Of a DNA stretch of 41,216 bases, positions 1 to 41,216 are shown one piece after another. The notes below the pieces were generated by a model. The model was not told the DNA's origin, ran no database searches, and saw only the letters and a list, made by a program, of their open reading frames with translations. Source of the DNA: a virus; IMG/VR virus record IMGVR_UViG_3300036782_000053, positions 1 through 41,216 of that record; one strand, written 5' to 3'. A program made the translations under genes and the position numbers. Within the stretch, counting starts at the first letter, position 1, and each line of letters begins with the position of its first letter.

Positions 1-127
1 TTAACGTTTTCATTAATGTTTTCATCTTCATCAACGTTAACATTACCATTAACATTGTTGTTAACGTTATTACCCTGTTCATCTTCACCACTTCTTGTAG
101 CACTTTCTCCAAATAAATCAGCTAATT
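1..127. repeat. Terminal overlap: bases 1-127 are identical to 41090-41216 (closure of a 41,089-bp circle, or terminal redundancy)
   Basis: Base-by-base comparison of the two window ends: ttaacgttttcattaatgttttcatc...ctccaaataaatcagctaatt is present at both. An ORF reads continuously across the junction. Confidence 0.95.
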
Positions 128-146
128 CGCGCTCCTTCAAAATCAT
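1..146 (-). CDS. 5' part of the ParG-like ribbon-helix-helix partition protein gene. Full gene = 146..1 joined to 41089..40852, 127 aa.
   Basis: ATG at 146, 4 nt after AAGGAG, overlapping the parA 3' end by 29 nt. Translation: MILKERELADLFGESATRSGEDEQGNNVNNNVNGNVNVDEDENINENVNEEENGNNNPKEPEVKKKANEDILELLKDNNDKKVVGFHLDKDVRDAFQKLLGKKPKRGDQSKIANKIFRDFFEERGLL. Missing from the ORF track because the window edge splits it. Confidence 0.65.
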   Translation of the reverse strand, partial: MILKERELADLFGESATRSGEDEQGNNVNNNVNGNVNVDEDENINENV

Positions 147-915
147 TCAGCTCCTTAAATAAATTCTTATAATAAAATGCAAATTCATTATCTTTTTTAG
201 TAAGTGTAAGTGGTAATTGGTTATAAGCAATCGAATTAGCAAATTGAATAGTTCTAGGGATATTAGCTTTAAAGAAGTGAATGCCTTCTTTCTCACAAAA
301 ACGACTTGCTTGTTTCATCGCTTCTGTATGAAGCTTAGTATTCTTTTGAACTAATGTAGCTACAACTCCAGTAATCTCTAAATTAGGATTATGTTTATTT
401 TTAAATTGACCAATTACATCGATTATTTTTATTAGTGATCGTACGGAATATTGTTCCGGTTGGAAAGGAATAATAATTTTATCCGTACAGCAAATTACAT
501 TACTTTGTATTAACCCTGAAGATGGTGGGCTATCAAATAAGATTACATCGTAATCGTCTTCCACAGACATTAACGCCACCTTTAAAAGTAAAAATGGATT
601 TATGTATTTATCTAAGTTAGGCAATATATCGAAATCTAAAAAGCTCATCATTTCATTAGACGGTAATACATCGATGTTCTCATGAACATTAACTATCGCT
701 TCACTTGCCGGTGCAAAATGAACTAAAACATCGTGCAATGTAGTACGATACTTGTCCGGATTCTTCCCGAAAGACAACAGTGAATTCCCTTGTTGGTCAG
801 CATCCACAATTAGAACACGTTTACCTTGTTTCGCATAAAGTCCAGCTAAATTTACAGTCATTGAAGACTTTAACACGCCGCCTTTATTCTGTACGAAAGC
901 TAATTTATAAGCCAT
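118..915 (-). CDS. parA: ParA/Soj-family partition ATPase (small type-Ib form, no N-terminal HTH)
   Basis: 265-aa ORF. Deviant Walker A NKGGVLKSS near the N terminus, plus VDADQQGN and LFDSPPS motifs. GGAGG 7 nt upstream of the ATG at 915. Confidence 0.9.
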   Translation of the reverse strand: MAYKLAFVQNKGGVLKSSMTVNLAGLYAKQGKRVLIVDADQQGNSLLSFGKNPDKYRTTLHDVLVHFAPASEAIVNVHENIDVLPSNEMMSFLDFDILPNLDKYINPFLLLKVALMSVEDDYDVILFDSPPSSGLIQSNVICCTDKIIIPFQPEQYSVRSLIKIIDVIGQFKNKHNPNLEITGVVATLVQKNTKLHTEAMKQASRFCEKEGIHFFKANIPRTIQFANSIAYNQLPLTLTKKDNEFAFYYKNLFKELNDFEGARIS

Positions 916-934
916 TCTGATACCTCCATTAAAT

Positions 935-1004
935 TTACATTAACAACAACGTTAACGTTTATATTAATAATTACATTAACGTTAATGATTATGTTTATAT
1001 TAAT
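935..1004. promoter_or_regulatory. par promoter region with two tandem ~35-bp modules carrying perfect palindromes (AACGTTAACGTT, ATTAACGTTAAT); candidate parS/operator
   Basis: TTACATTAACAACAACGTTAACGTTTATATTAATAA (935-970) followed by TTACATTAACGTTAATGATTATGTTTATATTAAT (971-1004), immediately upstream of parA. The second module recurs 30/34 at 40754-40787. Confidence 0.55.
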
Positions 1005-1097
1005 CTACTTTATCATACTTATTCTTTCATGCAATTGTTTTCCCTTTAAATCTTTTAAAAATACTTTCATTCGGGTATGTGAAATTTTAAGTTTAAA

Positions 1098-1122
1098 CAA
1101 AATAAAAAAGAGCCGAAGCTCT
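1098..1122 (-). terminator. Rho-independent terminator after the 46-aa ORF
   Basis: On the minus strand, AGAGC-TTCG-GCTCT followed by TTTTTTATTTT. The stem starts at the stop codon. Confidence 0.8.
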
Positions 1123-1262
1123 TATTTCGTTAAAGTATTAATTTGTTCTAAAAGTGCAATTGCCTGTGGATCACCGTTCTCCGCTTTTTCTAAGATGATA
1201 TGTAACTTGTCCTCCACAGTAATTTCATTCTCCATTTGTAATGCAGCCCCTTGATTCATCAT
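1122..1262 (-). CDS. 46-aa acidic small ORF in the AimX position, downstream of the receptor-peptide pair
   Basis: GGGAGG 9 nt upstream of ATGATG at 1262. Translation MMNQGAALQMENEITVEDKLHIILEKAENGDPQAIALLEQINTLTK. Followed directly by a strong terminator. Below the size cutoff of the ORF track. Confidence 0.5.
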   Translation of the reverse strand: MMNQGAALQMENEITVEDKLHIILEKAENGDPQAIALLEQINTLTK

Positions 1263-1300
1263 AGTAATTTTCCTCCCTAGTTTTTATGTAAGATATATAA

Positions 1301-1339
1301 GTGACACAGTTTTACGATTTGGTGTTTTATTTGTGTCAC
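1301..1339. promoter_or_regulatory. Inverted repeat GTGACACA-N23-TGTGTCAC; candidate receptor operator in front of the 46-aa ORF
   Basis: Perfect 8-bp arms at 1301-1308 and 1332-1339, lying between the peptide gene and a TATATA -10-like element upstream of the 46-aa ORF. Confidence 0.5.
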
Positions 1340-1354
1340 CCCTTAAACGCACTG

Positions 1355-1380
1355 AAAGTCGCTACCGAAGTAACGACTTT
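1355..1380. terminator. Stable 11-bp hairpin with tetraloop downstream of the peptide gene (terminator or attenuator, possibly bidirectional)
   Basis: AAAGTCGCTAC-CGAA-GTAACGACTTT with one G-T pair. The plus-strand side is followed by CTTTTG. The minus-strand side lacks a clean U tract. Confidence 0.4.
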
Positions 1381-1411
1381 CTTTTGCTGATATTTGTATT
1401 AAATTAATTTA

Positions 1412-1540
1412 TTAACTGCCGCCCGGATCAACCATCATATACTTAACCGGGCTTGTCTGATCTACTTTATCAACATTTCCAAATACTCCGAATCCAAATG
1501 CCCCTACGCACATCATTAGTGCAACTAGTTTCTTTTTCAT
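1412..1540 (-). CDS. 42-aa secreted signalling pre-peptide (AimP/Phr-like)
   Basis: Its ATG overlaps the receptor stop codon (ATGA at 1537-1540). Translation MKKKLVALMMCVGAFGFGVFGNVDKVDQTSPVKYMMVDPGGS has a KKK n-region, a hydrophobic core and a polar C-terminal pro-region. Not in the ORF track. Confidence 0.7.
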   Translation of the reverse strand: MKKKLVALMMCVGAFGFGVFGNVDKVDQTSPVKYMMVDPGGS

Positions 1541-2667
1541 TGTAGTAATTCCCCTTTGCTCATTAGTATGTTCTTACATAACTGGCCATAGAAACTTAAT
1601 CCTGATAATTCAAATTCTAGTAAGGCTTGTTTAATGCCTTCTAAATTCCCAATACATTTACTATAAGTAAATCGTTGGAAAGGACTAAAACCTTCTATCT
1701 CCATTTCTTTAAAAAGTGACAATCCCAGTTTCCGATCCCCAAAATTATATTCATAATTAGCTTTTTCGTTCTTGTGGATTGCCGACAAATTAATCTCTTT
1801 AATATTAATCTCATAATTTAGCCTTACATGTGCAAGTGTTGACTGAAAAGCTACATATTTTTGAGATTTTAAAGGAACATTAACTTCTCCCAATTTTTCA
1901 ATTGCCTTTGATATGTATTCAATTGATTTAGATGGAGATTCAAATTGATAGCTTTCTCCCAAACAACAAAAGGCAGTTGCTTGAATAATTGGAATATCTA
2001 TGCAAGAGTTGATTATTTTATAGCATGTATCTCTACATTCATCAAGTTGCACTCTCCATAAATACATGTACGCTTTTCGTTCATCAGCTAACATGCGTAA
2101 GTAATCCTTAATAATACCTTCTCGTAGTTTTTCTAAATTTTGTTCCATTGCATCCACATATTGAATGATTGCATTGTTATTTGGCATATCCGCAAGTGAT
2201 AACATTAATAGAATGTTTACCATCACCTGACAATGTGGATTGGAGGAAAAGCGCTTGCTACTTAATTCATTGTAAAGTTCTTTACCTCTTAATTCGTTCT
2301 TATTTCTTTTGTTAAAAAGTTTATATATGCTGAAGAATATTCCTAAATTAGTTTTCTGTTCATTTTTAGTTATTAAGTGATTCATAAGATCGTACTCACC
2401 TTTAACTTGGCAATATATTAAACCAACTTCAATATTCGATATACTTTCACATTTACTAAAGTATTCACTAGTAATTTCCCTTTTCTCGCTTTGCTTTTCA
2501 AATAAAAGATTAATAGCATCAAAGAACAATTTTACATCCATTTCATATTCACATGTAATCCCTCTTCTGAGCTTTTCACGACTCACTTTAAGTTTTTCAG
2601 CAAAACCTCTTCTTGAATATCCTAGGGATTCCATTCTACTTAATAAATGATTCATAACTCGTTGCAT
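1537..2667 (-). CDS. RRNPP-family (AimR-like) HTH plus helical-repeat peptide receptor/transcription regulator
   Basis: 376 aa. N-terminal HTH-like segment LGYSRRGFAEKLKVSREKLRRGI, then about 300 aa of helical repeat-like sequence. GGAAGGGG RBS. Size and architecture match AimR, and it is coupled to a small secreted-peptide gene. Confidence 0.7.
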   Translation of the reverse strand: MQRVMNHLLSRMESLGYSRRGFAEKLKVSREKLRRGITCEYEMDVKLFFDAINLLFEKQSEKREITSEYFSKCESISNIEVGLIYCQVKGEYDLMNHLITKNEQKTNLGIFFSIYKLFNKRNKNELRGKELYNELSSKRFSSNPHCQVMVNILLMLSLADMPNNNAIIQYVDAMEQNLEKLREGIIKDYLRMLADERKAYMYLWRVQLDECRDTCYKIINSCIDIPIIQATAFCCLGESYQFESPSKSIEYISKAIEKLGEVNVPLKSQKYVAFQSTLAHVRLNYEINIKEINLSAIHKNEKANYEYNFGDRKLGLSLFKEMEIEGFSPFQRFTYSKCIGNLEGIKQALLEFELSGLSFYGQLCKNILMSKGELLQ

Positions 2668-2791
2668 GATTTTCCCCTTCCAGAAAAAATAAACCGTGTC
2701 CTAACGAATTTTCTCAAGTCGGAAACAAAATACGAGGAAAGAATATTGCGTTTTTGTGTTATACTTAGATGTGACTCGTATGTAGCAAAGT

Positions 2792-2873
2792 GTTTCCTAA
2801 GTACCAGTTAGGGAACGGTTCAAGAGATAGTTTGACAGCCGCCTCTTGAACGCGCTCATATGGGTCTTTTTTT
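2792..2873 (+). other. Two adjacent hairpins plus a T7 run in the noncoding region upstream of the receptor gene; possible small RNA or leader structure
   Basis: GTTTCCTAA-N7-TTAGGGAAC (2792-2816), GTTCAAGAG-N16-CTCTTGAAC (2818-2851), TTTTTTT at 2867-2873. No ORF on either strand. Confidence 0.25.
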
Positions 2874-2982
2874 CGTTCGTTATAGTTATTTTTAATACTA
2901 TCACGAATTTTCTAATTTTTGATGACTAGGTCACCTGATAATTGTTGAGAAAGTTTTTTTATTGTTATAAATCAAGATTTCG

Positions 2983-2996
2983 TTTTACATGTAAAA
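2983..2996. promoter_or_regulatory. 14-bp perfect palindrome TTTTACATGTAAAA; possible operator
   Basis: Read directly. Lies in the AT-rich divergent region between the receptor gene and the 3164 XRE gene. Confidence 0.3.
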
Positions 2997-3046
2997 TTTC
3001 ATATTAACTAATGATTTATTAGCGCATGAATATTTTACCATAAAAC

Positions 3047-3060
3047 AGAACCTTTGTTCT
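3047..3060. promoter_or_regulatory. Cheo-box-like LexA site aGAAC-CTTT-GTTCt inside a TTACCA-N18-TATATT promoter-like element
   Basis: GAAC at 3048-3051 and GTTC at 3056-3059 (GAAC-N4-GTTC). TATATT at 3059-3064 overlaps the box and TTACCA lies at 3035-3040. About 100 bp upstream of the XRE gene. Confidence 0.45.
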
Positions 3061-3163
3061 ATATTTATTTTTAATTTAGTTGTTTGGTGACTAAAAATCT
3101 ATAAACGTTAATAAAACGACTATTTGTAGTGGTGTGTGGAGGTACTGTTTATACTTATTTATT

Positions 3164-3508
3164 ATGATAATTTTTGGTAAAACTCTAAGACAATTGAGAA
3201 AATCGCGTGATCTAACACAAATTGAATTGGCTGAGATTTTAAATCTTAGTCAGAGCCAAATCAAAAATTGGGAAACAGGACGATTTCAGCCGGATATTGA
3301 AACTCTTTCTAATATGGCTTCCTTTTTCAACGTCTCATTAGACGTCCTTGTTGGCTTTTCAAACAATTTCGAAGATGAACCAATACAACAAGTCATTTCT
3401 GAAGCTAGGTCAACGTATGGGGCGTTAAACGAAGCTCAGAAAGAACGTTTTTGTAATCAGTTGTTATTGTTCATGAAAATGATAAAAGACAATCAAGGAA
3501 CGTTCTAA
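3164..3508 (+). CDS. XRE-family HTH transcriptional regulator (114 aa)
   Basis: MIIFGKTLRQLRKSRDLTQIELAEILNLSQSQIKNWETG is a classic XRE HTH N terminus. The start at ATG 3164 is preferred over the track start at 3134. No well-spaced RBS, so the start is uncertain. Confidence 0.8.
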   Translation: MIIFGKTLRQLRKSRDLTQIELAEILNLSQSQIKNWETGRFQPDIETLSNMASFFNVSLDVLVGFSNNFEDEPIQQVISEARSTYGALNEAQKERFCNQLLLFMKMIKDNQGTF

Positions 3509-3591
3509 ATTACATTCATTGTAAAAGAAATGTTTTCCAATTTATAGCGGTAAAATATTACATTATTTTACTCAATGTGGAAGGGGGCTGT

Positions 3592-4479
3592 TTAGCTCTC
3601 TTCTTTTCTGTTTTTACCTAGTAACTCAGCTAAACGTTTTTGGTTTTCTTCTATATCTTCAGTAGCTTGTCCATTGTCTTCCACAGTTACTACTTCATTA
3701 TCTTCTTTTAACCACTCAGGGGCCATTTCAGTACGTACATATTTAGAACCTGATACTTTTGCTTTACCTTGTCTTACTTTCTGTTTCTGGCCAAGCTTAG
3801 ACATCTTTTCTTCCACAACCTTTATGACATAGTTTTCAGCAGCAACTAGATCGGTAGTTCCGATTGCTTTGCATTTACTAGTAACATCATGAATTGCTTT
3901 AATAGTTTTTTGGTTTGTAATCTCTCGCTCTTTGATCTTTGAATTCATTAAATCAAGAATCATAGATTCAGTGACAGGGTTAGTTATAATTTCTTCTTCT
4001 TCTTTTTCTTTAATTAAGTCTTTTTTTATAATATCTTTCTTATCTCTTGGTTTTGAGGTCTTCATTTTGAGGTCTTGAAAATCAAGTCCCCAAATTTGAC
4101 CGTGTTCTTTTTCGGCATAAGCAAGAATCTCTTCACGTTCTTCAGCTGTGAATGGCTTGATACGATAGTAATATTCGTAGTCCCATTTCTTACCCACACG
4201 AAACTTATATTCAATGATGTAATTAGCATCCATTAATTCTTTCCATGCATTTTTTACAGATACTTCTTTATTCTTTCCATAACGTTTGTACAGTTCTGTT
4301 TTATGTAATTCCCATTCTTCAGTGTTGTAAGACCAAAGATTAACGATTAATCCTAATGCTTGTAATGAAAGACAACTTTCTGGATCATCATTATTTTTTC
4401 GCGTTTCAACTGCAACTGCTGTTTTGTTTGGTACTTCCACATATTCTTTTTCTAGTTTCCATTTTTTCATTTTAGCCAT
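3592..4479 (-). CDS. Putative plasmid/prophage replication initiator (winged-helix Rep or DnaD-like), 295 aa
   Basis: GGAGG RBS before ATG 4479 (MAKMKKWKLEKEY). The N-terminal half resembles RepA_N-type initiators of Firmicute plasmids (LSLQALGLIVNLWSY...VKNAWKELMDANYI). Charged low-complexity linker. Sits between the repressor and partition genes. Confidence 0.5.
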   Translation of the reverse strand: MAKMKKWKLEKEYVEVPNKTAVAVETRKNNDDPESCLSLQALGLIVNLWSYNTEEWELHKTELYKRYGKNKEVSVKNAWKELMDANYIIEYKFRVGKKWDYEYYYRIKPFTAEEREEILAYAEKEHGQIWGLDFQDLKMKTSKPRDKKDIIKKDLIKEKEEEEIITNPVTESMILDLMNSKIKEREITNQKTIKAIHDVTSKCKAIGTTDLVAAENYVIKVVEEKMSKLGQKQKVRQGKAKVSGSKYVRTEMAPEWLKEDNEVVTVEDNGQATEDIEENQKRLAELLGKNRKEES

Positions 4480-4563
4480 AATAAAAAATCCTCCATTTAC
4501 CTGCCCGACAAAAATTGGGTGTAGCAAAATAAAGGATTTGTATTTACGTTTTTTTAAGTTTAT

Positions 4564-4580
4564 GATACTATCAAAGTATC
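4564..4580. promoter_or_regulatory. Inverted repeat GATACT-ATCAA-AGTATC in the rep promoter region, containing the 12-mer ACTATCAAAGTA found in the 38.6-kb array
   Basis: Perfect 6-bp arms. The 12-mer at 4567-4578 is identical to the array unit at 38646-38657. Overlaps TTGATA -35-like hexamers on the minus strand. Confidence 0.5.
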
Positions 4581-4777
4581 AATTAAATTAACGTATGCAC
4601 AAAACCTCTGTTACCGGTTTTTAAATGGCGAGTGGCGACCAACCTTCTACCATCTAAAAACTTTCGTCGGGGGTTTTTTTATTTTTATATAAAGTTAGTT
4701 GTTTAAAAAAAGTATGTATCTATCCTTCATCTTAACAGAATCTTGTAGAAAAAAGAAGAATGATAAGGAAAAAGGTT

Positions 4778-4803
4778 GAGAGCTGAAAAGCTCTCTTTTT
4801 TTG
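4778..4803 (-). terminator. Terminator after the cI-like gene (bidirectional hairpin)
   Basis: GAGAGC-N6-GCTCTC flanked by a T run on the plus strand and AACCTTTTT on the minus strand. Confidence 0.7.
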
Positions 4804-4806
4804 TTT

Positions 4807-5127
4807 CTAGAAGTTATCAATTAAATTCATGATAGCTTGTCTCTTTTCTGGAGGTAATTTATTTATCTTCTCCATAAGATCGGCAGCTTCTTTTGAGATT
4901 TTCTCTGATTTGTCATGATTTAATGTTTTATGCTCTGATAATCCCAGCATGTAGTCAACAGATACATTGAAAAGTTTAGCCATTTTGACTTTATTTTCAC
5001 TTGAAGGGGACTGTTTTCCTGACTCGAATCTTGAGATATTAGATTTTTCAATTTCTAAGACATCTGCTAGTTGTTGTTGCGTCATTCCCTTCTCCAGGCG
5101 CAATGCTTTTAAGCGTTGTCCGAACAT
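4807..5127 (-). CDS. cI-like XRE-family repressor (106 aa)
   Basis: MFGQRLKALRLEKGMTQQQLADVLEIEKSNISRFESG HTH. Divergent from a cro-like gene. AGAGGAA RBS. Confidence 0.8.
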   Translation of the reverse strand: MFGQRLKALRLEKGMTQQQLADVLEIEKSNISRFESGKQSPSSENKVKMAKLFNVSVDYMLGLSEHKTLNHDKSEKISKEAADLMEKINKLPPEKRQAIMNLIDNF

Positions 5128-5255
5128 TTTTGTGTTCCTCTTTTCATTAAAAGTATTAAGATGTGTTTTTCACAACTTATTTATATCTACATTCTATATT
5201 AAAAGTTGAGTGGAAATCAACAAAATAATTATTTGTATAAAAAATCAAAATAATA

Positions 5256-5272
5256 GTTGCGTAATTCGCAAC
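5256..5272. promoter_or_regulatory. Operator palindrome GTTGCG-TAATT-CGCAAC in the cI/cro divergent region
   Basis: Perfect 6-bp arms, overlapping TTGCGT ... TATAAA promoter-like elements reading toward cro. Confidence 0.6.
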
Positions 5273-5313
5273 TTTGTTATAAACTCGATTTATGAAAGAG
5301 GTGTTCATCGTTT

Positions 5314-5514
5314 ATGATTATCAATAACGAATTTCTTCGTGAAATTAGGAAGGAAAAGGGATTAACACAAACTCAAGTGGCTAAGTTACTTAACCTTGAT
5401 AAGACATCTATTTCAAAGTACGAATCAGGCATTCATTGTCCTAGCTTAAGAGTTCTTGTGTTATATTCAGAGACTTTCGATATAAATATTGAAAAGTTTC
5501 TCAGGCAAAGTTAA
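5314..5514 (+). CDS. Cro-like XRE-family HTH protein (66 aa)
   Basis: LREIRKEKGLTQTQVAKLLNLDKTSISKYESG. AAGAGGTG RBS. Divergent from the cI-like gene. Confidence 0.8.
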   Translation: MIINNEFLREIRKEKGLTQTQVAKLLNLDKTSISKYESGIHCPSLRVLVLYSETFDINIEKFLRQS

Positions 5515-5520
5515 TTTTTT

Positions 5521-5556
5521 TTGCAACAAGGTTGTGTAATTCGCAACAAGTTGTGT
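5521..5556. promoter_or_regulatory. Second operator cluster (GTTGTG-TAATT-CGCAAC plus flanking GCAAC/GTTG half-sites) downstream of cro
   Basis: ttGCAACaagGTTGTGTAATTCGCAACaaGTTGTGtg. The core at 5531-5547 differs from the 5256 operator by one base. Confidence 0.5.
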
Positions 5557-5570
5557 GAGGAGGAGAGATC

Positions 5571-5726
5571 GTGAAAAACGGTAAGAATCCAACGAATAAA
5601 GAAAAACAACTAATTGAGTCATATAGTTTAAATCCGCGTAACTGGTTGATTTTTAAGAAAGCAGATGGACAGCTTCATTTAATCCACCGAAACACTTTTT
5701 ACAAACGTGTTATTCCAAATTCATAG
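5571..5726 (+). CDS. Hypothetical 51-aa protein
   Basis: GAGGAGG RBS 7 nt before GTG 5571. Translation VKNGKNPTNKEKQLIESYSLNPRNWLIFKKADGQLHLIHRNTFYKRVIPNS. Below the track cutoff. Confidence 0.55.
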   Translation: MKNGKNPTNKEKQLIESYSLNPRNWLIFKKADGQLHLIHRNTFYKRVIPNS

Positions 5727-5744
5727 TTTGAGAGGGTGAGAGTA

Positions 5745-5852
5745 ATGGAAGAAAGCACAATGTCATTATTCATCATAACGGTAACAATTTGCGTAGTAAT
5801 GTCACTTGCAGCTTTATTAGATAAACCAATTAAAAAGTTTTTAGCAAAATAA
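5745..5852 (+). CDS. Hypothetical 35-aa single-pass membrane peptide
   Basis: GAGGGTGAG upstream of ATG 5745. Translation MEESTMSLFIITVTICVVMSLAALLDKPIKKFLAK. Confidence 0.4.
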   Translation: MEESTMSLFIITVTICVVMSLAALLDKPIKKFLAK

Positions 5853-5872
5853 TGAAGGGACGGTAAAAGAAA

Positions 5873-6490
5873 ATGAAACCTGATGAGTTGTTCGAAGAGA
5901 AACAACATCTAGTATTCTTTGCAATAAAAGATCAATTTGGAAGTTACGAAATAGCTAAATTAATAGCAGAAAGAAATAATATGGAAATGGAAGATTTAAT
6001 TCAAGTTGCTAAATTAACGCTGTGGGAATTGTGCTTAAAATACGATCCAGAAAAAGATACTGGGTTTAAAACATATGCATTAACACATATGAAATGGCGT
6101 ATGAGTGACGAAATACATGAAAGAGGAACAGCATTTAAAGTAACTCGTTGGACTAAGCCTGAAGAACGAAACAAAATCAATACAAGACCAATTGATTTAC
6201 ATGCAAATGGTGAAATTGTGGAGGGATTCTTTGCGGTATCCACAATAGATGTGGCGAAGGAAGCTATAGTGTCAGTTGAATTTCAGCAAGCATTGGATTT
6301 GTTAACAGATGAAGAAAGACTGATTTTAATCAGAAAATCACAAGGTTATACAGACAGTGAAATTTCTAATGAAATCGGAAAAACTAGACAAATCATTCAT
6401 AAGAAGAAGAAAAGAGCGTTTTTAAAAATCAATCCTGATTATAAAAGCGTAATACAAAAGAAAAACCACCTGCTCCAACAGGTGATCTAA
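5873..6490 (+). CDS. Sigma-70 family (ECF-like) RNA polymerase sigma factor
   Basis: Region 2-like DLIQVAKLTLWELCLKYDPEKDTGFKTYALTHMKWRMSDEI and region 4-like LTDEERLILIRKSQGYTDSEISNEIGKTRQIIHKKKKRAF. Confidence 0.8.
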   Translation: MKPDELFEEKQHLVFFAIKDQFGSYEIAKLIAERNNMEMEDLIQVAKLTLWELCLKYDPEKDTGFKTYALTHMKWRMSDEIHERGTAFKVTRWTKPEERNKINTRPIDLHANGEIVEGFFAVSTIDVAKEAIVSVEFQQALDLLTDEERLILIRKSQGYTDSEISNEIGKTRQIIHKKKKRAFLKINPDYKSVIQKKNHLLQQVI

Positions 6491-6549
6491 GAAAATAAAT
6501 TTTCAACGTCATTATAGCACGAAATTTAATAATAAGGGAGTGGACAAGC

Positions 6550-6759
6550 ATGGGAAAGTTCACAGAAGACCAAATTAAACGAGCGGCTGCTAATAGAGTA
6601 AGTATATCAATGTTGTATACTCGTACCCGTAAAGGTATGGATATAGAAACAGCGATAACTACACCAAAAATGTCAAAGGCTGAAGCCGGACGTAAAGGTG
6701 CTGCTAATCAACCTCCATTTACAGTGAAAAAAGCTGAGAAAGGAGTGTACTATGTATGA
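6550..6759 (+). CDS. Hypothetical protein (69 aa)
   Basis: AAGGGAG RBS. Co-oriented, tightly packed early-operon ORF. Confidence 0.6.
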   Translation: MGKFTEDQIKRAAANRVSISMLYTRTRKGMDIETAITTPKMSKAEAGRKGAANQPPFTVKKAEKGVYYV

Positions 6760-7058
6760 GTATGAAAGAAGTTACTGAAGCTGTACGTGCTATTCGAGAA
6801 GCGAAAAATGAACATGGAATTATCAGTGTTCGTGGAAATGAAATACATCTTAATAATGAAGTTTTAGAATCATTGCTAGATGAATCTAAGATCAAACCGT
6901 TAATAAGCAATCGTGAATCAAAACATTACCCTTATGAAGTTTCGTTTATCAATGACAATGTAATCTATTACTCTCTCTACACTTCAGAAAGAATGGAAGA
7001 GAAAATTGGAGGGATACCAAATAGTAGAAAACTCAATGATTGTCGGGAATCGTCATGA
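6756..7058 (+). CDS. Hypothetical protein (100 aa)
   Basis: AAAGGAG RBS. 4-nt overlap with the upstream gene. Confidence 0.6.
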   Translation: MSMKEVTEAVRAIREAKNEHGIISVRGNEIHLNNEVLESLLDESKIKPLISNRESKHYPYEVSFINDNVIYYSLYTSERMEEKIGGIPNSRKLNDCRESS

Positions 7059-7221
7059 TTCAGTTATAAGTGATGTTATGGGTGATTGTAAAAGTTGTGG
7101 TAAGGAAATCTATTTTGGTGAAGAGTACCGGGATATTGATGGTGATTACATACACGATGAAACAGAATGCATCAAACAATATGTAGAGTCTCATTCCATA
7201 AAGAAAGTAGCGGGTGAGTAA
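7006..7221 (+). CDS. Hypothetical small protein with a CxxC motif (start uncertain)
   Basis: ORF with DCKSCGKEIYFGEEY. Overlaps the previous gene. Possible TTG start at 7006 or internal ATG. Confidence 0.45.
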   Translation: MEGYQIVENSMIVGNRHDSVISDVMGDCKSCGKEIYFGEEYRDIDGDYIHDETECIKQYVESHSIKKVAGE

Positions 7222-7414
7222 TTTGAATGCTGCTATTAAAGAATTAGAAAAGTCATTAAGTGTGGAACAACGAAGATTGGGTGATTATCAACGAGATCTA
7301 GAAAGAATGGAAGAAAAGAAACCAATCGTTAAACAAAATATTCAGGACACTGAAAGCAATATCCAGGATATTGAAGCTTCTATTTTTGTTCTAAAAAGTA
7401 TGGTAAAGGAGTGA
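7214..7414 (+). CDS. Hypothetical coiled-coil protein (66 aa)
   Basis: Heptad-like charged sequence. GTG or TTG start after GGGTGAG. Confidence 0.5.
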   Translation: MSNLNAAIKELEKSLSVEQRRLGDYQRDLERMEEKKPIVKQNIQDTESNIQDIEASIFVLKSMVKE

Positions 7415-7419
7415 ATTAA

Positions 7420-8112
7420 TTGGAAATCACAAACGGTGCTGCAATTACCAAAAGTAAAAAGGCAAAAATCATTATCTATTCAAAGCCAGGTAACGGTAAA
7501 ACAACGGTTGCTGGGTTGTTACCAGGTAAAACATTAGTCCTGGATATCGATGGGACAAGCCAAGTTTTAGAAGGATATGAAAATGTAGATGTAGCTAAGA
7601 TTGATGGAACTAATCCACATGATAGCATCTTACAGTTCTTCGGAATCGCAAAAGCGAGCATTGGTAAGTATGACAACATCTTTATCGATAACTTAACGCA
7701 TTATCAAAAGTTATGGCTGCTTAATAAAGGTGAAAAGACAAAAAGCGGTATGCCAGAATTAAAAGACTACGCTTTACTAGATAATCATCTTTTGAAATTA
7801 GTAGAAACATTTAATTCATTAGATGCAAATATCATTTTCACAGCTTGGGAAACAACAAGAAATATTACTCATGATGATGGTCAACAATACACGCAATTCG
7901 TTCCTGACATTAGGGATAAAATCGTCAATCACATTATGGGAATTGTTCATGTTGTTGGTCAATTAGTTAAAAAGGCAGATGGTACAAGAGGATTTGTTTT
8001 AGAAGGCAATCAAAGTATCTTCGCTAAGAACCATCTCGATGCGCGTCTCGGTTGCATACAAGAAGAATTAATAGTGTCATCCACAAATGAGAAAACAGGG
8101 GGAAATAAATAA
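7420..8112 (+). CDS. AAA_24/Sak4-like RecA-fold ATPase
   Basis: Walker A YSKPGNGKTT followed by LVLDIDGTS. AAAGGAG RBS before the TTG start. Typical partner of DUF669 and primase-helicase genes. Confidence 0.75.
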   Translation: MEITNGAAITKSKKAKIIIYSKPGNGKTTVAGLLPGKTLVLDIDGTSQVLEGYENVDVAKIDGTNPHDSILQFFGIAKASIGKYDNIFIDNLTHYQKLWLLNKGEKTKSGMPELKDYALLDNHLLKLVETFNSLDANIIFTAWETTRNITHDDGQQYTQFVPDIRDKIVNHIMGIVHVVGQLVKKADGTRGFVLEGNQSIFAKNHLDARLGCIQEELIVSSTNEKTGGNK

Positions 8113-8591
8113 TGTCATTCTTTAAATTCGATGAAACAAACGTAAGTAAAGGTTTTGAGGTAGTAGCAGAAGGGAAATATGAGGCCATTATTGTAAATGC
8201 AACAGCAAAATATTTTCAAGGTCATCCAACATTAGAGCTAGATTTCGAAATTCGTTCAGATGTTTCGCAACCATACCAAGGTGAAAAGGTTTTATATAAT
8301 ACATTCTATTTCCACAATGACAATCCTGAATATCAAGAAAATAATATTAAAAGGATTAACGGTTTGATTGCGGCTTGTAATTTTCCTGATGGAGTTTCAT
8401 TTGCAAGTGCTGAAGATATGGCAAAGCAGTTATTCAATAAATCATTATTAATCACGGTTAAACATCAAGAAGATAAAAAAGATAGTACTAAGAAATATCC
8501 TAAAGCTAGATTTTTCAATAAATCTAAAGTGGATTCTCCATCACCAGTTGGCGAACCAATTAATATTGGTGATGAATCACTCCCGTTCTAA
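8112..8591 (+). CDS. DUF669-like phage protein (putative ssDNA-binding)
   Basis: 159 aa. Conserved position after the Sak4-like ATPase. N-terminal EGKYEAIIVNA pattern. Confidence 0.55.
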   Translation: MSFFKFDETNVSKGFEVVAEGKYEAIIVNATAKYFQGHPTLELDFEIRSDVSQPYQGEKVLYNTFYFHNDNPEYQENNIKRINGLIAACNFPDGVSFASAEDMAKQLFNKSLLITVKHQEDKKDSTKKYPKARFFNKSKVDSPSPVGEPINIGDESLPF

Positions 8592-8611
8592 ATAGAATTA
8601 ACAATTTAATA

Positions 8612-8645
8612 GAGAGGTTGGTTTTAACCGACTTCTCTTTTTTAT
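8612..8645 (+). terminator. Rho-independent terminator
   Basis: AGAGAGGTTGG-TTTTAA-CCGACTTCTCT followed by TTTTTT. Confidence 0.8.
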
Positions 8646-8672
8646 ACCCTAAAAGGCTAATCGGAGGGCGAA

Positions 8673-11015
8673 ATGAAAAAGAATCCATACAATTTTAATG
8701 AAATTCCTGCCGAGTTAAAGGCCCTTCCTCAGTGGATATTGTGGAAGTTCGAAACACGTAACGGTAAGCAGACAAAAGTTCCGTGCCAGGTAACTGGTGA
8801 AATGGCTCAGGCAAATAACAGACGTACTTGGTCAACGTTTGCAACAGCGGTCAAATTCTACTTGGAAGGCGACTATGACGGAATAGGGTTTGTATTCAGT
8901 AGGCAGGACAATTATATAGGAATAGATATTGATAAGTGTGTCACGGACGGAAAAACAAATGCTTTTGCGACGGAAATCATCGATACATTAGATAGCTATA
9001 CAGAGTTTTCACCTTCAGAGAAAGGCATCCACATCATCATCAAAGGTAGTCTTCCACAATCTGTTTTAGGTACTGGACGTAAAAATACAAAGCACGGTTT
9101 AGAAATTTACTCATACGGCCGATTCTTTACCTTCACTGGAAACCGTGAAAATTCTAATGATGTTTACGATCGTACGGATGAACTAGCAGAAGTGTTTGAA
9201 CAGTATTTTGATGATAGTGACATTCAAGGGCGAGTGAATTTAGCGGAATTTGAAAAAGACGAAATTAAAATTTCAAATGAAGCATTATGGGACAGAATGT
9301 TCCGCAGTAAAAACGGTGATGAAATTCGTTCATTATACAACGGCAGCTTAGTTAATGAGGACCATTCAGCGAGTGACCTTGCTTTATGTAATCACTTAGC
9401 ATTCTGGACAGGTAATTCAGCAACTCGAATGGATTCAATGTTTCGTGAAACTAGCTTAATTCGTGATAAATGGGACGTTATTCACTTTAGCGATACAAAC
9501 GAAACATACGGTGAAAGAACAATAGGAGTAGCCATTTCCTCCACATCTACAACTATCTTAGACAACAAACAGCAATTCGAAGAATTTTCATTTGATTTTA
9601 TAAATGAGGATGCAGCTGAAGTTGTGGAGGACAAGCCTAAAAAGAAATTCCGTTTAACAGAACTAGGAAACGCTGAACGTATCGCATATGAATACGGCCA
9701 TGTAATTAAATTTGTTAATGATATTGGTTGGTTTATATGGGATGGAAAACGATGGAGAATAGACAACAAAAAAGAGATTGAAAGAATTACAGCAAAGGTG
9801 CTTCGTGGTCTTAATAAATCTGAAGATGAATCAGAAATGAAATGGGCGCGGATGTGTGAGCGTAGAAATGTACGAATGAATAGCATTAAGGATCTTATGC
9901 CATTGGTTCCAGGAGAACGTGCAGAATTCGATAAACATAAATACCTGTTAAATGTAGAAAACGGCATTGTTGATTTAAAAACAGGTAAGCTGCAGCAACA
10001 TGATCGAGATCTTGGATTAACTAAAATCACCAATATTACATTTGATGAGAACGCCAAATGTCCAACATGGATAACATTCTTAGACCAAATATTCTTAGGA
10101 GATAAAGCCCTTATAGAGTACATGCAAAGATTGATTGGTTACAGTTTGACAGGTGATATTTCAGAACAAATTATGATGTTTTTAGTCGGTGGAGGTTCCA
10201 ACGGAAAATCGACCTTTATCAATATTATCAAAGACATTATGGGCGACTACGGAAAACAAGCTAAATCAGATACTTTCATTAAAAAGAAAGAATCAGGGGC
10301 AAATAATGACATTGCTAGGTTGGTAGGCTCTCGCTTTGTATCAGCGATTGAAAGTGAAGAAGGAGAAAAGCTTGCTGATTCATTCGTTAAACAAATTACA
10401 GGCGGTGAGCCAGTATTAGCACGTTTTCTTCGACAAGAATTCTTTGAATTTATTCCAGAATTTAAAGTGTTCTTCACAACTAACCATAAACCTATTATTG
10501 GTGGACTTGATGAAGGGATTTGGCGACGTGTCAAATTGATTCCATTCAATCTTAATTTACCAGCTCATAAACGCGATAAACGATTACCCGAAAAGTTATC
10601 TCTTGAAATGCCTGGGATTTTGAATTGGGCAATTGAAGGCTGCATGAAGTGGCAGCAAGATGGATTGAAAGAACCTAAAGTGGTAGCGGAAGCAACAGGG
10701 AAATATAAAGACGATATGGATATTTTAGCTCCATTTCTTGATGAAGTTTGTTATGTAGATGAGCGTGAAAATGAATCAGTCATGATTGAAGCCAAAGAAT
10801 TATACAACGTTTATGAAAGATGGTGCTTTAATTCCGGCGAACGATCTCTAGGTAATAGATCATTTTATCGCATGTTAGAAACAAAAGGGTTTGGAAAAAC
10901 AAAGGGCACTGGCAATAAAACGTTTATTACAGGGATTACTTTAAATGAACGCAAGCCAGTTATTAAAGGGGTTACTCAAACAAGTGAAAACAGCAATTTC
11001 AAGGTTACTCAATAA
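8673..11015 (+). CDS. Bifunctional primase-polymerase / D5-P4-type replicative helicase
   Basis: 780 aa. Prim-pol N terminus (PQWILWKFETRNGKQTKVP, GIDIDKC). C-terminal Walker A VGGGSNGKST and Walker B-like region. Confidence 0.85.
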   Translation: MKKNPYNFNEIPAELKALPQWILWKFETRNGKQTKVPCQVTGEMAQANNRRTWSTFATAVKFYLEGDYDGIGFVFSRQDNYIGIDIDKCVTDGKTNAFATEIIDTLDSYTEFSPSEKGIHIIIKGSLPQSVLGTGRKNTKHGLEIYSYGRFFTFTGNRENSNDVYDRTDELAEVFEQYFDDSDIQGRVNLAEFEKDEIKISNEALWDRMFRSKNGDEIRSLYNGSLVNEDHSASDLALCNHLAFWTGNSATRMDSMFRETSLIRDKWDVIHFSDTNETYGERTIGVAISSTSTTILDNKQQFEEFSFDFINEDAAEVVEDKPKKKFRLTELGNAERIAYEYGHVIKFVNDIGWFIWDGKRWRIDNKKEIERITAKVLRGLNKSEDESEMKWARMCERRNVRMNSIKDLMPLVPGERAEFDKHKYLLNVENGIVDLKTGKLQQHDRDLGLTKITNITFDENAKCPTWITFLDQIFLGDKALIEYMQRLIGYSLTGDISEQIMMFLVGGGSNGKSTFINIIKDIMGDYGKQAKSDTFIKKKESGANNDIARLVGSRFVSAIESEEGEKLADSFVKQITGGEPVLARFLRQEFFEFIPEFKVFFTTNHKPIIGGLDEGIWRRVKLIPFNLNLPAHKRDKRLPEKLSLEMPGILNWAIEGCMKWQQDGLKEPKVVAEATGKYKDDMDILAPFLDEVCYVDERENESVMIEAKELYNVYERWCFNSGERSLGNRSFYRMLETKGFGKTKGTGNKTFITGITLNERKPVIKGVTQTSENSNFKVTQ

Positions 11016-11325
11016 CTTTTTTGTTAGCTAAATAACTTTCAGTAACTTTTAATAACTGCTCGAAAATCCAGTCATATCAAGGGTTTAGGTTACCTTTTAT
11101 ATCTGTTTAGTTATTTTAGTTATTTGGTTTTTGTATTAATAAAAAAATAAAAATAAATATATATATATATATTCTGTAATGCCCAGTACCGATAACTAAA
11201 ATAACGAATTAGGGTCAAACCCTTGGGGCTGTAAGGATGAAGTGAGTTATTTTAAATAACTATTAGTTAATAAAGAGCGTTTTTGACGATTTCAGTAACT
11301 GTTTAATAACGGTTTAGTAATAGAG
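11016..11325. other. Candidate lytic replication origin: AATAAC/GTTATT iterons flanking an A/T block and an (AT)8 tract
   Basis: More than 10 copies of (A/T)AATAAC(T/G) or its complement in both orientations. AAAAAAATAAAAATAAAT followed by (AT)8 at 11157-11172. No ORF. Directly downstream of the primase-helicase. Confidence 0.5.
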
Positions 11326-11334
11326 GTGAGAGGT

Positions 11335-11763
11335 TTGAAAGTTTTAGAAATCATAAGCTCAATTTGGAAATCAGGCGCAAATATCTATCTTGATCCGAAG
11401 GATGGACGTATCGGAATAAAACGAAAGGACTTAATCCCAGCGAAAGTAATGCAAGCTGCTGAAAAGAATTTCAATGAGATTGATACTTGGTTTAAGTCCT
11501 GGAAGGATGCAAATAACGAAAAAGTTACTATATTGAAGATATTTTATGAGTTTTCTGGTTGGAAACATAACCAAAAGTTACATGATTGGTTGCTTGCCGA
11601 TACGGATTCATTACAAATGTTCTATGACTGGACAACCATTCTTGCAAATAACGGTTGGACAGATATGTATGATGACCATCGTCAATTTGAAAATGATGAA
11701 TCAAATGCAATGGCAAGAAAGATATATGAACGGGCGGTTTTATATGCAAAGAGAGGGGCATGA
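11335..11763 (+). CDS. Hypothetical protein (142 aa)
   Basis: TTG start 11335 after GAGGTGAGAGG. W-rich C-terminal half. Confidence 0.6.
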   Translation: MKVLEIISSIWKSGANIYLDPKDGRIGIKRKDLIPAKVMQAAEKNFNEIDTWFKSWKDANNEKVTILKIFYEFSGWKHNQKLHDWLLADTDSLQMFYDWTTILANNGWTDMYDDHRQFENDESNAMARKIYERAVLYAKRGA

Positions 11764-12176
11764 AAATGAGAGAAATTAAGTTTCGTTTATTTAGCAAAGA
11801 TACAAATAAGGTGATTTATCCAACTGAAAATAATTGGTTTGATAAAGCGTTTACGGGTAAAAATGGAGTTTTGCAAAGTATAAGGATAGATGTAGCACTT
11901 GAAAATCCTGACAAGGTTGAAGTTATGCAATACACAGGATTAAAAGATAAGAAAGGCAAGGAGATTTATGAAGGGGATATAGTAAGTCGTCATGAAGGTG
12001 GAATTCATTTTCAAGAAGAGCCGCTTGCTGAACACGTTGTTAAATGGGGCAACTTCGGATGGCTACCTTTTGAAATTGGTGAAGGTTATCAAAAATGTGT
12101 ATATGGTGAAATTTATGAGTTTATAGTAATCGGAAATATCTACGGAAATCCAGAGTTACTGGGGGTATCTAAATGA
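11760..12176 (+). CDS. YopX-family protein
   Basis: MREIKFRLF N terminus and IGNIYGNPELL C terminus, both typical of YopX. Confidence 0.75.
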   Translation: MKMREIKFRLFSKDTNKVIYPTENNWFDKAFTGKNGVLQSIRIDVALENPDKVEVMQYTGLKDKKGKEIYEGDIVSRHEGGIHFQEEPLAEHVVKWGNFGWLPFEIGEGYQKCVYGEIYEFIVIGNIYGNPELLGVSK

Positions 12177-12505
12177 GTGTAAATAGTAAAAGTTATGTCC
12201 TTATTGGATACGACCTAATGCCAGTAATTAAAAATATGAATGCCGATCAACTGGATGAATGGTTAGAAAAAATGGAAAAAGAAGTACCGGATGATAAAAA
12301 TTACGAATTTATTTTTGATGGTATGAGTGGCGATTATTGCTTTATCGGTTACGTGTTAAATAAAGAAATTAAGTATGAAGGTATGCCTGTAAAAAAATAT
12401 TGGGTAAGTGATTTGGATGAAATTAAGTTAAATATTTTTAAACAATTCGAGCATTTGAAAATCCATCAGTACCCTGCTTTATACTCATTTACTCATTGGT
12501 ATTAA
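12173..12505 (+). CDS. Hypothetical protein (110 aa)
   Basis: Overlapping start and stop with neighbouring genes. Coding-like composition. Confidence 0.6.
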   Translation: MSVNSKSYVLIGYDLMPVIKNMNADQLDEWLEKMEKEVPDDKNYEFIFDGMSGDYCFIGYVLNKEIKYEGMPVKKYWVSDLDEIKLNIFKQFEHLKIHQYPALYSFTHWY

Positions 12506-12519
12506 AAGGAGGGGTTAGA

Positions 12520-13059
12520 ATGATTCGTTTCCATTACACAGATAAAGAAATAGAAAAAATCCTTAAAACACTCACAATCGTGATTGATACAAGAGAACAA
12601 CAGAACCAACATATTCGTGATTATTTACATCAAAAAGGCATACCGATTAAAAATCAAAAGTTAGACACTGGTGATTATTCTGCTTTAATTCCTAAAAATG
12701 AAGAATTAGGAATTGCACGTGATATCTACTTAGATAGCCGAATAGAACGAAAAGCTCACATGGATGAGATTACAGGTAACTTACAAAAGGATAAACAAAC
12801 AGCATTTGAAAATGAGTTAATTCGTTCGAAAGACATTCCATTCACTCTAATTGTGGAAGACCTAAACGGATACGAAAAGATGCTAAAAGGCCAATATGTT
12901 TCAAGATACAAACCATTAGCATTACTCGGGAGACTTAATACATTTAAAGCAAAATACAACTTTGAAATTGTGTATTTAGATAAAAAATTCAGTGGTAACT
13001 GGATATATCATCATTTTTATTATCAAGCTAGACATTATCTTAAAACAGGGATTTTCTAA
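12520..13059 (+). CDS. ERCC4-domain nuclease
   Basis: VIDTREQ, LDTGDY and IERKAHMDEI motifs. AAAGGAGGGG RBS before ATG 12520. Confidence 0.7.
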   Translation: MIRFHYTDKEIEKILKTLTIVIDTREQQNQHIRDYLHQKGIPIKNQKLDTGDYSALIPKNEELGIARDIYLDSRIERKAHMDEITGNLQKDKQTAFENELIRSKDIPFTLIVEDLNGYEKMLKGQYVSRYKPLALLGRLNTFKAKYNFEIVYLDKKFSGNWIYHHFYYQARHYLKTGIF

Positions 13060-13072
13060 GCAAGGAGAAGTA

Positions 13073-13216
13073 ATGGACAGGAAACAAATATACATCGATG
13101 TCCTAATACATAAGGGAATTTACAAAGAAGAAAATACAGGACGTCAGCTTTATGAAATGGATGAAAAAGAGTTATTCGAATTAATAAAAGGAGATGGGGA
13201 GAATGAGAGAAATTAA
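13073..13216 (+). CDS. Hypothetical 47-aa protein
   Basis: AAGGAGAAG RBS before ATG 13073. Translation MDRKQIYIDVLIHKGIYKEENTGRQLYEMDEKELFELIKGDGENERN. Confidence 0.5.
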   Translation: MDRKQIYIDVLIHKGIYKEENTGRQLYEMDEKELFELIKGDGENERN

Positions 13217-13607
13217 GTTCGATGCAATATACAAACCAACAGGAGAACATTTCACTCCAAGAAGCATTAATTTTGAAAGTCGCACAACACACGGAGAATT
13301 CGATGGTGAAGTAAATGACTGGTGTCACTTTTCACTTGATGGAAGTAACGGAGATGCAATTTTAAGGCAGTTCACAGGATTAACGGATTCTCGTGGGAAT
13401 GAAATTTTTGAGGGAGATATTCTGAAGTTTAATACTGATGCTCCAGGTGTTGTTGACTATTTTAGAGGTTCGTGGAGAGTAAAAACACCACCTAGATATA
13501 GTGGGGACGATTGGAGAACATCTCTTTGGGATGCAACGGTTGACGGTTATGAAATCATCGGAAATATCTATGAAAATAGCGATTTACTAAAAGGAGATGA
13601 AGAATAA
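13203..13607 (+). CDS. YopX-family protein (second paralog)
   Basis: MREIKFDAIYK N terminus and IGNIYENSDLL C terminus. AAAGGAG 9 nt upstream. Confidence 0.75.
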   Translation: MREIKFDAIYKPTGEHFTPRSINFESRTTHGEFDGEVNDWCHFSLDGSNGDAILRQFTGLTDSRGNEIFEGDILKFNTDAPGVVDYFRGSWRVKTPPRYSGDDWRTSLWDATVDGYEIIGNIYENSDLLKGDEE

Positions 13608-13676
13608 TGAAAGCGATGGAACATGGCACTTATGAAATTACTAAATTATTAGCAGAAGCAAAGGAGAATGAAGAGA

Positions 13677-13961
13677 ATGGCAACTAAGATTATTATGTAC
13701 ACGGGTGATAATTGCAGTAAGTGTAAGAGGGCTAAAGCTATGTTAGAAAGTTGTCCTGTTGATGTGGAAATTATAGAGAAAAATGTTGATGAAATTCCTG
13801 GTTTGAAATTGTATATGGAAAATATTTTAGATTCAAAAACTCTACCAACATTCACATATGAAACGATTGAAAAAGAAGATGGTGAAAACAAAATTAAAAT
13901 AAATGTTTTACGCGGTTTTGATGAAAACATCGGAAAGATTATGGAGCATTTAGGACTGTAG
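13677..13961 (+). CDS. Glutaredoxin/NrdH-like thioredoxin-fold protein
   Basis: KIIMYTGDNCSKCKRAKAML CxxC motif close to the N terminus. About 94 aa. Confidence 0.65.
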   Translation: MATKIIMYTGDNCSKCKRAKAMLESCPVDVEIIEKNVDEIPGLKLYMENILDSKTLPTFTYETIEKEDGENKIKINVLRGFDENIGKIMEHLGL

Positions 13962-13971
13962 GAGGGATTGC

Positions 13972-14139
13972 ATGAAGAAAGAAACTGAAATACAGGTGAA
14001 AGGTGAGCTTAAAGTAGTAGAAAGCGAGATTCGTAAGATGGAATATCACTTGGTTGGATTGGATAGCGAGAAGCGGAAGACGAAGAAGTCATTGGAAGAA
14101 TTGCAGGATAGAAAGAAAAAATTGAAGAGTTACTTATAA
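13972..14139 (+). CDS. Hypothetical 55-aa coiled-coil protein
   Basis: AGGAGGG RBS. Translation MKKETEIQVKGELKVVESEIRKMEYHLVGLDSEKRKTKKSLEELQDRKKKLKSYL. Below the track cutoff. Confidence 0.5.
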   Translation: MKKETEIQVKGELKVVESEIRKMEYHLVGLDSEKRKTKKSLEELQDRKKKLKSYL

Positions 14140-14152
14140 GGAGCGGATAGGA

Positions 14153-14647
14153 ATGAACTTACAAAAATTATTTGAAATACAAAAGGTATTAGATCAAAGA
14201 ATCGTTAAGGAACACGAATTAGAAAATAGATATTTGTTACCTGAAAAGGTGCTTGCTTTACAAGTTGAGTTAGGTGAATTGGCTAATGAATGGCGTGGTT
14301 TTAAGTTTTGGAGTAACAAACCAGCTTCTCCTAAAGAAAGTATTCTTGGTGAGTATGTGGATGGCTTACATTTTATCCTATCAATCGGATTAGAGCTAGA
14401 ATTTGATTTTGAGTTACCTGTATTGGCAATTGAACCTATTCAATGTAGTGATATTACACAGCAATTCAGCTATTTGTTTGCTGCTGATTGGGAGATTTAT
14501 GAACCTGGCGATGGCGCTTATTACCATGAAGGACTTGAGTTATTTATTGGATTAGGCTGGATGCTTGGTTTTACTTGGGAAGAGATTGAACAAGCATACA
14601 TGAAAAAGAATGAAGTAAACCATCAACGCCAGGACAACGGATATTAA
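14153..14647 (+). CDS. Dimeric (all-alpha) dUTPase-family protein
   Basis: LALQVELGELANEWRGFKFWS and EYVDGLHFILSIG motifs. AAGGAG RBS. Confidence 0.7.
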   Translation: MNLQKLFEIQKVLDQRIVKEHELENRYLLPEKVLALQVELGELANEWRGFKFWSNKPASPKESILGEYVDGLHFILSIGLELEFDFELPVLAIEPIQCSDITQQFSYLFAADWEIYEPGDGAYYHEGLELFIGLGWMLGFTWEEIEQAYMKKNEVNHQRQDNGY

Positions 14648-14667
14648 TTGAAAAGGAGAAAATAAAC

Positions 14668-14937
14668 ATGGCATATTCTCGCGATGAACAAGAAACAACT
14701 CTAGTTTTTGACAACAGTACAGGGGAGTGGATGGTTTACTCTTCTGTGCCGAAACACATTAGAAAACTTAGTAATCTATGTGATTTAAAAACCTTAGAAG
14801 AAGAGAATGGCAGACCGATAGCTGTTAAAGGTGTATTGCAAGAAAAACAAGTGAGTATGAAACAAGTTCGTGTGATGTCTGAAGAACAACGGAAACAAGC
14901 TGCTGAACGTTTAGCTAAAGCTAGAGAGAACTTTTAA
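14668..14937 (+). CDS. Hypothetical protein (89 aa)
   Basis: AAAAGGAG RBS. Co-oriented ORF. Confidence 0.6.
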   Translation: MAYSRDEQETTLVFDNSTGEWMVYSSVPKHIRKLSNLCDLKTLEEENGRPIAVKGVLQEKQVSMKQVRVMSEEQRKQAAERLAKARENF

Positions 14938-14965
14938 ACTTTATTAAGAAATGGAGAAAATAAAT

Positions 14966-15709
14966 ATGGATGTAAAGTTACTAGCGTATACACAATTATC
15001 AGGAGAGTTTTTTGATGAATTAGCAAAGAATGTGGATGGAGTATTTACGGATGATTGCACTTTTATCCCATCAGACGGACAAGCTATTGCCCTCTCAGCA
15101 ATCCGTACTTGCTACTCACCTAACAAACCTAGTGAGATTGTAGGTCTAGAGGGTGAAAAATACTTTAAACAAAAGGCTACTGAAGGAGAAGGTAAAGAAG
15201 TAGATCGACTCATTAGACATATTGTAGGTTCGGGCCACACTTCAACATTGGAACATTTAACATATACTTTTTCAGTTGAAGGAGTCAGTCGAGCGCTCCT
15301 AGCTCAATTAACCCGTCACAGAGTAGGCTTTAGTTATTCGGTGCAGTCACAGCGATATGTAAAGCAGTCAACGGATAGTAGGCACGGCGGTTTCGAATGG
15401 GTAATACCTGAAAAGATTGAAAATGATATTGATGCAGAAAGAATGTTTGTACAGGCTATGAACAGAGCGCAAATGGCTTATGACTTACTTATTGCAGCAG
15501 GAGTACCTCAAGAAGATGCAAGGGCAGTCCTACCAAATGCAGCTACAACAAACTTAGTTTTAACAGTCAATTTACGTAGCTTACTAGACTTCTATTCTAA
15601 ACGGAGAAAAGGAAATGGGGCGCAGTATGAGATCACAGAGTTAGTGGAACGGTTACGTGAAGAGGTTGTAAAAGTTGAACAGTGGACGGATGAATTCTTT
15701 AAAAACTAA
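14966..15709 (+). CDS. thyX: FAD-dependent thymidylate synthase ThyX
   Basis: ThyX signature RHRVGFSYSVQSQRY. The start at ATG 14966 (RBS GGAG) is preferred over 14951. Confidence 0.9.
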   Translation: MDVKLLAYTQLSGEFFDELAKNVDGVFTDDCTFIPSDGQAIALSAIRTCYSPNKPSEIVGLEGEKYFKQKATEGEGKEVDRLIRHIVGSGHTSTLEHLTYTFSVEGVSRALLAQLTRHRVGFSYSVQSQRYVKQSTDSRHGGFEWVIPEKIENDIDAERMFVQAMNRAQMAYDLLIAAGVPQEDARAVLPNAATTNLVLTVNLRSLLDFYSKRRKGNGAQYEITELVERLREEVVKVEQWTDEFFKN

Positions 15710-15746
15710 ATAAAAACGCTATTTTATTAGAAAAGGAGAATGAAAA

Positions 15747-15941
15747 GTGAACTTAAAGGAGTACGTCGTTTATAAAGGTGAATCATTGCTATGTATTGGA
15801 ACTATACAGGAATGCGCTGATTATATGGGCGTACTTCCTGCGACAGTTCGTTTTTATACAAGACCAGCGTATCAAAGGAGAATAACAAGTCGGAAGAATG
15901 CTAGAAATTATATAACTGTTACGGAATTGGAGGAAGATTAA
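15747..15941 (+). CDS. Hypothetical protein (64 aa)
   Basis: AAAAGGAG RBS before the GTG start. Confidence 0.55.
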   Translation: MNLKEYVVYKGESLLCIGTIQECADYMGVLPATVRFYTRPAYQRRITSRKNARNYITVTELEED

Positions 15942-15971
15942 TATAAAAATTTCATTTTGTAGAAAAGGGGA

Positions 15972-16223
15972 ATGGATATGAATAAGTGGAGTACATTGCA
16001 AATTAGAGCCTGGAAGAGTTACATACAACAAGAAGAAAAAGATATAACTCGTTATAAAAATGGAATTGATTGTTTAAAAGAAAAAATAATAAATTATGAG
16101 TCCTTATTAGAAAACTCGTATAAGAGGGTAAATCGTATGGAATCTGAACTAATTGAGCAAGGTTGGAAGTTAGAAAGTGGGGAATGGGTCCGAGTTGATG
16201 ATACAAAACAAAAGAGCAGCTAG
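15972..16223 (+). CDS. Hypothetical protein (83 aa)
   Basis: AAAGGGG RBS. The start may be the second ATG at 15978. Confidence 0.55.
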   Translation: MDMNKWSTLQIRAWKSYIQQEEKDITRYKNGIDCLKEKIINYESLLENSYKRVNRMESELIEQGWKLESGEWVRVDDTKQKSS

Positions 16224-16399
16224 CAAAAGCTAACTTTTCATTTCTTACGAAAAAACGGCTCTATATAATAAGGAAATTAAACGTTTAAATTAATTTCGAA
16301 TGTCATAGGTCTTGTGGACGGTAAAACGTCTAAAAACGTGTAATAACACTATATAAAATGATTCATCGGTTTGAGGTGAAATTACAAGGGGGAAAAACG

Positions 16400-16522
16400 A
16401 TGAAAAAGCATAAAAAACGTAAAGTTAGGAAAGCAATCGCTCGTAGAGCTAAATCAGTTGAAAAATATCGTGTTGAAACGGCATGGAGAAATATATTCGT
16501 ACAAGCTGGCATCCTAAAATAA
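16400..16522 (+). CDS. Possible 40-aa highly basic peptide overlapping the start of the ArpU-like gene
   Basis: AAGGGGG 8 nt before the ATG. Translation MKKHKKRKVRKAIARRAKSVEKYRVETAWRNIFVQAGILK. Overlaps the next ORF by 40 nt. Confidence 0.35.
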   Translation: MKKHKKRKVRKAIARRAKSVEKYRVETAWRNIFVQAGILK

Positions 16523-16935
16523 GTGAGGTGGCATACACATTGCTAGAATGGTTAAAAGATTATCAAAAGTTAGAAGATGAAATTACTTATCTAGAACATG
16601 ATTTGGATAGAAGTAAGCGAGAACTGAAACGTTGGGTTTTTGGAGACTTACAAGAAGTACGTTTAACTGCTGATTCAGAAGGAGCAAAACTGGAAGATCG
16701 TATTGCTTTTCGTGAACGTGAATTAGCTAATAAAATGGATGACATGTATAAACTGAAAAAGCTAATAAGCGCATTCAAAGGATTGGAAAATAAAATTGCA
16801 TATCACAAGTATGTGGAGGGAATGACGCTAGAAGAAATAGCCGAGCACATGAGTTATAGTGCGAGTTACGTTTACAAGAAACATGCTGAGATCATAAAAA
16901 GAATAAAGTTCGTTGAAGAACTTGCACTTTACTGA
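16483..16935 (+). CDS. ArpU/RinA-like late-gene transcriptional regulator (sigma region-4-like C terminus)
   Basis: 150 aa. C-terminal YHKYVEGMTLEEIAEHMSYSASYVYKKHAEIIKRI HTH. Last gene before the packaging module. Confidence 0.6.
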   Translation: MEKYIRTSWHPKISEVAYTLLEWLKDYQKLEDEITYLEHDLDRSKRELKRWVFGDLQEVRLTADSEGAKLEDRIAFRERELANKMDDMYKLKKLISAFKGLENKIAYHKYVEGMTLEEIAEHMSYSASYVYKKHAEIIKRIKFVEELALY

Positions 16936-17367
16936 CACCCAGTTTTGAGTATGTTAACCCTTGTAAAAATGGATTATAGTAATAACATAAAGAATTGACG
17001 AAAGGGCGACTGAATGTATCGGTTGCTCTTTTATCGTATACGGACATTAAAATATCACGTACCGGATTAATAACAGAAAATAAGAAAAGAAAGTAGTTAG
17101 GGGAATCTCTTCTTAATTAAAAATATAGTTAGTTAACAAAGTGAAGTTTATGCAAGAAATAAGAAAAGATGAGTGGTAGAAACGTTGTTAAATCAACGAT
17201 GTATAAAATCTGCATAACGTTATAAAACAAGAATCGCTCAACCATGCGTATTTCCCATGTTAATGACTGTCATATAATAACTATTATGTAAACTAAAACT
17301 GTAAGGTCTATTCATTTCCCTGTATAAATTAAATTAGACTATGAAATTATTAATATAAGATTCTTTT

Positions 17368-17391
17368 AGCATCCAATTGGGTGCTTTTTTA
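17368..17391 (+). terminator. Terminator-like hairpin at the end of a 450-bp noncoding gap
   Basis: AGCATCC-AATT-GGGTGCT followed by TTTTTTATTT. Confidence 0.6.
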
Positions 17392-17419
17392 TTTCGCAAA
17401 TATAAAGGCTGGTGTAGCT

Positions 17420-17746
17420 ATGCAACCTTTAACAATACAAGAGATTAATAAACTATATGAACAAGATAATATCATTAAGTTCTATAAGCATCCATATTGG
17501 CGGAAGCACATAAGAATATCAGCGCTCGATCGAGATAATAGCGAGTGCCAAGAATGTAAGCGTAACGGTAAGTATAGCAAGGGTAGGAACGTTCACCATA
17601 TCAAAGAGTTACGTGACAGACCAGACTTAGCGTATATACTAAGCAATCTAGAAACGTTATGTATTCAATGCCATAACAAAGAGCACGGCAAAGAGAAGAA
17701 CATAGTAAAGAAGCGTTGCACGATAGTAGATGAAGAGAGGTGGTAA
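17420..17746 (+). CDS. HNH endonuclease (packaging-associated)
   Basis: ECQECKRNG...VHHIKELRDRPDLAYILSNLETLCIQCHNKEH. ATG 17420 is preferred over the track start. Confidence 0.85.
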   Translation: MQPLTIQEINKLYEQDNIIKFYKHPYWRKHIRISALDRDNSECQECKRNGKYSKGRNVHHIKELRDRPDLAYILSNLETLCIQCHNKEHGKEKNIVKKRCTIVDEERW

Positions 17747-17750
17747 TGCA

Positions 17751-17900
17751 ATGGATGCTAAAGAGTTTGAAGAACAACTAATGAATGTTGGACAGTTAGC
17801 GAAACACTTGCTTATTACGGAAGACGATATAATCAAGGCTGCTGAAACGTTAAGAAGTGCGGGGTATTCTATTGATGAAATCATTAACCATACAAGGTAA
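17751..17900 (+). CDS. Hypothetical 49-aa protein
   Basis: ATG 4 nt after the HNH stop. Translation MDAKEFEEQLMNVGQLAKHLLITEDDIIKAAETLRSAGYSIDEIINHTR. Confidence 0.45.
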   Translation: MDAKEFEEQLMNVGQLAKHLLITEDDIIKAAETLRSAGYSIDEIINHTR

Positions 17901-18183
17901 CACATATGACTTGTCTATTATCAATAAGTTAATAGATGTTGGAATAGTTGAAGCTACTACAAATGAGACTGAGATATACAAACAGTTTCGTGAAGATATC
18001 TACACAACATACAAACAGATAAGACACATATGTAATCCAAGAGCATGTGAGAAGACTACACTTGAAACAGTAAAGAAAAGTCTACGTGAACATTGGTTAG
18101 AACATTATCTAAATATGAATTTAACAGAAGCTCACATTGTTATTGACTATGCTGAGCTATTCTTTGGTTTAGCTATAAAATAA
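17875..18183 (+). CDS. Hypothetical protein (102 aa)
   Basis: ORF starting MKSLTIQGNTYDL. Overlaps the previous small ORF. Confidence 0.55.
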   Translation: MKSLTIQGNTYDLSIINKLIDVGIVEATTNETEIYKQFREDIYTTYKQIRHICNPRACEKTTLETVKKSLREHWLEHYLNMNLTEAHIVIDYAELFFGLAIK

Positions 18184-18199
18184 TTTAAAATAAATTTCC

Positions 18200-18300
18200 C
18201 AAGACACCCCCCGGGTAAAATATAGAAACAATTTTGCTGGGGGACCAGGCAACGCGGGGGGGATTTCTCTTTTTATTTTCGCGTTACGCGCGTGAGACAG
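18200..18300. other. Candidate cos region: isolated G/C tracts in AT-rich noncoding DNA between the HNH and terminase genes
   Basis: ACACCCCCCGGGT (18205-18217), GCTGGGGGACCAGGCAACGCGGGGGGGA (18236-18263), CGCGTTACGCGCG (18281-18293). Followed by A/T-rich bent-looking DNA up to terS. Confidence 0.5.
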
Positions 18301-18476
18301 AAAAAAAGCGCAAAAAAATACACTATCCTTCTCTCTGGATAGCGTTCGCTTTTCGTTTATTTCGTTGTTTTTTTTACCGTTTCTTTCCTGTTAATTAAAT
18401 AATAAATCATATTTTTCGAAAAAACAAGATGAAAATAAACTTTTTCTAAATTAATTAATGAAAGTGTGGTGATACC

Positions 18477-18926
18477 GTGGCAATCAAGAAAAAGAACTAT
18501 GAATTGGCTTTTGAAGACTATAAAAACGGCATGTCATACGCTGATATTGCTATAAAATACGGCGTTGCTGAAACTACTGTCCGTGATACGTGGCGTAAGC
18601 GACATTGGAAGGAAGCGTTAGAAGAACATACTAACTTACGAGATAAGATTCGTGATGATTTGCTAGGTCAAATGAGGTCAAACGGTGTCATTCACGGACA
18701 TTTTCTTGATTTAGTTGAAGATTACATGGCAATGTGGGATATCAAAAACAATTTGATTGCTGATATCGAAGAACGCGGTGTATCTGTATTAGGTGCTAAT
18801 GGATTTATGAAGAAAAACGATAGCATTAACGAGTTGAATAAGACTAATACACAAATGTTAAAGATTCTTAATGAGTTGGGCCTTAAAGCGGTAAGTGAGG
18901 ATGTTGACGATGATGCAGAAGTCTAA
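18477..18926 (+). CDS. terS: Terminase small subunit
   Basis: 149 aa. N-terminal HTH (MSYADIAIKYGVAETTVRDTWRKRHW). Immediately upstream of, and overlapping, the large subunit gene. Confidence 0.75.
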   Translation: MAIKKKNYELAFEDYKNGMSYADIAIKYGVAETTVRDTWRKRHWKEALEEHTNLRDKIRDDLLGQMRSNGVIHGHFLDLVEDYMAMWDIKNNLIADIEERGVSVLGANGFMKKNDSINELNKTNTQMLKILNELGLKAVSEDVDDDAEV

Positions 18927-20577
18927 TCTTCCTTATAAATACCACCCTTACATTAGTGAGTACATGTATAGTGTGGAAAGCGGAATAATCAGATCATGTA
19001 AAGAACAAAAGCAATTAATGGCCTTAGTTCGAAAAACTTTAGATGATCCAAATGTTTATGTTGACGTTCAAGCGATTGAAGATAGTGTTAATATTCCTGC
19101 TAAGTATTACCCGTTCGAATTGTTCGCCTGGCAACGATTCGTTAACGCTTGTGTGTTTGGTGTTAGATACAAGGACAGTGACCGTTTGGTTTGGAATCAA
19201 ATACTTATTTTAATGGGTCGTGGTGGTGGTAAAAACGGATATGCTGGTTATTTGAATTTCTACATGATTTCTAAACAGTTTGGCATCGATAACTACCACG
19301 TTGAATGGATCGCAACATCAGAAGAACAGGCAAAAACTACATTCAAAGACGTGAAAGATGTAATAGAAAAACCTGCAAATAAGGTTTTAAAGAAATCTTT
19401 TAGCGCAACTAAGGTACTTATTCAACATAAAACACATAAATCTCACATCAAATACAATACTTCTAATGCTAGAACGAAAGATGGTTTACGTCCTGGTGCT
19501 GTTTTCTTTGATGAAATTCATGAATATGAAGACTATTCATCCATTAAAGTATTCCGTTCGGCTTTAGGTAAAGTAAAGGACGGTCGAACATTCTATTTAA
19601 CTACCGACGGGTATGTCCGTGGCGGTGTTTTAGATGATTACAAAGAGAAAGCGCGCATGATTCTAAGTGGAGAAGTTGAAAACAGTAAGATTTTCCCCTT
19701 CATCTGCAAATTGGATTCTGAAGAAGAAGTAGAAGACATTGCAAACTGGGAAAAAGCTAATCCTTCAATTAGAGATAACAAAGAATTATTTGAAACGATG
19801 AAAGAGGAATGGACCGATTGTCAAACGTCTATTCCGATGCATGTTGAATTCATGACAAAACGGATGAACATCCCAAAGCAGTTATTTCAACATAAGATTG
19901 CTACTTATGAGGATCTTCTTGCGACAGATCAAGAACTACCAGACGATTTACACAAATATGAATGTATTGGTGGTGTGGATTACGCGGAGTTACGCGACTT
20001 CTGCAGCGTCGGTTTGCTATTTAAACGACAGGGGAAGCGTTATTGGATTCACCACACGTTTATATGGCATCAGGCGTTGAAAATGCAGGATATTAATCAA
20101 GATATTATAGATATAGGTGTGGAAAAAGGACTCTTCACCATCGTCTACGATAAGGAAATTAAACCTGAACGTGTTATTAATTGGTTTTTAGAAAAAGCGA
20201 AAACTTATAGCATTAAATATTTAGCAATTGATAAATTTCGTTCTGTTATTCTGAAACCTTTATTAGAACAAGCAGGATTCAATGACCGCGTACAGGTTGT
20301 GCGTCGTGGACAGTATATACATGCTATGTTAGACCCTCTCATTCAACATTTGTTTATTAATCATAACATTGTATTTTCTGATGACCCTGTTATGCGTTGG
20401 TATTGTGGGAATATCTATGTGGACGAACTAGGGAATGGCTCAAAAGAATATAAAAAAATCGACCCTGTCAAAAGAAAAACTGACGGGTTTTTTGCATTCA
20501 CACACGCGCTCAATTTCGATGGTGATCTTGAAGACTATGCAGTCGATTTAAACGATATGCAAGTATGGTCATTCTAA
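18910..20577 (+). CDS. terL: Terminase large subunit
   Basis: Walker A LMGRGGGKNGY, Walker B-like VFFDEIHE, C-terminal nuclease-size domain. The start at ATG 18910 is 9 nt after GAGG. Confidence 0.9.
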   Translation: MMQKSNLPYKYHPYISEYMYSVESGIIRSCKEQKQLMALVRKTLDDPNVYVDVQAIEDSVNIPAKYYPFELFAWQRFVNACVFGVRYKDSDRLVWNQILILMGRGGGKNGYAGYLNFYMISKQFGIDNYHVEWIATSEEQAKTTFKDVKDVIEKPANKVLKKSFSATKVLIQHKTHKSHIKYNTSNARTKDGLRPGAVFFDEIHEYEDYSSIKVFRSALGKVKDGRTFYLTTDGYVRGGVLDDYKEKARMILSGEVENSKIFPFICKLDSEEEVEDIANWEKANPSIRDNKELFETMKEEWTDCQTSIPMHVEFMTKRMNIPKQLFQHKIATYEDLLATDQELPDDLHKYECIGGVDYAELRDFCSVGLLFKRQGKRYWIHHTFIWHQALKMQDINQDIIDIGVEKGLFTIVYDKEIKPERVINWFLEKAKTYSIKYLAIDKFRSVILKPLLEQAGFNDRVQVVRRGQYIHAMLDPLIQHLFINHNIVFSDDPVMRWYCGNIYVDELGNGSKEYKKIDPVKRKTDGFFAFTHALNFDGDLEDYAVDLNDMQVWSF

Positions 20578-20593
20578 GAAAGGGGGTGAAAAA

Positions 20594-21820
20594 ATGGGTA
20601 TTCGTAATTTATTAAAAAGTTTTTTAGGCGGTGGAACTGGTACTATTCCTGATCTTGATTGTGCAGCTATTACTTTGAAATCCGAAATTGCTTATAAAAA
20701 GTTATATGTTAATGCAGCTATCGAATTAATTGCACGTAGTTTAGTAGCTTGTGATTTTGAATCATACAGAAATGGCAAGTTAAAACGAAGTTTAAACTAC
20801 TATCAATTAAATGTAGCGCCAAATAAGAATGAAAATGCACATGAATTTTGGAATAAGGTTGTACACCAATTAGTTTATGAAAATGAAGCGTTAATTTTAT
20901 TTATAGGTGAAGAATTGTGGATAGCTGAATCGTTTCATCGTGAAACTACGAATGGTTTTAATGAGTATGTTTACAAAAGTGTTTCGGTTAACAACAAATT
21001 ATTAACTCAAACATTTAGAGAACAAGACGTTCTATATCTGAGTCTTTCTGAAGAATCAATAAACAATGTGATTGATAGTTTATATAGTTCATATGGGTTA
21101 TTACTTGCAAAAGCTATGTCTGATTATAAAGGCAATGGAAGAAGACGTTTCTTGATTAGAGGACGATTTATGAGTTCATTAACTGATGAAGCGGGAAAAG
21201 CAGCGCAAGAACTATTTGAGGAAAAAATGAAAGATTATTCTGATTCAGAAAAACAAACTGCTGTTTTATTCCTTCCTGAAAACGTAACAATGGAAGATCA
21301 AAGTAAAGACCCACGAAACTTAGATACACGAGACATTAAAAACTTAGCAAAAGATATGTTAGATTTCGTTGCGACTGCCTTCCACATTCCTCCTTCATTA
21401 CTAAGTGGAATAAGTGAAGGCGGCATTTCAACAACAGGTAATCCTACTGGCGATTTAGATAACTTTATCATATTCGCAGTAAGACCAATAGGGGAAATGA
21501 TTGCTAACGAATATAACAAAAAAATGTTCTCTAGAGAACAATATTTAAGCAAAACGTATATTAGATTCAACATGGACAACTTTAAATTGTTCGATCTTAC
21601 TAAGTTTGCTAATGCGGTTGACAAGCTATTTGCAGTCGGTGGCATGAGTATAAACGATGTATTAGAACGGTTAGGAAAAGAACAAATAAAAGAAGAATGG
21701 GCTAATGAACGTTATGTCACTAAGAACTATGAGAGAGCAAGGATAAGTGGAACTATGAAAGGGGGTGACGATATTGGAAATGGAAAAGATTCAACCAAAA
21801 TTCCTAATGATGGACAATAG
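20594..21820 (+). CDS. Portal protein (HK97-type)
   Basis: 408 aa, immediately after terL and followed by the ClpP-like protease and capsid genes. AAGGGGGTG RBS. Confidence 0.85.
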   Translation: MGIRNLLKSFLGGGTGTIPDLDCAAITLKSEIAYKKLYVNAAIELIARSLVACDFESYRNGKLKRSLNYYQLNVAPNKNENAHEFWNKVVHQLVYENEALILFIGEELWIAESFHRETTNGFNEYVYKSVSVNNKLLTQTFREQDVLYLSLSEESINNVIDSLYSSYGLLLAKAMSDYKGNGRRRFLIRGRFMSSLTDEAGKAAQELFEEKMKDYSDSEKQTAVLFLPENVTMEDQSKDPRNLDTRDIKNLAKDMLDFVATAFHIPPSLLSGISEGGISTTGNPTGDLDNFIIFAVRPIGEMIANEYNKKMFSREQYLSKTYIRFNMDNFKLFDLTKFANAVDKLFAVGGMSINDVLERLGKEQIKEEWANERYVTKNYERARISGTMKGGDDIGNGKDSTKIPNDGQ

Positions 21821-22490
21821 CGGTAATACTTCAAAAGAGGTTGTTTACATGTATGGTGTTGTCGGTTCTGGGTGGTATGGCGATATTTCGGCACAGGGTG
21901 TACGCGAAATGCTAGACAGTGTAACAGCTGGCGAAATTGAAGTTCATATTAATTCTTTTGGTGGTGATGCTTTTGAAGGTATTGCAATTTGTAATTACTT
22001 ACGAAATCATCCTGCTAACATTACGGCAGTTATTGACGGAATTGCAGCGAGTGCAGCCTCCTTAATTGCAATGGGCGCTAATAAAGTTGTAATGCCATCT
22101 AATACAACAATGATGGTACACCGTGCCGCAACTTATGCATACGGAAACGCTGATTCATTAGAAAAACAAGCAAAAATGTTACGAGATGTTGATTCAGCTT
22201 TAATTCAATCATACAAGAATCGTTTTAATGGTGAGTTCTTTGAACTAGAAGCACTATTAGACAATGAAACTTACATGACTGCCGAAAAAGCTAAATCATA
22301 TGGTCTTTGTGACGAGATTGTCGACTCTATTGATAACAGTGTGGACAGTGAATCTGAAATTAAAGAAGAACAAAAGGTTATTGAAAATTCTACTGCTGCT
22401 ACTATCGAAAACGAAGTAGACAAGCGTGCAGTAAACGCCGAAAGAGCGGCTGGCTTTATAGCTGCTCTATTCCAATCTATTAAAAATTAG
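21765..22490 (+). CDS. ClpP-like head maturation protease
   Basis: INSFGGDAFEGIAICNYL and IDGIAASAASLIAMGANKVVMPSNTTMMVHRA motifs. Start uncertain (GTG 21765, TTG 21774 or ATG 21780). Confidence 0.85.
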   Translation: MTILEMEKIQPKFLMMDNSGNTSKEVVYMYGVVGSGWYGDISAQGVREMLDSVTAGEIEVHINSFGGDAFEGIAICNYLRNHPANITAVIDGIAASAASLIAMGANKVVMPSNTTMMVHRAATYAYGNADSLEKQAKMLRDVDSALIQSYKNRFNGEFFELEALLDNETYMTAEKAKSYGLCDEIVDSIDNSVDSESEIKEEQKVIENSTAATIENEVDKRAVNAERAAGFIAALFQSIKN

Positions 22491-22503
22491 GGGGAACTTT
22501 ACA

Positions 22504-23628
22504 ATGGGTAAAGACTTAGAAACAAAAGTTGACAATAAAAAGAATTTAAGCGAGGTTTTAGCGTCGGGGACACCTGAGCAAGTAGATAACGCTTTAGTAC
22601 AATTCGCACAGGGTATTCAAAATGAAATTTTAGCTCAAGCATCTGTTCAATCTAGCGACCAAGCTGTTTTGGCTGCTCGTGGTGGACGCGCTTTGACTAG
22701 TCAAGAAACAAAATATTATAACGAAGTAATTGCAGGCAACTCTTTCGCCGGTACGGAAGCATTAGTGCCGCCAACTGTTATCGAACGAGTATTTGAAGAC
22801 TTAGTTCAATCACACGAATTACTTTCAAAAATTAACTTTGTAAACGTTGGCGCTTTGACTGAATGGATTCTAAAAAAAGGTGATATCCAAACTGCTTTCT
22901 GGGGAAAATTATGTGCAGCTCATAAAGAGTTACTTGATGAAGGTTTCGAAACAATTAATATCAGCCAATACAAATTATCTGCTTTCATGCCTGTATGTAA
23001 AGCGATGCTTGATCTTGGCCCGACTTGGTTAGACCGTTATGTTCGCACGGTATTAGTTGAATCTTTAAAAATCGCTCTAGAATTAGCTATCGTTCGCGGT
23101 ACTGGTAAAGATCAGCCTATTGGTATGATGCAAGATTTATTAACTGTATCTGGTGGTGTTCACGCTGATAAATCTGTAACAGCTACTCTAAAAGACTTAT
23201 CTCCTTACACACTAGGAAACATCATGGCGTTACTTACTCGTGATGGTAAACGCAATCCTGACAATGTAATGCTTATCGTGAATCCAGTTGATTACTGGGC
23301 TAGAATTTACGGCTACACTACACGTCCTAATGCTGATGGTACTTATGCTTACAACGTTCTTCCGATTCCTGGTTCAATCGTTAAATCTCACGCTGTTCCA
23401 AAAGGAAAAATGGTTGTAGGTATGGCTAAAGATTACTTCTTAGGATTAGGTGGCGCACAACGTCTAGATGTGTACGACCAAACTCGTGCTATCGAAGATG
23501 AAGACTTATACATTGCTAAAATGTACGCTAATGGTCGCGCTGATCGCAATGATTCATTCTTAGTTTACGATATTACTGGTTTAGTTGATACAAACGCGCC
23601 TGTTATTACCCCACCAGCTGGAAAATAA
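22504..23628 (+). CDS. Major capsid protein (HK97 fold family)
   Basis: 374 aa, after the protease. Strong RBS. Typical size and position. Confidence 0.85.
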   Translation: MGKDLETKVDNKKNLSEVLASGTPEQVDNALVQFAQGIQNEILAQASVQSSDQAVLAARGGRALTSQETKYYNEVIAGNSFAGTEALVPPTVIERVFEDLVQSHELLSKINFVNVGALTEWILKKGDIQTAFWGKLCAAHKELLDEGFETINISQYKLSAFMPVCKAMLDLGPTWLDRYVRTVLVESLKIALELAIVRGTGKDQPIGMMQDLLTVSGGVHADKSVTATLKDLSPYTLGNIMALLTRDGKRNPDNVMLIVNPVDYWARIYGYTTRPNADGTYAYNVLPIPGSIVKSHAVPKGKMVVGMAKDYFLGLGGAQRLDVYDQTRAIEDEDLYIAKMYANGRADRNDSFLVYDITGLVDTNAPVITPPAGK

Positions 23629-23641
23629 GGAGTGATCCTTT

Positions 23642-23965
23642 ATGAGTGACAATCAATCACAGGCGACGTTACAGTCGCCTTTTGATTTGTTAGAAGATGT
23701 AAAACATGCACTAGCAATCACCTGGGATGAAGAAGACAAGGACATCATAAAGCTTATAGATCGTTCCGTTTACTTTATTAATGATTTAGTAGGCGCTGAA
23801 CTTGATCTATCTGTCAATTTATCCGCAAGGGAGTTAGTTATTAACCGTATTCGTTATGAATACAACAATGCGTTAGACAGTTTTGAAAGCAACTTCAGAC
23901 AACCACTTTCACGATTGATATTACACGTCGCAATCGATGAGAGGAAAAAGAACGATGGTAATTGA
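23642..23965 (+). CDS. Head-tail connector (gp6-like) protein
   Basis: 107 aa. Conserved position after the capsid gene. AAGGAG RBS. Confidence 0.65.
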   Translation: MSDNQSQATLQSPFDLLEDVKHALAITWDEEDKDIIKLIDRSVYFINDLVGAELDLSVNLSARELVINRIRYEYNNALDSFESNFRQPLSRLILHVAIDERKKNDGN

Positions 23966-24311
23966 ACAACATAGAAAAACATTTAATGACGGATTTGTTA
24001 GTGTTAAGGAGAGTAAAACGATTAGAAATAGTGCTAAAAAAGTAATCGGACGTGAAAATGTCGAGATTATTAAACTTAGATTTTCGGAACTTTCGTGTCG
24101 TGAAGTTGATATTCAATTAGCTGAAAGTATTGATAAAAAGTTAGATATGAAGATTGAAACGTTATACGCTCCTATGTTCAAGAATAAGGATGTGGACAAC
24201 CTAAAAATTGAATTACGAGGACATTCTTATAGCATCATTAAAGCGGATCGTTTTAAAAATAGCATGTATTTATACTTGCAAAAGGTAGGTGGTCTAGATG
24301 ACACTGAATGA
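23955..24311 (+). CDS. Head closure / head-tail adaptor protein
   Basis: 118 aa from ATG 23955 (RBS GAGAGGAAAAAG). Synteny only. Confidence 0.6.
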   Translation: MVIEQHRKTFNDGFVSVKESKTIRNSAKKVIGRENVEIIKLRFSELSCREVDIQLAESIDKKLDMKIETLYAPMFKNKDVDNLKIELRGHSYSIIKADRFKNSMYLYLQKVGGLDDTE

Positions 24312-24678
24312 TTTAATTGAAAAGTTTAATAGTAAACTTGTCCAACATTTAGAGTCTTTCTTCCACACTGAAGAAGTGTACCAGGATTCTGTTCAGGAAG
24401 ATGAAGCAAATTTATCTACGATCAACCATGTTGTATTTGAAACAGGTGGGTTTATTAGAGCTGGGGCAAGTACATTTACACAAGATGTAACAGTTTATTA
24501 CTTTTCAGAAAATCGTGAGGATTTAGATGTATTGCAAGTGGAGTTTATGAATTCGTTAAGTAAAACTGGCCACACATGTAATAAATCGCTCAAAGACAAA
24601 ATGAGGAAGAAAGATACAGAGTTTTTCGTTGATGTATTAACATTCGAACTTACAAGGAATGTAAAACATGCCTGCTAA
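24298..24678 (+). CDS. Neck / tail-completion protein
   Basis: 126 aa. Synteny only. Confidence 0.5.
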   Translation: MTLNDLIEKFNSKLVQHLESFFHTEEVYQDSVQEDEANLSTINHVVFETGGFIRAGASTFTQDVTVYYFSENREDLDVLQVEFMNSLSKTGHTCNKSLKDKMRKKDTEFFVDVLTFELTRNVKHAC

Positions 24679-25078
24679 TTTTAGTGTCGATTCTTCTAAA
24701 TTTGAATCTTTACAAAGGAACATTGAGCGATTACCAAACGTTGCAGAAAAGATAATAAATGAAGATTTAAAGTCTAGAATTGCACCAGTAATGAAAAAGT
24801 CTGTTCTTGGTTTAATGCCAATATCGAACAGAAAGAAAGCTCACGCTAAACTATACCAATCTATTAATGATGATAATAAAGAGAATTTAACATTAACATT
24901 AAAACCAAAATCAAAATATAGATATTTAGTTTTCCCTGATTTGGGATTAGGTACAAGTAAGAAGAAGGCGGCTCAAAAGTTCATGGAGCGTGGCGTGGAA
25001 CAAAAAGTAAATTACTCTATTGAGGAATTAAATAAGTCTTTAATAGAAGAAATAAATAAAACTTTAGGAGGAAAATAA
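24668..25078 (+). CDS. Neck / tail-completion protein (HK97 gp10-like position)
   Basis: 136 aa. Synteny only. Confidence 0.5.
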   Translation: MPANFSVDSSKFESLQRNIERLPNVAEKIINEDLKSRIAPVMKKSVLGLMPISNRKKAHAKLYQSINDDNKENLTLTLKPKSKYRYLVFPDLGLGTSKKKAAQKFMERGVEQKVNYSIEELNKSLIEEINKTLGGK

Positions 25079-25645
25079 ATGCCTACAACAACTATTGATG
25101 TTTTTGATGCAGTCGAGGTTAAAAACGCGAGTGTACTTTTTAAAGGTGAAGCAGTAACAGAACCGTTTGGATGTATTGGTAAATTAGATGCAGAAACGGA
25201 AATTAAATCAATCGAAAAGAAATGTGGTGGTGTTACGCAAAAGAAAAAATCTAAGCCAACACAATTGACCGTTAAGATTAGTGGCCACATGCAATTGAAA
25301 GTACTACGCAACATTTTTGGCATTACAAACGACGGTTTAATCACTGATGTATTCGGGTATGGTGTGGATAGTTTAGGTAAAGATTTCGCATTCGTAGCTG
25401 AAGAACACGATGCATTTGAAGAAAATACACGTTTAATCGCATTCCCTAACTGCGCAGCGGCAACAGGTTTCGTAAAGAGTGTGGAAAACGGAGCGGAGGA
25501 ACTAGCGGAATTCGAATTAGAAATTACTGCATTACCAGATAAATACGGAAAATTCTATTATGAAGGTATTAATTTAACAGGAACAGTTGCACAAACTTGG
25601 TTAACTAAATTTGATTCTGCAAGCTTACAAAAAACTGGTGCTTAA
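25079..25645 (+). CDS. Major tail protein
   Basis: 188 aa. AGGAGG RBS. Followed by a terminator and the chaperone/tape-measure genes. Confidence 0.75.
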   Translation: MPTTTIDVFDAVEVKNASVLFKGEAVTEPFGCIGKLDAETEIKSIEKKCGGVTQKKKSKPTQLTVKISGHMQLKVLRNIFGITNDGLITDVFGYGVDSLGKDFAFVAEEHDAFEENTRLIAFPNCAAATGFVKSVENGAEELAEFELEITALPDKYGKFYYEGINLTGTVAQTWLTKFDSASLQKTGA

Positions 25646-25667
25646 TATATCAATATAAATTCTATCA

Positions 25668-25692
25668 AAGGCGCTCTTTATGAGTGCCTTTT
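25668..25692 (+). terminator. Hairpin terminator/attenuator after the major tail gene
   Basis: AAGGCGCTC-TTTAT-GAGTGCCTT followed by TTAATTTT. Confidence 0.6.
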
Positions 25693-25719
25693 AATTTTGA
25701 TAATAGGGAGAGATATTAC

Positions 25720-26070
25720 ATGACAAAAGAAATTACATTATCAACTGGTGAAGTAGTGAAAGCGAATCCTAACTTAACAGCTTTAACACTATTCAAATTA
25801 GAAAAAGAAGGCATTATTGATAAAGGATTTTTAAGTACTTTATTAAATGCTGGTGGAATTCAAAACATTGATTTATTAGATACGTTCCGTATTGTTTATG
25901 CGGCTTATCGCCAAGCGAATCCTACTGAATACATGGAATTTGAAGCATTCATGGAAGTGTATGAAGTTGATATGTCAGAGGCGTTTGATTATTTCGGTGC
26001 GGTTATGAAAAAAGAAGCTAAAAACAAAATGGCGCAAGGTTTCCATGATAAAGCGAAAAAAAAGGCTTAA
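25720..26070 (+). CDS. Tail assembly chaperone (gpG-like)
   Basis: AGGGAGAG RBS before ATG 25720. Ends in a slippery A8 run directly upstream of the tape measure gene. Confidence 0.75.
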   Translation: MTKEITLSTGEVVKANPNLTALTLFKLEKEGIIDKGFLSTLLNAGGIQNIDLLDTFRIVYAAYRQANPTEYMEFEAFMEVYEVDMSEAFDYFGAVMKKEAKNKMAQGFHDKAKKKA

Positions 26071-26252
26071 CACTTCCTAAATTCGAAATTGAATTCGTTG
26101 TGGACTTATACAGCCTATATGTATTCATCTTTGAAATATCGGAACATGACTTTTGGAATTTACCATTACGTGACGTTCAAAGGATAGCAGAAAACAAAAG
26201 TGCTTACGAAGGGTGGAAAGCCTATATCCAAGAAAAGGAGAGTGGAAAATAG
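25720..26252 (+). CDS. Tail assembly chaperone -1 frameshift product (gpGT-like)
   Basis: The A8G run at 26056-26064 allows a -1 slip. I translated the -1 frame codon by codon and it is open from 26064 to TAG 26250-26252, one base before the tape measure ATG. Confidence 0.65.
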
Positions 26253-29200
26253 ATGGCTACTCCTTCAAAAGAAACCATAATTAAATTTAAGGCTGACACC
26301 GCTGATTATAAATCTAAGATAAACGAAATGAATCAGGCAAACAAAGCCTTAACACAAGAGTTAAAGTTAGCTCAAACGCAAATGAAGTTAACCGGAACTG
26401 ACGTTGATAAATATAAGACTTCGCTATCCACACTTGGTAAGCAATATGAAATCGCTAAAAACAAAACAAAAGAGACCGCGGAACAACTTCAAAGAACAAA
26501 GCAAGTGTGGGGAGAAAACGCTACAGAAACCAAAAAGGCTGAAGAAGCGTTACGTCGTGCACAAATTGCCGAATCTGAAATTTCTAACAAAATAAAAACA
26601 ACTACCGAATCACTAAAGCAAGCACAACAAGCGGAAGCGTTAAGGAATAGTGAAGTCGGCAAATCTAAACAAGCATTAGAAGGACTTAAACAGTCTCAAT
26701 CCGCTTTGCAAACAGAAAGTCAAAAGTTAAAGTCTGCTTATGATCTTCAAGCCGCTTCGTTAAGTAAGAATGCTTCAGAAACATCTAAGGCTAAATTACA
26801 ATATGACTATTTAAAGCAAGCGCAACAAAATGCTGGTGAACAGACTAGAAATTTAGCACAACAATTAAGTAATGCTAAAACTGCATTCGGCGCGGGATCG
26901 GAAGAAGTTAAAAGGTTAGAAACCGAATTAAATAGAGCAAGACAAGCTGAAATTGAACTGGGAAGAGAAACGCAAGCTCTAGAAAGAAGAGTTGGAGACG
27001 GTTTTAAAACAGCTAAATCACACGTTCAAGAATTCGGTAACAAAGTAAAAGAAGTTGGGAAAAGTGTTTCTGACGTAGGGAAAGACATGTCAATGAAAGT
27101 TACAGCTCCTATCGCTGGTGCTATGGGTTATGCTGCAAAAGAAGCATCGAAATTCCAACATGAAATGGCTGACATTCGAAAAGAGGTAAACGCAACAGGA
27201 TTGACGTCACAACAAGTTAATGAAGTTATGGGTAGAATGTGGGATAGTTCCCTTGCTAACTCTCAAAAGTTCGGTGTTAGTACTGAGAAGATAAATGAAG
27301 GTTTACTTGTATTAGTCAAAGATGGTTATACAGCCGAAGAAGCAATGAAGATTATGACTGTATCCCTCCACACTGCACGAGGAGCGAATGAAGACTTATC
27401 AAAAACTGTGGATGGACTAGGATCAGCATTCGAAGCTACAGGACAAAAAACTGATAATGCTAAACATAATATTGATGGTATCAATCATATGGCTGACGTC
27501 TTCGCTTACACGGCTAACCACACGAAGGCTAGTGTTCATTCGTTAACGGAATCAATGTCTATTATCGGTCCTACAGCTTCGGCGGCAGGTCAGTCTTTGG
27601 AAATAGCGGCATCAGCAATGGGAATATTGCAATCGAATGGTGTCCCAGCAGAACAAGCGGCGAGAGCTTTAAAATCAGGTTTCGTTAACTTGACAAAGCC
27701 TACTAAACAAATGGCTAAAGAAATGCATAAAATGAATTTGAGTGTATTCGATTCAAAGGGAAATATGAAAGAATTACCGCAAATCCTTAATGAAATGGAT
27801 AAAGGTATGAAAGATTATACTATGGAACAAAGGAATGCGGCTATAGCTACGATATTTGGTAAAGACCATCTTGCTAGTTGGCAAATAATGGTCCATAGTG
27901 GTGGAGAAAAGTTACAGAAAATGGCTGATGCTGCCAATAAAGCTACCGGTGAAGTTAAGCATTTATCAGAACAAATGCAAGACACTCCTGAGAATAAATT
28001 CAAAGAATTACAACAAACAATGCACACGTTAGCTGTTCAATTTGGTACAGAAGTATTGCCTGCCTTGATGCCGGTTGTTGAAAAATTAAAAGATTTAATG
28101 AACTGGATTTCTAAACTTGACCCAGAAACTAAGAAAACAATTGTAATCATAGCGGCGTTGGCGGCGGCAATCGGTCCAATATTGATAGTCATAGGCGCTG
28201 TAATATCCGCCATAGGGACGATAATAACCGCCGTCGGTTCGGTGATCGGCTTTATTGGTACTTTAATAGGGTGGATTTCTGCTATAGCTGAAGCGATAGG
28301 TATAGTAGTCACCGTAATAGCGGCATTTGTAGGAGCGCCGATTGCAGCGGTTGTAGCAGCTATAGCGGCGGTAATTGCAATTGTAGTTGCAGTAATTGCT
28401 ATATTTAATAATTGGGGCGGTATCACTGATTGGTTAAAAGAAAAATGGAGTCAGTTTACTAATTGGATGTCACAACTGTGGACGGAATTATCTGATGCTT
28501 GTTCTAAAGGTTGGGACAATATCTCTCAATCTATACAAATGGCATGGGACGCAATAGGACAATGGTTCAGTCAACAGTGGGAAGAATTTAAAAATACTTG
28601 GAATAATTTCTGGTCTGAAGTCGGTACTATAGCAAATGAGATGTGGACAGCAACGATCGAATGGTTCTCAAGTACATGGGATTCGTTCAAACAAATTTGT
28701 TCTGACGCATGGGAAGCTGTAAAATCAGGATTCTCGGCATTCTGGGAAGGATTAAAAGAAATTGCGCAAATAGCTTGGGATATTCTTTTCCAAATTATAA
28801 CATTCCCATTACAACTATTGTTAACTGCCTTCATTCTAGGTTGGGAATTGATAAAAGAACCTGTAAATCAATTTTGGGAATGGATAAAGCCTTATATTGT
28901 GGATTCTTGGAATGCTATATCTTCTACATTTACTGAATATAGGGATATGTTAGTTAACACTATAAATGATTTATGGACTTCAATTACCGACTTTACTAAT
29001 TCGACATGGGAATCTATAAAATCGATAATTAGTTCTGCTTGGCAATGGATCACTGATACTATAAATGCGTTTTTAGACCCTATCAAACTTAAAATACAGC
29101 AAGGTTGGGATTACGTATCAAATATAACATCTCAAGCGTGGAACGCAGTTTCGACGTTTATTTCTGATGTTTGGAATGAAATTGTTGGATATATTAGTGA

Positions 29201-30095
29201 CAATATAAATAAAGCGAAAGATACCGTTACAAATGGATGGAATTCAGCTAAAGATACAACTACAAGTAAATGGAATGAAATCACATCGTTAATTTCTAGT
29301 GTTTGGAATACGATAACTTCAAATATAAGTAATGCCGTAAATGAAGTGAAAAGTAGAATTGAAGGCGCTTGGAATGTTGTTAAAGCTGTTACTAGTGGTA
29401 TTTGGAATAGCATAGTCTCTTACGTTACTGGAAAATGGGAATCATTGAAATCGAGTGCTATGAGCATTTTCAATTACATTAAAGACAAGATTCAATCAAA
29501 CTGGGATACTGTCTCCAGCGTATTAACGGCTATTTCAGGACCGATAAAAAGCGTAATCGGATTTTTCAAAGATTTATATGACGGAATTAGTAAATGGATC
29601 GGAAAAGTTGTAGATAAAATAACAGGTGCTTGGAATAAAGCTGGTGACATTTTAAATAAATTAAATCCATTTGCTAGTTCAGCAAGCATAACTGTGGAGA
29701 GTCGAAGTGCAGCTCCTGCATTTTCTTCTTCTAATTCAGTAGCTCCTGCAATGGCTTCTGTTGCTCCTATGAGTTTAGCTAGAAGTATTGCACCTTTAAC
29801 AGCTCAAACGTTTTCTGGTGGCATACTAGGAGACACTATAGGTAAAATAAGCAAAACAATGAGCGGCGGAGGAATGCTTTCTAATTTACCTGATTTAGCA
29901 GGAAACACATTAGCAAGTTCAGCTGGGGTTAAAGTAATTCAATCTCAACCGCAAGAAATCAAAAATGAAGTTACTTTCCACACTACTGTTAGAAATGAAA
30001 GTGATTTAAATACAATGTTCCAAAAAGCAGATGATTGGTTTGCTAAAAAAGGTCAAGCCTTAAACATCGGTAAAGGAGGTTCTACACGTGCATGA
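26253..30095 (+). CDS. Tape measure protein
   Basis: 1280 aa. N-terminal coiled coil, central ~90-aa hydrophobic A/I/V block, then a long tryptophan-periodic repeat region. Confidence 0.9.
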   Translation: MATPSKETIIKFKADTADYKSKINEMNQANKALTQELKLAQTQMKLTGTDVDKYKTSLSTLGKQYEIAKNKTKETAEQLQRTKQVWGENATETKKAEEALRRAQIAESEISNKIKTTTESLKQAQQAEALRNSEVGKSKQALEGLKQSQSALQTESQKLKSAYDLQAASLSKNASETSKAKLQYDYLKQAQQNAGEQTRNLAQQLSNAKTAFGAGSEEVKRLETELNRARQAEIELGRETQALERRVGDGFKTAKSHVQEFGNKVKEVGKSVSDVGKDMSMKVTAPIAGAMGYAAKEASKFQHEMADIRKEVNATGLTSQQVNEVMGRMWDSSLANSQKFGVSTEKINEGLLVLVKDGYTAEEAMKIMTVSLHTARGANEDLSKTVDGLGSAFEATGQKTDNAKHNIDGINHMADVFAYTANHTKASVHSLTESMSIIGPTASAAGQSLEIAASAMGILQSNGVPAEQAARALKSGFVNLTKPTKQMAKEMHKMNLSVFDSKGNMKELPQILNEMDKGMKDYTMEQRNAAIATIFGKDHLASWQIMVHSGGEKLQKMADAANKATGEVKHLSEQMQDTPENKFKELQQTMHTLAVQFGTEVLPALMPVVEKLKDLMNWISKLDPETKKTIVIIAALAAAIGPILIVIGAVISAIGTIITAVGSVIGFIGTLIGWISAIAEAIGIVVTVIAAFVGAPIAAVVAAIAAVIAIVVAVIAIFNNWGGITDWLKEKWSQFTNWMSQLWTELSDACSKGWDNISQSIQMAWDAIGQWFSQQWEEFKNTWNNFWSEVGTIANEMWTATIEWFSSTWDSFKQICSDAWEAVKSGFSAFWEGLKEIAQIAWDILFQIITFPLQLLLTAFILGWELIKEPVNQFWEWIKPYIVDSWNAISSTFTEYRDMLVNTINDLWTSITDFTNSTWESIKSIISSAWQWITDTINAFLDPIKLKIQQGWDYVSNITSQAWNAVSTFISDVWNEIVGYISDNINKAKDTVTNGWNSAKDTTTSKWNEITSLISSVWNTITSNISNAVNEVKSRIEGAWNVVKAVTSGIWNSIVSYVTGKWESLKSSAMSIFNYIKDKIQSNWDTVSSVLTAISGPIKSVIGFFKDLYDGISKWIGKVVDKITGAWNKAGDILNKLNPFASSASITVESRSAAPAFSSSNSVAPAMASVAPMSLARSIAPLTAQTFSGGILGDTIGKISKTMSGGGMLSNLPDLAGNTLASSAGVKVIQSQPQEIKNEVTFHTTVRNESDLNTMFQKADDWFAKKGQALNIGKGGSTRA

Positions 30096-30774
30096 TATTC
30101 GGATAAACGACAAATTAGGACGAAACTACCATCTTTGCATGGTAGACCGTCCTAAAATACCAACTGCTAAAAAGAAGGTTGAATTTATTGAAGTTGACGG
30201 GAGAGAAAACGGAGCGTTAACAAAAGATAAAGGTTATGAAGATGTTGAGTTTAAAGTTGAGTTTAATTTACTCGAAGATGAAAATATCAAACCTTTATTA
30301 AGAAAAATAAAAGCGTGGATAATGAATGCTAAGATTGTTTCATTCACTGATGATTATGTTTATAGAAAGATAAAGTCAGTTGAAATCGGAGATATAGATA
30401 ACGAAATAGAGGAATACGGGAAGTTTGAAGTTACATTCAAAGCTGATCCATATGAGTACGCTATTGAACAGCCAATTACAATAACAAATCCCGTTACGAT
30501 TATGAATCAAGGTACATTACATTCTTTACCGAAATTAACGATTTACGGAACAGGAAATATAACAATACAGATTAACGGTATTTCTTTCCAAGTAAAAGGC
30601 GTTAATCCTTTTGTTATTGTTGATTCTGATTTAATGGAATGCTACTACAATACAACTCCTATGAATGACAAAATGGTTGGGAAGTTCCCTACATTTAAAG
30701 AAGGAGAAAATACAATATCGTGGACGGGGAGTGTATCTAAAATCGATATAGAAACAAGGTGGCGATACATTTGA
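30088..30774 (+). CDS. Distal tail protein (Dit)
   Basis: 228 aa directly after the tape measure gene. AAAGGAGG RBS before the GTG start. Confidence 0.7.
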   Translation: MHDIRINDKLGRNYHLCMVDRPKIPTAKKKVEFIEVDGRENGALTKDKGYEDVEFKVEFNLLEDENIKPLLRKIKAWIMNAKIVSFTDDYVYRKIKSVEIGDIDNEIEEYGKFEVTFKADPYEYAIEQPITITNPVTIMNQGTLHSLPKLTIYGTGNITIQINGISFQVKGVNPFVIVDSDLMECYYNTTPMNDKMVGKFPTFKEGENTISWTGSVSKIDIETRWRYI

Positions 30775-33401
30775 TTACACTTTATAAGCCTAACGAAACA
30801 GATTTTACCCACAATGGTATAGGCATTCTCGATAATAATATTTATGAAGCTGAAATTGAGGAAATTTTAAACGGTGTTTATACACTAAGTTTTAAATATC
30901 CTCTTTTTTCTCCACACGGATTAGAAATAGATGGTCAATGTTTAGTTAAAGTTCCGACTCCTGATGGAGATCAGTTGTTCCGTGTAGCGAATCCGCATCC
31001 TGCAAACGGTGAACTGCAAGTGTTTTGTTATCATATTTTCTATGATTTAGTAGATAACTTTATCGAAGATACAAATATAGTTAATAAAACAGGATTAGGG
31101 GCGCTTGATCAAGTAAAAGGTGCTCTACAATATCCTACTAAGTTCGACTTTTATAGTGATGTTTCTAGAGTAGCGAATGCACGTTTAGTCAGAAAAAATC
31201 CCGTTGAATTTTTATTAGATAGTGGACAAGATAATTCGTTCTTGAGTCGTTGGGGCGGCGAATTATTACGTGATAATTTCAATGTTAGAATGTTGAATAA
31301 TCGTGGCCGTGATCGTGGCGTAGTCATTCAACATAAAAAGGATTTATTAGGATATGAAGCAGATGTGGATTGGCAATCTCCTATCACAAAGATTATGCCA
31401 CAAGGTTTTGACGGACTTTTTCTCCCTGAGAAATATGTAACTAGTACGTTAGTTAATAAATATGTTAATCCTAAAATTAGAAAGATTGAGTTTCCAAACG
31501 TAAAAGCAGCTGTAGGTGACTATGCAAATGATGAAGATGCAATACCATTACCGGATGCATTGAATAAATTACGTGCTGAAGCATTAGCAATGTTTAACGA
31601 ACAGCATGTGGATCAACCACTGGCAACTTATAAGATTAAATTCCAGGAGTTATCACAAACGGAAGAATATAAAGATTTCGCTGTTATGCAACGTGTTTAT
31701 ATGGGGGACACGGTGACTGTACAACATTTAGAAGAAGGAATCGACGTCAAGGCTAAAGTCGTATCTTATAAATATGATCCCTTGAACGATGAATATACTG
31801 ATATTACATTAGGAAACTATAAAGAGTCATTTACTGATGTGGCTAACAAAGTAGATAGAATACAAGATAATTTAGACGGTTTAGAAACTAGTTTTTTAGA
31901 AAAAGCTAAAGACCGCGCTACTGATTTAATTAACAGTGGTTTCGGCGGTCATGTTCGCATTTATCCTGAACGAATTCTGATTATGGATACAGAAAAGGAA
32001 AGTACAGCAAAAAAAGTGTGGCAATGGAACATTAATGGACTAGGGTATTCTAAAACTGGCATTAACGGGCCATATGGACTAGCAATGACGATGGACGGTT
32101 CAATTGTAGCTGACTTTATAACGACAGGTAAATTGAATGCATCAATGGTACAAACTGGATTTAATGAATTCGGCAGCGTAATTAAATTATTACCCGAAGG
32201 TTTAGAGTCGCGCGTTAACGGAAAAAGACGAATGCAATTAGATAATGTGGGAAGGCTTAATATATTTGATAATGATGAAACTATGATAGGTTTTCTCGGT
32301 TATCAAGGTAAGGCGAATAATCCGTCAATGAAAGGTGTATCTGTCGCGATACGTCCGAATAGATTTTTAAGTCTATCCGTTTACAATGAAGGTACAGATT
32401 TCTATAATCCGTATTTTGAAATTGTAGATAACCCTAATTTGTACGGCATGGCAGGGAATCACTTGTGGAAGGATTTAATGTTTAATAGGACTAAAGCTAT
32501 TTTTAATGATAGTGGCGACGGTGTAGCCCGTAATTTCATTCAAGAATTGACATACACTGATGGAATGAAACGTTTGGCGTTAATTTCTGATCAAGGCATC
32601 GACTTCGCGCGATTGAATGGAGACGCCAAAATAACTGTATCGGGTATTAGAGATGATTACTCTTATTCTCACGGGAGATTTTACGCTAATGGCGGCGTCG
32701 CACTTGATGGAATGGGAACAAACATCGTTAATAATGGTGTTTTTAAAACAACTGGTTCTTCATTAGCAGTAAGTAGCGCAACGAAAGTTATGTTATGTTA
32801 TGCGCTTAACGGTAGTTTTTACGAAGTATTCAGCGTTGCTCATAAGAATAATTTAGATGCATACGGCGAATTAAATATGCATAATTACGCGATTGTAAAT
32901 ACTTCTTTGAATAGAACCTTAGTTAATAACAATATAGATCAACCGATGTCTTTCGCTAGATCGTTAGCAAAAATTAATGTAACTAAGAATATGTCTAGTG
33001 TAATGAGTTCTTCCGAAACCTTTACCCACATTGGAGAAGATGAAACTACGGACGGACAAGTTAAGATTGATCTACCTATTTTCTTCCAAAACGAAACAAG
33101 TAATTACCACGTTTTTATTAGTAAGTATGGACGTGGTGATATTTGGGTTTCTGAACGCAATGCAAAATACTTCATTGTTGAAAGCGATAATGATATTTCA
33201 TTTTCTTATGAAATCAAGATTGTAAAAGATGAAGAATTGTCAGTACGTCCTATGTTAGCTAGATCGATGAAAACAAGATCGAGTATCTTCGACATGGCTG
33301 GTGGCATCCCAGAAGAAACTAGTGTGGACAACAAGATCAGAATTGATGAATCTGAGTACAAAGGAGTGGAAATAGATTATGAAAACCAGATTAATCCTTG
33401 A
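30771..33401 (+). CDS. Tail-associated lysin-type / minor structural baseplate hub protein (Tal)
   Basis: N terminus LITLYKPNETDFTHNGIGIL is typical of prophage tail endopeptidase/minor structural proteins. TTG 30771 lies 8 nt after AAGGTGG. Confidence 0.75.
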   Translation: MITLYKPNETDFTHNGIGILDNNIYEAEIEEILNGVYTLSFKYPLFSPHGLEIDGQCLVKVPTPDGDQLFRVANPHPANGELQVFCYHIFYDLVDNFIEDTNIVNKTGLGALDQVKGALQYPTKFDFYSDVSRVANARLVRKNPVEFLLDSGQDNSFLSRWGGELLRDNFNVRMLNNRGRDRGVVIQHKKDLLGYEADVDWQSPITKIMPQGFDGLFLPEKYVTSTLVNKYVNPKIRKIEFPNVKAAVGDYANDEDAIPLPDALNKLRAEALAMFNEQHVDQPLATYKIKFQELSQTEEYKDFAVMQRVYMGDTVTVQHLEEGIDVKAKVVSYKYDPLNDEYTDITLGNYKESFTDVANKVDRIQDNLDGLETSFLEKAKDRATDLINSGFGGHVRIYPERILIMDTEKESTAKKVWQWNINGLGYSKTGINGPYGLAMTMDGSIVADFITTGKLNASMVQTGFNEFGSVIKLLPEGLESRVNGKRRMQLDNVGRLNIFDNDETMIGFLGYQGKANNPSMKGVSVAIRPNRFLSLSVYNEGTDFYNPYFEIVDNPNLYGMAGNHLWKDLMFNRTKAIFNDSGDGVARNFIQELTYTDGMKRLALISDQGIDFARLNGDAKITVSGIRDDYSYSHGRFYANGGVALDGMGTNIVNNGVFKTTGSSLAVSSATKVMLCYALNGSFYEVFSVAHKNNLDAYGELNMHNYAIVNTSLNRTLVNNNIDQPMSFARSLAKINVTKNMSSVMSSSETFTHIGEDETTDGQVKIDLPIFFQNETSNYHVFISKYGRGDIWVSERNAKYFIVESDNDISFSYEIKIVKDEELSVRPMLARSMKTRSSIFDMAGGIPEETSVDNKIRIDESEYKGVEIDYENQINP

Positions 33402-35703
33402 TATCAACAAAACACAATACGCACAATTAAACTCCATTGTCACTGGAAGGGTCGGTGATAAAGCTAGTAATACCGTTGATGTATATGTTGTTGACGGTTT
33501 TATTCCATATAATCTAACTGGAAGTGACGTATATTTCGAATGTGCTAAACCTGACAATACTTCTGTTAGAGATAAGAACGGAATCACTATAATAGATGCA
33601 GCTAAAGGGCATTTCGAATATACATTCCCTACACAAACATTCGCATCTGTAGGAAAATCTAAACAAGCCTATTTTACAATAGAAAAAAATTCAACTGTAA
33701 AAGCTACAACTCAAGATTTCATCATTGTTTCATTGCCTGATGCATTAACCAATAGAATTCCTTCGAAAACTTATATTTCTCAATTAGATCAATTAATTGA
33801 AGAATTAAGAGAAATGGCATTACAAGACATCAATAGCAAAGCAGCACAAGAAGCACATGATGCGCTAGTTAAAGCACAAGACGCTAAAGCAATCGCGCAA
33901 AGCGTTCAAAATCAATTGAATACAATAGTTATAGAAGGTGATTCTTCAGTAGAAGCGGCACAAGCAAGGATCGAAAAAGATGGAACAGTTCATGAAACAT
34001 TAAAAGCACATACTGATGCTATCCATGATAAAATTGAGATTTTGAATAAAAAAGCAACTGAGATTAGCATAATGGAGTACGAAAATTTTGTTGTAAATAA
34101 GGATCTACCAGATGAAGATTGGAAACCAGCTTTAGACGAGGCGTTTCGAGTTGCAAACGGTAAAACATTAATTTTCCCTGACGGAATATATCAATCTAGT
34201 GCAGTTACATTACCGACAGGTTGGTCAGGAAAAGTTACAGGTAGAGGAATTTTAAAAGCTATTTCAAGTATGTCTATCAATTCACTTGTAACGCTAAATA
34301 AAGTTACAAATGTAACATGGGAAGTTAATATTGATATGGCTCAAAATATATTAACAACCAAGACTGACCCTCGTTGTTTAGTAGGAATAACTCTAACGGA
34401 TTGTCGTAGTACAAAAATAAATAATTGTACATGTACAAACGTTAGGGTAGGAAGACCGCTTATTATAGATGGTAACTCTAGTGTTAATCCTATTAGTACA
34501 GATGGTTCTCAAAATATAGAAGTTAATAATATGAGGTGTGTAGCTTACTCCTATGACATAGTTGATGAAGGAGCATACATTATAATTCGATCTAGTTTTT
34601 ATAACGGTGATGGTGGAGGTATTTATATGCCTGCATCTAACGGTTTGAAAAAATCTGATATGACAATTGATACTGTAGTAAGTTATAAACAAACGACAAA
34701 AAATGTGAAGTTTAATAACTGTTACTTTGAAAACTTTGATCGCATAGCGATTTTAAATGTTGATGGAATTGATTTTAACAATTGTACAGGCATCAATTTT
34801 TATACAAGGGGATATAATTTTTCACCAACCGTATTTAACGCAACAGTAAATGGTGGTTCGATAACTGGTGGTACAGCATCAACAATCCCTTTTGCATATG
34901 GTTGTAAAAATTGTGTAGTTAACGGCGTACGCATAGATAGTTTAGGTGGAACTGCAGGAGAACAGACTGCATTAAAAGCGTATTACGGTTGTTCTGATAT
35001 TATTTTTTCTAATATTACAGGTATTGGTGGTTCTCAACGTCATATTTATGTGCATTCTAGTAAACGTATTAAATTTTCAAATGTAAACTTAAGAAAACAT
35101 ATCAATGGTACAGTTAATAGCATTAGTGTAAGCGGAGGAGACAAAGGAAACATCGCTACGTATTCTGTGGATGATATTACGATAGATAACTGTACTCTTG
35201 AATCAAATTACGGAATCGCACTTAATGAATTTACAGGAAATGCTACTATTTCATTAGGAGCAGTTAAAATTTCAAAAAGTGCATTTGAAAAATCCCATCA
35301 ATTATTCAATGCAAGCTACACATTACCTGCAAAAGGTGAAGTTGTTTTTTTGTTCAACACTGCGAAAAAATCAGGAAATACGCAAGATTTATCGTCAAAT
35401 ATGTTTAAGTATTTTGATGGTAATGATGTAAGTTGCAATATGGTTTCTCAAAAAAATATGACAGGACCTACAACATTTGTTGAATTTGATATACAGTACT
35501 ATGTTCCCGAACGAGATGGATCTGGTGGAGACAATACAAGAAACCCTACTATCGATGTATACAAAAACGGGCAAATATTATTTTATGGAATTGATTATTT
35601 TTGTGATGGTACAATGGCCGGCACAATGACTAATAAAATTCGTATGTATACTCCTTCATCATTGGTAAACGGAGATAAATTGACACTTATTAGAAGAAAA
35701 TAA
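33379..35703 (+). CDS. Receptor-binding tailspike: BppU-like N-terminal anchor plus right-handed parallel beta-helix (pectate-lyase-like) domain
   Basis: N-terminal VTGRVGDKASNTVDVYVVDG...YFECAKPD. Central coiled coil. Repeated NNC/NxT rungs (INNCTCTNVRVG, FNNCYFENF, FNNCTGINF, CKNCVVNGVRI, ITIDNCTLESN). Confidence 0.75.
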   Translation: MKTRLILDINKTQYAQLNSIVTGRVGDKASNTVDVYVVDGFIPYNLTGSDVYFECAKPDNTSVRDKNGITIIDAAKGHFEYTFPTQTFASVGKSKQAYFTIEKNSTVKATTQDFIIVSLPDALTNRIPSKTYISQLDQLIEELREMALQDINSKAAQEAHDALVKAQDAKAIAQSVQNQLNTIVIEGDSSVEAAQARIEKDGTVHETLKAHTDAIHDKIEILNKKATEISIMEYENFVVNKDLPDEDWKPALDEAFRVANGKTLIFPDGIYQSSAVTLPTGWSGKVTGRGILKAISSMSINSLVTLNKVTNVTWEVNIDMAQNILTTKTDPRCLVGITLTDCRSTKINNCTCTNVRVGRPLIIDGNSSVNPISTDGSQNIEVNNMRCVAYSYDIVDEGAYIIIRSSFYNGDGGGIYMPASNGLKKSDMTIDTVVSYKQTTKNVKFNNCYFENFDRIAILNVDGIDFNNCTGINFYTRGYNFSPTVFNATVNGGSITGGTASTIPFAYGCKNCVVNGVRIDSLGGTAGEQTALKAYYGCSDIIFSNITGIGGSQRHIYVHSSKRIKFSNVNLRKHINGTVNSISVSGGDKGNIATYSVDDITIDNCTLESNYGIALNEFTGNATISLGAVKISKSAFEKSHQLFNASYTLPAKGEVVFLFNTAKKSGNTQDLSSNMFKYFDGNDVSCNMVSQKNMTGPTTFVEFDIQYYVPERDGSGGDNTRNPTIDVYKNGQILFYGIDYFCDGTMAGTMTNKIRMYTPSSLVNGDKLTLIRRK

Positions 35704-35821
35704 TACAATTAAAATACGGCTTATATAGCAATGATTCCTTGATATATATTTTTTAAGAAAATCCCTTTCTTTGTAATTTAGTGTATAATTATATGAAGAT
35801 TATCGAGAAAAGGAGTATAAA

Positions 35822-36901
35822 ATGAATAAAAATCTTACGATTCACGGATTAAGAGGACTAGCTGCTATTTTAGTTGTTTTTTATCATATTTATGGAATGG
35901 CTTATATAGGTGGTTTTTTTAGAGAAAGGACAGTAGAAGGCGCTTTTAGGATTTATCATAATTTTGGGCCCATGGGGGTTAACATATTCTTTATGATTAG
36001 TGGGTTTCTGATTATAGGAAGTCTATCAAGACATGTTGAGATAAAGAAATTTATGATTAACAGAATCATAAGAATTTACCCTGTGTTCTTATGTTTACAC
36101 CTTGTTGTTTTTCTATTCGGACCATTTATCAACTACGAATGGTTAGGAAACGTGAACCTGAGAGAGTACATTTTAGGTTTTATTTCAAACATTTTTTTAT
36201 TGCCAGGAATGTTTGATTTGCCAATAGCTCAAAAAAACGCATGGTCTTTAAGTTATGAATTTACTTTTTATATTGTATCTTCAATGTTTTTCTTTGTTAT
36301 ATTCAAAGCTAAAAATAACATCCTTAGAGTTTCAGGAATAATAATTCTTTCATTTATCTCTTTAACTATAATTTATAATCATCACACAGCTGTTTTCTTT
36401 GCACTAGGAGCGTTAGTTTATTATTCTTATAATCATATTAATTTTAGATATGTGTATAAACGATATTATGCATTAAACGGTGTCATTTTATTGACATTAA
36501 CATTTCTTTTGTATGATTCCAATAATAATCTTGCTATTTTACCATTAATTTTTAGCACACTGTTATTCTGGGTAGCTGTAAATGAAGAAGGATTACTATC
36601 AAACATTTTAAGAAATAAAGTTTTTCAATACTTAGGTACAATTAGTTACAGCCTTTATCTAATTCATCCATTTGCAATGTTTCCTTTAAAAGTTATATTC
36701 AGTTCTGGAAAGATGAAAAATTTGATTAACAATGAGTATCTAAGTATTATTCTCTTTGGAATAGCTAGTTTAATTTTAGCAATTATAGCAGCTCACATAT
36801 CACATCGTTTAATAGAGGTCTGGTTCACAAATAAAATAAAGCGTTCGTTCCAAAAAACATATAAATCTAAACCAACTGATATTAATACTAGAGTTTCATA
36901 A
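35822..36901 (+). CDS. Acyltransferase-3 family integral membrane O-acyltransferase (OafA/Oac-like)
   Basis: HGLRGLAAILVVFYH N-terminal motif and about 10 hydrophobic segments. Own TATAAT element and AAAAGGAG RBS. Own terminator. Confidence 0.8.
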   Translation: MNKNLTIHGLRGLAAILVVFYHIYGMAYIGGFFRERTVEGAFRIYHNFGPMGVNIFFMISGFLIIGSLSRHVEIKKFMINRIIRIYPVFLCLHLVVFLFGPFINYEWLGNVNLREYILGFISNIFLLPGMFDLPIAQKNAWSLSYEFTFYIVSSMFFFVIFKAKNNILRVSGIIILSFISLTIIYNHHTAVFFALGALVYYSYNHINFRYVYKRYYALNGVILLTLTFLLYDSNNNLAILPLIFSTLLFWVAVNEEGLLSNILRNKVFQYLGTISYSLYLIHPFAMFPLKVIFSSGKMKNLINNEYLSIILFGIASLILAIIAAHISHRLIEVWFTNKIKRSFQKTYKSKPTDINTRVS

Positions 36902-36959
36902 ATAATGATTATCGTCTTTCTTTTTTAAAAAATTTTAAATGAAATACAGCTTAGGTACA

Positions 36960-36986
36960 GGGACACATAGCGTGTTCCTTTTTTTA
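36960..36986 (+). terminator. Terminator after the acyltransferase gene
   Basis: GGGACAC-ATAGC-GTGTTCC followed by TTTTTTTATTTT. Confidence 0.75.
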
Positions 36987-37005
36987 TTTTGAAAGGAGTG
37001 AAAAG

Positions 37006-37431
37006 ATGGATCGTATTGATGTATTAATGAAAACATTCATAGCTACTTTCGGTGGTTTTTGCGGGTATTTCTTGGGTGGGTGGGATACAACATTGAGGGT
37101 TCTACTAATCATGGCAGCTATCGACTATATCACAGGAGTATTCGCTGCGGGATTCAATGGGGAATTAAAAAGTAAAGTGGGATTCAAAGGCATCGCCAAA
37201 AAGGTGGTGCTTTTTCTTTTGGTCGGAGCAGCTACTCAAGCTGATGCAGCCATAGGGACAAATAGTGCTATTCGTGAAGCAACAATCTTTTTCTTTATTG
37301 GGAATGAGCTGCTTTCACTCTTAGAAAATGCTGGTCGCATGGGAATTCCCCTTCCACAAGCTTTGACAAACGCAGTTGAAGTTTTGGGCGGTAAACAAAA
37401 ACAAGAAGAGAAAAAAGGAGATGTTCAATAA
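37006..37431 (+). CDS. Holin (phage_holin_4 / TcdE-like family)
   Basis: 141 aa with 3 TM-like segments. DYITGVFAAGFNGELKSKVGFKGIAKK motif. Immediately upstream of the endolysin gene. Confidence 0.8.
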   Translation: MDRIDVLMKTFIATFGGFCGYFLGGWDTTLRVLLIMAAIDYITGVFAAGFNGELKSKVGFKGIAKKVVLFLLVGAATQADAAIGTNSAIREATIFFFIGNELLSLLENAGRMGIPLPQALTNAVEVLGGKQKQEEKKGDVQ

Positions 37432-38198
37432 TGGGTAAATTCGCAGGTTCAGGTGGTCACAATAGTATTGTACAAGGCGCAAATAGTGTTTATGGGAAAG
37501 AACATGTGGAGGATAGAAAATTTCTTGATGCTGTTGCTAAGTATGTACAAGCAGCAGGGTGGAAATATGTGAACTGTTCAGATGAAGTTGGAACAACAAA
37601 AACCGCAGTTTGGAGCAATGCAGCAAATAATCATTTACGCGTGAAAGATAGCGATGTAGATACACAGTTTCATTTAAACGCAACTCCAGGAGGTACAGGT
37701 TGTGAGGTTTGGCTACATCCTGAATATGGCAACAGGGAATTAGCAGCGGCAATTTCAAAAGCCATGGCTGATGCGTTTGGATTAAGAGATCGAGGAATCA
37801 AATTTTCTACTGAGTTAGGGTGGATTAATAAAACAAAAACAGGATTACTTCCTGAAATTTGCTTTATCGATAATGAAGTGGATATGCAAAAATACCGTGA
37901 TAACTTTGATAAAGCCGCTAAAGCGGTAGCTGAAGTTATTGTGGGTAGAGCTATTCAAAATGGAGGTGGCAACGTGAATAATGGTGGCTATCAGTATGTT
38001 AAATCCGGTGGTTTCGGTGTTTCGATGACTCAAGAAGTTCTAAATGCTATGAACGATCGTGGAACTAAAGGGAAAGTTGTTTCTGATCCATTAACTGGCC
38101 TAGCGTACTTACAAACTGAAGTATTGCCGAACGGTGAACTTGATAAGATTACAGCTTGGATGGATGAAAGAAACTGGTGGTACGAATATATTAAATAA
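37431..38198 (+). CDS. Endolysin: N-acetylmuramoyl-L-alanine amidase (Amidase_3-like) with a C-terminal cell-wall-binding domain
   Basis: GSGGHNS...GKEHVEDRKF...EICFIDNEVD pattern. ATGA overlap with the holin gene. C-terminal ~70-aa W/Y-rich domain. Confidence 0.8.
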   Translation: MGKFAGSGGHNSIVQGANSVYGKEHVEDRKFLDAVAKYVQAAGWKYVNCSDEVGTTKTAVWSNAANNHLRVKDSDVDTQFHLNATPGGTGCEVWLHPEYGNRELAAAISKAMADAFGLRDRGIKFSTELGWINKTKTGLLPEICFIDNEVDMQKYRDNFDKAAKAVAEVIVGRAIQNGGGNVNNGGYQYVKSGGFGVSMTQEVLNAMNDRGTKGKVVSDPLTGLAYLQTEVLPNGELDKITAWMDERNWWYEYIK

Positions 38199-38208
38199 TA
38201 AAAACAAG

Positions 38209-38236
38209 AGCCGTCCTGTTGGGCGGCTTTTTTTAT
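38209..38236. terminator. Bidirectional terminator between the endolysin gene and the convergent XRE gene
   Basis: GCCGTCC-TGTT-GGGCGGC flanked by an A run upstream and T8 downstream. Confidence 0.85.
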
Positions 38237-38476
38237 TTACATCCAAAAATCATGTTCATCTATATTCTTACCTAACTTTTTTAATCCCTTAACAATTTGA
38301 ATTATCGTTGAAAACTTCGGTCTATATTTTTTATCATTACACACTTTAGAAATTGTCGCTGTACTTAGTTTCGATGTTCTTTCTAATTCAATTTGTGCTA
38401 TTCCATTCCGATCAAGATAGTGACCAAATTTTGTGCGTTTTTTCCCCAATCCAAACACGTTTATCACCTCATCCAC
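38237..38476 (-). CDS. XRE-like HTH regulator (73-79 aa)
   Basis: FGHYLDRNGIAQIELERTSKLSTATISKVCND HTH. Alternative GTG start at 38458 after GAGGTG. Divergent from the FtsK-like operon. Confidence 0.7.
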   Translation of the reverse strand: MDEVINVFGLGKKRTKFGHYLDRNGIAQIELERTSKLSTATISKVCNDKKYRPKFSTIIQIVKGLKKLGKNIDEHDFWM

Positions 38477-38547
38477 ATCTTGACCTATTTCTTACTTTTT
38501 TAAACTAATGCAAAAAAATAAGAAATTGTCCAAGCTGTACACCATAT

Positions 38548-38697
38548 GCTTTATCAAGGTCGCTACCAAAGTAGCTATCAAACTTGTTATCAAAGCAGCT
38601 ACCAAAGTAAATAGCTTAATCGCTATCAAGGTAACTAGTATTTGTACTATCAAAGTAGCTATCAAGTTAGCTATCAAAGTAATACTATCAAGGTATT
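38548..38697. repeat. Array of about 12 phased 12-bp direct repeats, consensus GCTATCAAAGTA (iteron/centromere-like)
   Basis: TATCAA or TACCAA cores at 38552, 38564, 38576, 38588, 38600, (38612 degenerate), 38624, (38636 degenerate), 38648, 38660 and 38672, then 38686. Exact 12-bp phasing for 11 units. Confidence 0.85.
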
Positions 38698-38757
38698 AGG
38701 GCGATAAACCTATGTATCATCAGGATTTTAAATTCTGTTTATAAAGGGGAGTTTTAT

Positions 38758-38952
38758 ATGTTAACAACATTTATTTCATTGGGAGTTTTAGGAGCAACAA
38801 CAATTGGTGGGGCGATATTAGAAAAGCATCTTGTAAAAAATGATCACGTTGCAGCAGCTAAACTTTTAAGTGATGGAATGTATCACGGAATGAGGATAGG
38901 TGGAGTTTGTTTCATTGGTTATGTGTTTATCAAAATCTTAATCATGTTCTAG
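38758..38952 (+). CDS. Small two-TM membrane protein (64 aa)
   Basis: AAAGGGGAG RBS. Hydrophobic N- and C-terminal segments. First gene of the FtsK-like operon. Confidence 0.6.
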   Translation: MLTTFISLGVLGATTIGGAILEKHLVKNDHVAAAKLLSDGMYHGMRIGGVCFIGYVFIKILIMF

Positions 38953-38962
38953 GAGGTGTCGC

Positions 38963-40129
38963 ATGGGAATCATCAAAGAATGGCTTCATAAACAAAGTTT
39001 AAAGAATCAACTTATAGAGGTATTTGGAAAAGCAGGTTTATACGTGGACCATCAAACAAGGGGTGGCAAAGTTCCAATTTATCCAAAGATACATGCCATT
39101 TCCTCCACACAAGGAAGTGTTAGATATATATTCACCATTCCAAATGGTTTGGATCCTAAGACCATCGAAAAGAAATGGTTTTGTTTTCAACAAATATTAG
39201 GTCGTAATGTAGCGATTGAGGGCGATATTAAAAAGTTTGTACTAAATGTATTTCATTCAGATGCAGGACTAAAACAATACAACTACAGTTATAAGAAGTG
39301 GCAGCCGTTACTAAAACAACATCGTCTTCCTATTGTGGTGGGTCGTGACCAATTAGGCAATATGATTGTGTACGATATGGTTGAAGCCAATACACCACAT
39401 TTGCTGATAGCAGGAGAAACAGGTAGTGGTAAAAGTAGTATGGTACGTGTTGTTCTGTCCACACTTATTCAATGCATGTCACCTGATAAATTACATTTGT
39501 ACTTAGGAGACTTAAAGAACTCTGAATTTCATTTCTTGCGAAGAGTGAAACACGTAAAAGAAGTGTGCATGGAAGAAATCGAAATGAAGATAATGTTGCA
39601 GAAAGTGTGGAAGGAAATACGCGAACGTAGAAAGTTGATGGAAGAGTATGAAGTGGATCATATTGATGAATATAACAAATTGAATCCCGATAATCAGAAA
39701 CCATATATTTTATTAGCGATCGATGAAGTAGCAATGCTGCAAGATGAAAAAGAATGTATGACTACAATTGAAAAGATTTCAGCAGTCGGCCGATCACTGG
39801 GGGTGTTTCTTATGCTTAGTATGCAACGACCAGATGCAAAAGTATTAGATGGTAAGTTAAAGCTCAATATGACAGTAAGAATGGGCTTTAAATGTGATAG
39901 TACGATTAATAGCAATATCATGGGTACACCTGGTTCAGAACACTTGGAGAAATCAGGCCAAATGATGTTAAAACTAAATGGATTAAAGAAAGTGCAAGCT
40001 CCTTATTTAGAATTAAGTAAGGCGAAACAGATTGTTGAACCATATCGCATACCAAAAGAGGATATAACGCTTCATATTCCTCCACAAGAAGAGATTCCAT
40101 TGTTCGGGGTGTTAGAAGATGAGGAATAG
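38963..40129 (+). CDS. FtsK/SpoIIIE-family DNA translocase-like ATPase (motor domain only)
   Basis: Walker A AGETGSGKSS, Walker B LLAIDEVAML, SMQRP motif. AGGAGG RBS. Confidence 0.85.
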   Translation: MGIIKEWLHKQSLKNQLIEVFGKAGLYVDHQTRGGKVPIYPKIHAISSTQGSVRYIFTIPNGLDPKTIEKKWFCFQQILGRNVAIEGDIKKFVLNVFHSDAGLKQYNYSYKKWQPLLKQHRLPIVVGRDQLGNMIVYDMVEANTPHLLIAGETGSGKSSMVRVVLSTLIQCMSPDKLHLYLGDLKNSEFHFLRRVKHVKEVCMEEIEMKIMLQKVWKEIRERRKLMEEYEVDHIDEYNKLNPDNQKPYILLAIDEVAMLQDEKECMTTIEKISAVGRSLGVFLMLSMQRPDAKVLDGKLKLNMTVRMGFKCDSTINSNIMGTPGSEHLEKSGQMMLKLNGLKKVQAPYLELSKAKQIVEPYRIPKEDITLHIPPQEEIPLFGVLEDEE

Positions 40130-40727
40130 AGATAAAGCGATACTAAGTGATTTGAGCCGTTTCAGATGTATGTCTCGTGATGATATTATAGATTTACATT
40201 TTCATGGAGTGAAAAACGCAGTTACTTGCTGTAATACAGTGATGAAACGATTAAGAAGAGATGGTCATGTGGATGCCAATATTTCGCAGCAGCCATTTAT
40301 ATATTTCCCTCAACCTAGTACACTTCGTAAAACTAGCCAAAAGATTCCCCACTTCCTCGGTATTGTGGACGTATACAAACAGCTTATACATTATGAAAAA
40401 CCTAAACTATTTAGAGTTGAACCGAAATACGGAAAAGATTATATGGAGCCCGATGCATTTACAATATGGCGTAGATCTCCATTCTTTATTGAAGTCCAGA
40501 AGTCGGTTTACAGTAAAAAGATTATGCAAGATAAAATAGACAGGTATGAATTATACTTCCACAGTCAAGAATGGCATAGTGAGTCCTGGCAACCGAAAGA
40601 CTCTAAATTTTTTCCATCGATTTTAATAATTACTGAAAAGAAATACGACTTAAATTCCTCCAATTTGCGTATCTTTCAAGCGACATCTATACATGATTTC
40701 ATGGATACATTAGCGGTTAAATCCTAA
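40119..40727 (+). CDS. Replication-relaxation family protein
   Basis: 202 aa. N-terminal winged-helix-like ILSDLSRFRCMSRDDIIDLHF...VMKRLRRDGHV. Overlaps the FtsK-like gene by 11 nt. Confidence 0.65.
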   Translation: MRNRDKAILSDLSRFRCMSRDDIIDLHFHGVKNAVTCCNTVMKRLRRDGHVDANISQQPFIYFPQPSTLRKTSQKIPHFLGIVDVYKQLIHYEKPKLFRVEPKYGKDYMEPDAFTIWRRSPFFIEVQKSVYSKKIMQDKIDRYELYFHSQEWHSESWQPKDSKFFPSILIITEKKYDLNSSNLRIFQATSIHDFMDTLAVKS

Positions 40728-40730
40728 GAA

Positions 40731-40755
40731 AACCCTACTTAGTCGTGGGGTTTTT
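40731..40755 (+). terminator. Terminator after the replication-relaxation gene
   Basis: AACCCTAC-TTAGTC-GTGGGGTT followed by TTT. Confidence 0.7.
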
Positions 40756-40822
40756 ACATTAACGTTAATATTAATGTTTATATTAACAATAACATTTACA
40801 TTATTTTTAACGTAATCATTAA
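40754..40822. repeat. Second set of par-type modules downstream of the ParG-like gene
   Basis: TTACATTAACGTTAATATTAATGTTTATATTAAC (40754-40787) matches 971-1004 at 30/34 positions. A degenerate second copy TTACATTATTTTTAACGTAATCATTAAC follows at 40795-40822. Confidence 0.6.
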
Positions 40823-40851
40823 CAAAAATAAAAGCCCTACAAATGTAGGAC

Positions 40852-41216
40852 TTATAATAAACCTCGTTCTTCAAAGAAATCACGGAATATTTTATTTGCA
40901 ATTTTTGATTGATCTCCGCGTTTTGGTTTTTTACCTAATAGCTTTTGAAAAGCATCACGAACATCTTTATCTAAATGAAATCCTACAACTTTTTTATCAT
41001 TGTTGTCTTTTAATAATTCGAGGATATCTTCATTTGCTTTCTTTTTAACTTCTGGCTCTTTTGGATTATTGTTACCATTTTCTTCTTCATTAACGTTTTC
41101 ATTAATGTTTTCATCTTCATCAACGTTAACATTACCATTAACATTGTTGTTAACGTTATTACCCTGTTCATCTTCACCACTTCTTGTAGCACTTTCTCCA
41201 AATAAATCAGCTAATT
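40852..41216 (-). CDS. ParG-like ribbon-helix-helix partition protein, 3' part (gene truncated by the window edge; first 19 nt are at 146..128)
   Basis: Translated codon by codon with no stop from 41216 down to TAA (40852-40854). The C-terminal KKVVGFHLDKDVRDAFQKLLGKKPKRGDQSKIANKIFRDFFEERG fits a beta-strand/helix/helix RHH layout. The N-terminal half is an N/V/D/E low-complexity tail. Confidence 0.65.
   Translation of the reverse strand, partial: LADLFGESATRSGEDEQGNNVNNNVNGNVNVDEDENINENVNEEENGNNNPKEPEVKKKANEDILELLKDNNDKKVVGFHLDKDVRDAFQKLLGKKPKRGDQSKIANKIFRDFFEERGLL
41090..41216. repeat. Second copy of the 127-bp terminal overlap (identical to 1-127)
   Basis: See the first feature. Confidence 0.95.

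What the first reader, a model, noticed from the sequence alone, without database searches (positions are those of the whole stretch)
1..41216. Closed 41,089-bp phage genome with partition and Rep genes but no integrase: a plasmid-prophage with two separate replication modules
Seen in the sequence:
- The two window ends share an identical 127 bp, and an ORF reads through the junction.
- None of the listed ORFs, nor the small ORFs I translated by hand, has tyrosine or serine recombinase or transposase features.
- The element does carry ParA plus an RHH ParG-like protein (junction to 915), a Rep-like initiator (3592-4479) and an iteron-like array (38548-38697).
- It also has a complete phage replication set (Sak4-like ATPase, DUF669-like protein, primase-helicase, AT-rich iteron region at 11016-11325) and a full HK97-type virion and lysis module.

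Inference: lysogeny is extrachromosomal, using Rep and Par for low-copy maintenance and the primase-helicase origin for lytic growth. The cos-like region at ~18.2 kb suggests the 127-bp overlap is an assembly closure rather than a physical terminal repeat.
Basis: partly seen in the sequence, partly recalled or inferred. Interest (0 to 1): 0.6.

Follow-up and report, generated by a model that had tools for sequence, protein, structure and literature searches.

The report
Bacillus cereus plasmid-prophage, known family

Summary

**What was confirmed**
- The two ends are identical over exactly 127 bp. A 127-aa ORF crosses the junction.
- An independent Logan contig matches the closed 41,089-bp circle base for base across that junction.
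- Six-frame HMM searches for tyrosine and serine recombinases, telomere resolvase and three transposase families found nothing.
- ParA, the AAA_24/DUF669/primase-helicase set, the HNH-TerS-TerL module, the HK97-type virion genes and the lysis genes are all confirmed.

**What it is**
- The closest relatives are closed circular plasmids of about 41 kb from complete B. cereus-group genomes, with the same gene order.
- Three of them (pl41, pBT1850042, p.6) are "Group 6" of the putative plasmid prophages of Piligrimova et al. 2021. The window is therefore a new member of a known kind.

- The 295-aa "Rep" has only weak initiator signals, namely a winged helix plus a C-terminal domain like that of Bacillus DnaB. 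Its relatives sit almost only on plasmids.
- The "RHH" label could not be verified by any model.
- The 12-bp array belongs to an optional FtsK/replication-relaxation cassette, not to Rep.

The parts
1..127 (.). Copy 1 of the 127-bp terminal overlap (identical to 41090-41216); assembly closure of a 41,089-bp circle
   Evidence: Exact identity at length 127 only. An independent Logan contig runs through the junction with a single copy.
41090..41216 (.). Copy 2 of the 127-bp overlap
40852..41216 (-). C-terminal 120 codons of the 127-aa partition adaptor candidate ('ParG-like'); the first 7 codons lie at 146-126 after closure
   Evidence: ORF across the junction. The family alignment shows a conserved N-terminal R..ADLFG.SA.R motif, an N/V/E-rich linker and a near-invariant 50-aa C-terminus. 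No RHH model matched.
118..915 (-). ParA-Ib-type partition ATPase, no N-terminal HTH
   Evidence: AAA_31 5e-40, CbiA 3e-22; NCBIfam ParA/SopA/PrgP-type hits
927..1004 (.). Centromere-like hexamer/12-bp repeats (ACATTA/ACGTTA words) upstream of parA
   Evidence: Repeat finders. 80% match to 40753-40803. The same arrangement flanks the par operon of NZ_CP085508.1.
40753..40827 (.). Second centromere-like repeat block, downstream of the adaptor gene
1122..1262 (-). 46-aa ORF in the AimX position, followed by a terminator at 1123-1108
   Evidence: small ORFs are annotated at the same place in relatives
1412..1540 (-). aimP: 42-aa secreted pre-peptide ending MMVDPGGS; its start overlaps the aimR stop (ATGA)
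   Evidence: the C-terminus resembles the RBClin15 AimP tail MMVDPGGGGW quoted in PMC11526630
1537..2667 (-). aimR, arbitrium lysis-lysogeny peptide receptor
   Evidence: NCBIfam lysogeny_AimR 2.9e-93, above cut-off; Pfam AimR 2e-22
3134..3508 (+). XRE-family HTH regulator (relatives start at the equivalent of 3164); a single LexA-box-like GAAC-N4-GTTC lies at 3048-3059 upstream
   Evidence: HTH_3 9e-17. The box occurs once in the window; 29 of 100 shuffles have at least one.
3592..4479 (-). 295-aa candidate plasmid-type replication initiator: N-terminal winged helix plus a C-terminal domain like that of Bacillus DnaB/DnaD
   Evidence: phrog_27492 (unknown function) 5e-112; 'replication protein' phrog_25863 2.6e-8. 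Bacillus DnaB C-terminus 2e-4. Profile against PDB 29km_A (DnaB) 1.2e-4. AF2 winged helix at residues 35-130, pLDDT about 80. 34 plasmid records against 2 partial phage hits.
4807..5127 (-). CI-like XRE repressor candidate, divergent from the cro-like gene
   Evidence: HTH_3 5e-15
5256..5547 (.). Switch region with 17-bp palindromic operators at 5256-5272 and 5531-5547, around the cro-like HTH gene (5314-5514, +)
   Evidence: 0 of 100 shuffles reach 3 matches; HTH_3 3e-17
5873..6490 (+). Sigma-70/ECF-type sigma factor at the head of the early operon
7420..11015 (+). Phage replication module: AAA_24 (Sak4-type) ATPase 7420-8112, DUF669 8112-8591, primase-polymerase/D5-type helicase 8673-11015
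   Evidence: 85.6% nt identity to the same module of the integrase-bearing phage Wrath
11016..11325 (.). AT-rich non-coding block with clustered AATAAC/GTTATT words and an (AT)n run: candidate origin of the primase-helicase module
   Evidence: The word cluster is conserved after the primase gene in pl41, NZ_CP068721.1 and Wrath.
11326..16935 (+). Early/middle genes: two YopX genes, ERCC4 nuclease 12496-13059, glutaredoxin, dUTPase 14153-14647, ThyX 14951-15709, sigma/ArpU-like late regulator 16483-16935
17267..17294 (+). Weak dif-like 28-mer: perfect XerD-type arm, 4 mismatches in the other arm
   Evidence: Not significant alone, but better dif-like sites lie at the homologous locus in pl41, NZ_CP085508.1 and NZ_CP120960.1.
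17381..20577 (+). Packaging module: HNH endonuclease 17381-17746, ORF 17857-18183, non-coding 18184-18476 (candidate cos region), TerS (Terminase_4/P27) 18477-18926, TerL 18895-20577
   Evidence: The nearest TerL relatives include Listeria phage PSA-type phages whose records begin just before terS. The cos position is inferred.
20594..35703 (+). Virion module: portal, ClpP-type protease, HK97-type major head protein, connectors, major tail protein, tape measure 26253-30095, Dit, tail-spike 30759-33401, BppU 33379-35703
35822..36901 (+). Acyltransferase_3 membrane protein (moron between tail and lysis genes)
   Evidence: PF01757 1e-32
37006..38198 (+). Holin 37006-37431 and PlyG-type amidase endolysin 37431-38198
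38237..40727 (.). Optional accessory cassette: XRE regulator 38237-38476 (-), 12-bp array 38552-38681, 64-aa ORF 38758-38952, FtsK/SpoIIIE-like ATPase 38963-40129, replication-relaxation protein 40119-40727 (+)
   Evidence: The cassette travels as a block of about 2.5 kb at 86-88% identity in many Bacillus plasmids of 52-250 kb and in phages. The array is conserved in L005 and L006. The cassette is absent from NZ_CP068721.1 and NZ_CP103780.1.

Best explanation
The window is the complete 41,089-bp genome of a temperate siphophage of the Bacillus cereus group, closed by a 127-bp assembler overlap. It most likely lysogenises as a low-copy circular plasmid rather than by integration.

Shown:
- It has a type-Ib partition cassette: parA, an overlapping small adaptor gene, and matching repeat blocks on both sides.
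- It has an arbitrium AimR/AimP decision circuit and a CI/Cro-type switch.
- It has no recombinase.
- Its relatives are deposited as closed circular plasmids.

Inferred:
- In the plasmid state, the minus-strand lysogeny genes are expressed: repressor, the 295-aa winged-helix / DnaB-C-terminus-like protein, AimR/AimP and ParA/adaptor. The 295-aa protein would recruit the host replisome at an origin that is still unidentified, and the Par system would segregate the copies.
- On induction, the plus-strand early operon fires the AAA_24/DUF669/primase-helicase module at the AT-rich word cluster at 11016-11325.
- DNA is then cut at a cos site just upstream of terS by the HNH-TerS-TerL machine and packed into HK97-type heads.
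- The FtsK/replication-relaxation cassette with its 12-bp array is an optional accessory, not the core replicon.
For: - Closure. The closed plasmid NZ_CP085508.1 is collinear through the junction; its record coordinates 32238-32352 are shared by the matches to both window ends.
- No recombinase or transposase.
- Relatives: closed circular plasmids of 40.9-42.1 kb with the same order of lysogeny, early, late and lysis genes.
- pl41, pBT1850042 and p.6 are the Group 6 putative plasmid prophages of PMC8026635.
- The maintenance slot between the replication-relaxation gene and aimR holds ParA+adaptor here, ParM+adaptor in pl41, and an integrase in phage phiCM3.
- The primase module is shared with the integrase phage Wrath, which has no par, Rep-like or FtsK genes.
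- The Rep-like protein is kept, whole or as its C-domain, in every family member examined, including the two without the FtsK cassette. It is found in 34 plasmid records and only as 2 partial hits in 50,697 phage records.
- It has weak but repeated similarity to the C-terminal domain of Bacillus DnaB.
- Homologues of both the Rep-like and adaptor proteins lie mostly on contigs of 40-55 kb.
Against: - There is no direct evidence of the physical state of this element. Read mapping was impossible, and the record is a virus contig whose source sample type I could not establish.
- The Rep-like assignment is weak: no Pfam hit, Foldseek E about 1, pLDDT 61. No iterons were found beside the gene.
- The adaptor's RHH fold is unverified.
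- One close relative sits inside a 665-kb draft contig. There the 41-kb circle is bounded by 64-66-bp exact repeats shared with another phage, which fits an assembly traversal or a cointegrate rather than att sites.
- The published family status is itself 'putative'; nobody has shown induction or a plasmid state for Group 6.
Confidence: 0.78

Rival explanations
1. There is only one replicon. The primase-helicase module with its AT-rich origin drives both plasmid-state and lytic replication. The 295-aa protein is a DNA-binding regulator or replisome-organiser helper, not a separate initiator.
For: - The protein has no Pfam family and no significant fold match.
- There are no iterons next to it; the upstream region looks like a promoter with a palindromic operator.
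- The primase module is present in every family member.
Against: - The same primase module serves an integrase-type phage that lacks the 295-aa gene.
- The 295-aa family is almost confined to plasmid records, and its domains shuffle as in initiators.
- It matches the C-terminal domain of Bacillus DnaB in two independent searches.
- It lies on the lysogeny strand.
Confidence: 0.3
2. The FtsK/SpoIIIE-like ATPase, the replication-relaxation protein and the 12-bp array form the plasmid-mode replicon (or its origin). This is what the literature loosely implies when it lists Replic_Relax among 'plasmid replication-related proteins'.
For: - PHROG 2190 is labelled 'replication initiation protein' and matches at 1e-57; Pfam Replic_Relax matches.
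- A conserved phased 12-bp array lies upstream.
- The cassette is widespread on Bacillus plasmids.
- PMC8026635 lists it with the Par proteins.
Against: - Two closed plasmids of the same family (NZ_CP068721.1, NZ_CP103780.1) have no such cassette.
- The cassette is also present in integrase-carrying phages such as phiCM3.
- It sits after the lysis genes as a self-contained divergent unit.
Confidence: 0.12
3. The element can integrate without its own integrase, either by host XerCD-type recombination at a dif-like site (as IMEX elements do) or by homologous recombination with resident prophages. On this reading the plasmid form is only one state.
For: - dif-like 28-mers with 1-2 arm mismatches to the B. 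cereus-group dif lie upstream of the HNH gene in pl41, NZ_CP085508.1 and NZ_CP120960.1. A weaker one lies at window 17267-17294.
- A relative is embedded in a 665-kb contig between 64-66-bp repeats.
Against: - The window's own site is no better than 7 of 40 shuffles.
- Three family members have no such site.
- Every complete-genome relative examined is a separate circular replicon.
- The 665-kb case looks like one full circle traversed through a short repeat shared with another phage.
Confidence: 0.07
4. The 127 bp is a true direct terminal repeat of a linear virion genome whose ends lie at window position 1.
For: - IMG/VR classes the record as 'direct terminal repeats'.
- An assembler would collapse a true repeat in the same way.
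Against: - The length is exactly 127, a usual largest assembler k-mer (my own knowledge).
- The position falls inside the partition adaptor gene.
- Closed plasmids are collinear across it.
- The packaging genes are of the HNH/P27-TerS/TerL kind, and their relatives include phages recalled as cos phages (knowledge).
Confidence: 0.03

Closest known systems
Group 6 putative plasmid prophages of B. cereus sensu lato (pl41 NZ_CP031074.1, pBT1850042 NZ_CP014287.1, p.6 NZ_CP032613.1; Piligrimova et al. 2021, PMC8026635), plus later closed plasmids NZ_CP120960.1, NZ_CP085508.1, NZ_CP068721.1, NZ_CP103780.1
   Same: - Size of 40.9-42.1 kb (p.6 is 48.8 kb; the paper attributes this to a 6.9-kb repeat) and circular.
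- The same order of genes: par, aimR/aimP, HTH, 295-aa protein, HTH switch, sigma, AAA_24, DUF669, primase, nucleotide-metabolism genes, HNH-TerS-TerL, HK97-type virion, lysis.
- No integrase annotated.
- 75-89% nt identity over 34-70% of each window half.
- The 295-aa protein is 86-88% identical in seven of them.
   Different: - Mosaic cassettes differ: this element has ParA plus a 127-aa adaptor most like that of NZ_CP085508.1, while pl41 and NZ_CP068721.1 carry ParM.
- The tail-spike/BppU region, the acyltransferase moron and the endolysin type differ.
- No record covers 80% or more of either window half.
Bacillus phage vB_BtS_B83 (experimentally shown circular plasmid prophage with an arbitrium system; PMC6669507, Table 1 of PMC8026635)
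   Same: - A B. cereus-group temperate siphophage maintained as a circular plasmid.
- An arbitrium switch.
- A partition motor plus a small adaptor.
   Different: B83 is about 50 kb, packages by headful, uses a ParM-like motor and encodes two Xer-family recombinases. The window has ParA-Ib, no recombinase and a cos-type packaging set.
Bacillus phage vB_Btc-RBClin15 (PMC11526630)
   Same: - A putative parABS system with repeat blocks on both sides of the par genes.
- An arbitrium pair whose AimP ends in MMVDPGG...
- An FtsK/SpoIIIE and replication-relaxation operon.
- A RepA-like gene.
- It was deposited as a plasmid.
   Different: RBClin15 also encodes a recombinase and DnaD/DnaC-type replication genes. 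No long nucleotide match to the window was seen.
Phage Wrath (KX534340.1) and phiCM3 (NC_023599.1): integrase-type relatives
   Same: - Wrath shares the AAA_24/DUF669/primase-helicase module at 85.6% identity.
- phiCM3 shares the lysis, FtsK and replication-relaxation block at 79% identity.
   Different: Both carry an integrase where the window carries partition genes. Neither has the 295-aa protein.
TP228 ParF/ParG-type (type Ib) partition systems
   Same: - A small Walker ATPase without an HTH.
- A small downstream adaptor with a flexible N-terminal part bearing a conserved arginine motif.
- Repeat blocks near the operon.
   Different: There is no detectable sequence or fold match of the adaptor to ParG or any RHH family. 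The repeat blocks flank the operon on both sides and recur inside the adaptor's coding region.

Membership tests
Group 6 B. cereus s.l. putative plasmid prophages (PMC8026635) | Nucleotide and gene-order similarity to pl41 / pBT1850042 / p.6 | tested here: met
   All three are among the best plasmid hits, at 77-89% identity over 34-70% of each window half. The gene tables are collinear. The plasmid names were confirmed.
Group 6 B. cereus s.l. putative plasmid prophages (PMC8026635) | Siphovirus-type tail genes, terminase and major capsid protein present | tested here: met
Group 6 B. cereus s.l. putative plasmid prophages (PMC8026635) | Partition motor (ParA-Ib or ParM) plus small adaptor; Replic_Relax protein; primase-polymerase; dUTPase | tested here: met
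   ParA, adaptor ORF, Replic_Relax, NrS-1-type primase-polymerase/D5_N, dUTPase_2 and ThyX
Plasmid prophage (phage-plasmid) in the strict sense | Prophage physically extrachromosomal in a lysogen | not testable with these tools
The only support is that relatives are separate circular replicons in complete genomes.
Plasmid prophage (phage-plasmid) in the strict sense | No integration machinery | tested here: met
   Seven recombinase/transposase HMMs in six frames gave no match at E<=10.
Plasmid prophage (phage-plasmid) in the strict sense | Inducible, producing infective virions | not testable with these tools
   The gene set looks complete and unbroken, but function is untested.
Type Ib ParA/ParG-like partition system | Walker-type ParA without an N-terminal HTH domain | tested here: met
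   The protein is 265 aa and the AAA_31 match starts at residue 5.
Type Ib ParA/ParG-like partition system | Ribbon-helix-helix centromere-binding adaptor | tested here: inconclusive
   No HMM, PDB-sequence or Foldseek match. The AF2 model (pLDDT 53) gives two C-terminal helices after the conserved VVGFHL segment, which is compatible with RHH but is not proof.
Type Ib ParA/ParG-like partition system | Centromere repeats bound by the adaptor | tested here: inconclusive
   Matching repeat blocks flank the operon here and in NZ_CP085508.1. Binding was not tested.
Arbitrium (AimR/AimP) system | AimR receptor above the family cut-off, with a downstream secreted pre-peptide gene | tested here: met
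   NCBIfam lysogeny_AimR scores 312.8 bits against a cut-off of 70. A 42-aa ORF with a signal-peptide-like N-terminus overlaps the aimR stop.
DnaD/DnaB (DDBH2)-domain replication initiators of Firmicute phages and plasmids | Significant match to a DnaD/DnaB_2 domain model | tested here: inconclusive
   No Pfam hit at E<=0.01. NCBIfam Bacillus DnaB gives E 2e-4, far below its cut-off. The family profile against PDB DnaB gives E 1.2e-4 over the C-terminal 150 residues. Foldseek lists DnaB 5wtn and RTP only at E about 1.
DnaD/DnaB (DDBH2)-domain replication initiators of Firmicute phages and plasmids | Adjacent or internal origin with iterons | tested here: not met
   The conserved upstream region has a terminator and a palindromic operator-like site but no tandem iterons. 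Inside the gene there are only short low-copy repeats.
cos-packaging HK97-like phages with an HNH partner | An HNH endonuclease gene next to TerS (Terminase_4/P27) and TerL, then portal, ClpP-type protease and HK97-type capsid | tested here: met
cos-packaging HK97-like phages with an HNH partner | Defined cohesive ends | not testable with these tools
   This needs virion DNA or read-end pile-ups. TerL relatives include PSA-type phages, which I recall as having 3' cohesive ends (own knowledge, not checked).

The most novel reading that the evidence does not exclude
The 295-aa protein (variable winged-helix N-domain, conserved DnaB-C-terminus-like domain, no Pfam family) could be the founding member of an undescribed initiator family. 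It would give B. cereus-group phages a plasmid lifestyle, sitting beside a fixed 'maintenance slot' in which integrase, ParA/adaptor and ParM/adaptor cassettes are exchanged. In this recombinase-less lineage, multimer resolution would be handed to the host Xer system through dif-like sites upstream of the late operon, possibly helped by the element's own FtsK-like ATPase.
Probability: 0.25. Interest if true: 0.5.

Novelty: new member of a known kind. Interest (0 to 1): 0.3.

Why it matters
- It adds one more complete genome to a family of B. cereus-group phage-plasmids that has been described only in silico.
- It gives a clean comparative argument for which modules go with which lifestyle. The primase module is shared with integrase phages. 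The par cassette and the 295-aa protein go with the plasmid state. The FtsK/replication-relaxation cassette is optional.
- That makes the replicon question testable with three small cloning experiments in a laboratory B. thuringiensis strain.
- It does not change current understanding. Plasmid prophages with arbitrium and Par systems are already known in this group.

Tried and rejected
- Scan of one genome per species for the Rep-like protein: the first alignment was too divergent, and the second found no relative.
- Foldseek of the Rep-like model gave nothing below E about 0.9. Foldseek of the adaptor model gave no match at all.
- Pfam scan of all 32 adaptor homologues at E<=5 gave only noise.
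I walked the contig with four protein look-ups instead. I rejected it as evidence of site-specific integration, because one full 41-kb circle is bounded by 64-66-bp exact repeats shared with a second phage.
- Search for iterons next to the Rep-like gene found none.
- dif-like site: kept only as a lead. The window's copy is within the range of shuffles, and three relatives have none.
- LexA box: there is a single site, and 29% of shuffles have one.
- The B450 phage paper (41,205-bp genome) turned out to be unrelated.

Full report
**1. Closure**

- The window's first and last 127 bases are identical, and no other overlap length matches. The database holds it as a virus record classed 'direct terminal repeats', 100% complete.
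- After removing one copy, the circle is 41,089 bp. A 127-aa minus-strand ORF runs from 146 through the junction to 40852 and overlaps parA (118-915) by 29 nt.
- The same 127-aa protein, and the identical 295-aa protein of 3592-4479, occur on a 15,087-bp contig of an independent Logan assembly of run SRR11833494. The 11,257 bp fetched from that contig match the circularised window without a mismatch, from 39,979 across the junction to about 10,146.
- The closed plasmid NZ_CP085508.1 is also collinear across the junction.
- This shows the joined form exists. It does not by itself exclude a collapsed true terminal repeat. Several things make assembly closure by far the better reading:
  - The overlap length is exactly 127.
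  - It lies inside a gene.
  - The packaging genes are HNH, P27-type TerS and TerL.
  - TerL relatives include PSA-type phages whose records start just before terS.

**2. What the element encodes**

Minus strand (lysogeny side):
- ParA (AAA_31 5e-40).
- The 127-aa adaptor candidate.
- AimR (NCBIfam 2.9e-93, well above cut-off).
- A 42-aa AimP pre-peptide whose ATG overlaps the aimR stop.
- A 46-aa ORF with a terminator in the AimX position.
- The 295-aa protein.
- A CI-like XRE repressor.

Plus strand:
- A Cro-like HTH gene between two 17-bp palindromes.
- A sigma factor.
- AAA_24, DUF669 and a 780-aa primase-polymerase/D5 helicase.
- YopX, ERCC4, glutaredoxin, dUTPase and ThyX.
- A sigma/ArpU-like late regulator.
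- HNH, TerS, TerL, portal, ClpP-type protease and major head protein.
- Connectors, major tail protein, tape measure, Dit, tail-spike and BppU.
- An acyltransferase_3 moron.
- Holin and a PlyG-type amidase.

After lysis comes a divergent unit:
- An XRE regulator.
- A 12-bp array of about 10.8 copies at 38552-38681.
- A 64-aa ORF.
- An FtsK/SpoIIIE-like ATPase.
- A replication-relaxation protein.

**3. No integration machinery**

Six-frame searches with Phage_integrase, Resolvase, Recombinase, ResT/TelK, rve, DDE_Tnp_1 and IS110 models found nothing at E<=10, while the control genomes gave hits. Every ORF large enough to be a recombinase is assigned to another function.

**4. Relatives and the literature**

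- The best matches are not phage records but closed circular plasmids of 40.9-42.1 kb from complete B. cereus, B. thuringiensis, B. mycoides and B. toyonensis genomes. They show 75-89% identity over 34-70% of each window half and the same gene order.
- Three of them (pl41, pBT1850042, p.6) are Group 6 of Piligrimova et al. 2021. That paper describes them as putative active plasmid prophages with a Replic_Relax protein, a ParA-Ib ATPase and an RHH protein (or ParM in pl41), a replication initiator, a primase-polymerase, a dUTPase and a thymidylate synthase.
- B83 (a proven plasmid prophage with arbitrium) and RBClin15 (parABS, arbitrium, FtsK and replication-relaxation operon, RepA-like gene) show that each ingredient is already described in this host group.
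- The finding is therefore a new member of a known, though experimentally unproven, kind.

**5. Which module does what**

Comparison across relatives is informative.

- (a) Phage Wrath has an integrase and a LexA-like repressor. It shares only the AAA_24/DUF669/primase block with the window, at 85.6% identity. The AT-rich word cluster after the primase gene is kept in Wrath, pl41 and NZ_CP068721.1. This module is therefore the phage's own replication module, and 11016-11325 is its likely origin. No other 310-bp window of the genome holds more AATAAC/GTTATT words, and its GC is 26.8%.
- (b) The slot between the replication-relaxation gene and aimR holds ParA+adaptor here, ParM+adaptor in pl41, and an integrase in phiCM3. 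NZ_CP068721.1 also carries ParM with a small adaptor gene, although it lacks the FtsK cassette.
- (c) The FtsK/replication-relaxation cassette with its array moves as a block of about 2.5 kb among plasmids of 52-250 kb and among integrase phages. It is missing from two closed plasmids of this family. It cannot be the essential replicon, and the array is its own control or binding site, not Rep's iterons.
- (d) The 295-aa protein, or its C-terminal domain joined to another N-domain, is present in every family member examined. It is found in 34 plasmid records and only as two short partial hits among 50,697 phage records. Its homologues sit on contigs of at most 90 kb.
  - Its AlphaFold model has a confident winged helix at residues 35-130 and a helical C-domain.
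  - The C-domain matches the C-terminal domain of Bacillus DnaB, the helicase-loading protein, at E about 1e-4 in two independent searches. It also matches a 'replication protein' PHROG at 2.6e-8.
  - This makes a plasmid-type initiator the most likely role, at roughly 50-55%. It falls short of membership in any defined family, and I found no origin for it.

**6. Partition system**

- ParA is clear. The adaptor family has three parts: a conserved N-terminal arginine motif, a low-complexity N/V/E-rich linker, and an almost invariant C-terminal 50 residues.
- No RHH or ParG model, PDB sequence or fold matched. The label remains an inference from position and pattern.
- Blocks of ACATTA/ACGTTA-type repeats lie upstream of parA (927-1004) and downstream of the adaptor gene (40753-40827). 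Related words also fill the linker-coding part of the adaptor gene. NZ_CP085508.1 has the same layout.

**7. A possible counter-example, checked**

- One close relative lies at about 586-627 kb of a 665-kb draft contig. Walking the contig and comparing the pieces showed one complete circle of about 41 kb inserted into a second, different phage genome.
- The two boundaries are marked by exact shared segments of 64-66 bp just after the dUTPase genes.
- This is what an assembler produces when it traverses a circular replicon through a short repeat, or what a homologous cointegrate would look like. It is not an att-type junction.

**8. Lead noticed on the way**

- Using the B. cereus-group dif sequence from Kono et al. 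2011, I found dif-like 28-mers with only 1-2 arm mismatches in pl41, NZ_CP085508.1 and NZ_CP120960.1. All three lie in the intergenic region upstream of the HNH gene.
- The window has a weaker copy at the equivalent place (17267-17294), with one perfect arm. Taken alone it is within chance, and three relatives have none.
- If real, such sites could let the host Xer system resolve plasmid multimers in a lineage without its own recombinase.

**9. Limits**

- The cos site, the plasmid origin, adaptor binding and inducibility are all inferred.

Noticed in passing
window 17267-17294; L017 (pl41) 8243; L004 14737; L005 37893: dif-like 28-mers resembling the B. cereus-group chromosomal dif sit upstream of the HNH/terminase operon in three relatives (1-2 arm mismatches). 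The window has a weaker copy in the opposite orientation. Three other relatives have none.
   Followed up: partly
L010-L014 (GCA_007677365.1 VECM01000002.1, about 583-641 kb): A close relative appears as one full 41-kb circle embedded in another phage genome near the end of a 665-kb draft contig. It is bounded by 64-66-bp exact repeats after the dUTPase genes. This is likely an assembly traversal or a cointegrate.
   Followed up: yes
window 1412-2667 and 1122-1262: An arbitrium pair, aimR and a 42-aa aimP ending MMVDPGGS, with an overlapping stop/start. A 46-aa ORF with a terminator follows in the AimX position.
   Followed up: partly
window 3048-3059: A single LexA-box-like GAAC-N4-GTTC lies upstream of the extra XRE regulator gene. 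It occurs once in the window, and 29% of shuffles have at least one.
   Followed up: partly
window 35822-36901: An acyltransferase_3 membrane protein lies between the tail and lysis genes. It is a possible surface-modifying moron and is absent from the relatives' gene tables read at that position.
   Followed up: no
window 41072-41216 / 1-127: The linker-coding part of the adaptor gene is built from the same ATTAAC/GTTAAC words as the flanking centromere-like repeats. The assembler's closure point therefore falls in repetitive DNA.
   Followed up: partly
L019 (NZ_CP103780.1) 3991-5740: In this relative the Rep slot holds two ORFs (227 and 347 aa). Only the C-terminal domain of the 347-aa protein matches the window's 295-aa protein. 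This is domain swapping at the initiator candidate.
   Followed up: no
window 4470-4815: The non-coding region upstream of the 295-aa gene is unusually conserved across six family members (87% column identity). It holds a terminator and a GATACT-N5-AGTATC palindrome.
   Followed up: partly

Follow-up and report, generated by a model that had tools for sequence, protein, structure and literature searches.

The window, that is the whole stretch of DNA analysed (41,216 nucleotides), is a 41-kb Bacillus cereus-group phage-plasmid with an arbitrium cassette whose aimR and aimP genes both lie on the minus strand. Region 1098-1380 is the output end of this cassette, and an identical layout was found on eight ~41-kb 'plasmids' of B. 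cereus-group strains. The genes and features are listed here as they are met along the minus strand, with the basis for each assignment in brackets.

5314-5514, plus strand: cro-like HTH gene, 66 aa, putative AimL equivalent (divergent from the repressor; heads a long plus-strand operon)
4807-5127, minus strand: short XRE-type repressor HTH-106, 106 aa, no cleavage domain, putative AimC equivalent and AimX target (identity to AimC, co-occurrence)
3032-3060, minus strand: possible SOS-controlled promoter of the aimR-aimP(-aimX) transcript (box and extended -10)
1537-2667, minus strand: aimR, peptide receptor and DNA-binding regulator, 376 aa (Pfam PF22871, annotation of relatives)
1412-1540, minus strand: aimP, pro-peptide gene, 42 aa, C-terminus ...MMVDPGGS (ORF list)
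1354-1381, minus strand: stem-loop after aimP, putative AimR-controlled transcription terminator (folding, conservation, position in SPbeta)
1340-1353, minus strand: linker AGTGCGTTTAAGGG, 14 nt, from terminator to operator (class-A alignment)
1301-1339, no strand assigned: putative AimR operator GTGACACA-N23-TGTGTCAC (repeat search, geometry, covariation)
1272-1277, minus strand: Shine-Dalgarno GGGAGG of aimX (conserved in relatives)
1122-1262, minus strand: gene in the aimX position, 46-aa acidic helical protein, putative antirepressor (conservation, pN/pS, AF2)
1098-1123, minus strand: intrinsic terminator closing the aimX transcript ahead of parS/parA (scan, folding at -10.4 kcal/mol)

The product of aimR matched Pfam PF22871 (AimR), the receptor family that combines an HTH with TPR-like repeats, with E = 2e-22 over residues 64-366, and its relatives are annotated as 'AimR family lysis-lysogeny pheromone receptor'. 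The start of aimP overlaps the stop of aimR (ATGA). The N-terminus of AimP is hydrophobic and the last residues are DPGGS; this C-terminus is class-specific and follows the AimR class across relatives. All features listed in an earlier reading of this DNA, which was made from the letters alone and is called the sequence-only reading here, were found at their coordinates on the minus strand. Downstream of aimX follow a terminator, parS-like repeats and parA. An Rfam scan of 850-3200 in E-value mode returned a single chance match below threshold.

The region contains a perfect 8-bp inverted repeat, present as previously described with its arms at 1301-1308 and 1332-1339. GTGACACA-N23-TGTGTCAC occurs only once in the window, and a search for a second full operator elsewhere in the window found none. 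The repeat contains the core TGACAC-N25-GTGTCA (1333-1338 and 1302-1307) and encloses an AT-rich spacer with a G/C-containing centre. Perfect 8-bp repeats with spacers of 20-30 nt number 20 in the window versus 14.5 in shuffles, and the chance of one such repeat within the 149-nt spacer is ~0.025. By itself the repeat is not unusual, and its weight lies in position and conservation. The footprinted operators of SPbeta (ATCACT-N25) and phi3T (ATGTTC-N25) have a 6-N25-6 geometry, and AimR tolerates spacers of 23-28 bp (PMC6458997); the core found here has a like geometry and likewise an AT-rich spacer. In 19 class-A loci with 11 distinct sequences the boxes and the linker are nearly invariant, whereas the eight central bases of the spacer vary freely. 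Furthermore, the boxes vary together with the recognition helix of AimR across ~55 related loci, in the following pairings.

SRExxRRGxxCEY: boxes TGACAC and GTGTCA
SRETFRRGINAES: boxes TGACCC and GGGTCA (both arms changed alike)
RxVIEEGLSGKT: boxes GGCTG-N25-CAGCC
RVVIxDAVSGxT: boxes TGTTGG and TCGACA

One locus (L021) encodes a natural chimera, an AimR with a class-C-like HTH (recognition helix identical, 65% identity over the segment) joined to a last part of 137 residues that is 97% identical to class D. The boxes of this locus are those of class C, i.e. they follow the HTH part of AimR. In HD29phi the hairpin and the boxes are kept despite a different downstream gene. Covariation of half-sites and receptor had been proposed as a check by the sequence-only reading; it was run across the related loci and was positive. 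The idea that the widely spaced palindrome serves as the receptor operator is thereby borne out by geometry, conservation and covariation with the AimR helix, and AimR very probably binds at the palindrome.

Between aimP and the boxes lies the second conserved element, a tetraloop hairpin first described with an 11-bp stem at 1355-1380. The stem in fact comprises 12 bp including one G.U pair, with arms at 1354-1365 and 1370-1381 and the loop UUCG, and it folds at -19.8 kcal/mol (z = -5.3). An A tract lies 5′ of the hairpin and the 3′ side reads CUUUC AGUGCGUUU. The remark that a clean U tract is missing holds, as the tract is imperfect: the tail CAGUGCGUUU narrowly fails the T-run rule of the terminator scanner, which makes no call there. 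Two variable stem positions keep their pairing via G.U in the 19 class-A loci, and each of the 39 AimR loci analysed has a hairpin at the equivalent place. In the linker, nucleotides 1-12 are invariant in the 11 distinct class-A sequences, and positions 13 and 14 are each G or A. The linker of SPbeta is also 14 nt long (GTAGTTTTAAGGCC) and shares the motif TTTAAGG with the one described here, so that the SPbeta terminator has the same position relative to the first AimR box as the hairpin at this locus.

Beyond the boxes, GGGAGG was found 9 nt before the ATG of a 46-codon ORF with exactly the translation quoted before. The strong terminator said to follow it was recovered as well (stem at 1108-1123, then a T run, minus strand), and its place directly 3′ of the ORF is conserved in relatives. 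The ORF is kept in 17 loci, where a 9-nt indel is in-frame and pN/pS is 0.26-0.34. AF2 modelled the protein as a confident helical hairpin with a pLDDT of 84 and predicted helices at 16-28 and 32-45 with a pLDDT of ~98. Judged by its conservation and predicted fold, the 46-aa ORF is a real gene, and the proposal that it is the output gene and acts as a protein is supported by purifying selection (pN/pS ~0.3), the in-frame indel and the conserved Shine-Dalgarno sequence. The plus-strand ORF 985..1254 had been regarded as spurious, in agreement with its shrinkage to 19-65 aa in relatives, where it has no Shine-Dalgarno sequence. The family of the 46-aa protein is very small and unannotated. Searches with the protein gave nothing in Pfam, a single match in PHROGs (phrog_796, E = 0.059, far from significant) and chance-level matches to PDB sequences (E >= 0.09), a Foldseek search of its model against the PDB gave no matches, and a profile search of genome contigs with the AimX alignment gave no relative. 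The sequence-only reading saw no likeness to AimX, and indeed tblastn against 50,697 phage records, including phi3T with its AimX (phi3T_91), gave no match at E <= 1. Homology to the AimX of HD29phi (phrog_12730) was considered and dropped (hhalign E = 0.063).

Some features elsewhere in the window give an indication of the potential target of this protein. In B. cereus-group phages, AimX proteins have been demonstrated to counteract the short XRE repressor AimC as antirepressors (bioRxiv 10.1101/2025.11.23.689978). HTH-106 aligns along its whole length with the convergent AimC of HD29phi at 44% identity and is 41% identical (E = 1e-30) to AimC of the canonical loci L125/L133. Pfam detected HTH families only, the HTH matched that of SinR with E = 2e-4, and single-sequence AF2 placed a helix-turn-helix at the C-terminal end (71-104), after a linker. 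Among AimX-carrying elements the HTH of AimC is variable and the C-terminal domain is conserved in every one; the domain was found in all AimX-family elements reaching far enough (8/8 PLSDB phage-plasmids, the IMG/VR loci and L144), and also in two more elements with distant AimX homologues. A viral-contig profile search with the AimC alignment returned mostly generic XRE proteins, with the C-terminal domain in 5/80 loci. L125/L133 carry a 42-aa AimX that aligns with the 46-aa family (hhalign E = 1.5e-4), and remote relatives of the 46-aa ORF and of HTH-106 adjoin each other in such canonical 'extended arbitrium' loci. In view of the constant co-occurrence with an XRE repressor and of these side-by-side relatives, the 46-aa ORF most likely encodes an AimX-type antirepressor of HTH-106. 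It had been suggested that the mechanism of the effector may be new. The evidence does not support this, given the 2025 preprint, in which small helical AimX proteins of the B. cereus group are AimC antirepressors, and the AimC/AimL-like pair in the window, with its C-terminal domain that co-occurs with the ORF family.

The 46-aa protein could also be an arbitrium effector with another target, be it a host factor, the HTH protein at 3134-3508 or replication/partition functions, a reading that we consider unlikely though deserving some weight. Three different aimX mechanisms are already known, and AimX of phi3T acts on MazF. AimX relatives without AimC nearby occur on pBFI_2 and in small VapE/capsid islands, and the AimX subtypes (46 versus 49 aa) do not strictly covary with the C-terminal subtypes of AimC. 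Both the 46-aa AimX and the C-terminus of AimC are predicted helix-turn-helix hairpins, but they resemble each other only weakly (20 residues at E = 0.008 in blastp; hhalign probability 8%) and mimicry is not significant. However, the missing similarity to phi3T AimX speaks against a target of this kind, the genes past aimX differ among relatives (ParA, ParM, others), and the C-terminal domain of AimC is the sole partner that is always present. The HTH gene beside aimR (3134-3508) was rejected as the AimX partner: it occurs as a ~33%-identical allele in relatives compared with ~90% for AimX, and it is missing from L144, which retains AimX and AimC.

As for the relatives outside the cassette, some members of the 46-aa family are located in small integrase/VapE-primase/capsid-terminase islands resembling capsid-forming satellites, and an orphan hairpin-boxes-aimX unit without aimR or aimP was found on the 239-kb plasmid pBFI_2. 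There is a slim chance that the family is a trans-acting 'key' common to several mobile elements and not just a private antirepressor of AimC. If so, satellites or other plasmids might use their AimX copy to derepress resident arbitrium phage-plasmids sharing the conserved AimC C-terminal domain; the orphan units, for their part, might come under trans control of a co-resident AimR. Another possibility is that the family acts on a conserved target that is not AimC.

With antirepression of HTH-106 as the preferred function of the output gene, the question is how AimR would control it. In phi3T and SPbeta, AimR prevents termination of a transcript started upstream instead of activating a promoter at its site; there is no promoter downstream of this site, and the output is governed by the upstream promoter, by the terminator and by the distance from terminator to site (PMC10769878). 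Given that the distance from hairpin to box equals that of SPbeta and that the TATATA element is not conserved, output via anti-termination of the aimR-aimP transcript appears more likely than promoter activation, and the hairpin would be the regulated element rather than a side feature. The earlier statement that binding activates the aimX output gene needs to be revised accordingly, on the strength of the phi3T/SPbeta experiments (PMC10769878), the matching distance and the variable hexamer. The -10-like TATATA that it had pointed out is present, but relatives do not conserve it (class-A versions are TATATA, TATACA, TATAAA, TACATA and CTGATT) and no promoter was called by a scan downstream of the boxes. 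It therefore seems improbable that AimR bound to the inverted repeat brings RNA polymerase to a weak promoter (TATATA, no -35) immediately past the repeat, so that aimX has a transcription start of its own and the hairpin is merely the aimP terminator. AimR was an activator in the original arbitrium model, the AT-rich -10-like stretch adjoins the right box, and classes B and C show TAAAAT or TAATTT 2-4 nt past this box. Nevertheless, the promoter scan is empty at the very site, the hexamer is variable in class A while boxes and linker are nearly invariant, and SPbeta, one of the phages without a promoter past the AimR site, has the same terminator-to-site distance.

The repeat itself folds at -12.1 kcal/mol (z = -3.3), and it might mainly work at the RNA level, as a hairpin of the read-through transcript (for example as stabiliser, second terminator or anti-terminator partner), and not, or not only, as a protein-binding DNA site. 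In classes B to D, T and A runs lengthen the stem, which reaches 10-13 bp, and arm mismatches in class C and L020 are G.U-compatible on the sense strand. We nonetheless find such a role quite doubtful, since the class-A stem has only 8-10 bp around a ~20-nt loop, the arm mismatch of L117 and L120 is C.A on the sense strand, and no consistent U tract follows the stem; moreover, the spacing of the boxes is the experimentally defined geometry of the AimR operator and the boxes of the L021 chimera go with the AimR segment that contains the HTH. A non-coding or antisense RNA output with an incidental ORF, as RNA effectors were proposed earlier for SPbeta and B. cereus-group systems, is extremely improbable given the conserved ORF, Shine-Dalgarno sequence and frame (pN/pS ~0.3, 9-nt in-frame indel), a transcript that has no antisense partner but a strong terminator after the ORF and the next gene, parA, on the same strand, and start-codon mutations that abolished AimX function in related systems (bioRxiv 10.1101/2025.11.23.689978).

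Taken together, we consider it probable that the region is an arbitrium output stage composed of a hairpin, AimR boxes and a small antirepressor of HTH-106. Sequence features and their conservation were observed directly, and the mechanism is inferred from experiments in other phages. A transcript over aimR and aimP would meet the stem-loop at 1354-1381 and mostly terminate. Peptide-free AimR dimers would occupy TGACAC and GTGTCA, 25 bp apart and starting 14-15 nt past the stem-loop, and would let RNA polymerase read through as shown in SPbeta and phi3T, so that the 46-aa gene is transcribed up to the terminator at 1098-1123. As the AimP-derived peptide builds up, AimR would no longer be able to span the boxes, termination would return and the small protein would be switched off. 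The helical-hairpin protein, in turn, most likely targets the repressor at 4807-5127 by binding its conserved C-terminal oligomerisation domain. The bound repressor could then not oligomerise on its operators beside the cro-like gene at 5314-5514, and the lytic operon would open. This scheme would correspond to the logic of AimX/AimC/AimL and be akin to SinI/SinR. The repressor gene is on the same strand, 3.5 kb upstream, and aimX does not converge with the repressor/cro pair. An antisense-RNA route is thereby ruled out, and the effect must go through the protein.

The promoter of this transcript may be linked to the SOS response. A Cheo/LexA-type box (AGAACaaagGTTCT) at 3047-3060 is followed by an extended -10 (TGgTAAAAT) at 3032-3040. 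GAAC-N4-GTTC has only one copy in the window, ~380 nt upstream of aimR, and the box is conserved in 16/16 phage-plasmid relatives with three AimR classes. It is absent from L144, as is the neighbouring HTH gene, and the assignment of the box to aimR is tentative because both are missing there. In phi106 a LexA box precedes aimX; a search for one at this place in the window found none. The conserved box points to a way in which the switch of this lineage could respond to DNA damage.

To our knowledge, detailed studies of arbitrium output cover only SPbeta-like phages and, since very recently, five 'extended' systems. The locus suggests that the same logic operates with a repressor/cro pair distant from the signalling cassette, a dispersed layout that would score as 'other' in surveys of gene adjacency. 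The comparative set amounts to a first table of B. cereus-group AimR recognition helices versus boxes, with a natural domain swap included, and it could help to predict cross-talk among the many arbitrium elements that live together in strains of B. cereus, B. thuringiensis and B. anthracis. Current understanding is not overturned by these findings.

Compared with SPbeta and phi3T (Gallego del Sol 2019, PMC6458997; Zamora-Caballero 2024, PMC10769878), the order aimP - terminator - AimR site - aimX is the same, and so is the pair of inverted 6-bp boxes separated by an AT-rich spacer of 25 bp. In SPbeta a stable hairpin likewise precedes the first box by 14 nt, and its linker contains TTTAAGG as well. 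However, the AimR described here is too diverged for any PDB chain to be matched by sequence at E <= 0.01, the boxes read TGACAC instead of ATCACT or ATGTTC, aimR and aimP overlap, and the effector is unrelated to the AimX of phi3T, a peptide that binds MazF/phi3T_93, and to the RNA of SPbeta. Furthermore, the element is a plasmid-prophage, whereas SPbeta-like phages are integrated. Similarities to the extended arbitrium systems (Kabel et al., bioRxiv 10.1101/2025.11.23.689978) are a small helical ORF after aimP on the same strand (29-80 aa in these systems, 46 aa here) and a short XRE repressor without cleavage domain next to a divergent cro-like gene heading the lytic operon. AimC proteins of canonical loci are 41-44% identical to the repressor found here, and the AimX family co-occurs with the C-terminal domain of AimC. 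In those systems aimC is directly downstream of aimX and convergent with it, and aimL is its neighbour, whereas aimC/aimL lie here at 4807-5514, 3.5 kb upstream, with aimC on the same strand as aimX and a replication-type gene and another HTH gene between the pair and the cassette. As the pair is neither adjacent nor convergent, we count the locus as a variant of the extended arbitrium module and not as a member. It also differs in its AimX family, which has no match in the phage collection (50,697 records including phi3T), and in its LexA-type box, which is located upstream of aimR and not in front of aimX. SinI/SinR of Bacillus subtilis offers a parallel in which a small helical protein acts on the helical oligomerisation domain of an XRE-type repressor, as is proposed here; SinI clearly resembles the C-terminus of SinR, whereas the likeness between AimX and the AimC C-terminus is marginal. 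Measured against these systems, the locus is a known design in rearranged form and not a new mechanism.

The window is an entire temperate phage of ~41 kb that is kept as a plasmid. It encodes a 376-aa protein matching Pfam AimR (PF22871, E = 2e-22), ParA and centromere-like repeats downstream of a small ORF, a replication-type gene, three HTH genes and a full structural module, and the same layout was found in eight PLSDB 'plasmids' from B. cereus-group strains. No close relative was detected among sequenced phage isolates; the nearest structural module is ~65% identical, and the aimR region is common to phage HD29phi only (74%). Iterons (AACGTTAA/TTAACGTT) that look like centromere (parS) repeats occur at 930-1007, upstream of parA, and at both window ends (1-60 and 41090-41150), there within an Asn/Val-rich ORF after parA. 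Their presence at both ends suggests a complete circular phage-plasmid opened within this ORF. A two-way terminator-like hairpin (3579-3604) lies between a 311-aa replication-type gene (PHROG 27492, a weak 'replication protein' match) and an HTH gene. The HTH gene at 3134-3508 (plus strand), divergent from aimR, is only ~33% identical to the same-position gene in all relatives, unlike its flanking genes (85-95%), and from its sequence looks like an allele replacement.

The arbitrium output region is arranged as follows:

2667..1537, minus strand: 376-aa ORF (aimR, the receptor), its stop overlapping the start of the following ORF (ATGA)
1540..1412, minus strand: 42-aa ORF (aimP, the pro-peptide), C-terminus ...MMVDPGGS
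1354-1381, minus strand: stem-loop, 12 bp, UUCG loop
1340-1353, minus strand: linker, 14 nt
1301-1339: perfect inverted repeat, GTGACACA-N23-TGTGTCAC
1272-1277, minus strand: Shine-Dalgarno sequence GGGAGG
1262..1122, minus strand: 46-aa ORF in the aimX position
1098-1123, minus strand: intrinsic terminator

Every coordinate and sequence of the earlier sequence-only reading proved correct when the minus strand was re-read from 2667 to 1098. The plus-strand ORF 985..1254, which it had called spurious, is indeed truncated in relatives and has no ribosome-binding site.

The window contains the exact repeat once. It has 20 perfect 8-bp repeats whose arms are 20-30 nt apart, compared with ~14.5 in shuffled sequence, and the chance of finding one in the 149-nt spacer is ~0.025; such a repeat is by type not rare and gains weight only from where it lies and how well it is conserved. 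Footprinting defined ATCACT-N25-AGTGAT as the SPbeta operator; for phi3T the AimR site is ATGTTC-N25-GAACAT. Both spacers are AT-rich, and lengths of 23-28 bp are tolerated by AimR (PMC6458997). The window repeat is readable as TGACAC-N25-GTGTCA with G/C pairs at the centre of its spacer, and shares with these operators the N25 between inverted 6-bp boxes as well as an AT-rich spacer. Among ~55 related loci from PLSDB and IMG/VR, 19 loci with 11 distinct sequences belong to the receptor class of the window (class A). In this class hairpin, linker and boxes show almost no variation, the 8 bases at the centre of the spacer vary freely, and the stretch 3' of the right box, 'TATATA' included, is not conserved. 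Between classes, the boxes covary with the predicted AimR recognition helix:

SRExxRRGxxCEY: boxes TGACAC / GTGTCA
SRETFRRGINAES: boxes TGACCC / GGGTCA, identical substitution in each arm
RxVIEEGLSGKT: boxes GGCTG-N25-CAGCC
RVVIxDAVSGxT: boxes TGTTGG / TCGACA
xVIxDGIVxxKTA: boxes GGYKG / CAWCC, degenerate

A natural chimeric AimR is encoded on plasmid p46701 (L021, NZ_CP015358.1, 4611-5831). In the HTH region this protein comes nearest to class C, the recognition helix being identical; over the last 137 residues it shows 97% identity to a class-D receptor. The boxes are those of class C, and the peptide ends in HEPGGY. HD29phi retains hairpin and boxes but carries a different small gene downstream. 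Taken together, geometry, conservation within the class, helix-box covariation, the chimera and HD29phi argue strongly for the repeat as a putative AimR operator, in agreement with the sequence-only reading.

The repeat could also be a transcript structure rather than a protein-binding DNA site, since its folding energy as RNA is -12.1 kcal/mol, T and A runs extend the stem in classes B to D and some mismatches between the box arms are compatible with G.U. However, class A has only an 8-10 bp stem with a loop of ~20 nt, the arm mismatch in two loci (L117 and L120) is C.A, a consistent U tract is absent 3' of the stem, and the chimera links the boxes to the AimR HTH. A dual role as DNA site and RNA fold may apply.

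The hairpin upstream of the putative operator (1354-1381) is very stable (-19.8 kcal/mol, z = -5.3). In phi3T and SPbeta, aimP and aimX share a single transcript with a terminator between aimP and the AimR site and without a promoter downstream of that site; read-through requires DNA-bound AimR, and the terminator-to-site distance is critical (Zamora-Caballero et al., PMC10769878). The annotated SPbeta stem-loop ends 14 nt 5' of ATCACT (linker GTAGTTTTAAGGCC) and that of the window 14 nt 5' of the repeat (linker AGTGCGTTTAAGGG), with equal spacing and TTTAAGG in both linkers. The window stem has an A tract on its 5' side, and its 3' arm continues into CUUUC...GUUU, an imperfect U tract. Two stem positions that vary among relatives maintain pairing via G.U, which fits an RNA structure on the minus strand. 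The plan was the same in 39/39 further AimR loci, where a GC-rich hairpin with CTTTC at its end and a U-rich tail precede boxes, Shine-Dalgarno sequence and small ORF, and a promoter scan called no promoter between the boxes and the 46-aa ORF. From the SPbeta-like layout, the G.U pairing, this common plan and the promoter scan, we infer that the hairpin would be a regulated terminator and AimR its anti-terminator. Classical activation by AimR at the repeat, as proposed in the sequence-only reading, appears improbable given the empty scan, the lack of conservation of the 'TATATA' element and the match to the SPbeta terminator-operator layout. In class-B loci (e.g. L003, ~3000-3060) the terminator 3' arm CTTTCC can pair with GGAAAG immediately upstream of the left box, and the resulting small alternative hairpin overlaps the terminator stem.

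The 46-aa ORF is retained in 17 loci, in some with a 9-nt in-frame insertion, at a pN/pS of 0.26-0.34 and with conserved Shine-Dalgarno sequence and terminator; its earlier designation as the putative effector stands. With the family alignment, AF2 confidently predicted two helices (16-28 and 32-45, pLDDT ~98) that form a hairpin around an NGD turn. The family is tiny and unannotated, with 52 clusters at 90% identity exclusively in the B. cereus group; at E <= 1e-3, a set of 1.84 billion proteins yielded 13 representatives. The protein had no Pfam match, one non-significant PHROG match (E = 0.059) and nothing meaningful in PDB and Foldseek searches. A search of 50,697 phage genomes, among them phi3T, gave no match, and the protein is therefore not a phi3T-type AimX. 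In the IMG/VR AimR loci L103-L142 the aimX position is taken by at least six small-ORF families that are unrelated to one another; several have common N-termini (MMN[QK]G..., MML.TVG...), and each is paired with a separate convergent HTH repressor. Immediately 3' of the right box, classes C and D share CACCTAATTTTTACCAA, and class B has the related CCACCTAAAATATACCAA.

'Extended' modules reportedly make up about 75% of arbitrium systems: the aimX product is a helical antirepressor of 29-80 aa that binds the C-terminal oligomerisation domain of the short XRE repressor AimC, aimC adjoins aimX convergently, and a divergent cro-like AimL partners AimC, with tests in phi106, phiW23, Wbeta, BMBtp14 and Waukesha92-like phages (Kabel et al., bioRxiv 10.1101/2025.11.23.689978). 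No HTH gene directly follows aimX in the window. A comparable pair stands at the head of a long plus-strand operon:

4807..5127, minus strand: 106-aa XRE protein, no cleavage domain
5314..5514, plus strand: 66-aa cro-like gene, divergent from the 106-aa gene

Over its full length the 106-aa protein shares 44% identity with the convergent AimC of HD29phi; identity to AimC of the canonical loci L111, L125 and L133 is 41% (E = 1e-30). By hhalign, the 42-aa AimX of these canonical loci can be aligned to the window's family (E = 1.5e-4). Among elements with the 46-aa family the repressor HTH half varies widely and the C-terminal 40 residues (SKEAAxLMEKINKLPPEKRxxIxNLIDNF) are conserved; this domain occurs in every such element reaching far enough (8/8 PLSDB phage-plasmids, the IMG/VR loci and L144). 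Two plasmids with the domain that were negative by tblastn have clear distant homologues of the small protein beside an inverted arbitrium cassette; that of p46701 has an hhalign probability of 95%. A single-sequence AF2 model of the 106-aa protein was poor overall, with a disordered linker and a C-terminal helix-turn-helix (71-104, pLDDT ~82). Direct similarity of AimX to the AimC C-terminal domain is marginal, and AimX subtypes do not follow repressor subtypes. On balance we give slightly better than even chances to AimX being an antirepressor of the 106-aa protein. The HTH gene 3134-3508 was rejected as co-conserved partner because its allele is 33% identical while AimX is ~90% identical, and because it is missing from L144. 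An antisense-RNA route is excluded in this element, as the gene for the repressor is located upstream of aimX on the strand that aimX uses, and a strong terminator ends the aimX transcript.

Upstream of aimR by ~380 nt and pointing at it lies a Cheo/LexA-type box (AGAACaaagGTTCT) with an extended -10, TGgTAAAAT, after it (3032-3060, minus strand). The box is the single GAAC-N4-GTTC in the 41-kb window and is conserved in 16/16 phage-plasmid relatives across three AimR classes; it is missing from HD29phi and from L144, which also has no neighbouring HTH gene. Through it, either the arbitrium operon or the divergent HTH gene may be linked to the SOS response. On the 239-kb plasmid pBFI_2 (L004, NZ_CP009636.1, ~3900-4230) an orphan output unit with neither aimR nor aimP adjoins Y-family polymerase and YolD genes. 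In it, a hairpin of class-B type and slightly degenerate boxes precede a 46-aa aimX homologue that has its own Shine-Dalgarno sequence and terminator. Three small islands (L017 5953-6114, L019 3248-3394, L143 5001-5132) encode proteins distantly related to the 46-aa protein (...EDKLxxILEKAENGDxxAIKVLxEINRILKQV). These islands have integrase, HTH repressor/cro pair, VapE-type primase, capsid, portal and terminase genes and no arbitrium genes, and resemble capsid-forming satellites.

The value of these results lies in the helix-to-box table with its natural chimera, in the dispersed architecture of the arbitrium output and in the side observations of the LexA-type box, the orphan unit and the AimX-like genes in satellite-like islands. 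One defining feature of the 'extended' module, an adjacent and convergent aimC, is absent from the window, whose AimX family is uncharacterised. The new effector mechanism hinted at earlier was not borne out, since an AimC-type repressor co-occurs and the known circuit fits. The observed features are genuine, and known arbitrium biology accounts for them well: the module would function in the manner of both the SPbeta/phi3T terminator-operator unit and the AimX/AimC/AimL circuit.

What the first reader, a model, noticed from the sequence alone, without database searches (positions are those of the whole stretch)
1412..2667. Hidden 42-aa secreted pre-peptide translationally coupled to an HTH/helical-repeat receptor: an arbitrium/RRNPP-type signalling pair with a non-canonical peptide, on a plasmid-prophage
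Seen in the sequence:
- The 376-aa ORF (1537..2667, minus strand) starts with an HTH-like segment (LGYSRRGFAEKLKVSREKLRRGI), followed by about 300 aa of helical-repeat-like sequence.
- Its TGA stop overlaps (ATGA, 1537-1540) the ATG of a 42-codon ORF that is absent from the ORF track: MKKKLVALMMCVGAFGFGVFGNVDKVDQTSPVKYMMVDPGGS.
- That peptide has a KKK n-region, a hydrophobic core and a polar pro-region.

Established knowledge: this is the architecture of AimR-AimP in SPbeta/phi3T-type phages (receptor of roughly 380 aa; pre-peptide of roughly 43 aa whose extreme C terminus is the mature signal). The wider RRNPP families (Rap-Phr, PlcR-PapR, NprR-NprX) share it.

Inference:
- The phage measures its own density with a C-terminal fragment of this peptide.
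- The ...YMMVDPGGS end does not match the xxxRGA/xxxxGA endings I recall for classical AimP, so this is likely a different specificity class.
- The cassette sits between the partition operon and the Rep/cI genes rather than next to an integrase. Its output could therefore be plasmid maintenance or copy number as well as lysis-lysogeny.
Basis: partly seen in the sequence, partly recalled or inferred. Interest (0 to 1): 0.85.

Follow-up and report, generated by a model that had tools for sequence, protein, structure and literature searches.

The report
Arbitrium peptide signalling on a phage-plasmid
This is a genuine but already-recognised kind of phage "arbitrium" quorum-sensing pair (receptor AimR plus a secreted pre-peptide AimP) on a 41-kb Bacillus cereus-group phage that lives as a plasmid, and the evidence points to control of the lysis-lysogeny switch rather than plasmid maintenance.

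Summary
A 376-aa ORF (1537-2667, minus strand) overlaps by ATGA a 42-codon ORF (1412-1540) that encodes a signal-peptide-like pre-peptide ending in YMMVDPGGS.

The receptor is an AimR by three tests:
- Pfam PF22871: 80 bits.
- NCBIfam equivalog NF038310: 313 bits against a cutoff of 70.
- Predicted structure: the 16 best PDB matches are all AimR.

RefSeq already names the gene AimR in sibling plasmids about 89% identical in DNA. All 21 related loci examined carry the small ORF. Its DPGGS codons show 187 synonymous and 0 nonsynonymous pairwise differences.

The peptide is not exotic. (D/E)PGG endings are usual in B. cereus-group arbitrium systems (B83, RBClin15, and the tested MMSEPGGGGW).

Downstream of aimP lie a covarying terminator hairpin, a long-spaced inverted repeat (1301-1339, the likely AimR operator), a 46-aa AimX candidate (1122-1262) and a conserved terminator before parA.

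The AimC/AimL-like switch genes lie 2.1 kb upstream of aimR rather than next to aimX, so the module is split. AimX co-varies with the AimC C-terminal domain.

Nothing supports a plasmid-maintenance output. Verdict: a new member of a known kind, with a modest architectural variant.

The parts
1537..2667 (-). aimR: arbitrium peptide receptor, 376 aa, with an N-terminal HTH followed by an all-helical TPR-like domain
   Evidence: PF22871 AimR 80.2 bits (cutoff 26.7) and phrog_1728 E 1.6e-104. NCBIfam NF038310 lysogeny_AimR equivalog 312.8 bits (cutoff 70). AlphaFold model pLDDT 92.1. Foldseek top 16 PDB matches are all AimR, TMq 0.60-0.82.
1412..1540 (-). aimP: 42-aa pre-peptide with a KKK n-region, a hydrophobic core and a polar pro-region ending in YMMVDPGGS. 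Its ATG overlaps the aimR stop (ATGA).
   Evidence: phrog_2682 E 5.6e-9. Present after aimR in all related loci.
1415..1438 (-). Codons for MMVDPGGS, the predicted mature signal region. The C-terminal end is fixed by the stop codon. The N-terminal boundary is inferred by analogy with MMSEPGGGGW.
   Evidence: DPGGS codons: 187 synonymous and 0 nonsynonymous pairwise differences. Sole [DE]PGG in six frames. Validated relatives' peptides cited in PMC11945551.
1354..1381 (-). Hairpin GAAAGTCGTTAC-TTCG-GTAGCGACTTTC directly after aimP; likely terminator or attenuator of the aimR-aimP transcript
   Evidence: Part of the MFE fold of the intergenic RNA, z -4.19. 98.9% of cells paired across 15 loci, with 3 pairs changed on both sides.
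1301..1339 (.). Putative AimR operator: GTGACACA-N23-TGTGTCAC (outer hexamers GTGACA/TGTCAC 27 bp apart)
   Evidence: Only such site in the window, even allowing 2 mismatches. The half-sites change together between clades: GTGACCCA/TGGGTCAC and GTGACAA/TTGTCAC. Same layout as the footprinted SPbeta operator ATCACT-N25-AGTGAT downstream of aimP (PMC6458997).
1122..1262 (-). aimX candidate: 46-aa ORF MMNQGAALQMENEITVEDKLHIILEKAENGDPQAIALLEQINTLTK with a strong SD (AGGGAGG, 1272-1278)
   Evidence: A 41-59-aa ORF sits at the same position in all related loci. It is 83-93% identical in sibling plasmids whose AimR is only 33% identical. It co-varies with the AimC C-terminal domain. No family match.
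1098..1123 (-). Intrinsic-terminator-like hairpin plus T-run at the aimX stop, before parA
   Evidence: z -3.0. Conserved in all plasmid-type relatives where it could be located.
4807..5127 (-). aimC-like repressor (106 aa: HTH plus a helical C-terminal domain), the likely target of AimX
   Evidence: 43% identity over the full length to the HD29phi XRE repressor in the canonical aimC position, E 3e-24. Its C-terminal 45 aa track AimX identity, while its HTH does not. AimX residues 25-44 resemble AimC residues 72-91, BLASTP E 0.008.
5314..5514 (+). aimL-like, cro-like HTH gene (66 aa), divergent from aimC and followed by a sigma factor and replication genes
   Evidence: HTH families. Divergent arrangement and downstream sigma factor and primase genes. 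Matches the aimC-aimL definition in bioRxiv 10.1101/2025.11.23.689978.
3164..3508 (+). Second AimC-like HTH regulator (114 aa from the ATG at 3164), divergent from aimR; role unknown
   Evidence: HTH_3. Weak match to PDB 9IAQ, the AimC of BMBtp14, E 1.2e-3. Homologs at the same position in the plasmid-type loci and in L019. Its C-terminal domain does not track AimX.
3032..3060 (-). LexA (Cheo) box AGAACAAAGGTTCT (3047-3060) followed by an extended -10, TGGTAAAAT (3032-3040), reading toward aimR
   Evidence: Only GAAC-N4-GTTC in the window. Box and -10 are conserved at -329 to -394 from the aimR start in all 8 plasmid-type loci, in L003 and in L019, with a variant in L015. Absent from HD29phi-like loci.
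2668..2881 (-). Conserved 5' leader of aimR (about 215 nt) containing hairpin P1 (2813-2857)
   Evidence: Alignment. A 17-mer of it recurs in 21 genuine viral contigs. Wherever enough downstream sequence was held (14 loci), an AimR follows, from either of two clades. P1: 95.8% paired, 20 double-change cells, 0 of 500 shuffles as high. No Rfam match.

Best explanation
The locus is the sensor half of an arbitrium lysis-lysogeny system on a B. cereus-group phage-plasmid.

Shown by computation:
- aimR encodes an AimR-family HTH/TPR receptor.
- aimP, overlapping it by ATGA, encodes a 42-aa pre-peptide whose extreme C-terminus (...MMVDPGGS) is under strict purifying selection.

Inferred from the family's established mechanism:
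- AimP is secreted and trimmed to a C-terminal peptide of about 6-10 residues, then re-imported by Opp.
- Peptide-free AimR dimers bind the long-spaced inverted repeat at 1301-1339, just past the aimP hairpin, and switch on the 46-aa aimX gene.
- AimX, a small helical antirepressor, binds the C-terminal oligomerisation domain of the cI-like repressor AimC (4807-5127). That derepresses the divergent aimL early-lytic operon, which includes a sigma factor and replication genes.
- Accumulated peptide locks AimR off the operator, so AimC stays active and the phage stays, or becomes, a plasmid prophage.

Two local peculiarities:
- aimC and aimL are not next to aimX. They lie 2.1 kb upstream of aimR, beyond a rep-like gene and a second HTH gene, so AimX must act in trans.
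- aimR appears to be driven through a conserved 5' leader from a promoter carrying a LexA box, which would give DNA damage an entry into the circuit.
For: Receptor identity:
- Pfam AimR 80 bits, phrog_1728 E 1.6e-104, NCBIfam AimR equivalog 313 bits against a cutoff of 70.
- AlphaFold pLDDT 92.
- The top 16 PDB fold matches are AimR of SPbeta, phi3T, Katmira33 and ATCC13952 (E about 1e-7 to 1.5e-5). Rap follows at E about 1e-2.
- RefSeq names the homolog AimR in sibling plasmids.

Peptide:
- Conserved in 21 related loci. A further 14 leader-anchored loci all show AimR followed by a (D/E)PGG peptide.
- 187 synonymous and 0 nonsynonymous differences in DPGGS.
- The motif is shared with published B. 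cereus-group AimPs.

Operator:
- A unique perfect inverted repeat whose halves covary with the AimR clade.
- Geometry matches the SPbeta and phi3T operators.
- Sibling plasmids with a 33%-identical AimR carry a different repeat at the same place.

AimX and AimC:
- A small ORF with a strong SD at the canonical position in all loci.
- An AimC homolog at 43% identity, E 3e-24.
- Within the plasmid class, AimX identity (67-91%) follows the AimC C-terminal domain (62-91%), not the AimC HTH (35-44%) or the other HTH protein (16-20%).
- AimX stays 83-93% identical where AimR has been swapped.
- The AimX-AimC antirepression mechanism is demonstrated for related systems, including a Waukesha92-like phage-plasmid, in bioRxiv 10.1101/2025.11.23.689978.

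SOS input: a conserved LexA box plus extended -10.
Against: - Nothing here is experimental. Secretion, processing site, peptide binding, operator binding and the AimX-AimC interaction are all inferred.
- No signal-peptide predictor was available.
- AimX has no family match. Its similarity to the AimC helix is weak: E 0.008 for a single comparison, and non-independent across relatives.
- AimX identity also correlates with AimR identity and with the AimC HTH across all loci, as expected from shared ancestry.
- The solved AimC structure (9IAQ) is weakly hit by the other HTH protein (3164-3508), not by the 4807-5127 protein.
- The consensus scan found no sigma-70-like promoter in front of aimX. 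That fits activator dependence but does not prove it.
- The inverted repeat could equally fold as an RNA stem.
- A single Cheo box is not significant by count alone: 0.35 expected, and 29 of 100 shuffles have at least one.
Confidence: 0.8

Rival explanations
1. One reading: the cassette's output includes plasmid maintenance or copy number. This could happen through AimR-activated transcription reading from aimX into parA, or through AimR or AimX acting on the par or rep genes.
For: The gene order aimR-aimP-aimX-parA on one strand is kept in the plasmid-type relatives where the region could be read (window, L001, L004, L005, L006, L020, L021). A rep-like gene sits between aimR and aimC. Intrinsic terminators are never fully efficient.
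Against: - A terminator-like hairpin plus T-run lies at the aimX stop and is conserved in the relatives.
- parA has its own promoter-like site (1016-988) and palindromes (974-987, 948-959).
- L001 has about 1 kb, including an opposite-strand ORF, between aimX and parA.
- There is no second AimR-operator-like site anywhere in the window.
- AimX tracks the AimC C-terminal domain, whereas ParA and Rep alleles assort independently of AimX.
- Integrative relatives have homologous AimR-AimP-AimX cassettes without any par or rep genes.
Confidence: 0.08
2. AimX targets the second HTH regulator (3164-3508), which is divergent from aimR, instead of or in addition to the 4807-5127 protein. On this reading that regulator is the true AimC of this element.
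For: It is adjacent to the arbitrium cassette. It has the AimC-like layout of an HTH plus a helical C-terminal domain. It is the protein that weakly matches the solved AimC of BMBtp14 (9IAQ, E 1.2e-3, residues 6-98). A homolog sits upstream of aimR in L019 as well.
Against: - Its C-terminal domain is only 16-20% identical between the window and siblings whose AimX is 67-91% identical.
- It has no local similarity to AimX.
- The ortholog of the canonical-position AimC of HD29phi is the 4807-5127 protein (43% identity against 29%).
- Only the 4807-5127 gene is paired with a divergent cro-like gene leading into the early operon.
Confidence: 0.15
3. The conserved inverted repeat at 1301-1339 acts as an RNA stem-loop in a read-through aimP-aimX transcript (processing, stability or attenuation) rather than as a DNA operator for AimR.
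For: It forms a 10-bp stem in the MFE fold of the intergenic RNA. Covariation of the two halves fits an RNA helix as well as a palindromic protein site.
Against: - The 23-nt AT-rich spacer and total span of about 39 bp match the experimentally footprinted AimR operators of SPbeta and phi3T, which sit at the same position.
- The repeat changes whenever the AimR clade changes, even where the flanking aimX is conserved.
- It lies downstream of a strong terminator-like hairpin.
Confidence: 0.1
4. The pair belongs to another RRNPP family (Rap-Phr, NprR-NprX, PlcR-PapR), or is a peptide-independent XRE-TPR regulator followed by an unrelated small secreted protein.
For: It shares the general RRNPP layout. 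Rap, NprR, PrgX and ComR appear further down the fold-search list.
Against: AimR-specific curated models score far above threshold. AimR structures beat Rap by about 5 orders of magnitude in E-value and cover the whole chain. The peptide C-terminus is under strict selection and shares the AimP (D/E)PGG motif.
Confidence: 0.02

Closest known systems
Arbitrium cassette of Bacillus phage vB_BthS-HD29phi (MN065183) and HD29phi-like prophages
   Same: AimR 70.7% identical. AimP has the same length, the same ATGA overlap and the ending ...QYMMTDPGGS. It has the same post-aimP hairpin and the same GTGACACA-N23-TGTGTCAC repeat, with a small ORF at the aimX position.
   Different: HD29phi-like elements carry a tyrosine integrase upstream. 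They also have the canonical layout with aimC convergent immediately after aimX and aimL next to it. Their AimX C-terminal half differs. They lack the LexA box upstream of aimR. In GenBank these genes are annotated only as "helix-turn-helix protein" and "hypothetical".
"Extended arbitrium" module AimR-AimP-AimX-AimC-AimL (phi106, phiW23, Wbeta, BMBtp14-like, Waukesha92-like; Kabel et al., bioRxiv 10.1101/2025.11.23.689978)
   Same: All five components have counterparts here. There is a small AimX ORF downstream of aimP, a short cI-like AimC without an autocleavage domain, and a divergent cro-like AimL leading into replication genes. A phage-plasmid host element is known for the Waukesha92-like phage.
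   Different: aimC is defined there as lying immediately downstream of the cassette in the opposite direction. Here it is 2.1 kb upstream of aimR on the same strand, and parA follows aimX. The candidate LexA site is upstream of aimR, not upstream of aimX as in phi106.
SPbeta / phi3T AimR-AimP-AimX (Erez et al. 2017; Gallego del Sol et al. 2019, PMC6458997)
   Same: Receptor fold (TM about 0.8), size of about 380 aa, a pre-peptide of about 43 aa with the signal at the extreme C-terminus, and an operator of two inverted boxes with a spacer of about 25 bp downstream of aimP.
   Different: Only 14-18% sequence identity, with no sequence-level PDB hit. The peptide motif is (D/E)PGG(S) rather than xxxxGA. 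The half-site sequences differ. The downstream effector is different: RNA or MazE-like AimX with SroF there, and an AimC antirepressor here.
B. cereus-group phage-plasmids with arbitrium: vB_BtS_B83 (PMC6669507) and vB_Btc-RBClin15 (PMC11526630)
   Same: Temperate siphoviruses first deposited as plasmids, with partition genes plus AimR and AimP. Their AimP pro-peptides end in ...YYMADPGGSVG and ...RMMVDPGGGGW. RBClin15 also has parABS and an FtsK/replication-relaxation operon, like this window.
   Different: B83 AimR is only about 24% identical. The virion modules are different: the best TerL match in deposited phages is 57%. The peptide stops at Ser instead of extending to SVG or GGGW.

Membership tests
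Arbitrium (AimR-AimP-AimX) | Receptor of the AimR family: an N-terminal HTH followed by a degenerate TPR-like helical domain of about 380 aa | tested here: met
   PF22871 80.2 bits against 26.7. NF038310 equivalog 312.8 bits against 70, covering 4-365 of 365 model positions. Foldseek top 16 are all AimR, TMq 0.60-0.82.
Arbitrium (AimR-AimP-AimX) | aimP immediately downstream on the same strand, encoding a pre-peptide of about 40-60 aa with an N-terminal export signal | tested here: met
   42-aa ORF overlapping the aimR stop, with a KKK n-region and a hydrophobic core. phrog_2682. Conserved in all related loci. The export signal was judged by composition only, with no dedicated predictor.
Arbitrium (AimR-AimP-AimX) | The mature signal is the extreme C-terminus of AimP, conserved within a clade and variable at specificity positions | tested here: inconclusive
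   The sequence pattern fits. DPGGS is invariant with 187 synonymous and 0 nonsynonymous differences, while the preceding residues vary: V, T, IS, N, Q. The motif is shared with the tested MMSEPGGGGW. Actual processing and peptide length cannot be determined in silico.
Arbitrium (AimR-AimP-AimX) | [quoted passage not shown] | tested here: met
   GTGACACA-N23-TGTGTCAC at 1301-1339, unique in the window, with halves that covary with the AimR clade. Reference geometry from PMC6458997. Binding itself was not tested.
Arbitrium (AimR-AimP-AimX) | The peptide binds AimR and abolishes DNA binding, so that aimX expression falls and lysogeny is favoured | not testable with these tools
   Needs ITC or MST, EMSA, and infection or induction assays.
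Arbitrium (AimR-AimP-AimX) | Carried by a temperate phage or other mobile element of Bacillus | tested here: met
   TerL, portal, major head, tape-measure, tail, holin and endolysin genes plus ParA, FtsK and replication-relaxation genes on a circular 41,089-bp unit. Nearest DNA matches are B. cereus-group plasmids of about 41 kb.
Extended arbitrium module (Kabel et al. 2025) | A small AimX ORF (29-80 aa) downstream of aimP in the same direction | tested here: met
   46-aa ORF at 1122-1262 with a strong SD. Positional homologs in all loci.
Extended arbitrium module (Kabel et al. 2025) | aimC (a short single-HTH repressor) immediately downstream of the cassette in the opposite direction, with aimL divergent from it | tested here: not met
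   The gene after aimX is parA, on the same strand. The AimC homolog (4807-5127) and its divergent partner (5314-5514) lie upstream of aimR, beyond a rep-like gene and another HTH gene. The components are present but the defining arrangement is not.
Extended arbitrium module (Kabel et al. 2025) | AimX binds the AimC C-terminal domain and blocks its oligomerisation | tested here: inconclusive
   Indirect evidence only. AimX identity follows the AimC C-terminal domain within the plasmid class and across the AimR swap. There is weak helix similarity, E 0.008. No interaction prediction or assay was possible.
Rap-Phr | A TPR receptor without a DNA-binding HTH, and a Phr pre-peptide whose mature pentapeptide or hexapeptide is internal or C-terminal | tested here: not met
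   An HTH is present (helices 19-25 and 30-37 in the model). Rap structures match only at E about 1e-2, against about 1e-7 for AimR.
PlcR-PapR / NprR-NprX | A receptor matching the PlcR or NprR families, chromosomal, controlling virulence or necrotrophism regulons | tested here: not met
   No Pfam or NCBIfam hit to these families. NprR fold match has TM 0.41 and E 0.07. PlcR is absent from the top 50.

The most novel reading that the evidence does not exclude
In this phage-plasmid lineage the arbitrium sensor has been uncoupled from the cI/cro-like switch and re-sited between the rep and par modules. On this reading, peptide signalling would also tune plasmid-prophage maintenance, in addition to controlling lysis-lysogeny through AimX and AimC in trans. 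Two routes are conceivable: leaky read-through from aimX into parA, or AimX acting on the second HTH regulator next to the rep-like gene. aimR itself would be gated by an undescribed structured 5' leader behind an SOS-controlled promoter.
Probability: 0.1. Interest if true: 0.6.

Novelty: new member of a known kind. Interest (0 to 1): 0.3.

Why it matters
As an AimR-AimP pair it adds only one more allele (...YMMVDPGGS) to a large, well-characterised family that NCBI's pipeline already names.

The modest added value lies in the context.

1. It is a natural case in which aimX has no convergent aimC to overlap. That fits the recent proposal that AimX acts as a trans-acting antirepressor protein rather than by antisense.
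2. Sibling plasmids show the sensor unit (aimR, aimP and the operator) being exchanged as a cassette, while AimX and the AimC C-terminal domain stay with the backbone.
3. A conserved LexA box and a conserved leader upstream of aimR suggest a route for DNA-damage input. The preprint lists this route as unknown for many extended systems.

These are testable leads for people working on arbitrium in B. cereus-group phage-plasmids. They are not a new kind of system.

Tried and rejected
- Sequence searches of AimR against PDB, by single sequence and by a 20-sequence profile, found no AimR. They returned only spurious or PPR-repeat hits. Only the fold search made the link.
- Megablast of the locus against deposited phages found nothing.
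- The single-protein scan of genome contigs returned only one locus, L003.
- Stokar-Avihail et al. 2019, which defines the AimR clades, is not held in the library. I could not assign a clade number and relied on secondary citations for its peptides.
- A search for DPGGS-type strings in papers gave only the B83 paper as relevant. The 2026 Cell cross-talk paper does not mention the B. cereus group.
- Rfam found nothing credible in 900-5700.
- Four of the 25 hits to the leader 17-mer were chance matches inside unrelated coding sequence, and I discarded them.
- I considered a lipoprotein reading of AimP because of the conserved Cys in ...LMMCVG. I rejected it because LMMC is not a lipobox and the Cys is absent or displaced in the more distant AimPs.
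- Apart from P1, the predicted leader helices never vary, so they can be neither supported nor refuted.
- I ran no further search on AimC, because the assignment is secondary to the finding.
Full report
OBSERVATION

One is a 376-aa ORF at 1537-2667. The other is a 42-codon ORF at 1412-1540 whose ATG overlaps the TGA of the first (ATGA). The small ORF has its own GGGG Shine-Dalgarno 10 nt upstream, a KKK n-region, a hydrophobic core and a polar tail ending in YMMVDPGGS.

The window is a circular contig: a 41,089-bp unit with a 127-bp terminal overlap and 34.7% GC. It encodes a full siphovirus set: large terminase, portal, major head protein, tape measure, tail proteins, holin and endolysin. It also encodes ParA, an FtsK/SpoIIIE-like protein and a replication-relaxation protein. 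The "plasmid-prophage" description therefore holds. The nearest DNA relatives are B. cereus-group "plasmids" of about 41 kb. No deposited phage has a TerL more than 57% identical.

WHAT THE RECEPTOR IS

- The 376-aa protein scores 80 bits on Pfam AimR (cutoff 26.7) and E 1.6e-104 on phrog_1728.
- It scores 313 bits on NCBI's AimR equivalog model NF038310 (cutoff 70), aligned end to end.
- Its close homologs in public databases are already named "AimR family lysis-lysogeny pheromone receptor".
- Sequence searches against PDB fail.
- A high-confidence AlphaFold model (pLDDT 92, all-helical) has AimR crystal structures as its 16 best PDB matches, with TMq 0.60-0.82 over the whole chain and E about 1e-7 to 1.5e-5. 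Phage Rap proteins follow at E about 1e-2, and NprR, PrgX and ComR lie further down.
- There is one AimR in the window.

WHAT THE PEPTIDE IS

The 42-mer matches phrog_2682. I collected 19 related loci spanning 33-93% AimR identity, plus two sibling plasmids. A signal-peptide-type small ORF follows aimR in every one and ends in DPGGS, DPGTS, DPGGL, EPGGH or DPGGH. The 4-nt start/stop overlap is kept in all loci with at least 55% AimR identity.

Within the 42-aa class the five DPGGS codons differ at 187 synonymous and 0 nonsynonymous positions in pairwise comparisons, including AGY-to-TCN serine switches. The pro-region is free to vary, at 44 synonymous and 471 nonsynonymous. These pairwise counts are not independent events, but the contrast is unambiguous. 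[DE]PGG occurs once in all six frames of the window, one residue from this ORF's stop.

The ending is not unusual for the host group:
- B83 AimP ends ...YYMADPGGSVG (PMC6669507).
- RBClin15 AimP ends ...RMMVDPGGGGW (PMC11526630).
- A review citing Stokar-Avihail et al. 2019 lists EIKPGG (Wbeta) and MMSEPGGGGW (Waukesha92-like) as tested peptides (PMC11945551).

By analogy with MMSEPGGGGW, I predict that MMVDPGGS, or a slightly longer or shorter C-terminal fragment, is the signal. That boundary is inference.

DOWNSTREAM REGULATORY ANATOMY

The 149-nt aimP-aimX spacer has the same plan in all loci.

- First comes a 12-bp hairpin with a UUCG loop at 1354-1381. It is 98.9% paired across 15 loci, with three pairs changed on both sides.
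- Then comes a conserved GTGCGTTTAAGG box.
- Then comes a perfect inverted repeat, GTGACACA-N23-TGTGTCAC, at 1301-1339. Its halves change together in other AimR clades (GTGACCCA/TGGGTCAC and GTGACAA/TTGTCAC). It is replaced by a different repeat in sibling plasmids whose AimR is only 33% identical.

This is the layout of the footprinted SPbeta operator (ATCACT-N25-AGTGAT) and the phi3T operator, which also lie downstream of aimP (PMC6458997). No second such site exists in the window, even with two mismatches.

A 46-aa ORF at 1122-1262 follows, with a strong SD. A terminator-like hairpin plus T-run sits at its stop, at 1098-1123. Both are conserved in the plasmid-type relatives.

Shown: the elements exist, are conserved and covary. 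Inferred: AimR binds the repeat and activates the small ORF.

THE OUTPUT AND THE "SPLIT" ARCHITECTURE

A 2025 preprint (bioRxiv 10.1101/2025.11.23.689978) reports that about 75% of arbitrium systems are "extended": aimR, aimP and aimX in one direction, then aimC convergent and aimL divergent from it. In those systems AimX is a 29-80-aa antirepressor that binds the C-terminal oligomerisation domain of the repressor AimC. This was verified in a Waukesha92-like phage-plasmid, among others.

The nearest phage relative, HD29phi (AimR 70.7% identical), and similar prophages have exactly that layout, plus a tyrosine integrase upstream.

In the window and its plasmid-type relatives the gene after aimX is parA. 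The AimC homolog (4807-5127; 43% identical to HD29phi AimC over its full length, E 3e-24) and its divergent cro-like partner (5314-5514) lie upstream of aimR. They are separated from it by a variable rep-like gene (3592-4527) and a second AimC-like HTH gene (3164-3508). This layout is seen wherever the region could be read, in L001, L004, L005, L006, L020 and L021. L013 is cut short before parA.

Several observations tie the 46-aa ORF to the 4807-5127 protein:
- Within the plasmid class, AimX identity to the window (67-91%) follows the AimC C-terminal 45 residues (62-91%). It does not follow the AimC HTH (35-44%) or the other HTH protein's C-terminus (16-20%).
- In two sibling plasmids the sensor (AimR 33% identical, with a different AimP and repeat) has been exchanged, yet AimX remains 83-93% identical and the AimC C-terminal motif ...LMEKINKLPPEKR..NLID.F is retained.
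- AimX residues 25-44 resemble AimC residues 72-91 (BLASTP E 0.008 for the single comparison). That fits SinI/SinR-type mimicry. No similarity exists to the other HTH protein.

These are indirect and partly confounded by shared ancestry: Mantel tests are significant for all comparisons. PDB 9IAQ (AimC of BMBtp14) is weakly matched by the 3164-3508 protein rather than the 4807-5127 protein. I therefore keep that alternative at about 15%.

PLASMID-MAINTENANCE OUTPUT

I found nothing in favour of it beyond gene adjacency. The evidence against:
- The aimX terminator is conserved.
- parA has its own promoter-like site (1016-988) and palindromes (CATTAACGTTAATG at 974-987; AACGTTAACGTT at 948-959).
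- L001 has about 1 kb, including an opposite-strand ORF, between aimX and parA.
- ParA and Rep alleles assort independently of AimX.
- Homologous cassettes function in integrative elements without par or rep genes.

Read-through cannot be excluded without transcript data, so I rate this reading at about 8-10%.

UPSTREAM OF aimR (OUTSIDE THE FINDING'S COORDINATES)

The only Cheo box in the window (AGAACAAAGGTTCT, 3047-3060) lies 6 nt upstream of an extended -10 (TGGTAAAAT, 3032-3040) that points at aimR. By count alone one box is unremarkable: 0.35 expected. However, the box and the -10 are conserved in position in all eight plasmid-type loci and in L003 and L019, with a variant in L015. They are absent from the HD29phi-like loci.

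Between this promoter and aimR lies a strongly conserved leader. A 17-mer from it recurs in 21 genuine viral contigs. Wherever enough downstream sequence was held, an AimR of one of two clades follows about 200 nt downstream. One hairpin (P1, 2813-2857) has clear covariation: 95.8% paired, 20 double-change cells, 0 of 500 shuffles as high, and far above the slid controls. The other predicted helices never vary and so are untestable. There is no Rfam match.

This suggests SOS-dependent and possibly post-transcriptional control of aimR. The preprint notes that the route of DNA-damage input is unknown for many extended systems.

COMPARISON AND VERDICT

How it works: like any arbitrium system, with the AimX-AimC output recently described for most Bacillus arbitrium phages.

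Membership: the AimR, AimP and operator criteria that can be tested in silico are met. The positional criterion of the "extended" module (aimC convergent next to aimX) was tested and is not met, although all the components are present.

The finding as stated is therefore a new member of a known kind, and automatic annotation already labels its close homologs. The claims that made it look special do not stand: neither the "non-canonical peptide" nor the "plasmid-maintenance output" is supported.

What remains mildly interesting is the split module, the modular swapping of the sensor cassette, and the LexA box with the conserved leader upstream of aimR.

Interest: 0.3.

Noticed in passing
window 3032-3060: The single LexA (Cheo) box in the 41-kb window, AGAACAAAGGTTCT, lies 6 nt upstream of an extended -10 (TGGTAAAAT) pointing to aimR, in the divergent region between aimR and the HTH gene at 3164-3508. 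It is conserved in position in all plasmid-type relatives, in L003 and in L019, with a variant in L015. It is absent from HD29phi-like loci. This is a possible SOS input into the arbitrium circuit.
   Followed up: partly
window 2668-2881 (hairpin P1 at 2813-2857): A strongly conserved 5' leader of about 215 nt precedes aimR, with no Rfam match. A 17-mer from it (AAAGACCCATATGAGCG) recurs in 21 genuine viral contigs. Wherever enough downstream sequence was held, an AimR follows, from either of two clades only 33% identical to each other. One hairpin shows compensatory changes, and the other predicted helices never vary. It may be an undescribed cis-regulatory RNA.
   Followed up: partly
L020 (NZ_CP103780) 1528-3086; L021 (NZ_CP120960) 1588-3147: Sibling plasmids of about 41 kb share the backbone but carry a 33%-identical AimR, different AimPs (...YMQAEPGGH and ...YMMVDPGGH) and a different inverted repeat. 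AimX (83-93% identical) and the AimC C-terminal domain are retained. The sensor unit is therefore exchanged as a cassette, independently of the output pair.
   Followed up: partly
L021 1884-2027; also L038, L046: The AimPs of a distant AimR clade end in ...QYMMVDPGGH. They differ from the window's ...KYMMVDPGGS only at the last residue of the shared MMVDPGG core, although the receptors are only 33% identical. These are candidates for cross-talk or for last-residue discrimination.
   Followed up: no
L019 (IMGVR_UViG_2775507146_000002), ORF 19-204 nt after aimR: A 61-aa AimP-like pre-peptide carries two copies of the signal motif (...EQYAMDPGGL...VQYQQVDPGGL). One precursor may therefore yield two peptides.
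   Followed up: no
window 2983-2996: The palindrome TTTTACATGTAAAA lies between the LexA-box promoter and the aimR leader. Sibling plasmids have a different palindrome, ATATGCAAAATTGCATAT, at the same place. The neighbouring HTH gene (3164-3508) is likewise a different allele, about 30% identical to the siblings'. The palindrome could be that regulator's allele-specific operator.
   Followed up: no
window 3134-3508: The mechanical ORF starts at a GTG at 3134. Homologs of 114-115 aa indicate that the real start is the ATG at 3164 (MIIFGKTLRQL...).
   Followed up: partly
window 940-1016 and 1-117 / 40900-41216: parA has its own promoter-like site (1016-988) and palindromes (CATTAACGTTAATG at 974-987; AACGTTAACGTT at 948-959). 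The gene downstream of parA spans the contig junction and encodes an Asn/Val/Glu-rich repeat followed by a small basic C-terminal domain, so it is probably the centromere-binding partner.
   Followed up: no
window 1-127 = 41090-41216: An exact 127-bp terminal overlap shows that the window is a circularly closed assembly of a 41,089-bp unit.
   Followed up: yes
window 18895-20577 and the whole window: This phage lineage has no close relative among deposited phage genomes: the best TerL match is 57%, to Geobacillus phage PK5.2 and BMBtp13. Its relatives are filed as non-mobilizable "plasmids" of about 41 kb in B. cereus, B. thuringiensis, B. toyonensis and B. mycoides.
   Followed up: partly
window 3592-4527: The "Rep" gene between the second HTH gene and aimC has only weak replication-protein signals: phrog_25863 at E 2.6e-8 over the C-terminus, and the DnaB helicase-loader C-terminus at E 2e-4. 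It is replaced by unrelated alleles in sibling plasmids, with 10-40% identity.
   Followed up: partly
window 5873-6490; 14951-15709; 35822-36901: Accessory genes: a phage sigma-70-type factor just downstream of aimL, a thymidylate synthase, and an O-acetyltransferase-like moron between the tail genes and the holin.
   Followed up: no

What the first reader, a model, noticed from the sequence alone, without database searches (positions are those of the whole stretch)
38477..38757. Eleven exactly phased 12-bp repeats (GCTATCAAAGTA) plus a twelfth offset by 2 bp, in a divergent promoter region, with the same 12-mer inside an inverted repeat in the distant rep promoter
Seen in the sequence:
- TATCAA or TACCAA cores recur every 12 bp from 38552 to 38672 (two units are degenerate), with one more at 38686.
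- Because 12 is a multiple of 3, the array creates two mirror ORFs (38492..38677 minus, 38508..38699 plus). Both have 4-aa periodic sequence and neither has an RBS.
- The exact unit ACTATCAAAGTA (38646-38657) also occurs at 4567-4578, embedded in the palindrome GATACT-ATCAA-AGTATC about 90 bp upstream of the Rep-like gene.
- A given 12-mer is very unlikely to recur by chance in 41 kb.

Established knowledge:
- Iteron plasmids (pSC101, F, P1, pPS10) have direct repeats at oriV bound by Rep monomers, and an iteron-related inverted repeat in the rep promoter bound by dimers for autoregulation.
- Actinomycete TraB (FtsK-like) translocases load on arrays of short repeats (clt).

Inference, as competing hypotheses:
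- (a) The array is the plasmid-mode oriV served by the Rep gene about 6.9 kb away across the junction.
- (b) It is a loading or recognition site for the adjacent FtsK-like ATPase or the replication-relaxation protein.
- (c) It is an extended operator of the adjacent XRE regulator.
Basis: partly seen in the sequence, partly recalled or inferred. Interest (0 to 1): 0.72.

Follow-up and report, generated by a model that had tools for sequence, protein, structure and literature searches.

The report
Repeat array serving a relaxase-like cassette
A real, strongly conserved row of twelve 12-bp repeats sits in front of a portable three-gene cassette (membrane protein, FtsK-like DNA pump, relaxase-like DNA-binding nuclease) found in many Bacillus phages and plasmids, and it most likely is the docking site on the DNA for that cassette's own nuclease, much like the repeat part of a conjugative transfer origin, not a replication origin.

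Summary
Eleven 12-bp slots lie at 38550-38681: nine carry a TAYCAA core and two are degenerate. A twelfth unit follows at 38684-38695, offset by +2.

The array is conserved and always linked to one cassette: small membrane protein, FtsK/SpoIIIE-family ATPase and PF13814 'replication-relaxation' protein. This holds in about 55 viral contigs and in every B. cereus-group plasmid locus inspected. It also holds in Camtrevirus and Hubeivirus phages and in the phi29-like phage DLc1.

- **Rep link:** every array-bearing phage in the collection lacks a Rep homologue. The 12-mer match in the rep promoter is no more than chance (P about 0.3) and is lost in a close relative.
- **XRE link:** the neighbouring XRE gene is replaced, moved or absent while the array stays. 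The XRE has its own TGTCC/GGACA operator.
- **PF13814 protein:** it models confidently as a winged helix plus a PD-(D/E)XK nuclease. This is the MOBC relaxase architecture.
- **Precedent:** TraX of pAD1 binds five direct repeats in its oriT. I found such repeats in a pAD1-like plasmid (11-bp period) and in pAM373 (12-bp period).

Best reading (confidence about 0.55): the array is the binding site of the cassette's own relaxase-like protein, an oriT-like site that probably also acts as an operator. Binding and function are untested.

The parts
38550..38681 (+). Eleven phased 12-bp slots in the register GCTAYCAARGTA. Nine carry the TAYCAA core. Slots 38610-38621 (AATAGCTTAATC) and 38634-38645 (ACTAGTATTTGT) are degenerate but are themselves conserved.
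   Evidence: In 24 distinct same-length relatives the core columns are almost invariant, and variation is concentrated at the first two positions of each 12-mer.
38684..38695 (+). Twelfth unit ACTATCAAGGTA, 14 bp rather than 12 bp after the eleventh.
   Evidence: The final 14-bp step is kept in nearly all relatives, including BtCS33, PfEFR-5, plasmid pBTHD789-3 (L093) and the phi29-like phage DLc1.
38696..38757 (+). Leader between the array and the first gene. It holds GATAAACC (38703-38710) 7 nt after the last unit, and the invariant TGTTTATAAAGGGGAG (38736-38751) at the ribosome-binding site.
   Evidence: The arrangement [unit]-N7-GATAAACC also lies upstream of the solo PF13814 gene of Geobacillus plasmid pGS18 (L088).
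38475..38538 (.). Imperfect inverted repeat with 27-nt arms and a 10-nt loop. It ends in the TTGTCCAAG box (38526-38534) and is probably the operator of the divergent XRE-type gene, not part of the array.
   Evidence: Arms co-vary in relatives (for example L029, BtCS33). The box is absent where the window-type XRE is absent, and it sits next to the XRE gene in L093.
38237..38476 (-). 79-aa HTH (XRE-type) regulator, divergent from the cassette operon.
   Evidence: Weak HTH_3 and HTH_26 matches just below the Pfam cut-offs. Homologues lie next to cassettes in BtCS33 and B. subtilis phage 268TH007. It is replaced by another family in PfEFR-5 and GBSV1.
38758..38952 (+). 64-aa small protein, first gene of the operon. 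Its sequence is hydrophobic and it is annotated 'phage related membrane protein' in SpaA1 and BceA1.
   Evidence: phrog_6470, E = 6.8e-36; annotation.
38963..40129 (+). 388-aa FtsK/SpoIIIE-family ATPase. Pfam detects no FtsK gamma domain.
   Evidence: PF01580, E = 1.3e-24 over residues 118-290. Best matches among solved structures are an FtsK/SpoIIIE-family protein (4nh0), the TcpA coupling protein (6o1w-6o1z) and FtsK.
40119..40727 (+). 202-aa PF13814 'replication-relaxation' (MOBC-superfamily) protein: an N-terminal winged helix followed by a PD-(D/E)XK nuclease domain. It is the proposed reader of the array.
   Evidence: PF13814 at 44.9 bits against a cut-off of 25.3. AlphaFold2 model with mean pLDDT 92.6. 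Fold matches to MecI/BlaI winged helices and to FokI, BspD6I and Can2 nucleases, all weak (best E = 0.003). E101, E110-P111-D112, E125, Q127 and K139 are invariant in 141 homologues.

Best explanation
The array is the cis-acting site of a portable cassette: array, small membrane protein, FtsK/SpoIIIE-family ATPase and PF13814 protein.

**Proposed mechanism (all steps inferred).**
- Several copies of the PF13814 protein (winged helix plus PD-(D/E)XK nuclease, the MOBC-relaxase architecture) bind head to tail through their winged helices. Each occupies one 10-bp core TAYCAARGTA, and cores are spaced 12 bp apart.
- This builds a relaxosome-like nucleoprotein complex. The complex places the nuclease domain for a site-specific nick or cut nearby.
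- It then hands the DNA to the membrane-tethered FtsK-like motor.
- Because the array lies in the control region just upstream of the operon, the same binding probably also autoregulates the cassette.

The closest analogue is the direct-repeat 'bind' part of the pAD1/pAM373 transfer origin, read by the relaxase TraX.

**Shown:**
- The array is real.
- It is under purifying selection.
- It is inseparable from the cassette.
- It is independent of Rep and of the XRE gene.
- The cassette protein has the MOBC architecture.

**Inferred, not shown:**
- That this protein binds the array.
- That nicking occurs.
- What the DNA is pumped into: a co-resident conjugation channel, or another route.
For: **Linkage of array and cassette.**
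- In 56 IMG/VR loci found through the FtsK-like protein, the array lies upstream of the operon in essentially all loci that include that region. Spacings are multiples of 12 with a final step of 14.
- The reverse test scanned IMG/VR for two adjacent units. All 19 hits with six or more units belong to cassette-bearing contigs. In 18 the cassette lies within the fetched locus; the 19th locus ends before it. The 21 hits with only 2-3 units show no cassette.
- BtCS33, phiCM3, PfEFR-5, plasmid pBTHD789-3 and the phi29-like podovirus DLc1 all carry the array.

**Purifying selection.** Array columns are nearly invariant in 24 distinct relatives, while the 40 bp downstream vary.

**Family of the candidate reader.**
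- PF13814 corresponds to the MobC relaxase superfamily (PMC5357655) and has a PD-(D/E)XK fold (PMC3424549).
- TraX of pAD1 has an N-terminal winged helix and binds five direct repeats 70-120 bp from the nic site (PMC12857230).

**Precedent checked directly.**
- pAM373 carries 5.5 copies of a 12-bp repeat (GCCTAAAGGTAT) between its coupling-protein gene and its PF13814 gene.
- A pAD1-like plasmid carries 4.6 copies of an 11-bp repeat at the same place.

**Structure.** The model has mean pLDDT 92.6. It shows a winged helix at residues 3-64 and an alpha-beta-beta-beta-alpha-beta nuclease core at residues 76-200. Fold matches are of those two kinds. The acidic residues are invariant.

**Unit-like sites at solo PF13814 genes.**
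- A pBtoxis-like plasmid has CTACAAAAGTAG inside an inverted repeat (L092).
- Plasmid pGS18 has TACCTTCGTA-N7-GATAAACC (L088).
Against: - No binding, nicking or transfer data exist for this subfamily.
- Similarity to TraX is only at family level: BLASTP finds nothing, and hhalign gives 29% probability over the winged helix alone.
- Foldseek E-values are weak (best 0.003).
- No conserved large inverted repeat with a candidate nic site was found. The inverted repeat next to the array follows the XRE gene instead.
- Known MOBC relaxases pair with VirD4-type coupling proteins, not FtsK/TcpA-type ones (PMC5357655).
- The cassette also sits in phages with linear, protein-primed genomes (DLc1, Bfsp1). 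Conjugative mobilisation makes little sense for these.
- The solo-gene sites are single occurrences of a loose motif, so each is only weakly significant.
- The cores are partly palindromic (TACCNNGGTA in some clades). A dimeric reader of another kind is therefore not excluded.
Confidence: 0.55

Rival explanations
1. The array is only a transcriptional operator. Cooperative binding along the repeats, by the PF13814 protein or by an unidentified or host protein, represses or times the FtsK operon, with no role in DNA processing.
For: - The array lies in the control region between the divergent genes, just upstream of the operon.
- Each unit read on the minus strand contains TTGATA, which resembles a -35 element. 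One promoter-like site overlaps the array.
- The FtsK gene of the related phage Fah is reported as 'delayed early', which implies regulation (PMC4113786).
Against: - Twelve phased sites are far more than known operators need, and a final 14-bp step is kept across distant clades.
- The candidate reader keeps an invariant nuclease active site. That points to DNA cleavage, not just repression.
- Operator function and cis-site function are not exclusive, and many transfer origins do both.
Confidence: 0.15
2. The array is a loading or recognition site read directly by the FtsK-like ATPase. This would resemble the 8-bp repeats of the Streptomyces clt locus read by TraB, or KOPS/SRS read by FtsK/SpoIIIE.
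For: - The array and the ATPase gene are always linked.
- The ATPase belongs to the FtsK/SpoIIIE family and gives a weak match to the plasmid TraB model (41 bits).
Against: - Pfam detects no gamma or winged-helix recognition domain. The ATPase match covers residues 118-290 of 388, and the C-terminal tail is short and acidic.
- The TraB match is far below its cut-off of 800 bits.
- Unit-like sites occur upstream of PF13814 genes that have no ATPase partner.
Confidence: 0.12
3. The array is the plasmid-mode replication origin: iterons bound by the 296-aa Rep encoded 7 kb away, with a related inverted repeat in the rep promoter.
For: - The element is a circular, ParA-bearing genome in which I found no integrase, so it needs an oriV.
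- The 13-mer TACTATCAAAGTA is shared with the rep-promoter palindrome.
- Rep shows weak similarity to RepA-type initiators.
Against: - Rep has no homologue in any array-bearing phage of the phage collection. Those phages are integrative or protein-primed.
- The shared 13-mer is within chance (P = 0.31).
- The shared core is lost in a close relative that keeps both rep and the array (L066 and L038).
- GC skew turns at about 5 kb and at the junction, not at the array.
Confidence: 0.03
4. The array is an extended operator of the adjacent 79-aa XRE regulator.
For: - The two are adjacent.
- An XRE-type gene is a frequent companion of the cassette, even in Geobacillus and B. subtilis phages.
Against: - No XRE homologue lies in the fetched loci of phiCM3 and DLc1.
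- The XRE belongs to an unrelated family in PfEFR-5.
- It lies at the far end of the cassette in L093.
- The array is intact in all four cases.
- A different motif (TTGTCCAAG, or TGTCC..GGACA inverted repeats) tracks the window-type XRE.
Confidence: 0.04
5. The array is a centromere, or a binding site for a host nucleoid or sporulation factor, unrelated to the cassette proteins.
For: - Arrays of short phased repeats are typical of plasmid centromeres.
- Fold matches of the winged helix include the centromere-binding protein AspA.
Against: - The element has its own parA, flanked by a different repeat family (ACATTAACGTT).
- Arrays never occur without the cassette in IMG/VR.
Confidence: 0.06

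Closest known systems
[quoted passage not shown]
   Same: - A PF13814 protein (winged helix plus PD-(D/E)XK nuclease) is encoded next to a run of short, same-strand direct repeats.
- The repeat period is 11-12 bp: 12 bp with 5.5 copies in pAM373, and 11 bp with 4.6 copies in a pAD1-like plasmid.
- An NTPase that moves DNA is encoded beside it.
- The repeats differ between relatives.
   Different: - Here there are 12 slots rather than 5.
- No conserved large inverted repeat with a nic site was found.
- The ATPase is of FtsK/SpoIIIE type, not VirD4 type.
- The protein is shorter (202 against 261 aa) and shows no pairwise similarity to TraX.
- The carriers are tailed phages and phage-plasmids without a type IV secretion system.
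CloDF13 mobilisation region (MobB coupling protein, MobC relaxase, oriT)
   Same: A compact module that brings its own coupling-type NTPase together with a MOBC-family relaxase and a cis site (from my own knowledge and PMC3424549 ref. 157; PMC12857230).
   Different: - It is a Gram-negative plasmid.
- MobB is VirD4-like.
- No comparable 12-bp array is known to me.
- It was not examined here.
Streptomyces TraB-clt system
   Same: An FtsK-like translocase is encoded beside a cis-acting cluster of short direct repeats that marks the DNA to be moved.
   Different: - TraB reads its 8-bp repeats with its own C-terminal winged helix. The ATPase here has no such domain detectable.
- Here a separate winged-helix nuclease is present.
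- The match to the TraB model is far below its cut-off.
Iteron-type plasmid origins (pPS10, P1, F, pSC101)
   Same: Phased direct repeats, read by a winged-helix protein.
   Different: - The repeats do not travel with the Rep gene.
- The rep-promoter match is chance-level and not conserved.
- The units are 12 bp rather than about 17-22 bp.

Membership tests
MOBC-type transfer origin / mobilisation module (pAD1 oriT2-TraX type) | A PF13814 (Replic_Relax / MobC superfamily) protein is encoded next to the site. | tested here: met
   The window protein (40119-40727) scores 44.9 bits against a cut-off of 25.3. The pAM373 TraX-like protein scores 27.1 bits on the same model.
MOBC-type transfer origin / mobilisation module (pAD1 oriT2-TraX type) | The protein has an N-terminal winged helix and a C-terminal PD-(D/E)XK nuclease with conserved acidic residues. 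| tested here: met
   AlphaFold2 model with mean pLDDT 92.6. Fold matches are to MecI/BlaI/MarR winged helices and to FokI, BspD6I, Can2 and Bax1 nucleases, all with weak E-values. E101, E110-P111-D112, E125 and Q127 are invariant in 141 sequences.
MOBC-type transfer origin / mobilisation module (pAD1 oriT2-TraX type) | A series of short direct repeats with a period of about 11-12 bp serves as the relaxase binding site. | tested here: met
   The sequence pattern is met: 12 slots at 12 bp here, 12 bp with 5.5 copies in pAM373, and 11 bp with 4.6 copies in a pAD1-like plasmid. Binding itself is not testable here.
MOBC-type transfer origin / mobilisation module (pAD1 oriT2-TraX type) | A large inverted repeat carrying the nic site lies next to the repeats. 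| tested here: inconclusive
   An imperfect inverted repeat with 27-nt arms abuts the array (38475-38538). However, it tracks the XRE gene and is missing in phiCM3 and DLc1. No nic site can be named.
MOBC-type transfer origin / mobilisation module (pAD1 oriT2-TraX type) | The partner coupling protein is of the VirD4 type. | tested here: not met
   The partner is an FtsK/SpoIIIE-family ATPase (PF01580). In streptococcal mobilisable elements MobC relaxases pair only with VirD4-type proteins (PMC5357655).
MOBC-type transfer origin / mobilisation module (pAD1 oriT2-TraX type) | Site-specific nicking and conjugative mobilisation occur. | not testable with these tools
   This needs nicking assays and mating experiments.
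Iteron-type oriV with autoregulated Rep | The repeats co-occur with the cognate rep gene in related elements. | tested here: not met
   tblastn of Rep against 50,697 phage records gives no hit in any array-bearing phage. The array is present in phages with other replication modes.
Iteron-type oriV with autoregulated Rep | An iteron-related inverted repeat in the rep promoter is conserved as such. | tested here: not met
   The match is within chance (P = 0.31). The palindrome arms are conserved, but the array-like core is lost in L066 and differs in L069 and L070.
TraB-clt type (FtsK-like translocase reading its own repeats) | The translocase carries a C-terminal winged-helix (gamma-like) domain that reads the repeats. 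| tested here: not met
   Only PF01580 matches, over residues 118-290, and there is no Ftsk_gamma match. The TraB model scores 41 bits against a cut-off of 800.
Operator of the adjacent XRE regulator | The site co-varies with, and depends on, the regulator gene. | tested here: not met
   The array is kept with an unrelated, a relocated or an absent XRE gene. A different motif follows the XRE.

The most novel reading that the evidence does not exclude
The cassette is not a conjugative mobilisation module. It is a phage- and plasmid-borne DNA pump of the SpoIIIE kind with its own address label. The winged-helix nuclease marks the array. The membrane-anchored FtsK-like motor then moves the extrachromosomal genome across a closing septum, for instance into the forespore. 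This would explain why the cassette turns up even in lytic phi29-like phages. It would also fit its confinement so far to spore-forming Bacillaceae: Bacillus, Priestia, Geobacillus, Metabacillus, Sutcliffiella and Neobacillus.
Probability: 0.12. Interest if true: 0.85.

Novelty: new variant of a known kind. Interest (0 to 1): 0.62.

Why it matters
The FtsK/SpoIIIE gene of gamma-like and related Bacillus cereus-group phages has been noted since 2005-2012. Its function has stayed unknown: the papers I could read only speculate about sporulation (PMC3359378, PMC4113786, PMC11526630). None mentions the repeat array or the relaxase nature of the neighbouring gene.

This analysis defines the unit of inheritance as array plus three genes. 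It shows that the unit is portable between siphoviruses, podoviruses, phage-plasmids and plasmids up to several hundred kb. It also gives a concrete, testable assignment: the array is the DNA site of the PF13814 protein.

If the cassette mobilises DNA, tailed phages and phage-plasmids of the B. cereus group would carry their own transfer origin and relaxase, a second horizontal route besides infection. The pairing of a MOBC-like protein with an FtsK-type motor would also be new.

If the cassette instead serves entry into spores, that would be a new mechanism of phage persistence.

Tried and rejected
- **Rep link.** I tested it by simulation, by the rep promoters of relatives and by tblastn. 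Rejected.
- **XRE link.** I tested it by comparing XRE families and their positions. Rejected.
- **Known anti-phage defence system.** PADLOC has no match for the PF13814 protein and only generic HerA/SspH ATPase similarity for the FtsK-like protein. Not supported.
- **Coding repeat.** The mirror ORFs stay open in many relatives only because the unit has no stop codon. Variation follows a 12-nt pattern, not a 3-nt one, and start contexts are not conserved. Rejected.
- **Promoter assignment.** The consensus scan found no plus-strand promoter for the operon. It found one weak minus-strand site inside the array. Left open.
- **First structure prediction.** A shallow alignment (12 sequences, at least 85% identical) failed with pLDDT 41.6. 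A profile search seeded with B. cereus-group sequences returned only close relatives. A profile of distant members gave the diversity needed.
- **Distant cassettes.** GBSV1, 268TH007, PK2, Bfsp1, Priestia, B. luti, B. carboniphilus and three metagenomic loci show TAC..GTA-like units. Arrays there are short, irregular or absent. They did not give a clean co-variation test between motif and recognition helix.
- **Solo PF13814 genes.** Those in pBMB0233 and Bacillus sp. BS98 were uninformative: an IS21 insertion in one, a contig end in the other.
- **FtsK-like homologues without a PF13814 partner.** They are too distant (25-30% identity) to serve as a control.
- **GC skew.** It only mirrors gene orientation.
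Full report
**1. The observation**

The region 38477-38757 is the intergenic space between a 79-aa HTH gene (38237-38476, minus strand) and a 64-aa ORF (38758-38952, plus strand).

- **Phasing.** TAYCAA cores start at 38552, 38564, 38576, 38588, 38600, 38624, 38648, 38660 and 38672. All share one 12-bp phase. The slots at 38612 and 38636 are degenerate. One more core lies at 38686, 14 bp after the previous one.
- **Tandem repeat call.** Tandem Repeats Finder reports period 12, 10.8 copies and consensus TATCAAAGTAGC.
- **Enrichment.** TAYCAARGTA occurs 8 times in the window against 0.46 expected, and six of the hits are in the array.
- **Mirror ORFs.** The two ORFs exist, but they follow mechanically from a 12-bp unit that has no stop codon.
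- **Circularity.** The first 127 nt of the window equal the last 127 nt, so this is a circular assembly of 41,089 bp.

**2. The element**

The window is a siphovirus-like genome of the Bacillus cereus group. Beside a full set of structural and lysis genes, it carries:

- ParA (118-915);
- an AimR arbitrium receptor (1537-2667);
- a cI-like repressor and a sigma factor;
- a primase-helicase.

I found no integrase among the proteins I scanned, so it looks like a phage-plasmid.

Downstream of the array lie three genes:

- The 64-aa small protein.
- A 388-aa FtsK/SpoIIIE-family ATPase. PF01580 matches residues 118-290 and there is no gamma domain.
- A 202-aa PF13814 'replication-relaxation' protein.

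**3. The array belongs to a portable cassette**

The same order (array, small protein(s), ATPase, PF13814 protein) recurs widely:

- in BtCS33, phiCM3 and PfEFR-5;
- in 56 IMG/VR loci;
- in every B. cereus-group plasmid locus I inspected (L004, L093), out of 182 Bacillus plasmids (33 kb to several hundred kb) that match the cassette region by megablast;
- in the phi29-like podovirus DLc1, where the cassette sits just after the packaging ATPase gene.

Two features of the architecture are kept. Spacings between units are multiples of 12. The last step is 14 bp in nearly every clade, including DLc1 and pBTHD789-3.

For the reverse test, I scanned IMG/VR for two adjacent units, which gave 40 loci. 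All 19 with six or more units belong to contigs that carry the cassette. The 21 with two or three units do not, and look like chance.

In 24 distinct relatives of identical length the array columns are almost invariant. This includes the two 'degenerate' slots. Variation falls on the first two positions of each 12-mer and on the 40 bp downstream. The array is therefore a selected DNA element with a 10-bp core and a 2-bp spacer. The pattern of variation has a 12-nt period, not a 3-nt one, which argues against coding.

**4. Not the Rep origin**

- tblastn of the 296-aa Rep against 50,697 phage records finds four weak partial hits, none in an array-bearing phage.
- The shared 13-mer (4566-4578) is not surprising. 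The array offers 290 distinct 12-mers over both strands. Simulations give a mean of 1.15 matches elsewhere in the window, with P(at least 2) = 0.31.
- In relatives the rep-promoter palindrome keeps its arms (GATACT/AGTATC) but not the array-like centre.
- Contig IMGVR_UViG_2687453290_000001 has a normal array (L038), yet its rep promoter reads GATACTTAAATAGTATC (L066). L069 and L070 have a different palindrome.
- GC skew turns at about 5 kb and at the junction, following gene orientation.

**5. Not the XRE operator**

- The window-type XRE has homologues in BtCS33, in B. subtilis phage 268TH007 and in plasmid L093.
- PfEFR-5 and GBSV1 carry an unrelated XRE family.
- No homologue was found in the fetched loci of phiCM3 and DLc1.
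- In L093 the gene lies downstream of the cassette.
- The array is intact in all B. cereus-group cases.

A separate motif, TTGTCCAAG or TGTCC..GGACA inverted repeats, accompanies the window-type XRE. It lies at 38475-38538 in the window and co-varies in relatives. It sits next to the relocated XRE gene in L093 and is absent from PfEFR-5, phiCM3 and DLc1. That motif, not the array, is the likely XRE operator.

**6. The likely reader**

- **Family.** PF13814 is the Pfam family that CONJscan calls the MobC relaxase superfamily (PMC5357655). It was assigned to the PD-(D/E)XK fold in PMC3424549.
- **Prototype.** TraX of pAD1 has an N-terminal winged helix. It binds five direct repeats in oriT that lie 70-120 bp from the nic site (PMC12857230).
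- **Precedent checked in sequence.**
  - pAM373 carries 5.5 copies of a 12-bp repeat (GCCTAAAGGTAT). They are followed by a large inverted repeat and lie between its coupling-protein gene and its PF13814 gene.
  - A pAD1-like plasmid has 4.6 copies of an 11-bp repeat at the same place, followed by the same inverted repeat.
- **Structure.** With a 141-sequence alignment the window protein models at mean pLDDT 92.6. It shows a winged helix at residues 3-64 and an alpha-beta-beta-beta-alpha-beta core at residues 76-200. Foldseek returns MecI/BlaI/MarR-type winged helices and FokI, BspD6I, Can2 and Bax1 nucleases, all with weak E-values, the best being 0.003.
- **Active site.** E101, E110-P111-D112, E125, Q127 and K139 are invariant, so a nuclease active site is maintained.
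- **The ATPase.** It has no recognisable DNA-reading domain.
- **Solo genes.** Single unit-like sites lie about 90-100 bp upstream of PF13814 genes that have no ATPase partner. A pBtoxis-like plasmid has CTACAAAAGTAG in an inverted repeat. Plasmid pGS18 has TACCTTCGTA-N7-GATAAACC, the same arrangement as the last unit and GATAAACC in the window. This evidence is suggestive but weak.

**7. Mechanism proposed**

- Several PF13814 protomers bind head to tail on the 12-bp units.
- The offset last unit and the conserved leader position the nuclease domain.
- The complex engages the FtsK-like motor, which the small membrane protein would hold at the membrane.
- Binding in the control region would also regulate the operon.

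Only the sequence-level facts are shown; binding, nicking and the destination of the DNA are inferred.

Points against a plain conjugative reading:

- The partner ATPase is not VirD4-like (PMC5357655).
- No nic-bearing inverted repeat is conserved.
- The cassette also occurs in linear, protein-primed phi29-like genomes.

**8. Comparison and novelty**

The closest known system is the direct-repeat part of the pAD1/pAM373 oriT with TraX. The family-level features tested here are met: PF13814 membership, domain architecture and phased direct repeats. Two are not: a VirD4 partner and an identifiable nic inverted repeat. I therefore file it as a new variant of a known kind, not as a member of the pAD1 type.

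The papers I could search describe the phage FtsK gene only as a possible sporulation-related gene. They do not mention the array or the relaxase-like neighbour (PMC3359378, PMC4113786, PMC11526630; searches).

**9. Verdict**

The array is real, selected and unassigned in the literature. Hypotheses (a) and (c), and the rep-promoter link, do not.

Noticed in passing
window 1-127 and 41090-41216: The first 127 nt are identical to the last 127 nt. The window is a circular assembly with a unit length of 41,089 bp.
   Followed up: yes
window 927-1004, 40753-40803, 41078-41145 (= 1-56): A second repeat family (ACATTAACGTT-like, with periods of 6, 12 and 24 bp) flanks parA (118-915, minus strand). 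One block lies inside the small ORF downstream of parA that runs across the junction. It is a likely partition site. It is also a better place than the 12-bp array to look for plasmid-maintenance sites.
   Followed up: partly
window 1537-2667 (minus strand): An AimR-family arbitrium receptor (PF22871, E = 2e-22) lies on a phage-plasmid that carries ParA and in which I found no integrase. The expected small aimP gene downstream was not examined.
   Followed up: no
window 4564-4580: The rep-promoter palindrome GATACT-ATCAA-AGTATC keeps its arms in relatives while its centre changes (L066: TTAAA). It is replaced by TTACTTTTTCATGGTAA in L069 and L070. It behaves as an operator in its own right, unrelated to the array.
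   Followed up: partly
window 38736-38751: TGTTTATAAAGGGGAG at the ribosome-binding site of the first operon gene is invariant in 24 relatives. It is recognisable in PfEFR-5, pBTHD789-3, DLc1, Bfsp1 and a metagenomic cassette, whatever the first gene is. That is more conservation than a Shine-Dalgarno sequence needs.
   Followed up: partly
window 38686-38710; L088 3405-3429: The last repeat unit followed after 7 nt by GATAAACC recurs upstream of the solo PF13814 gene of Geobacillus plasmid pGS18. It is a candidate core or nic region.
   Followed up: partly
window 38475-38538; L093 about 3900-3940: TTGTCCAAG / TGTCC..GGACA inverted repeats follow the window-type XRE gene and are its likely operator. 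The reverse complement GGACAA also resembles the SpoIIID consensus as I recall it. That resemblance was not tested.
   Followed up: partly
window 3592-4482 (minus strand): The 'Rep-like' protein has no Pfam match. It shows only weak similarity to RepA-type initiators and to the C-terminus of the B. subtilis helicase-loading protein DnaB. The true start is probably the ATG at 4480-4482, not the TTG at 4527.
   Followed up: partly
L049 and L050, about 2740-3020: One cassette clade has a looser array of near-perfect palindromes (TACCNNGGTA) at irregular spacing instead of a strict 12-bp phase. This suggests that the ancestral unit is a TACC/GGTA dyad.
   Followed up: no
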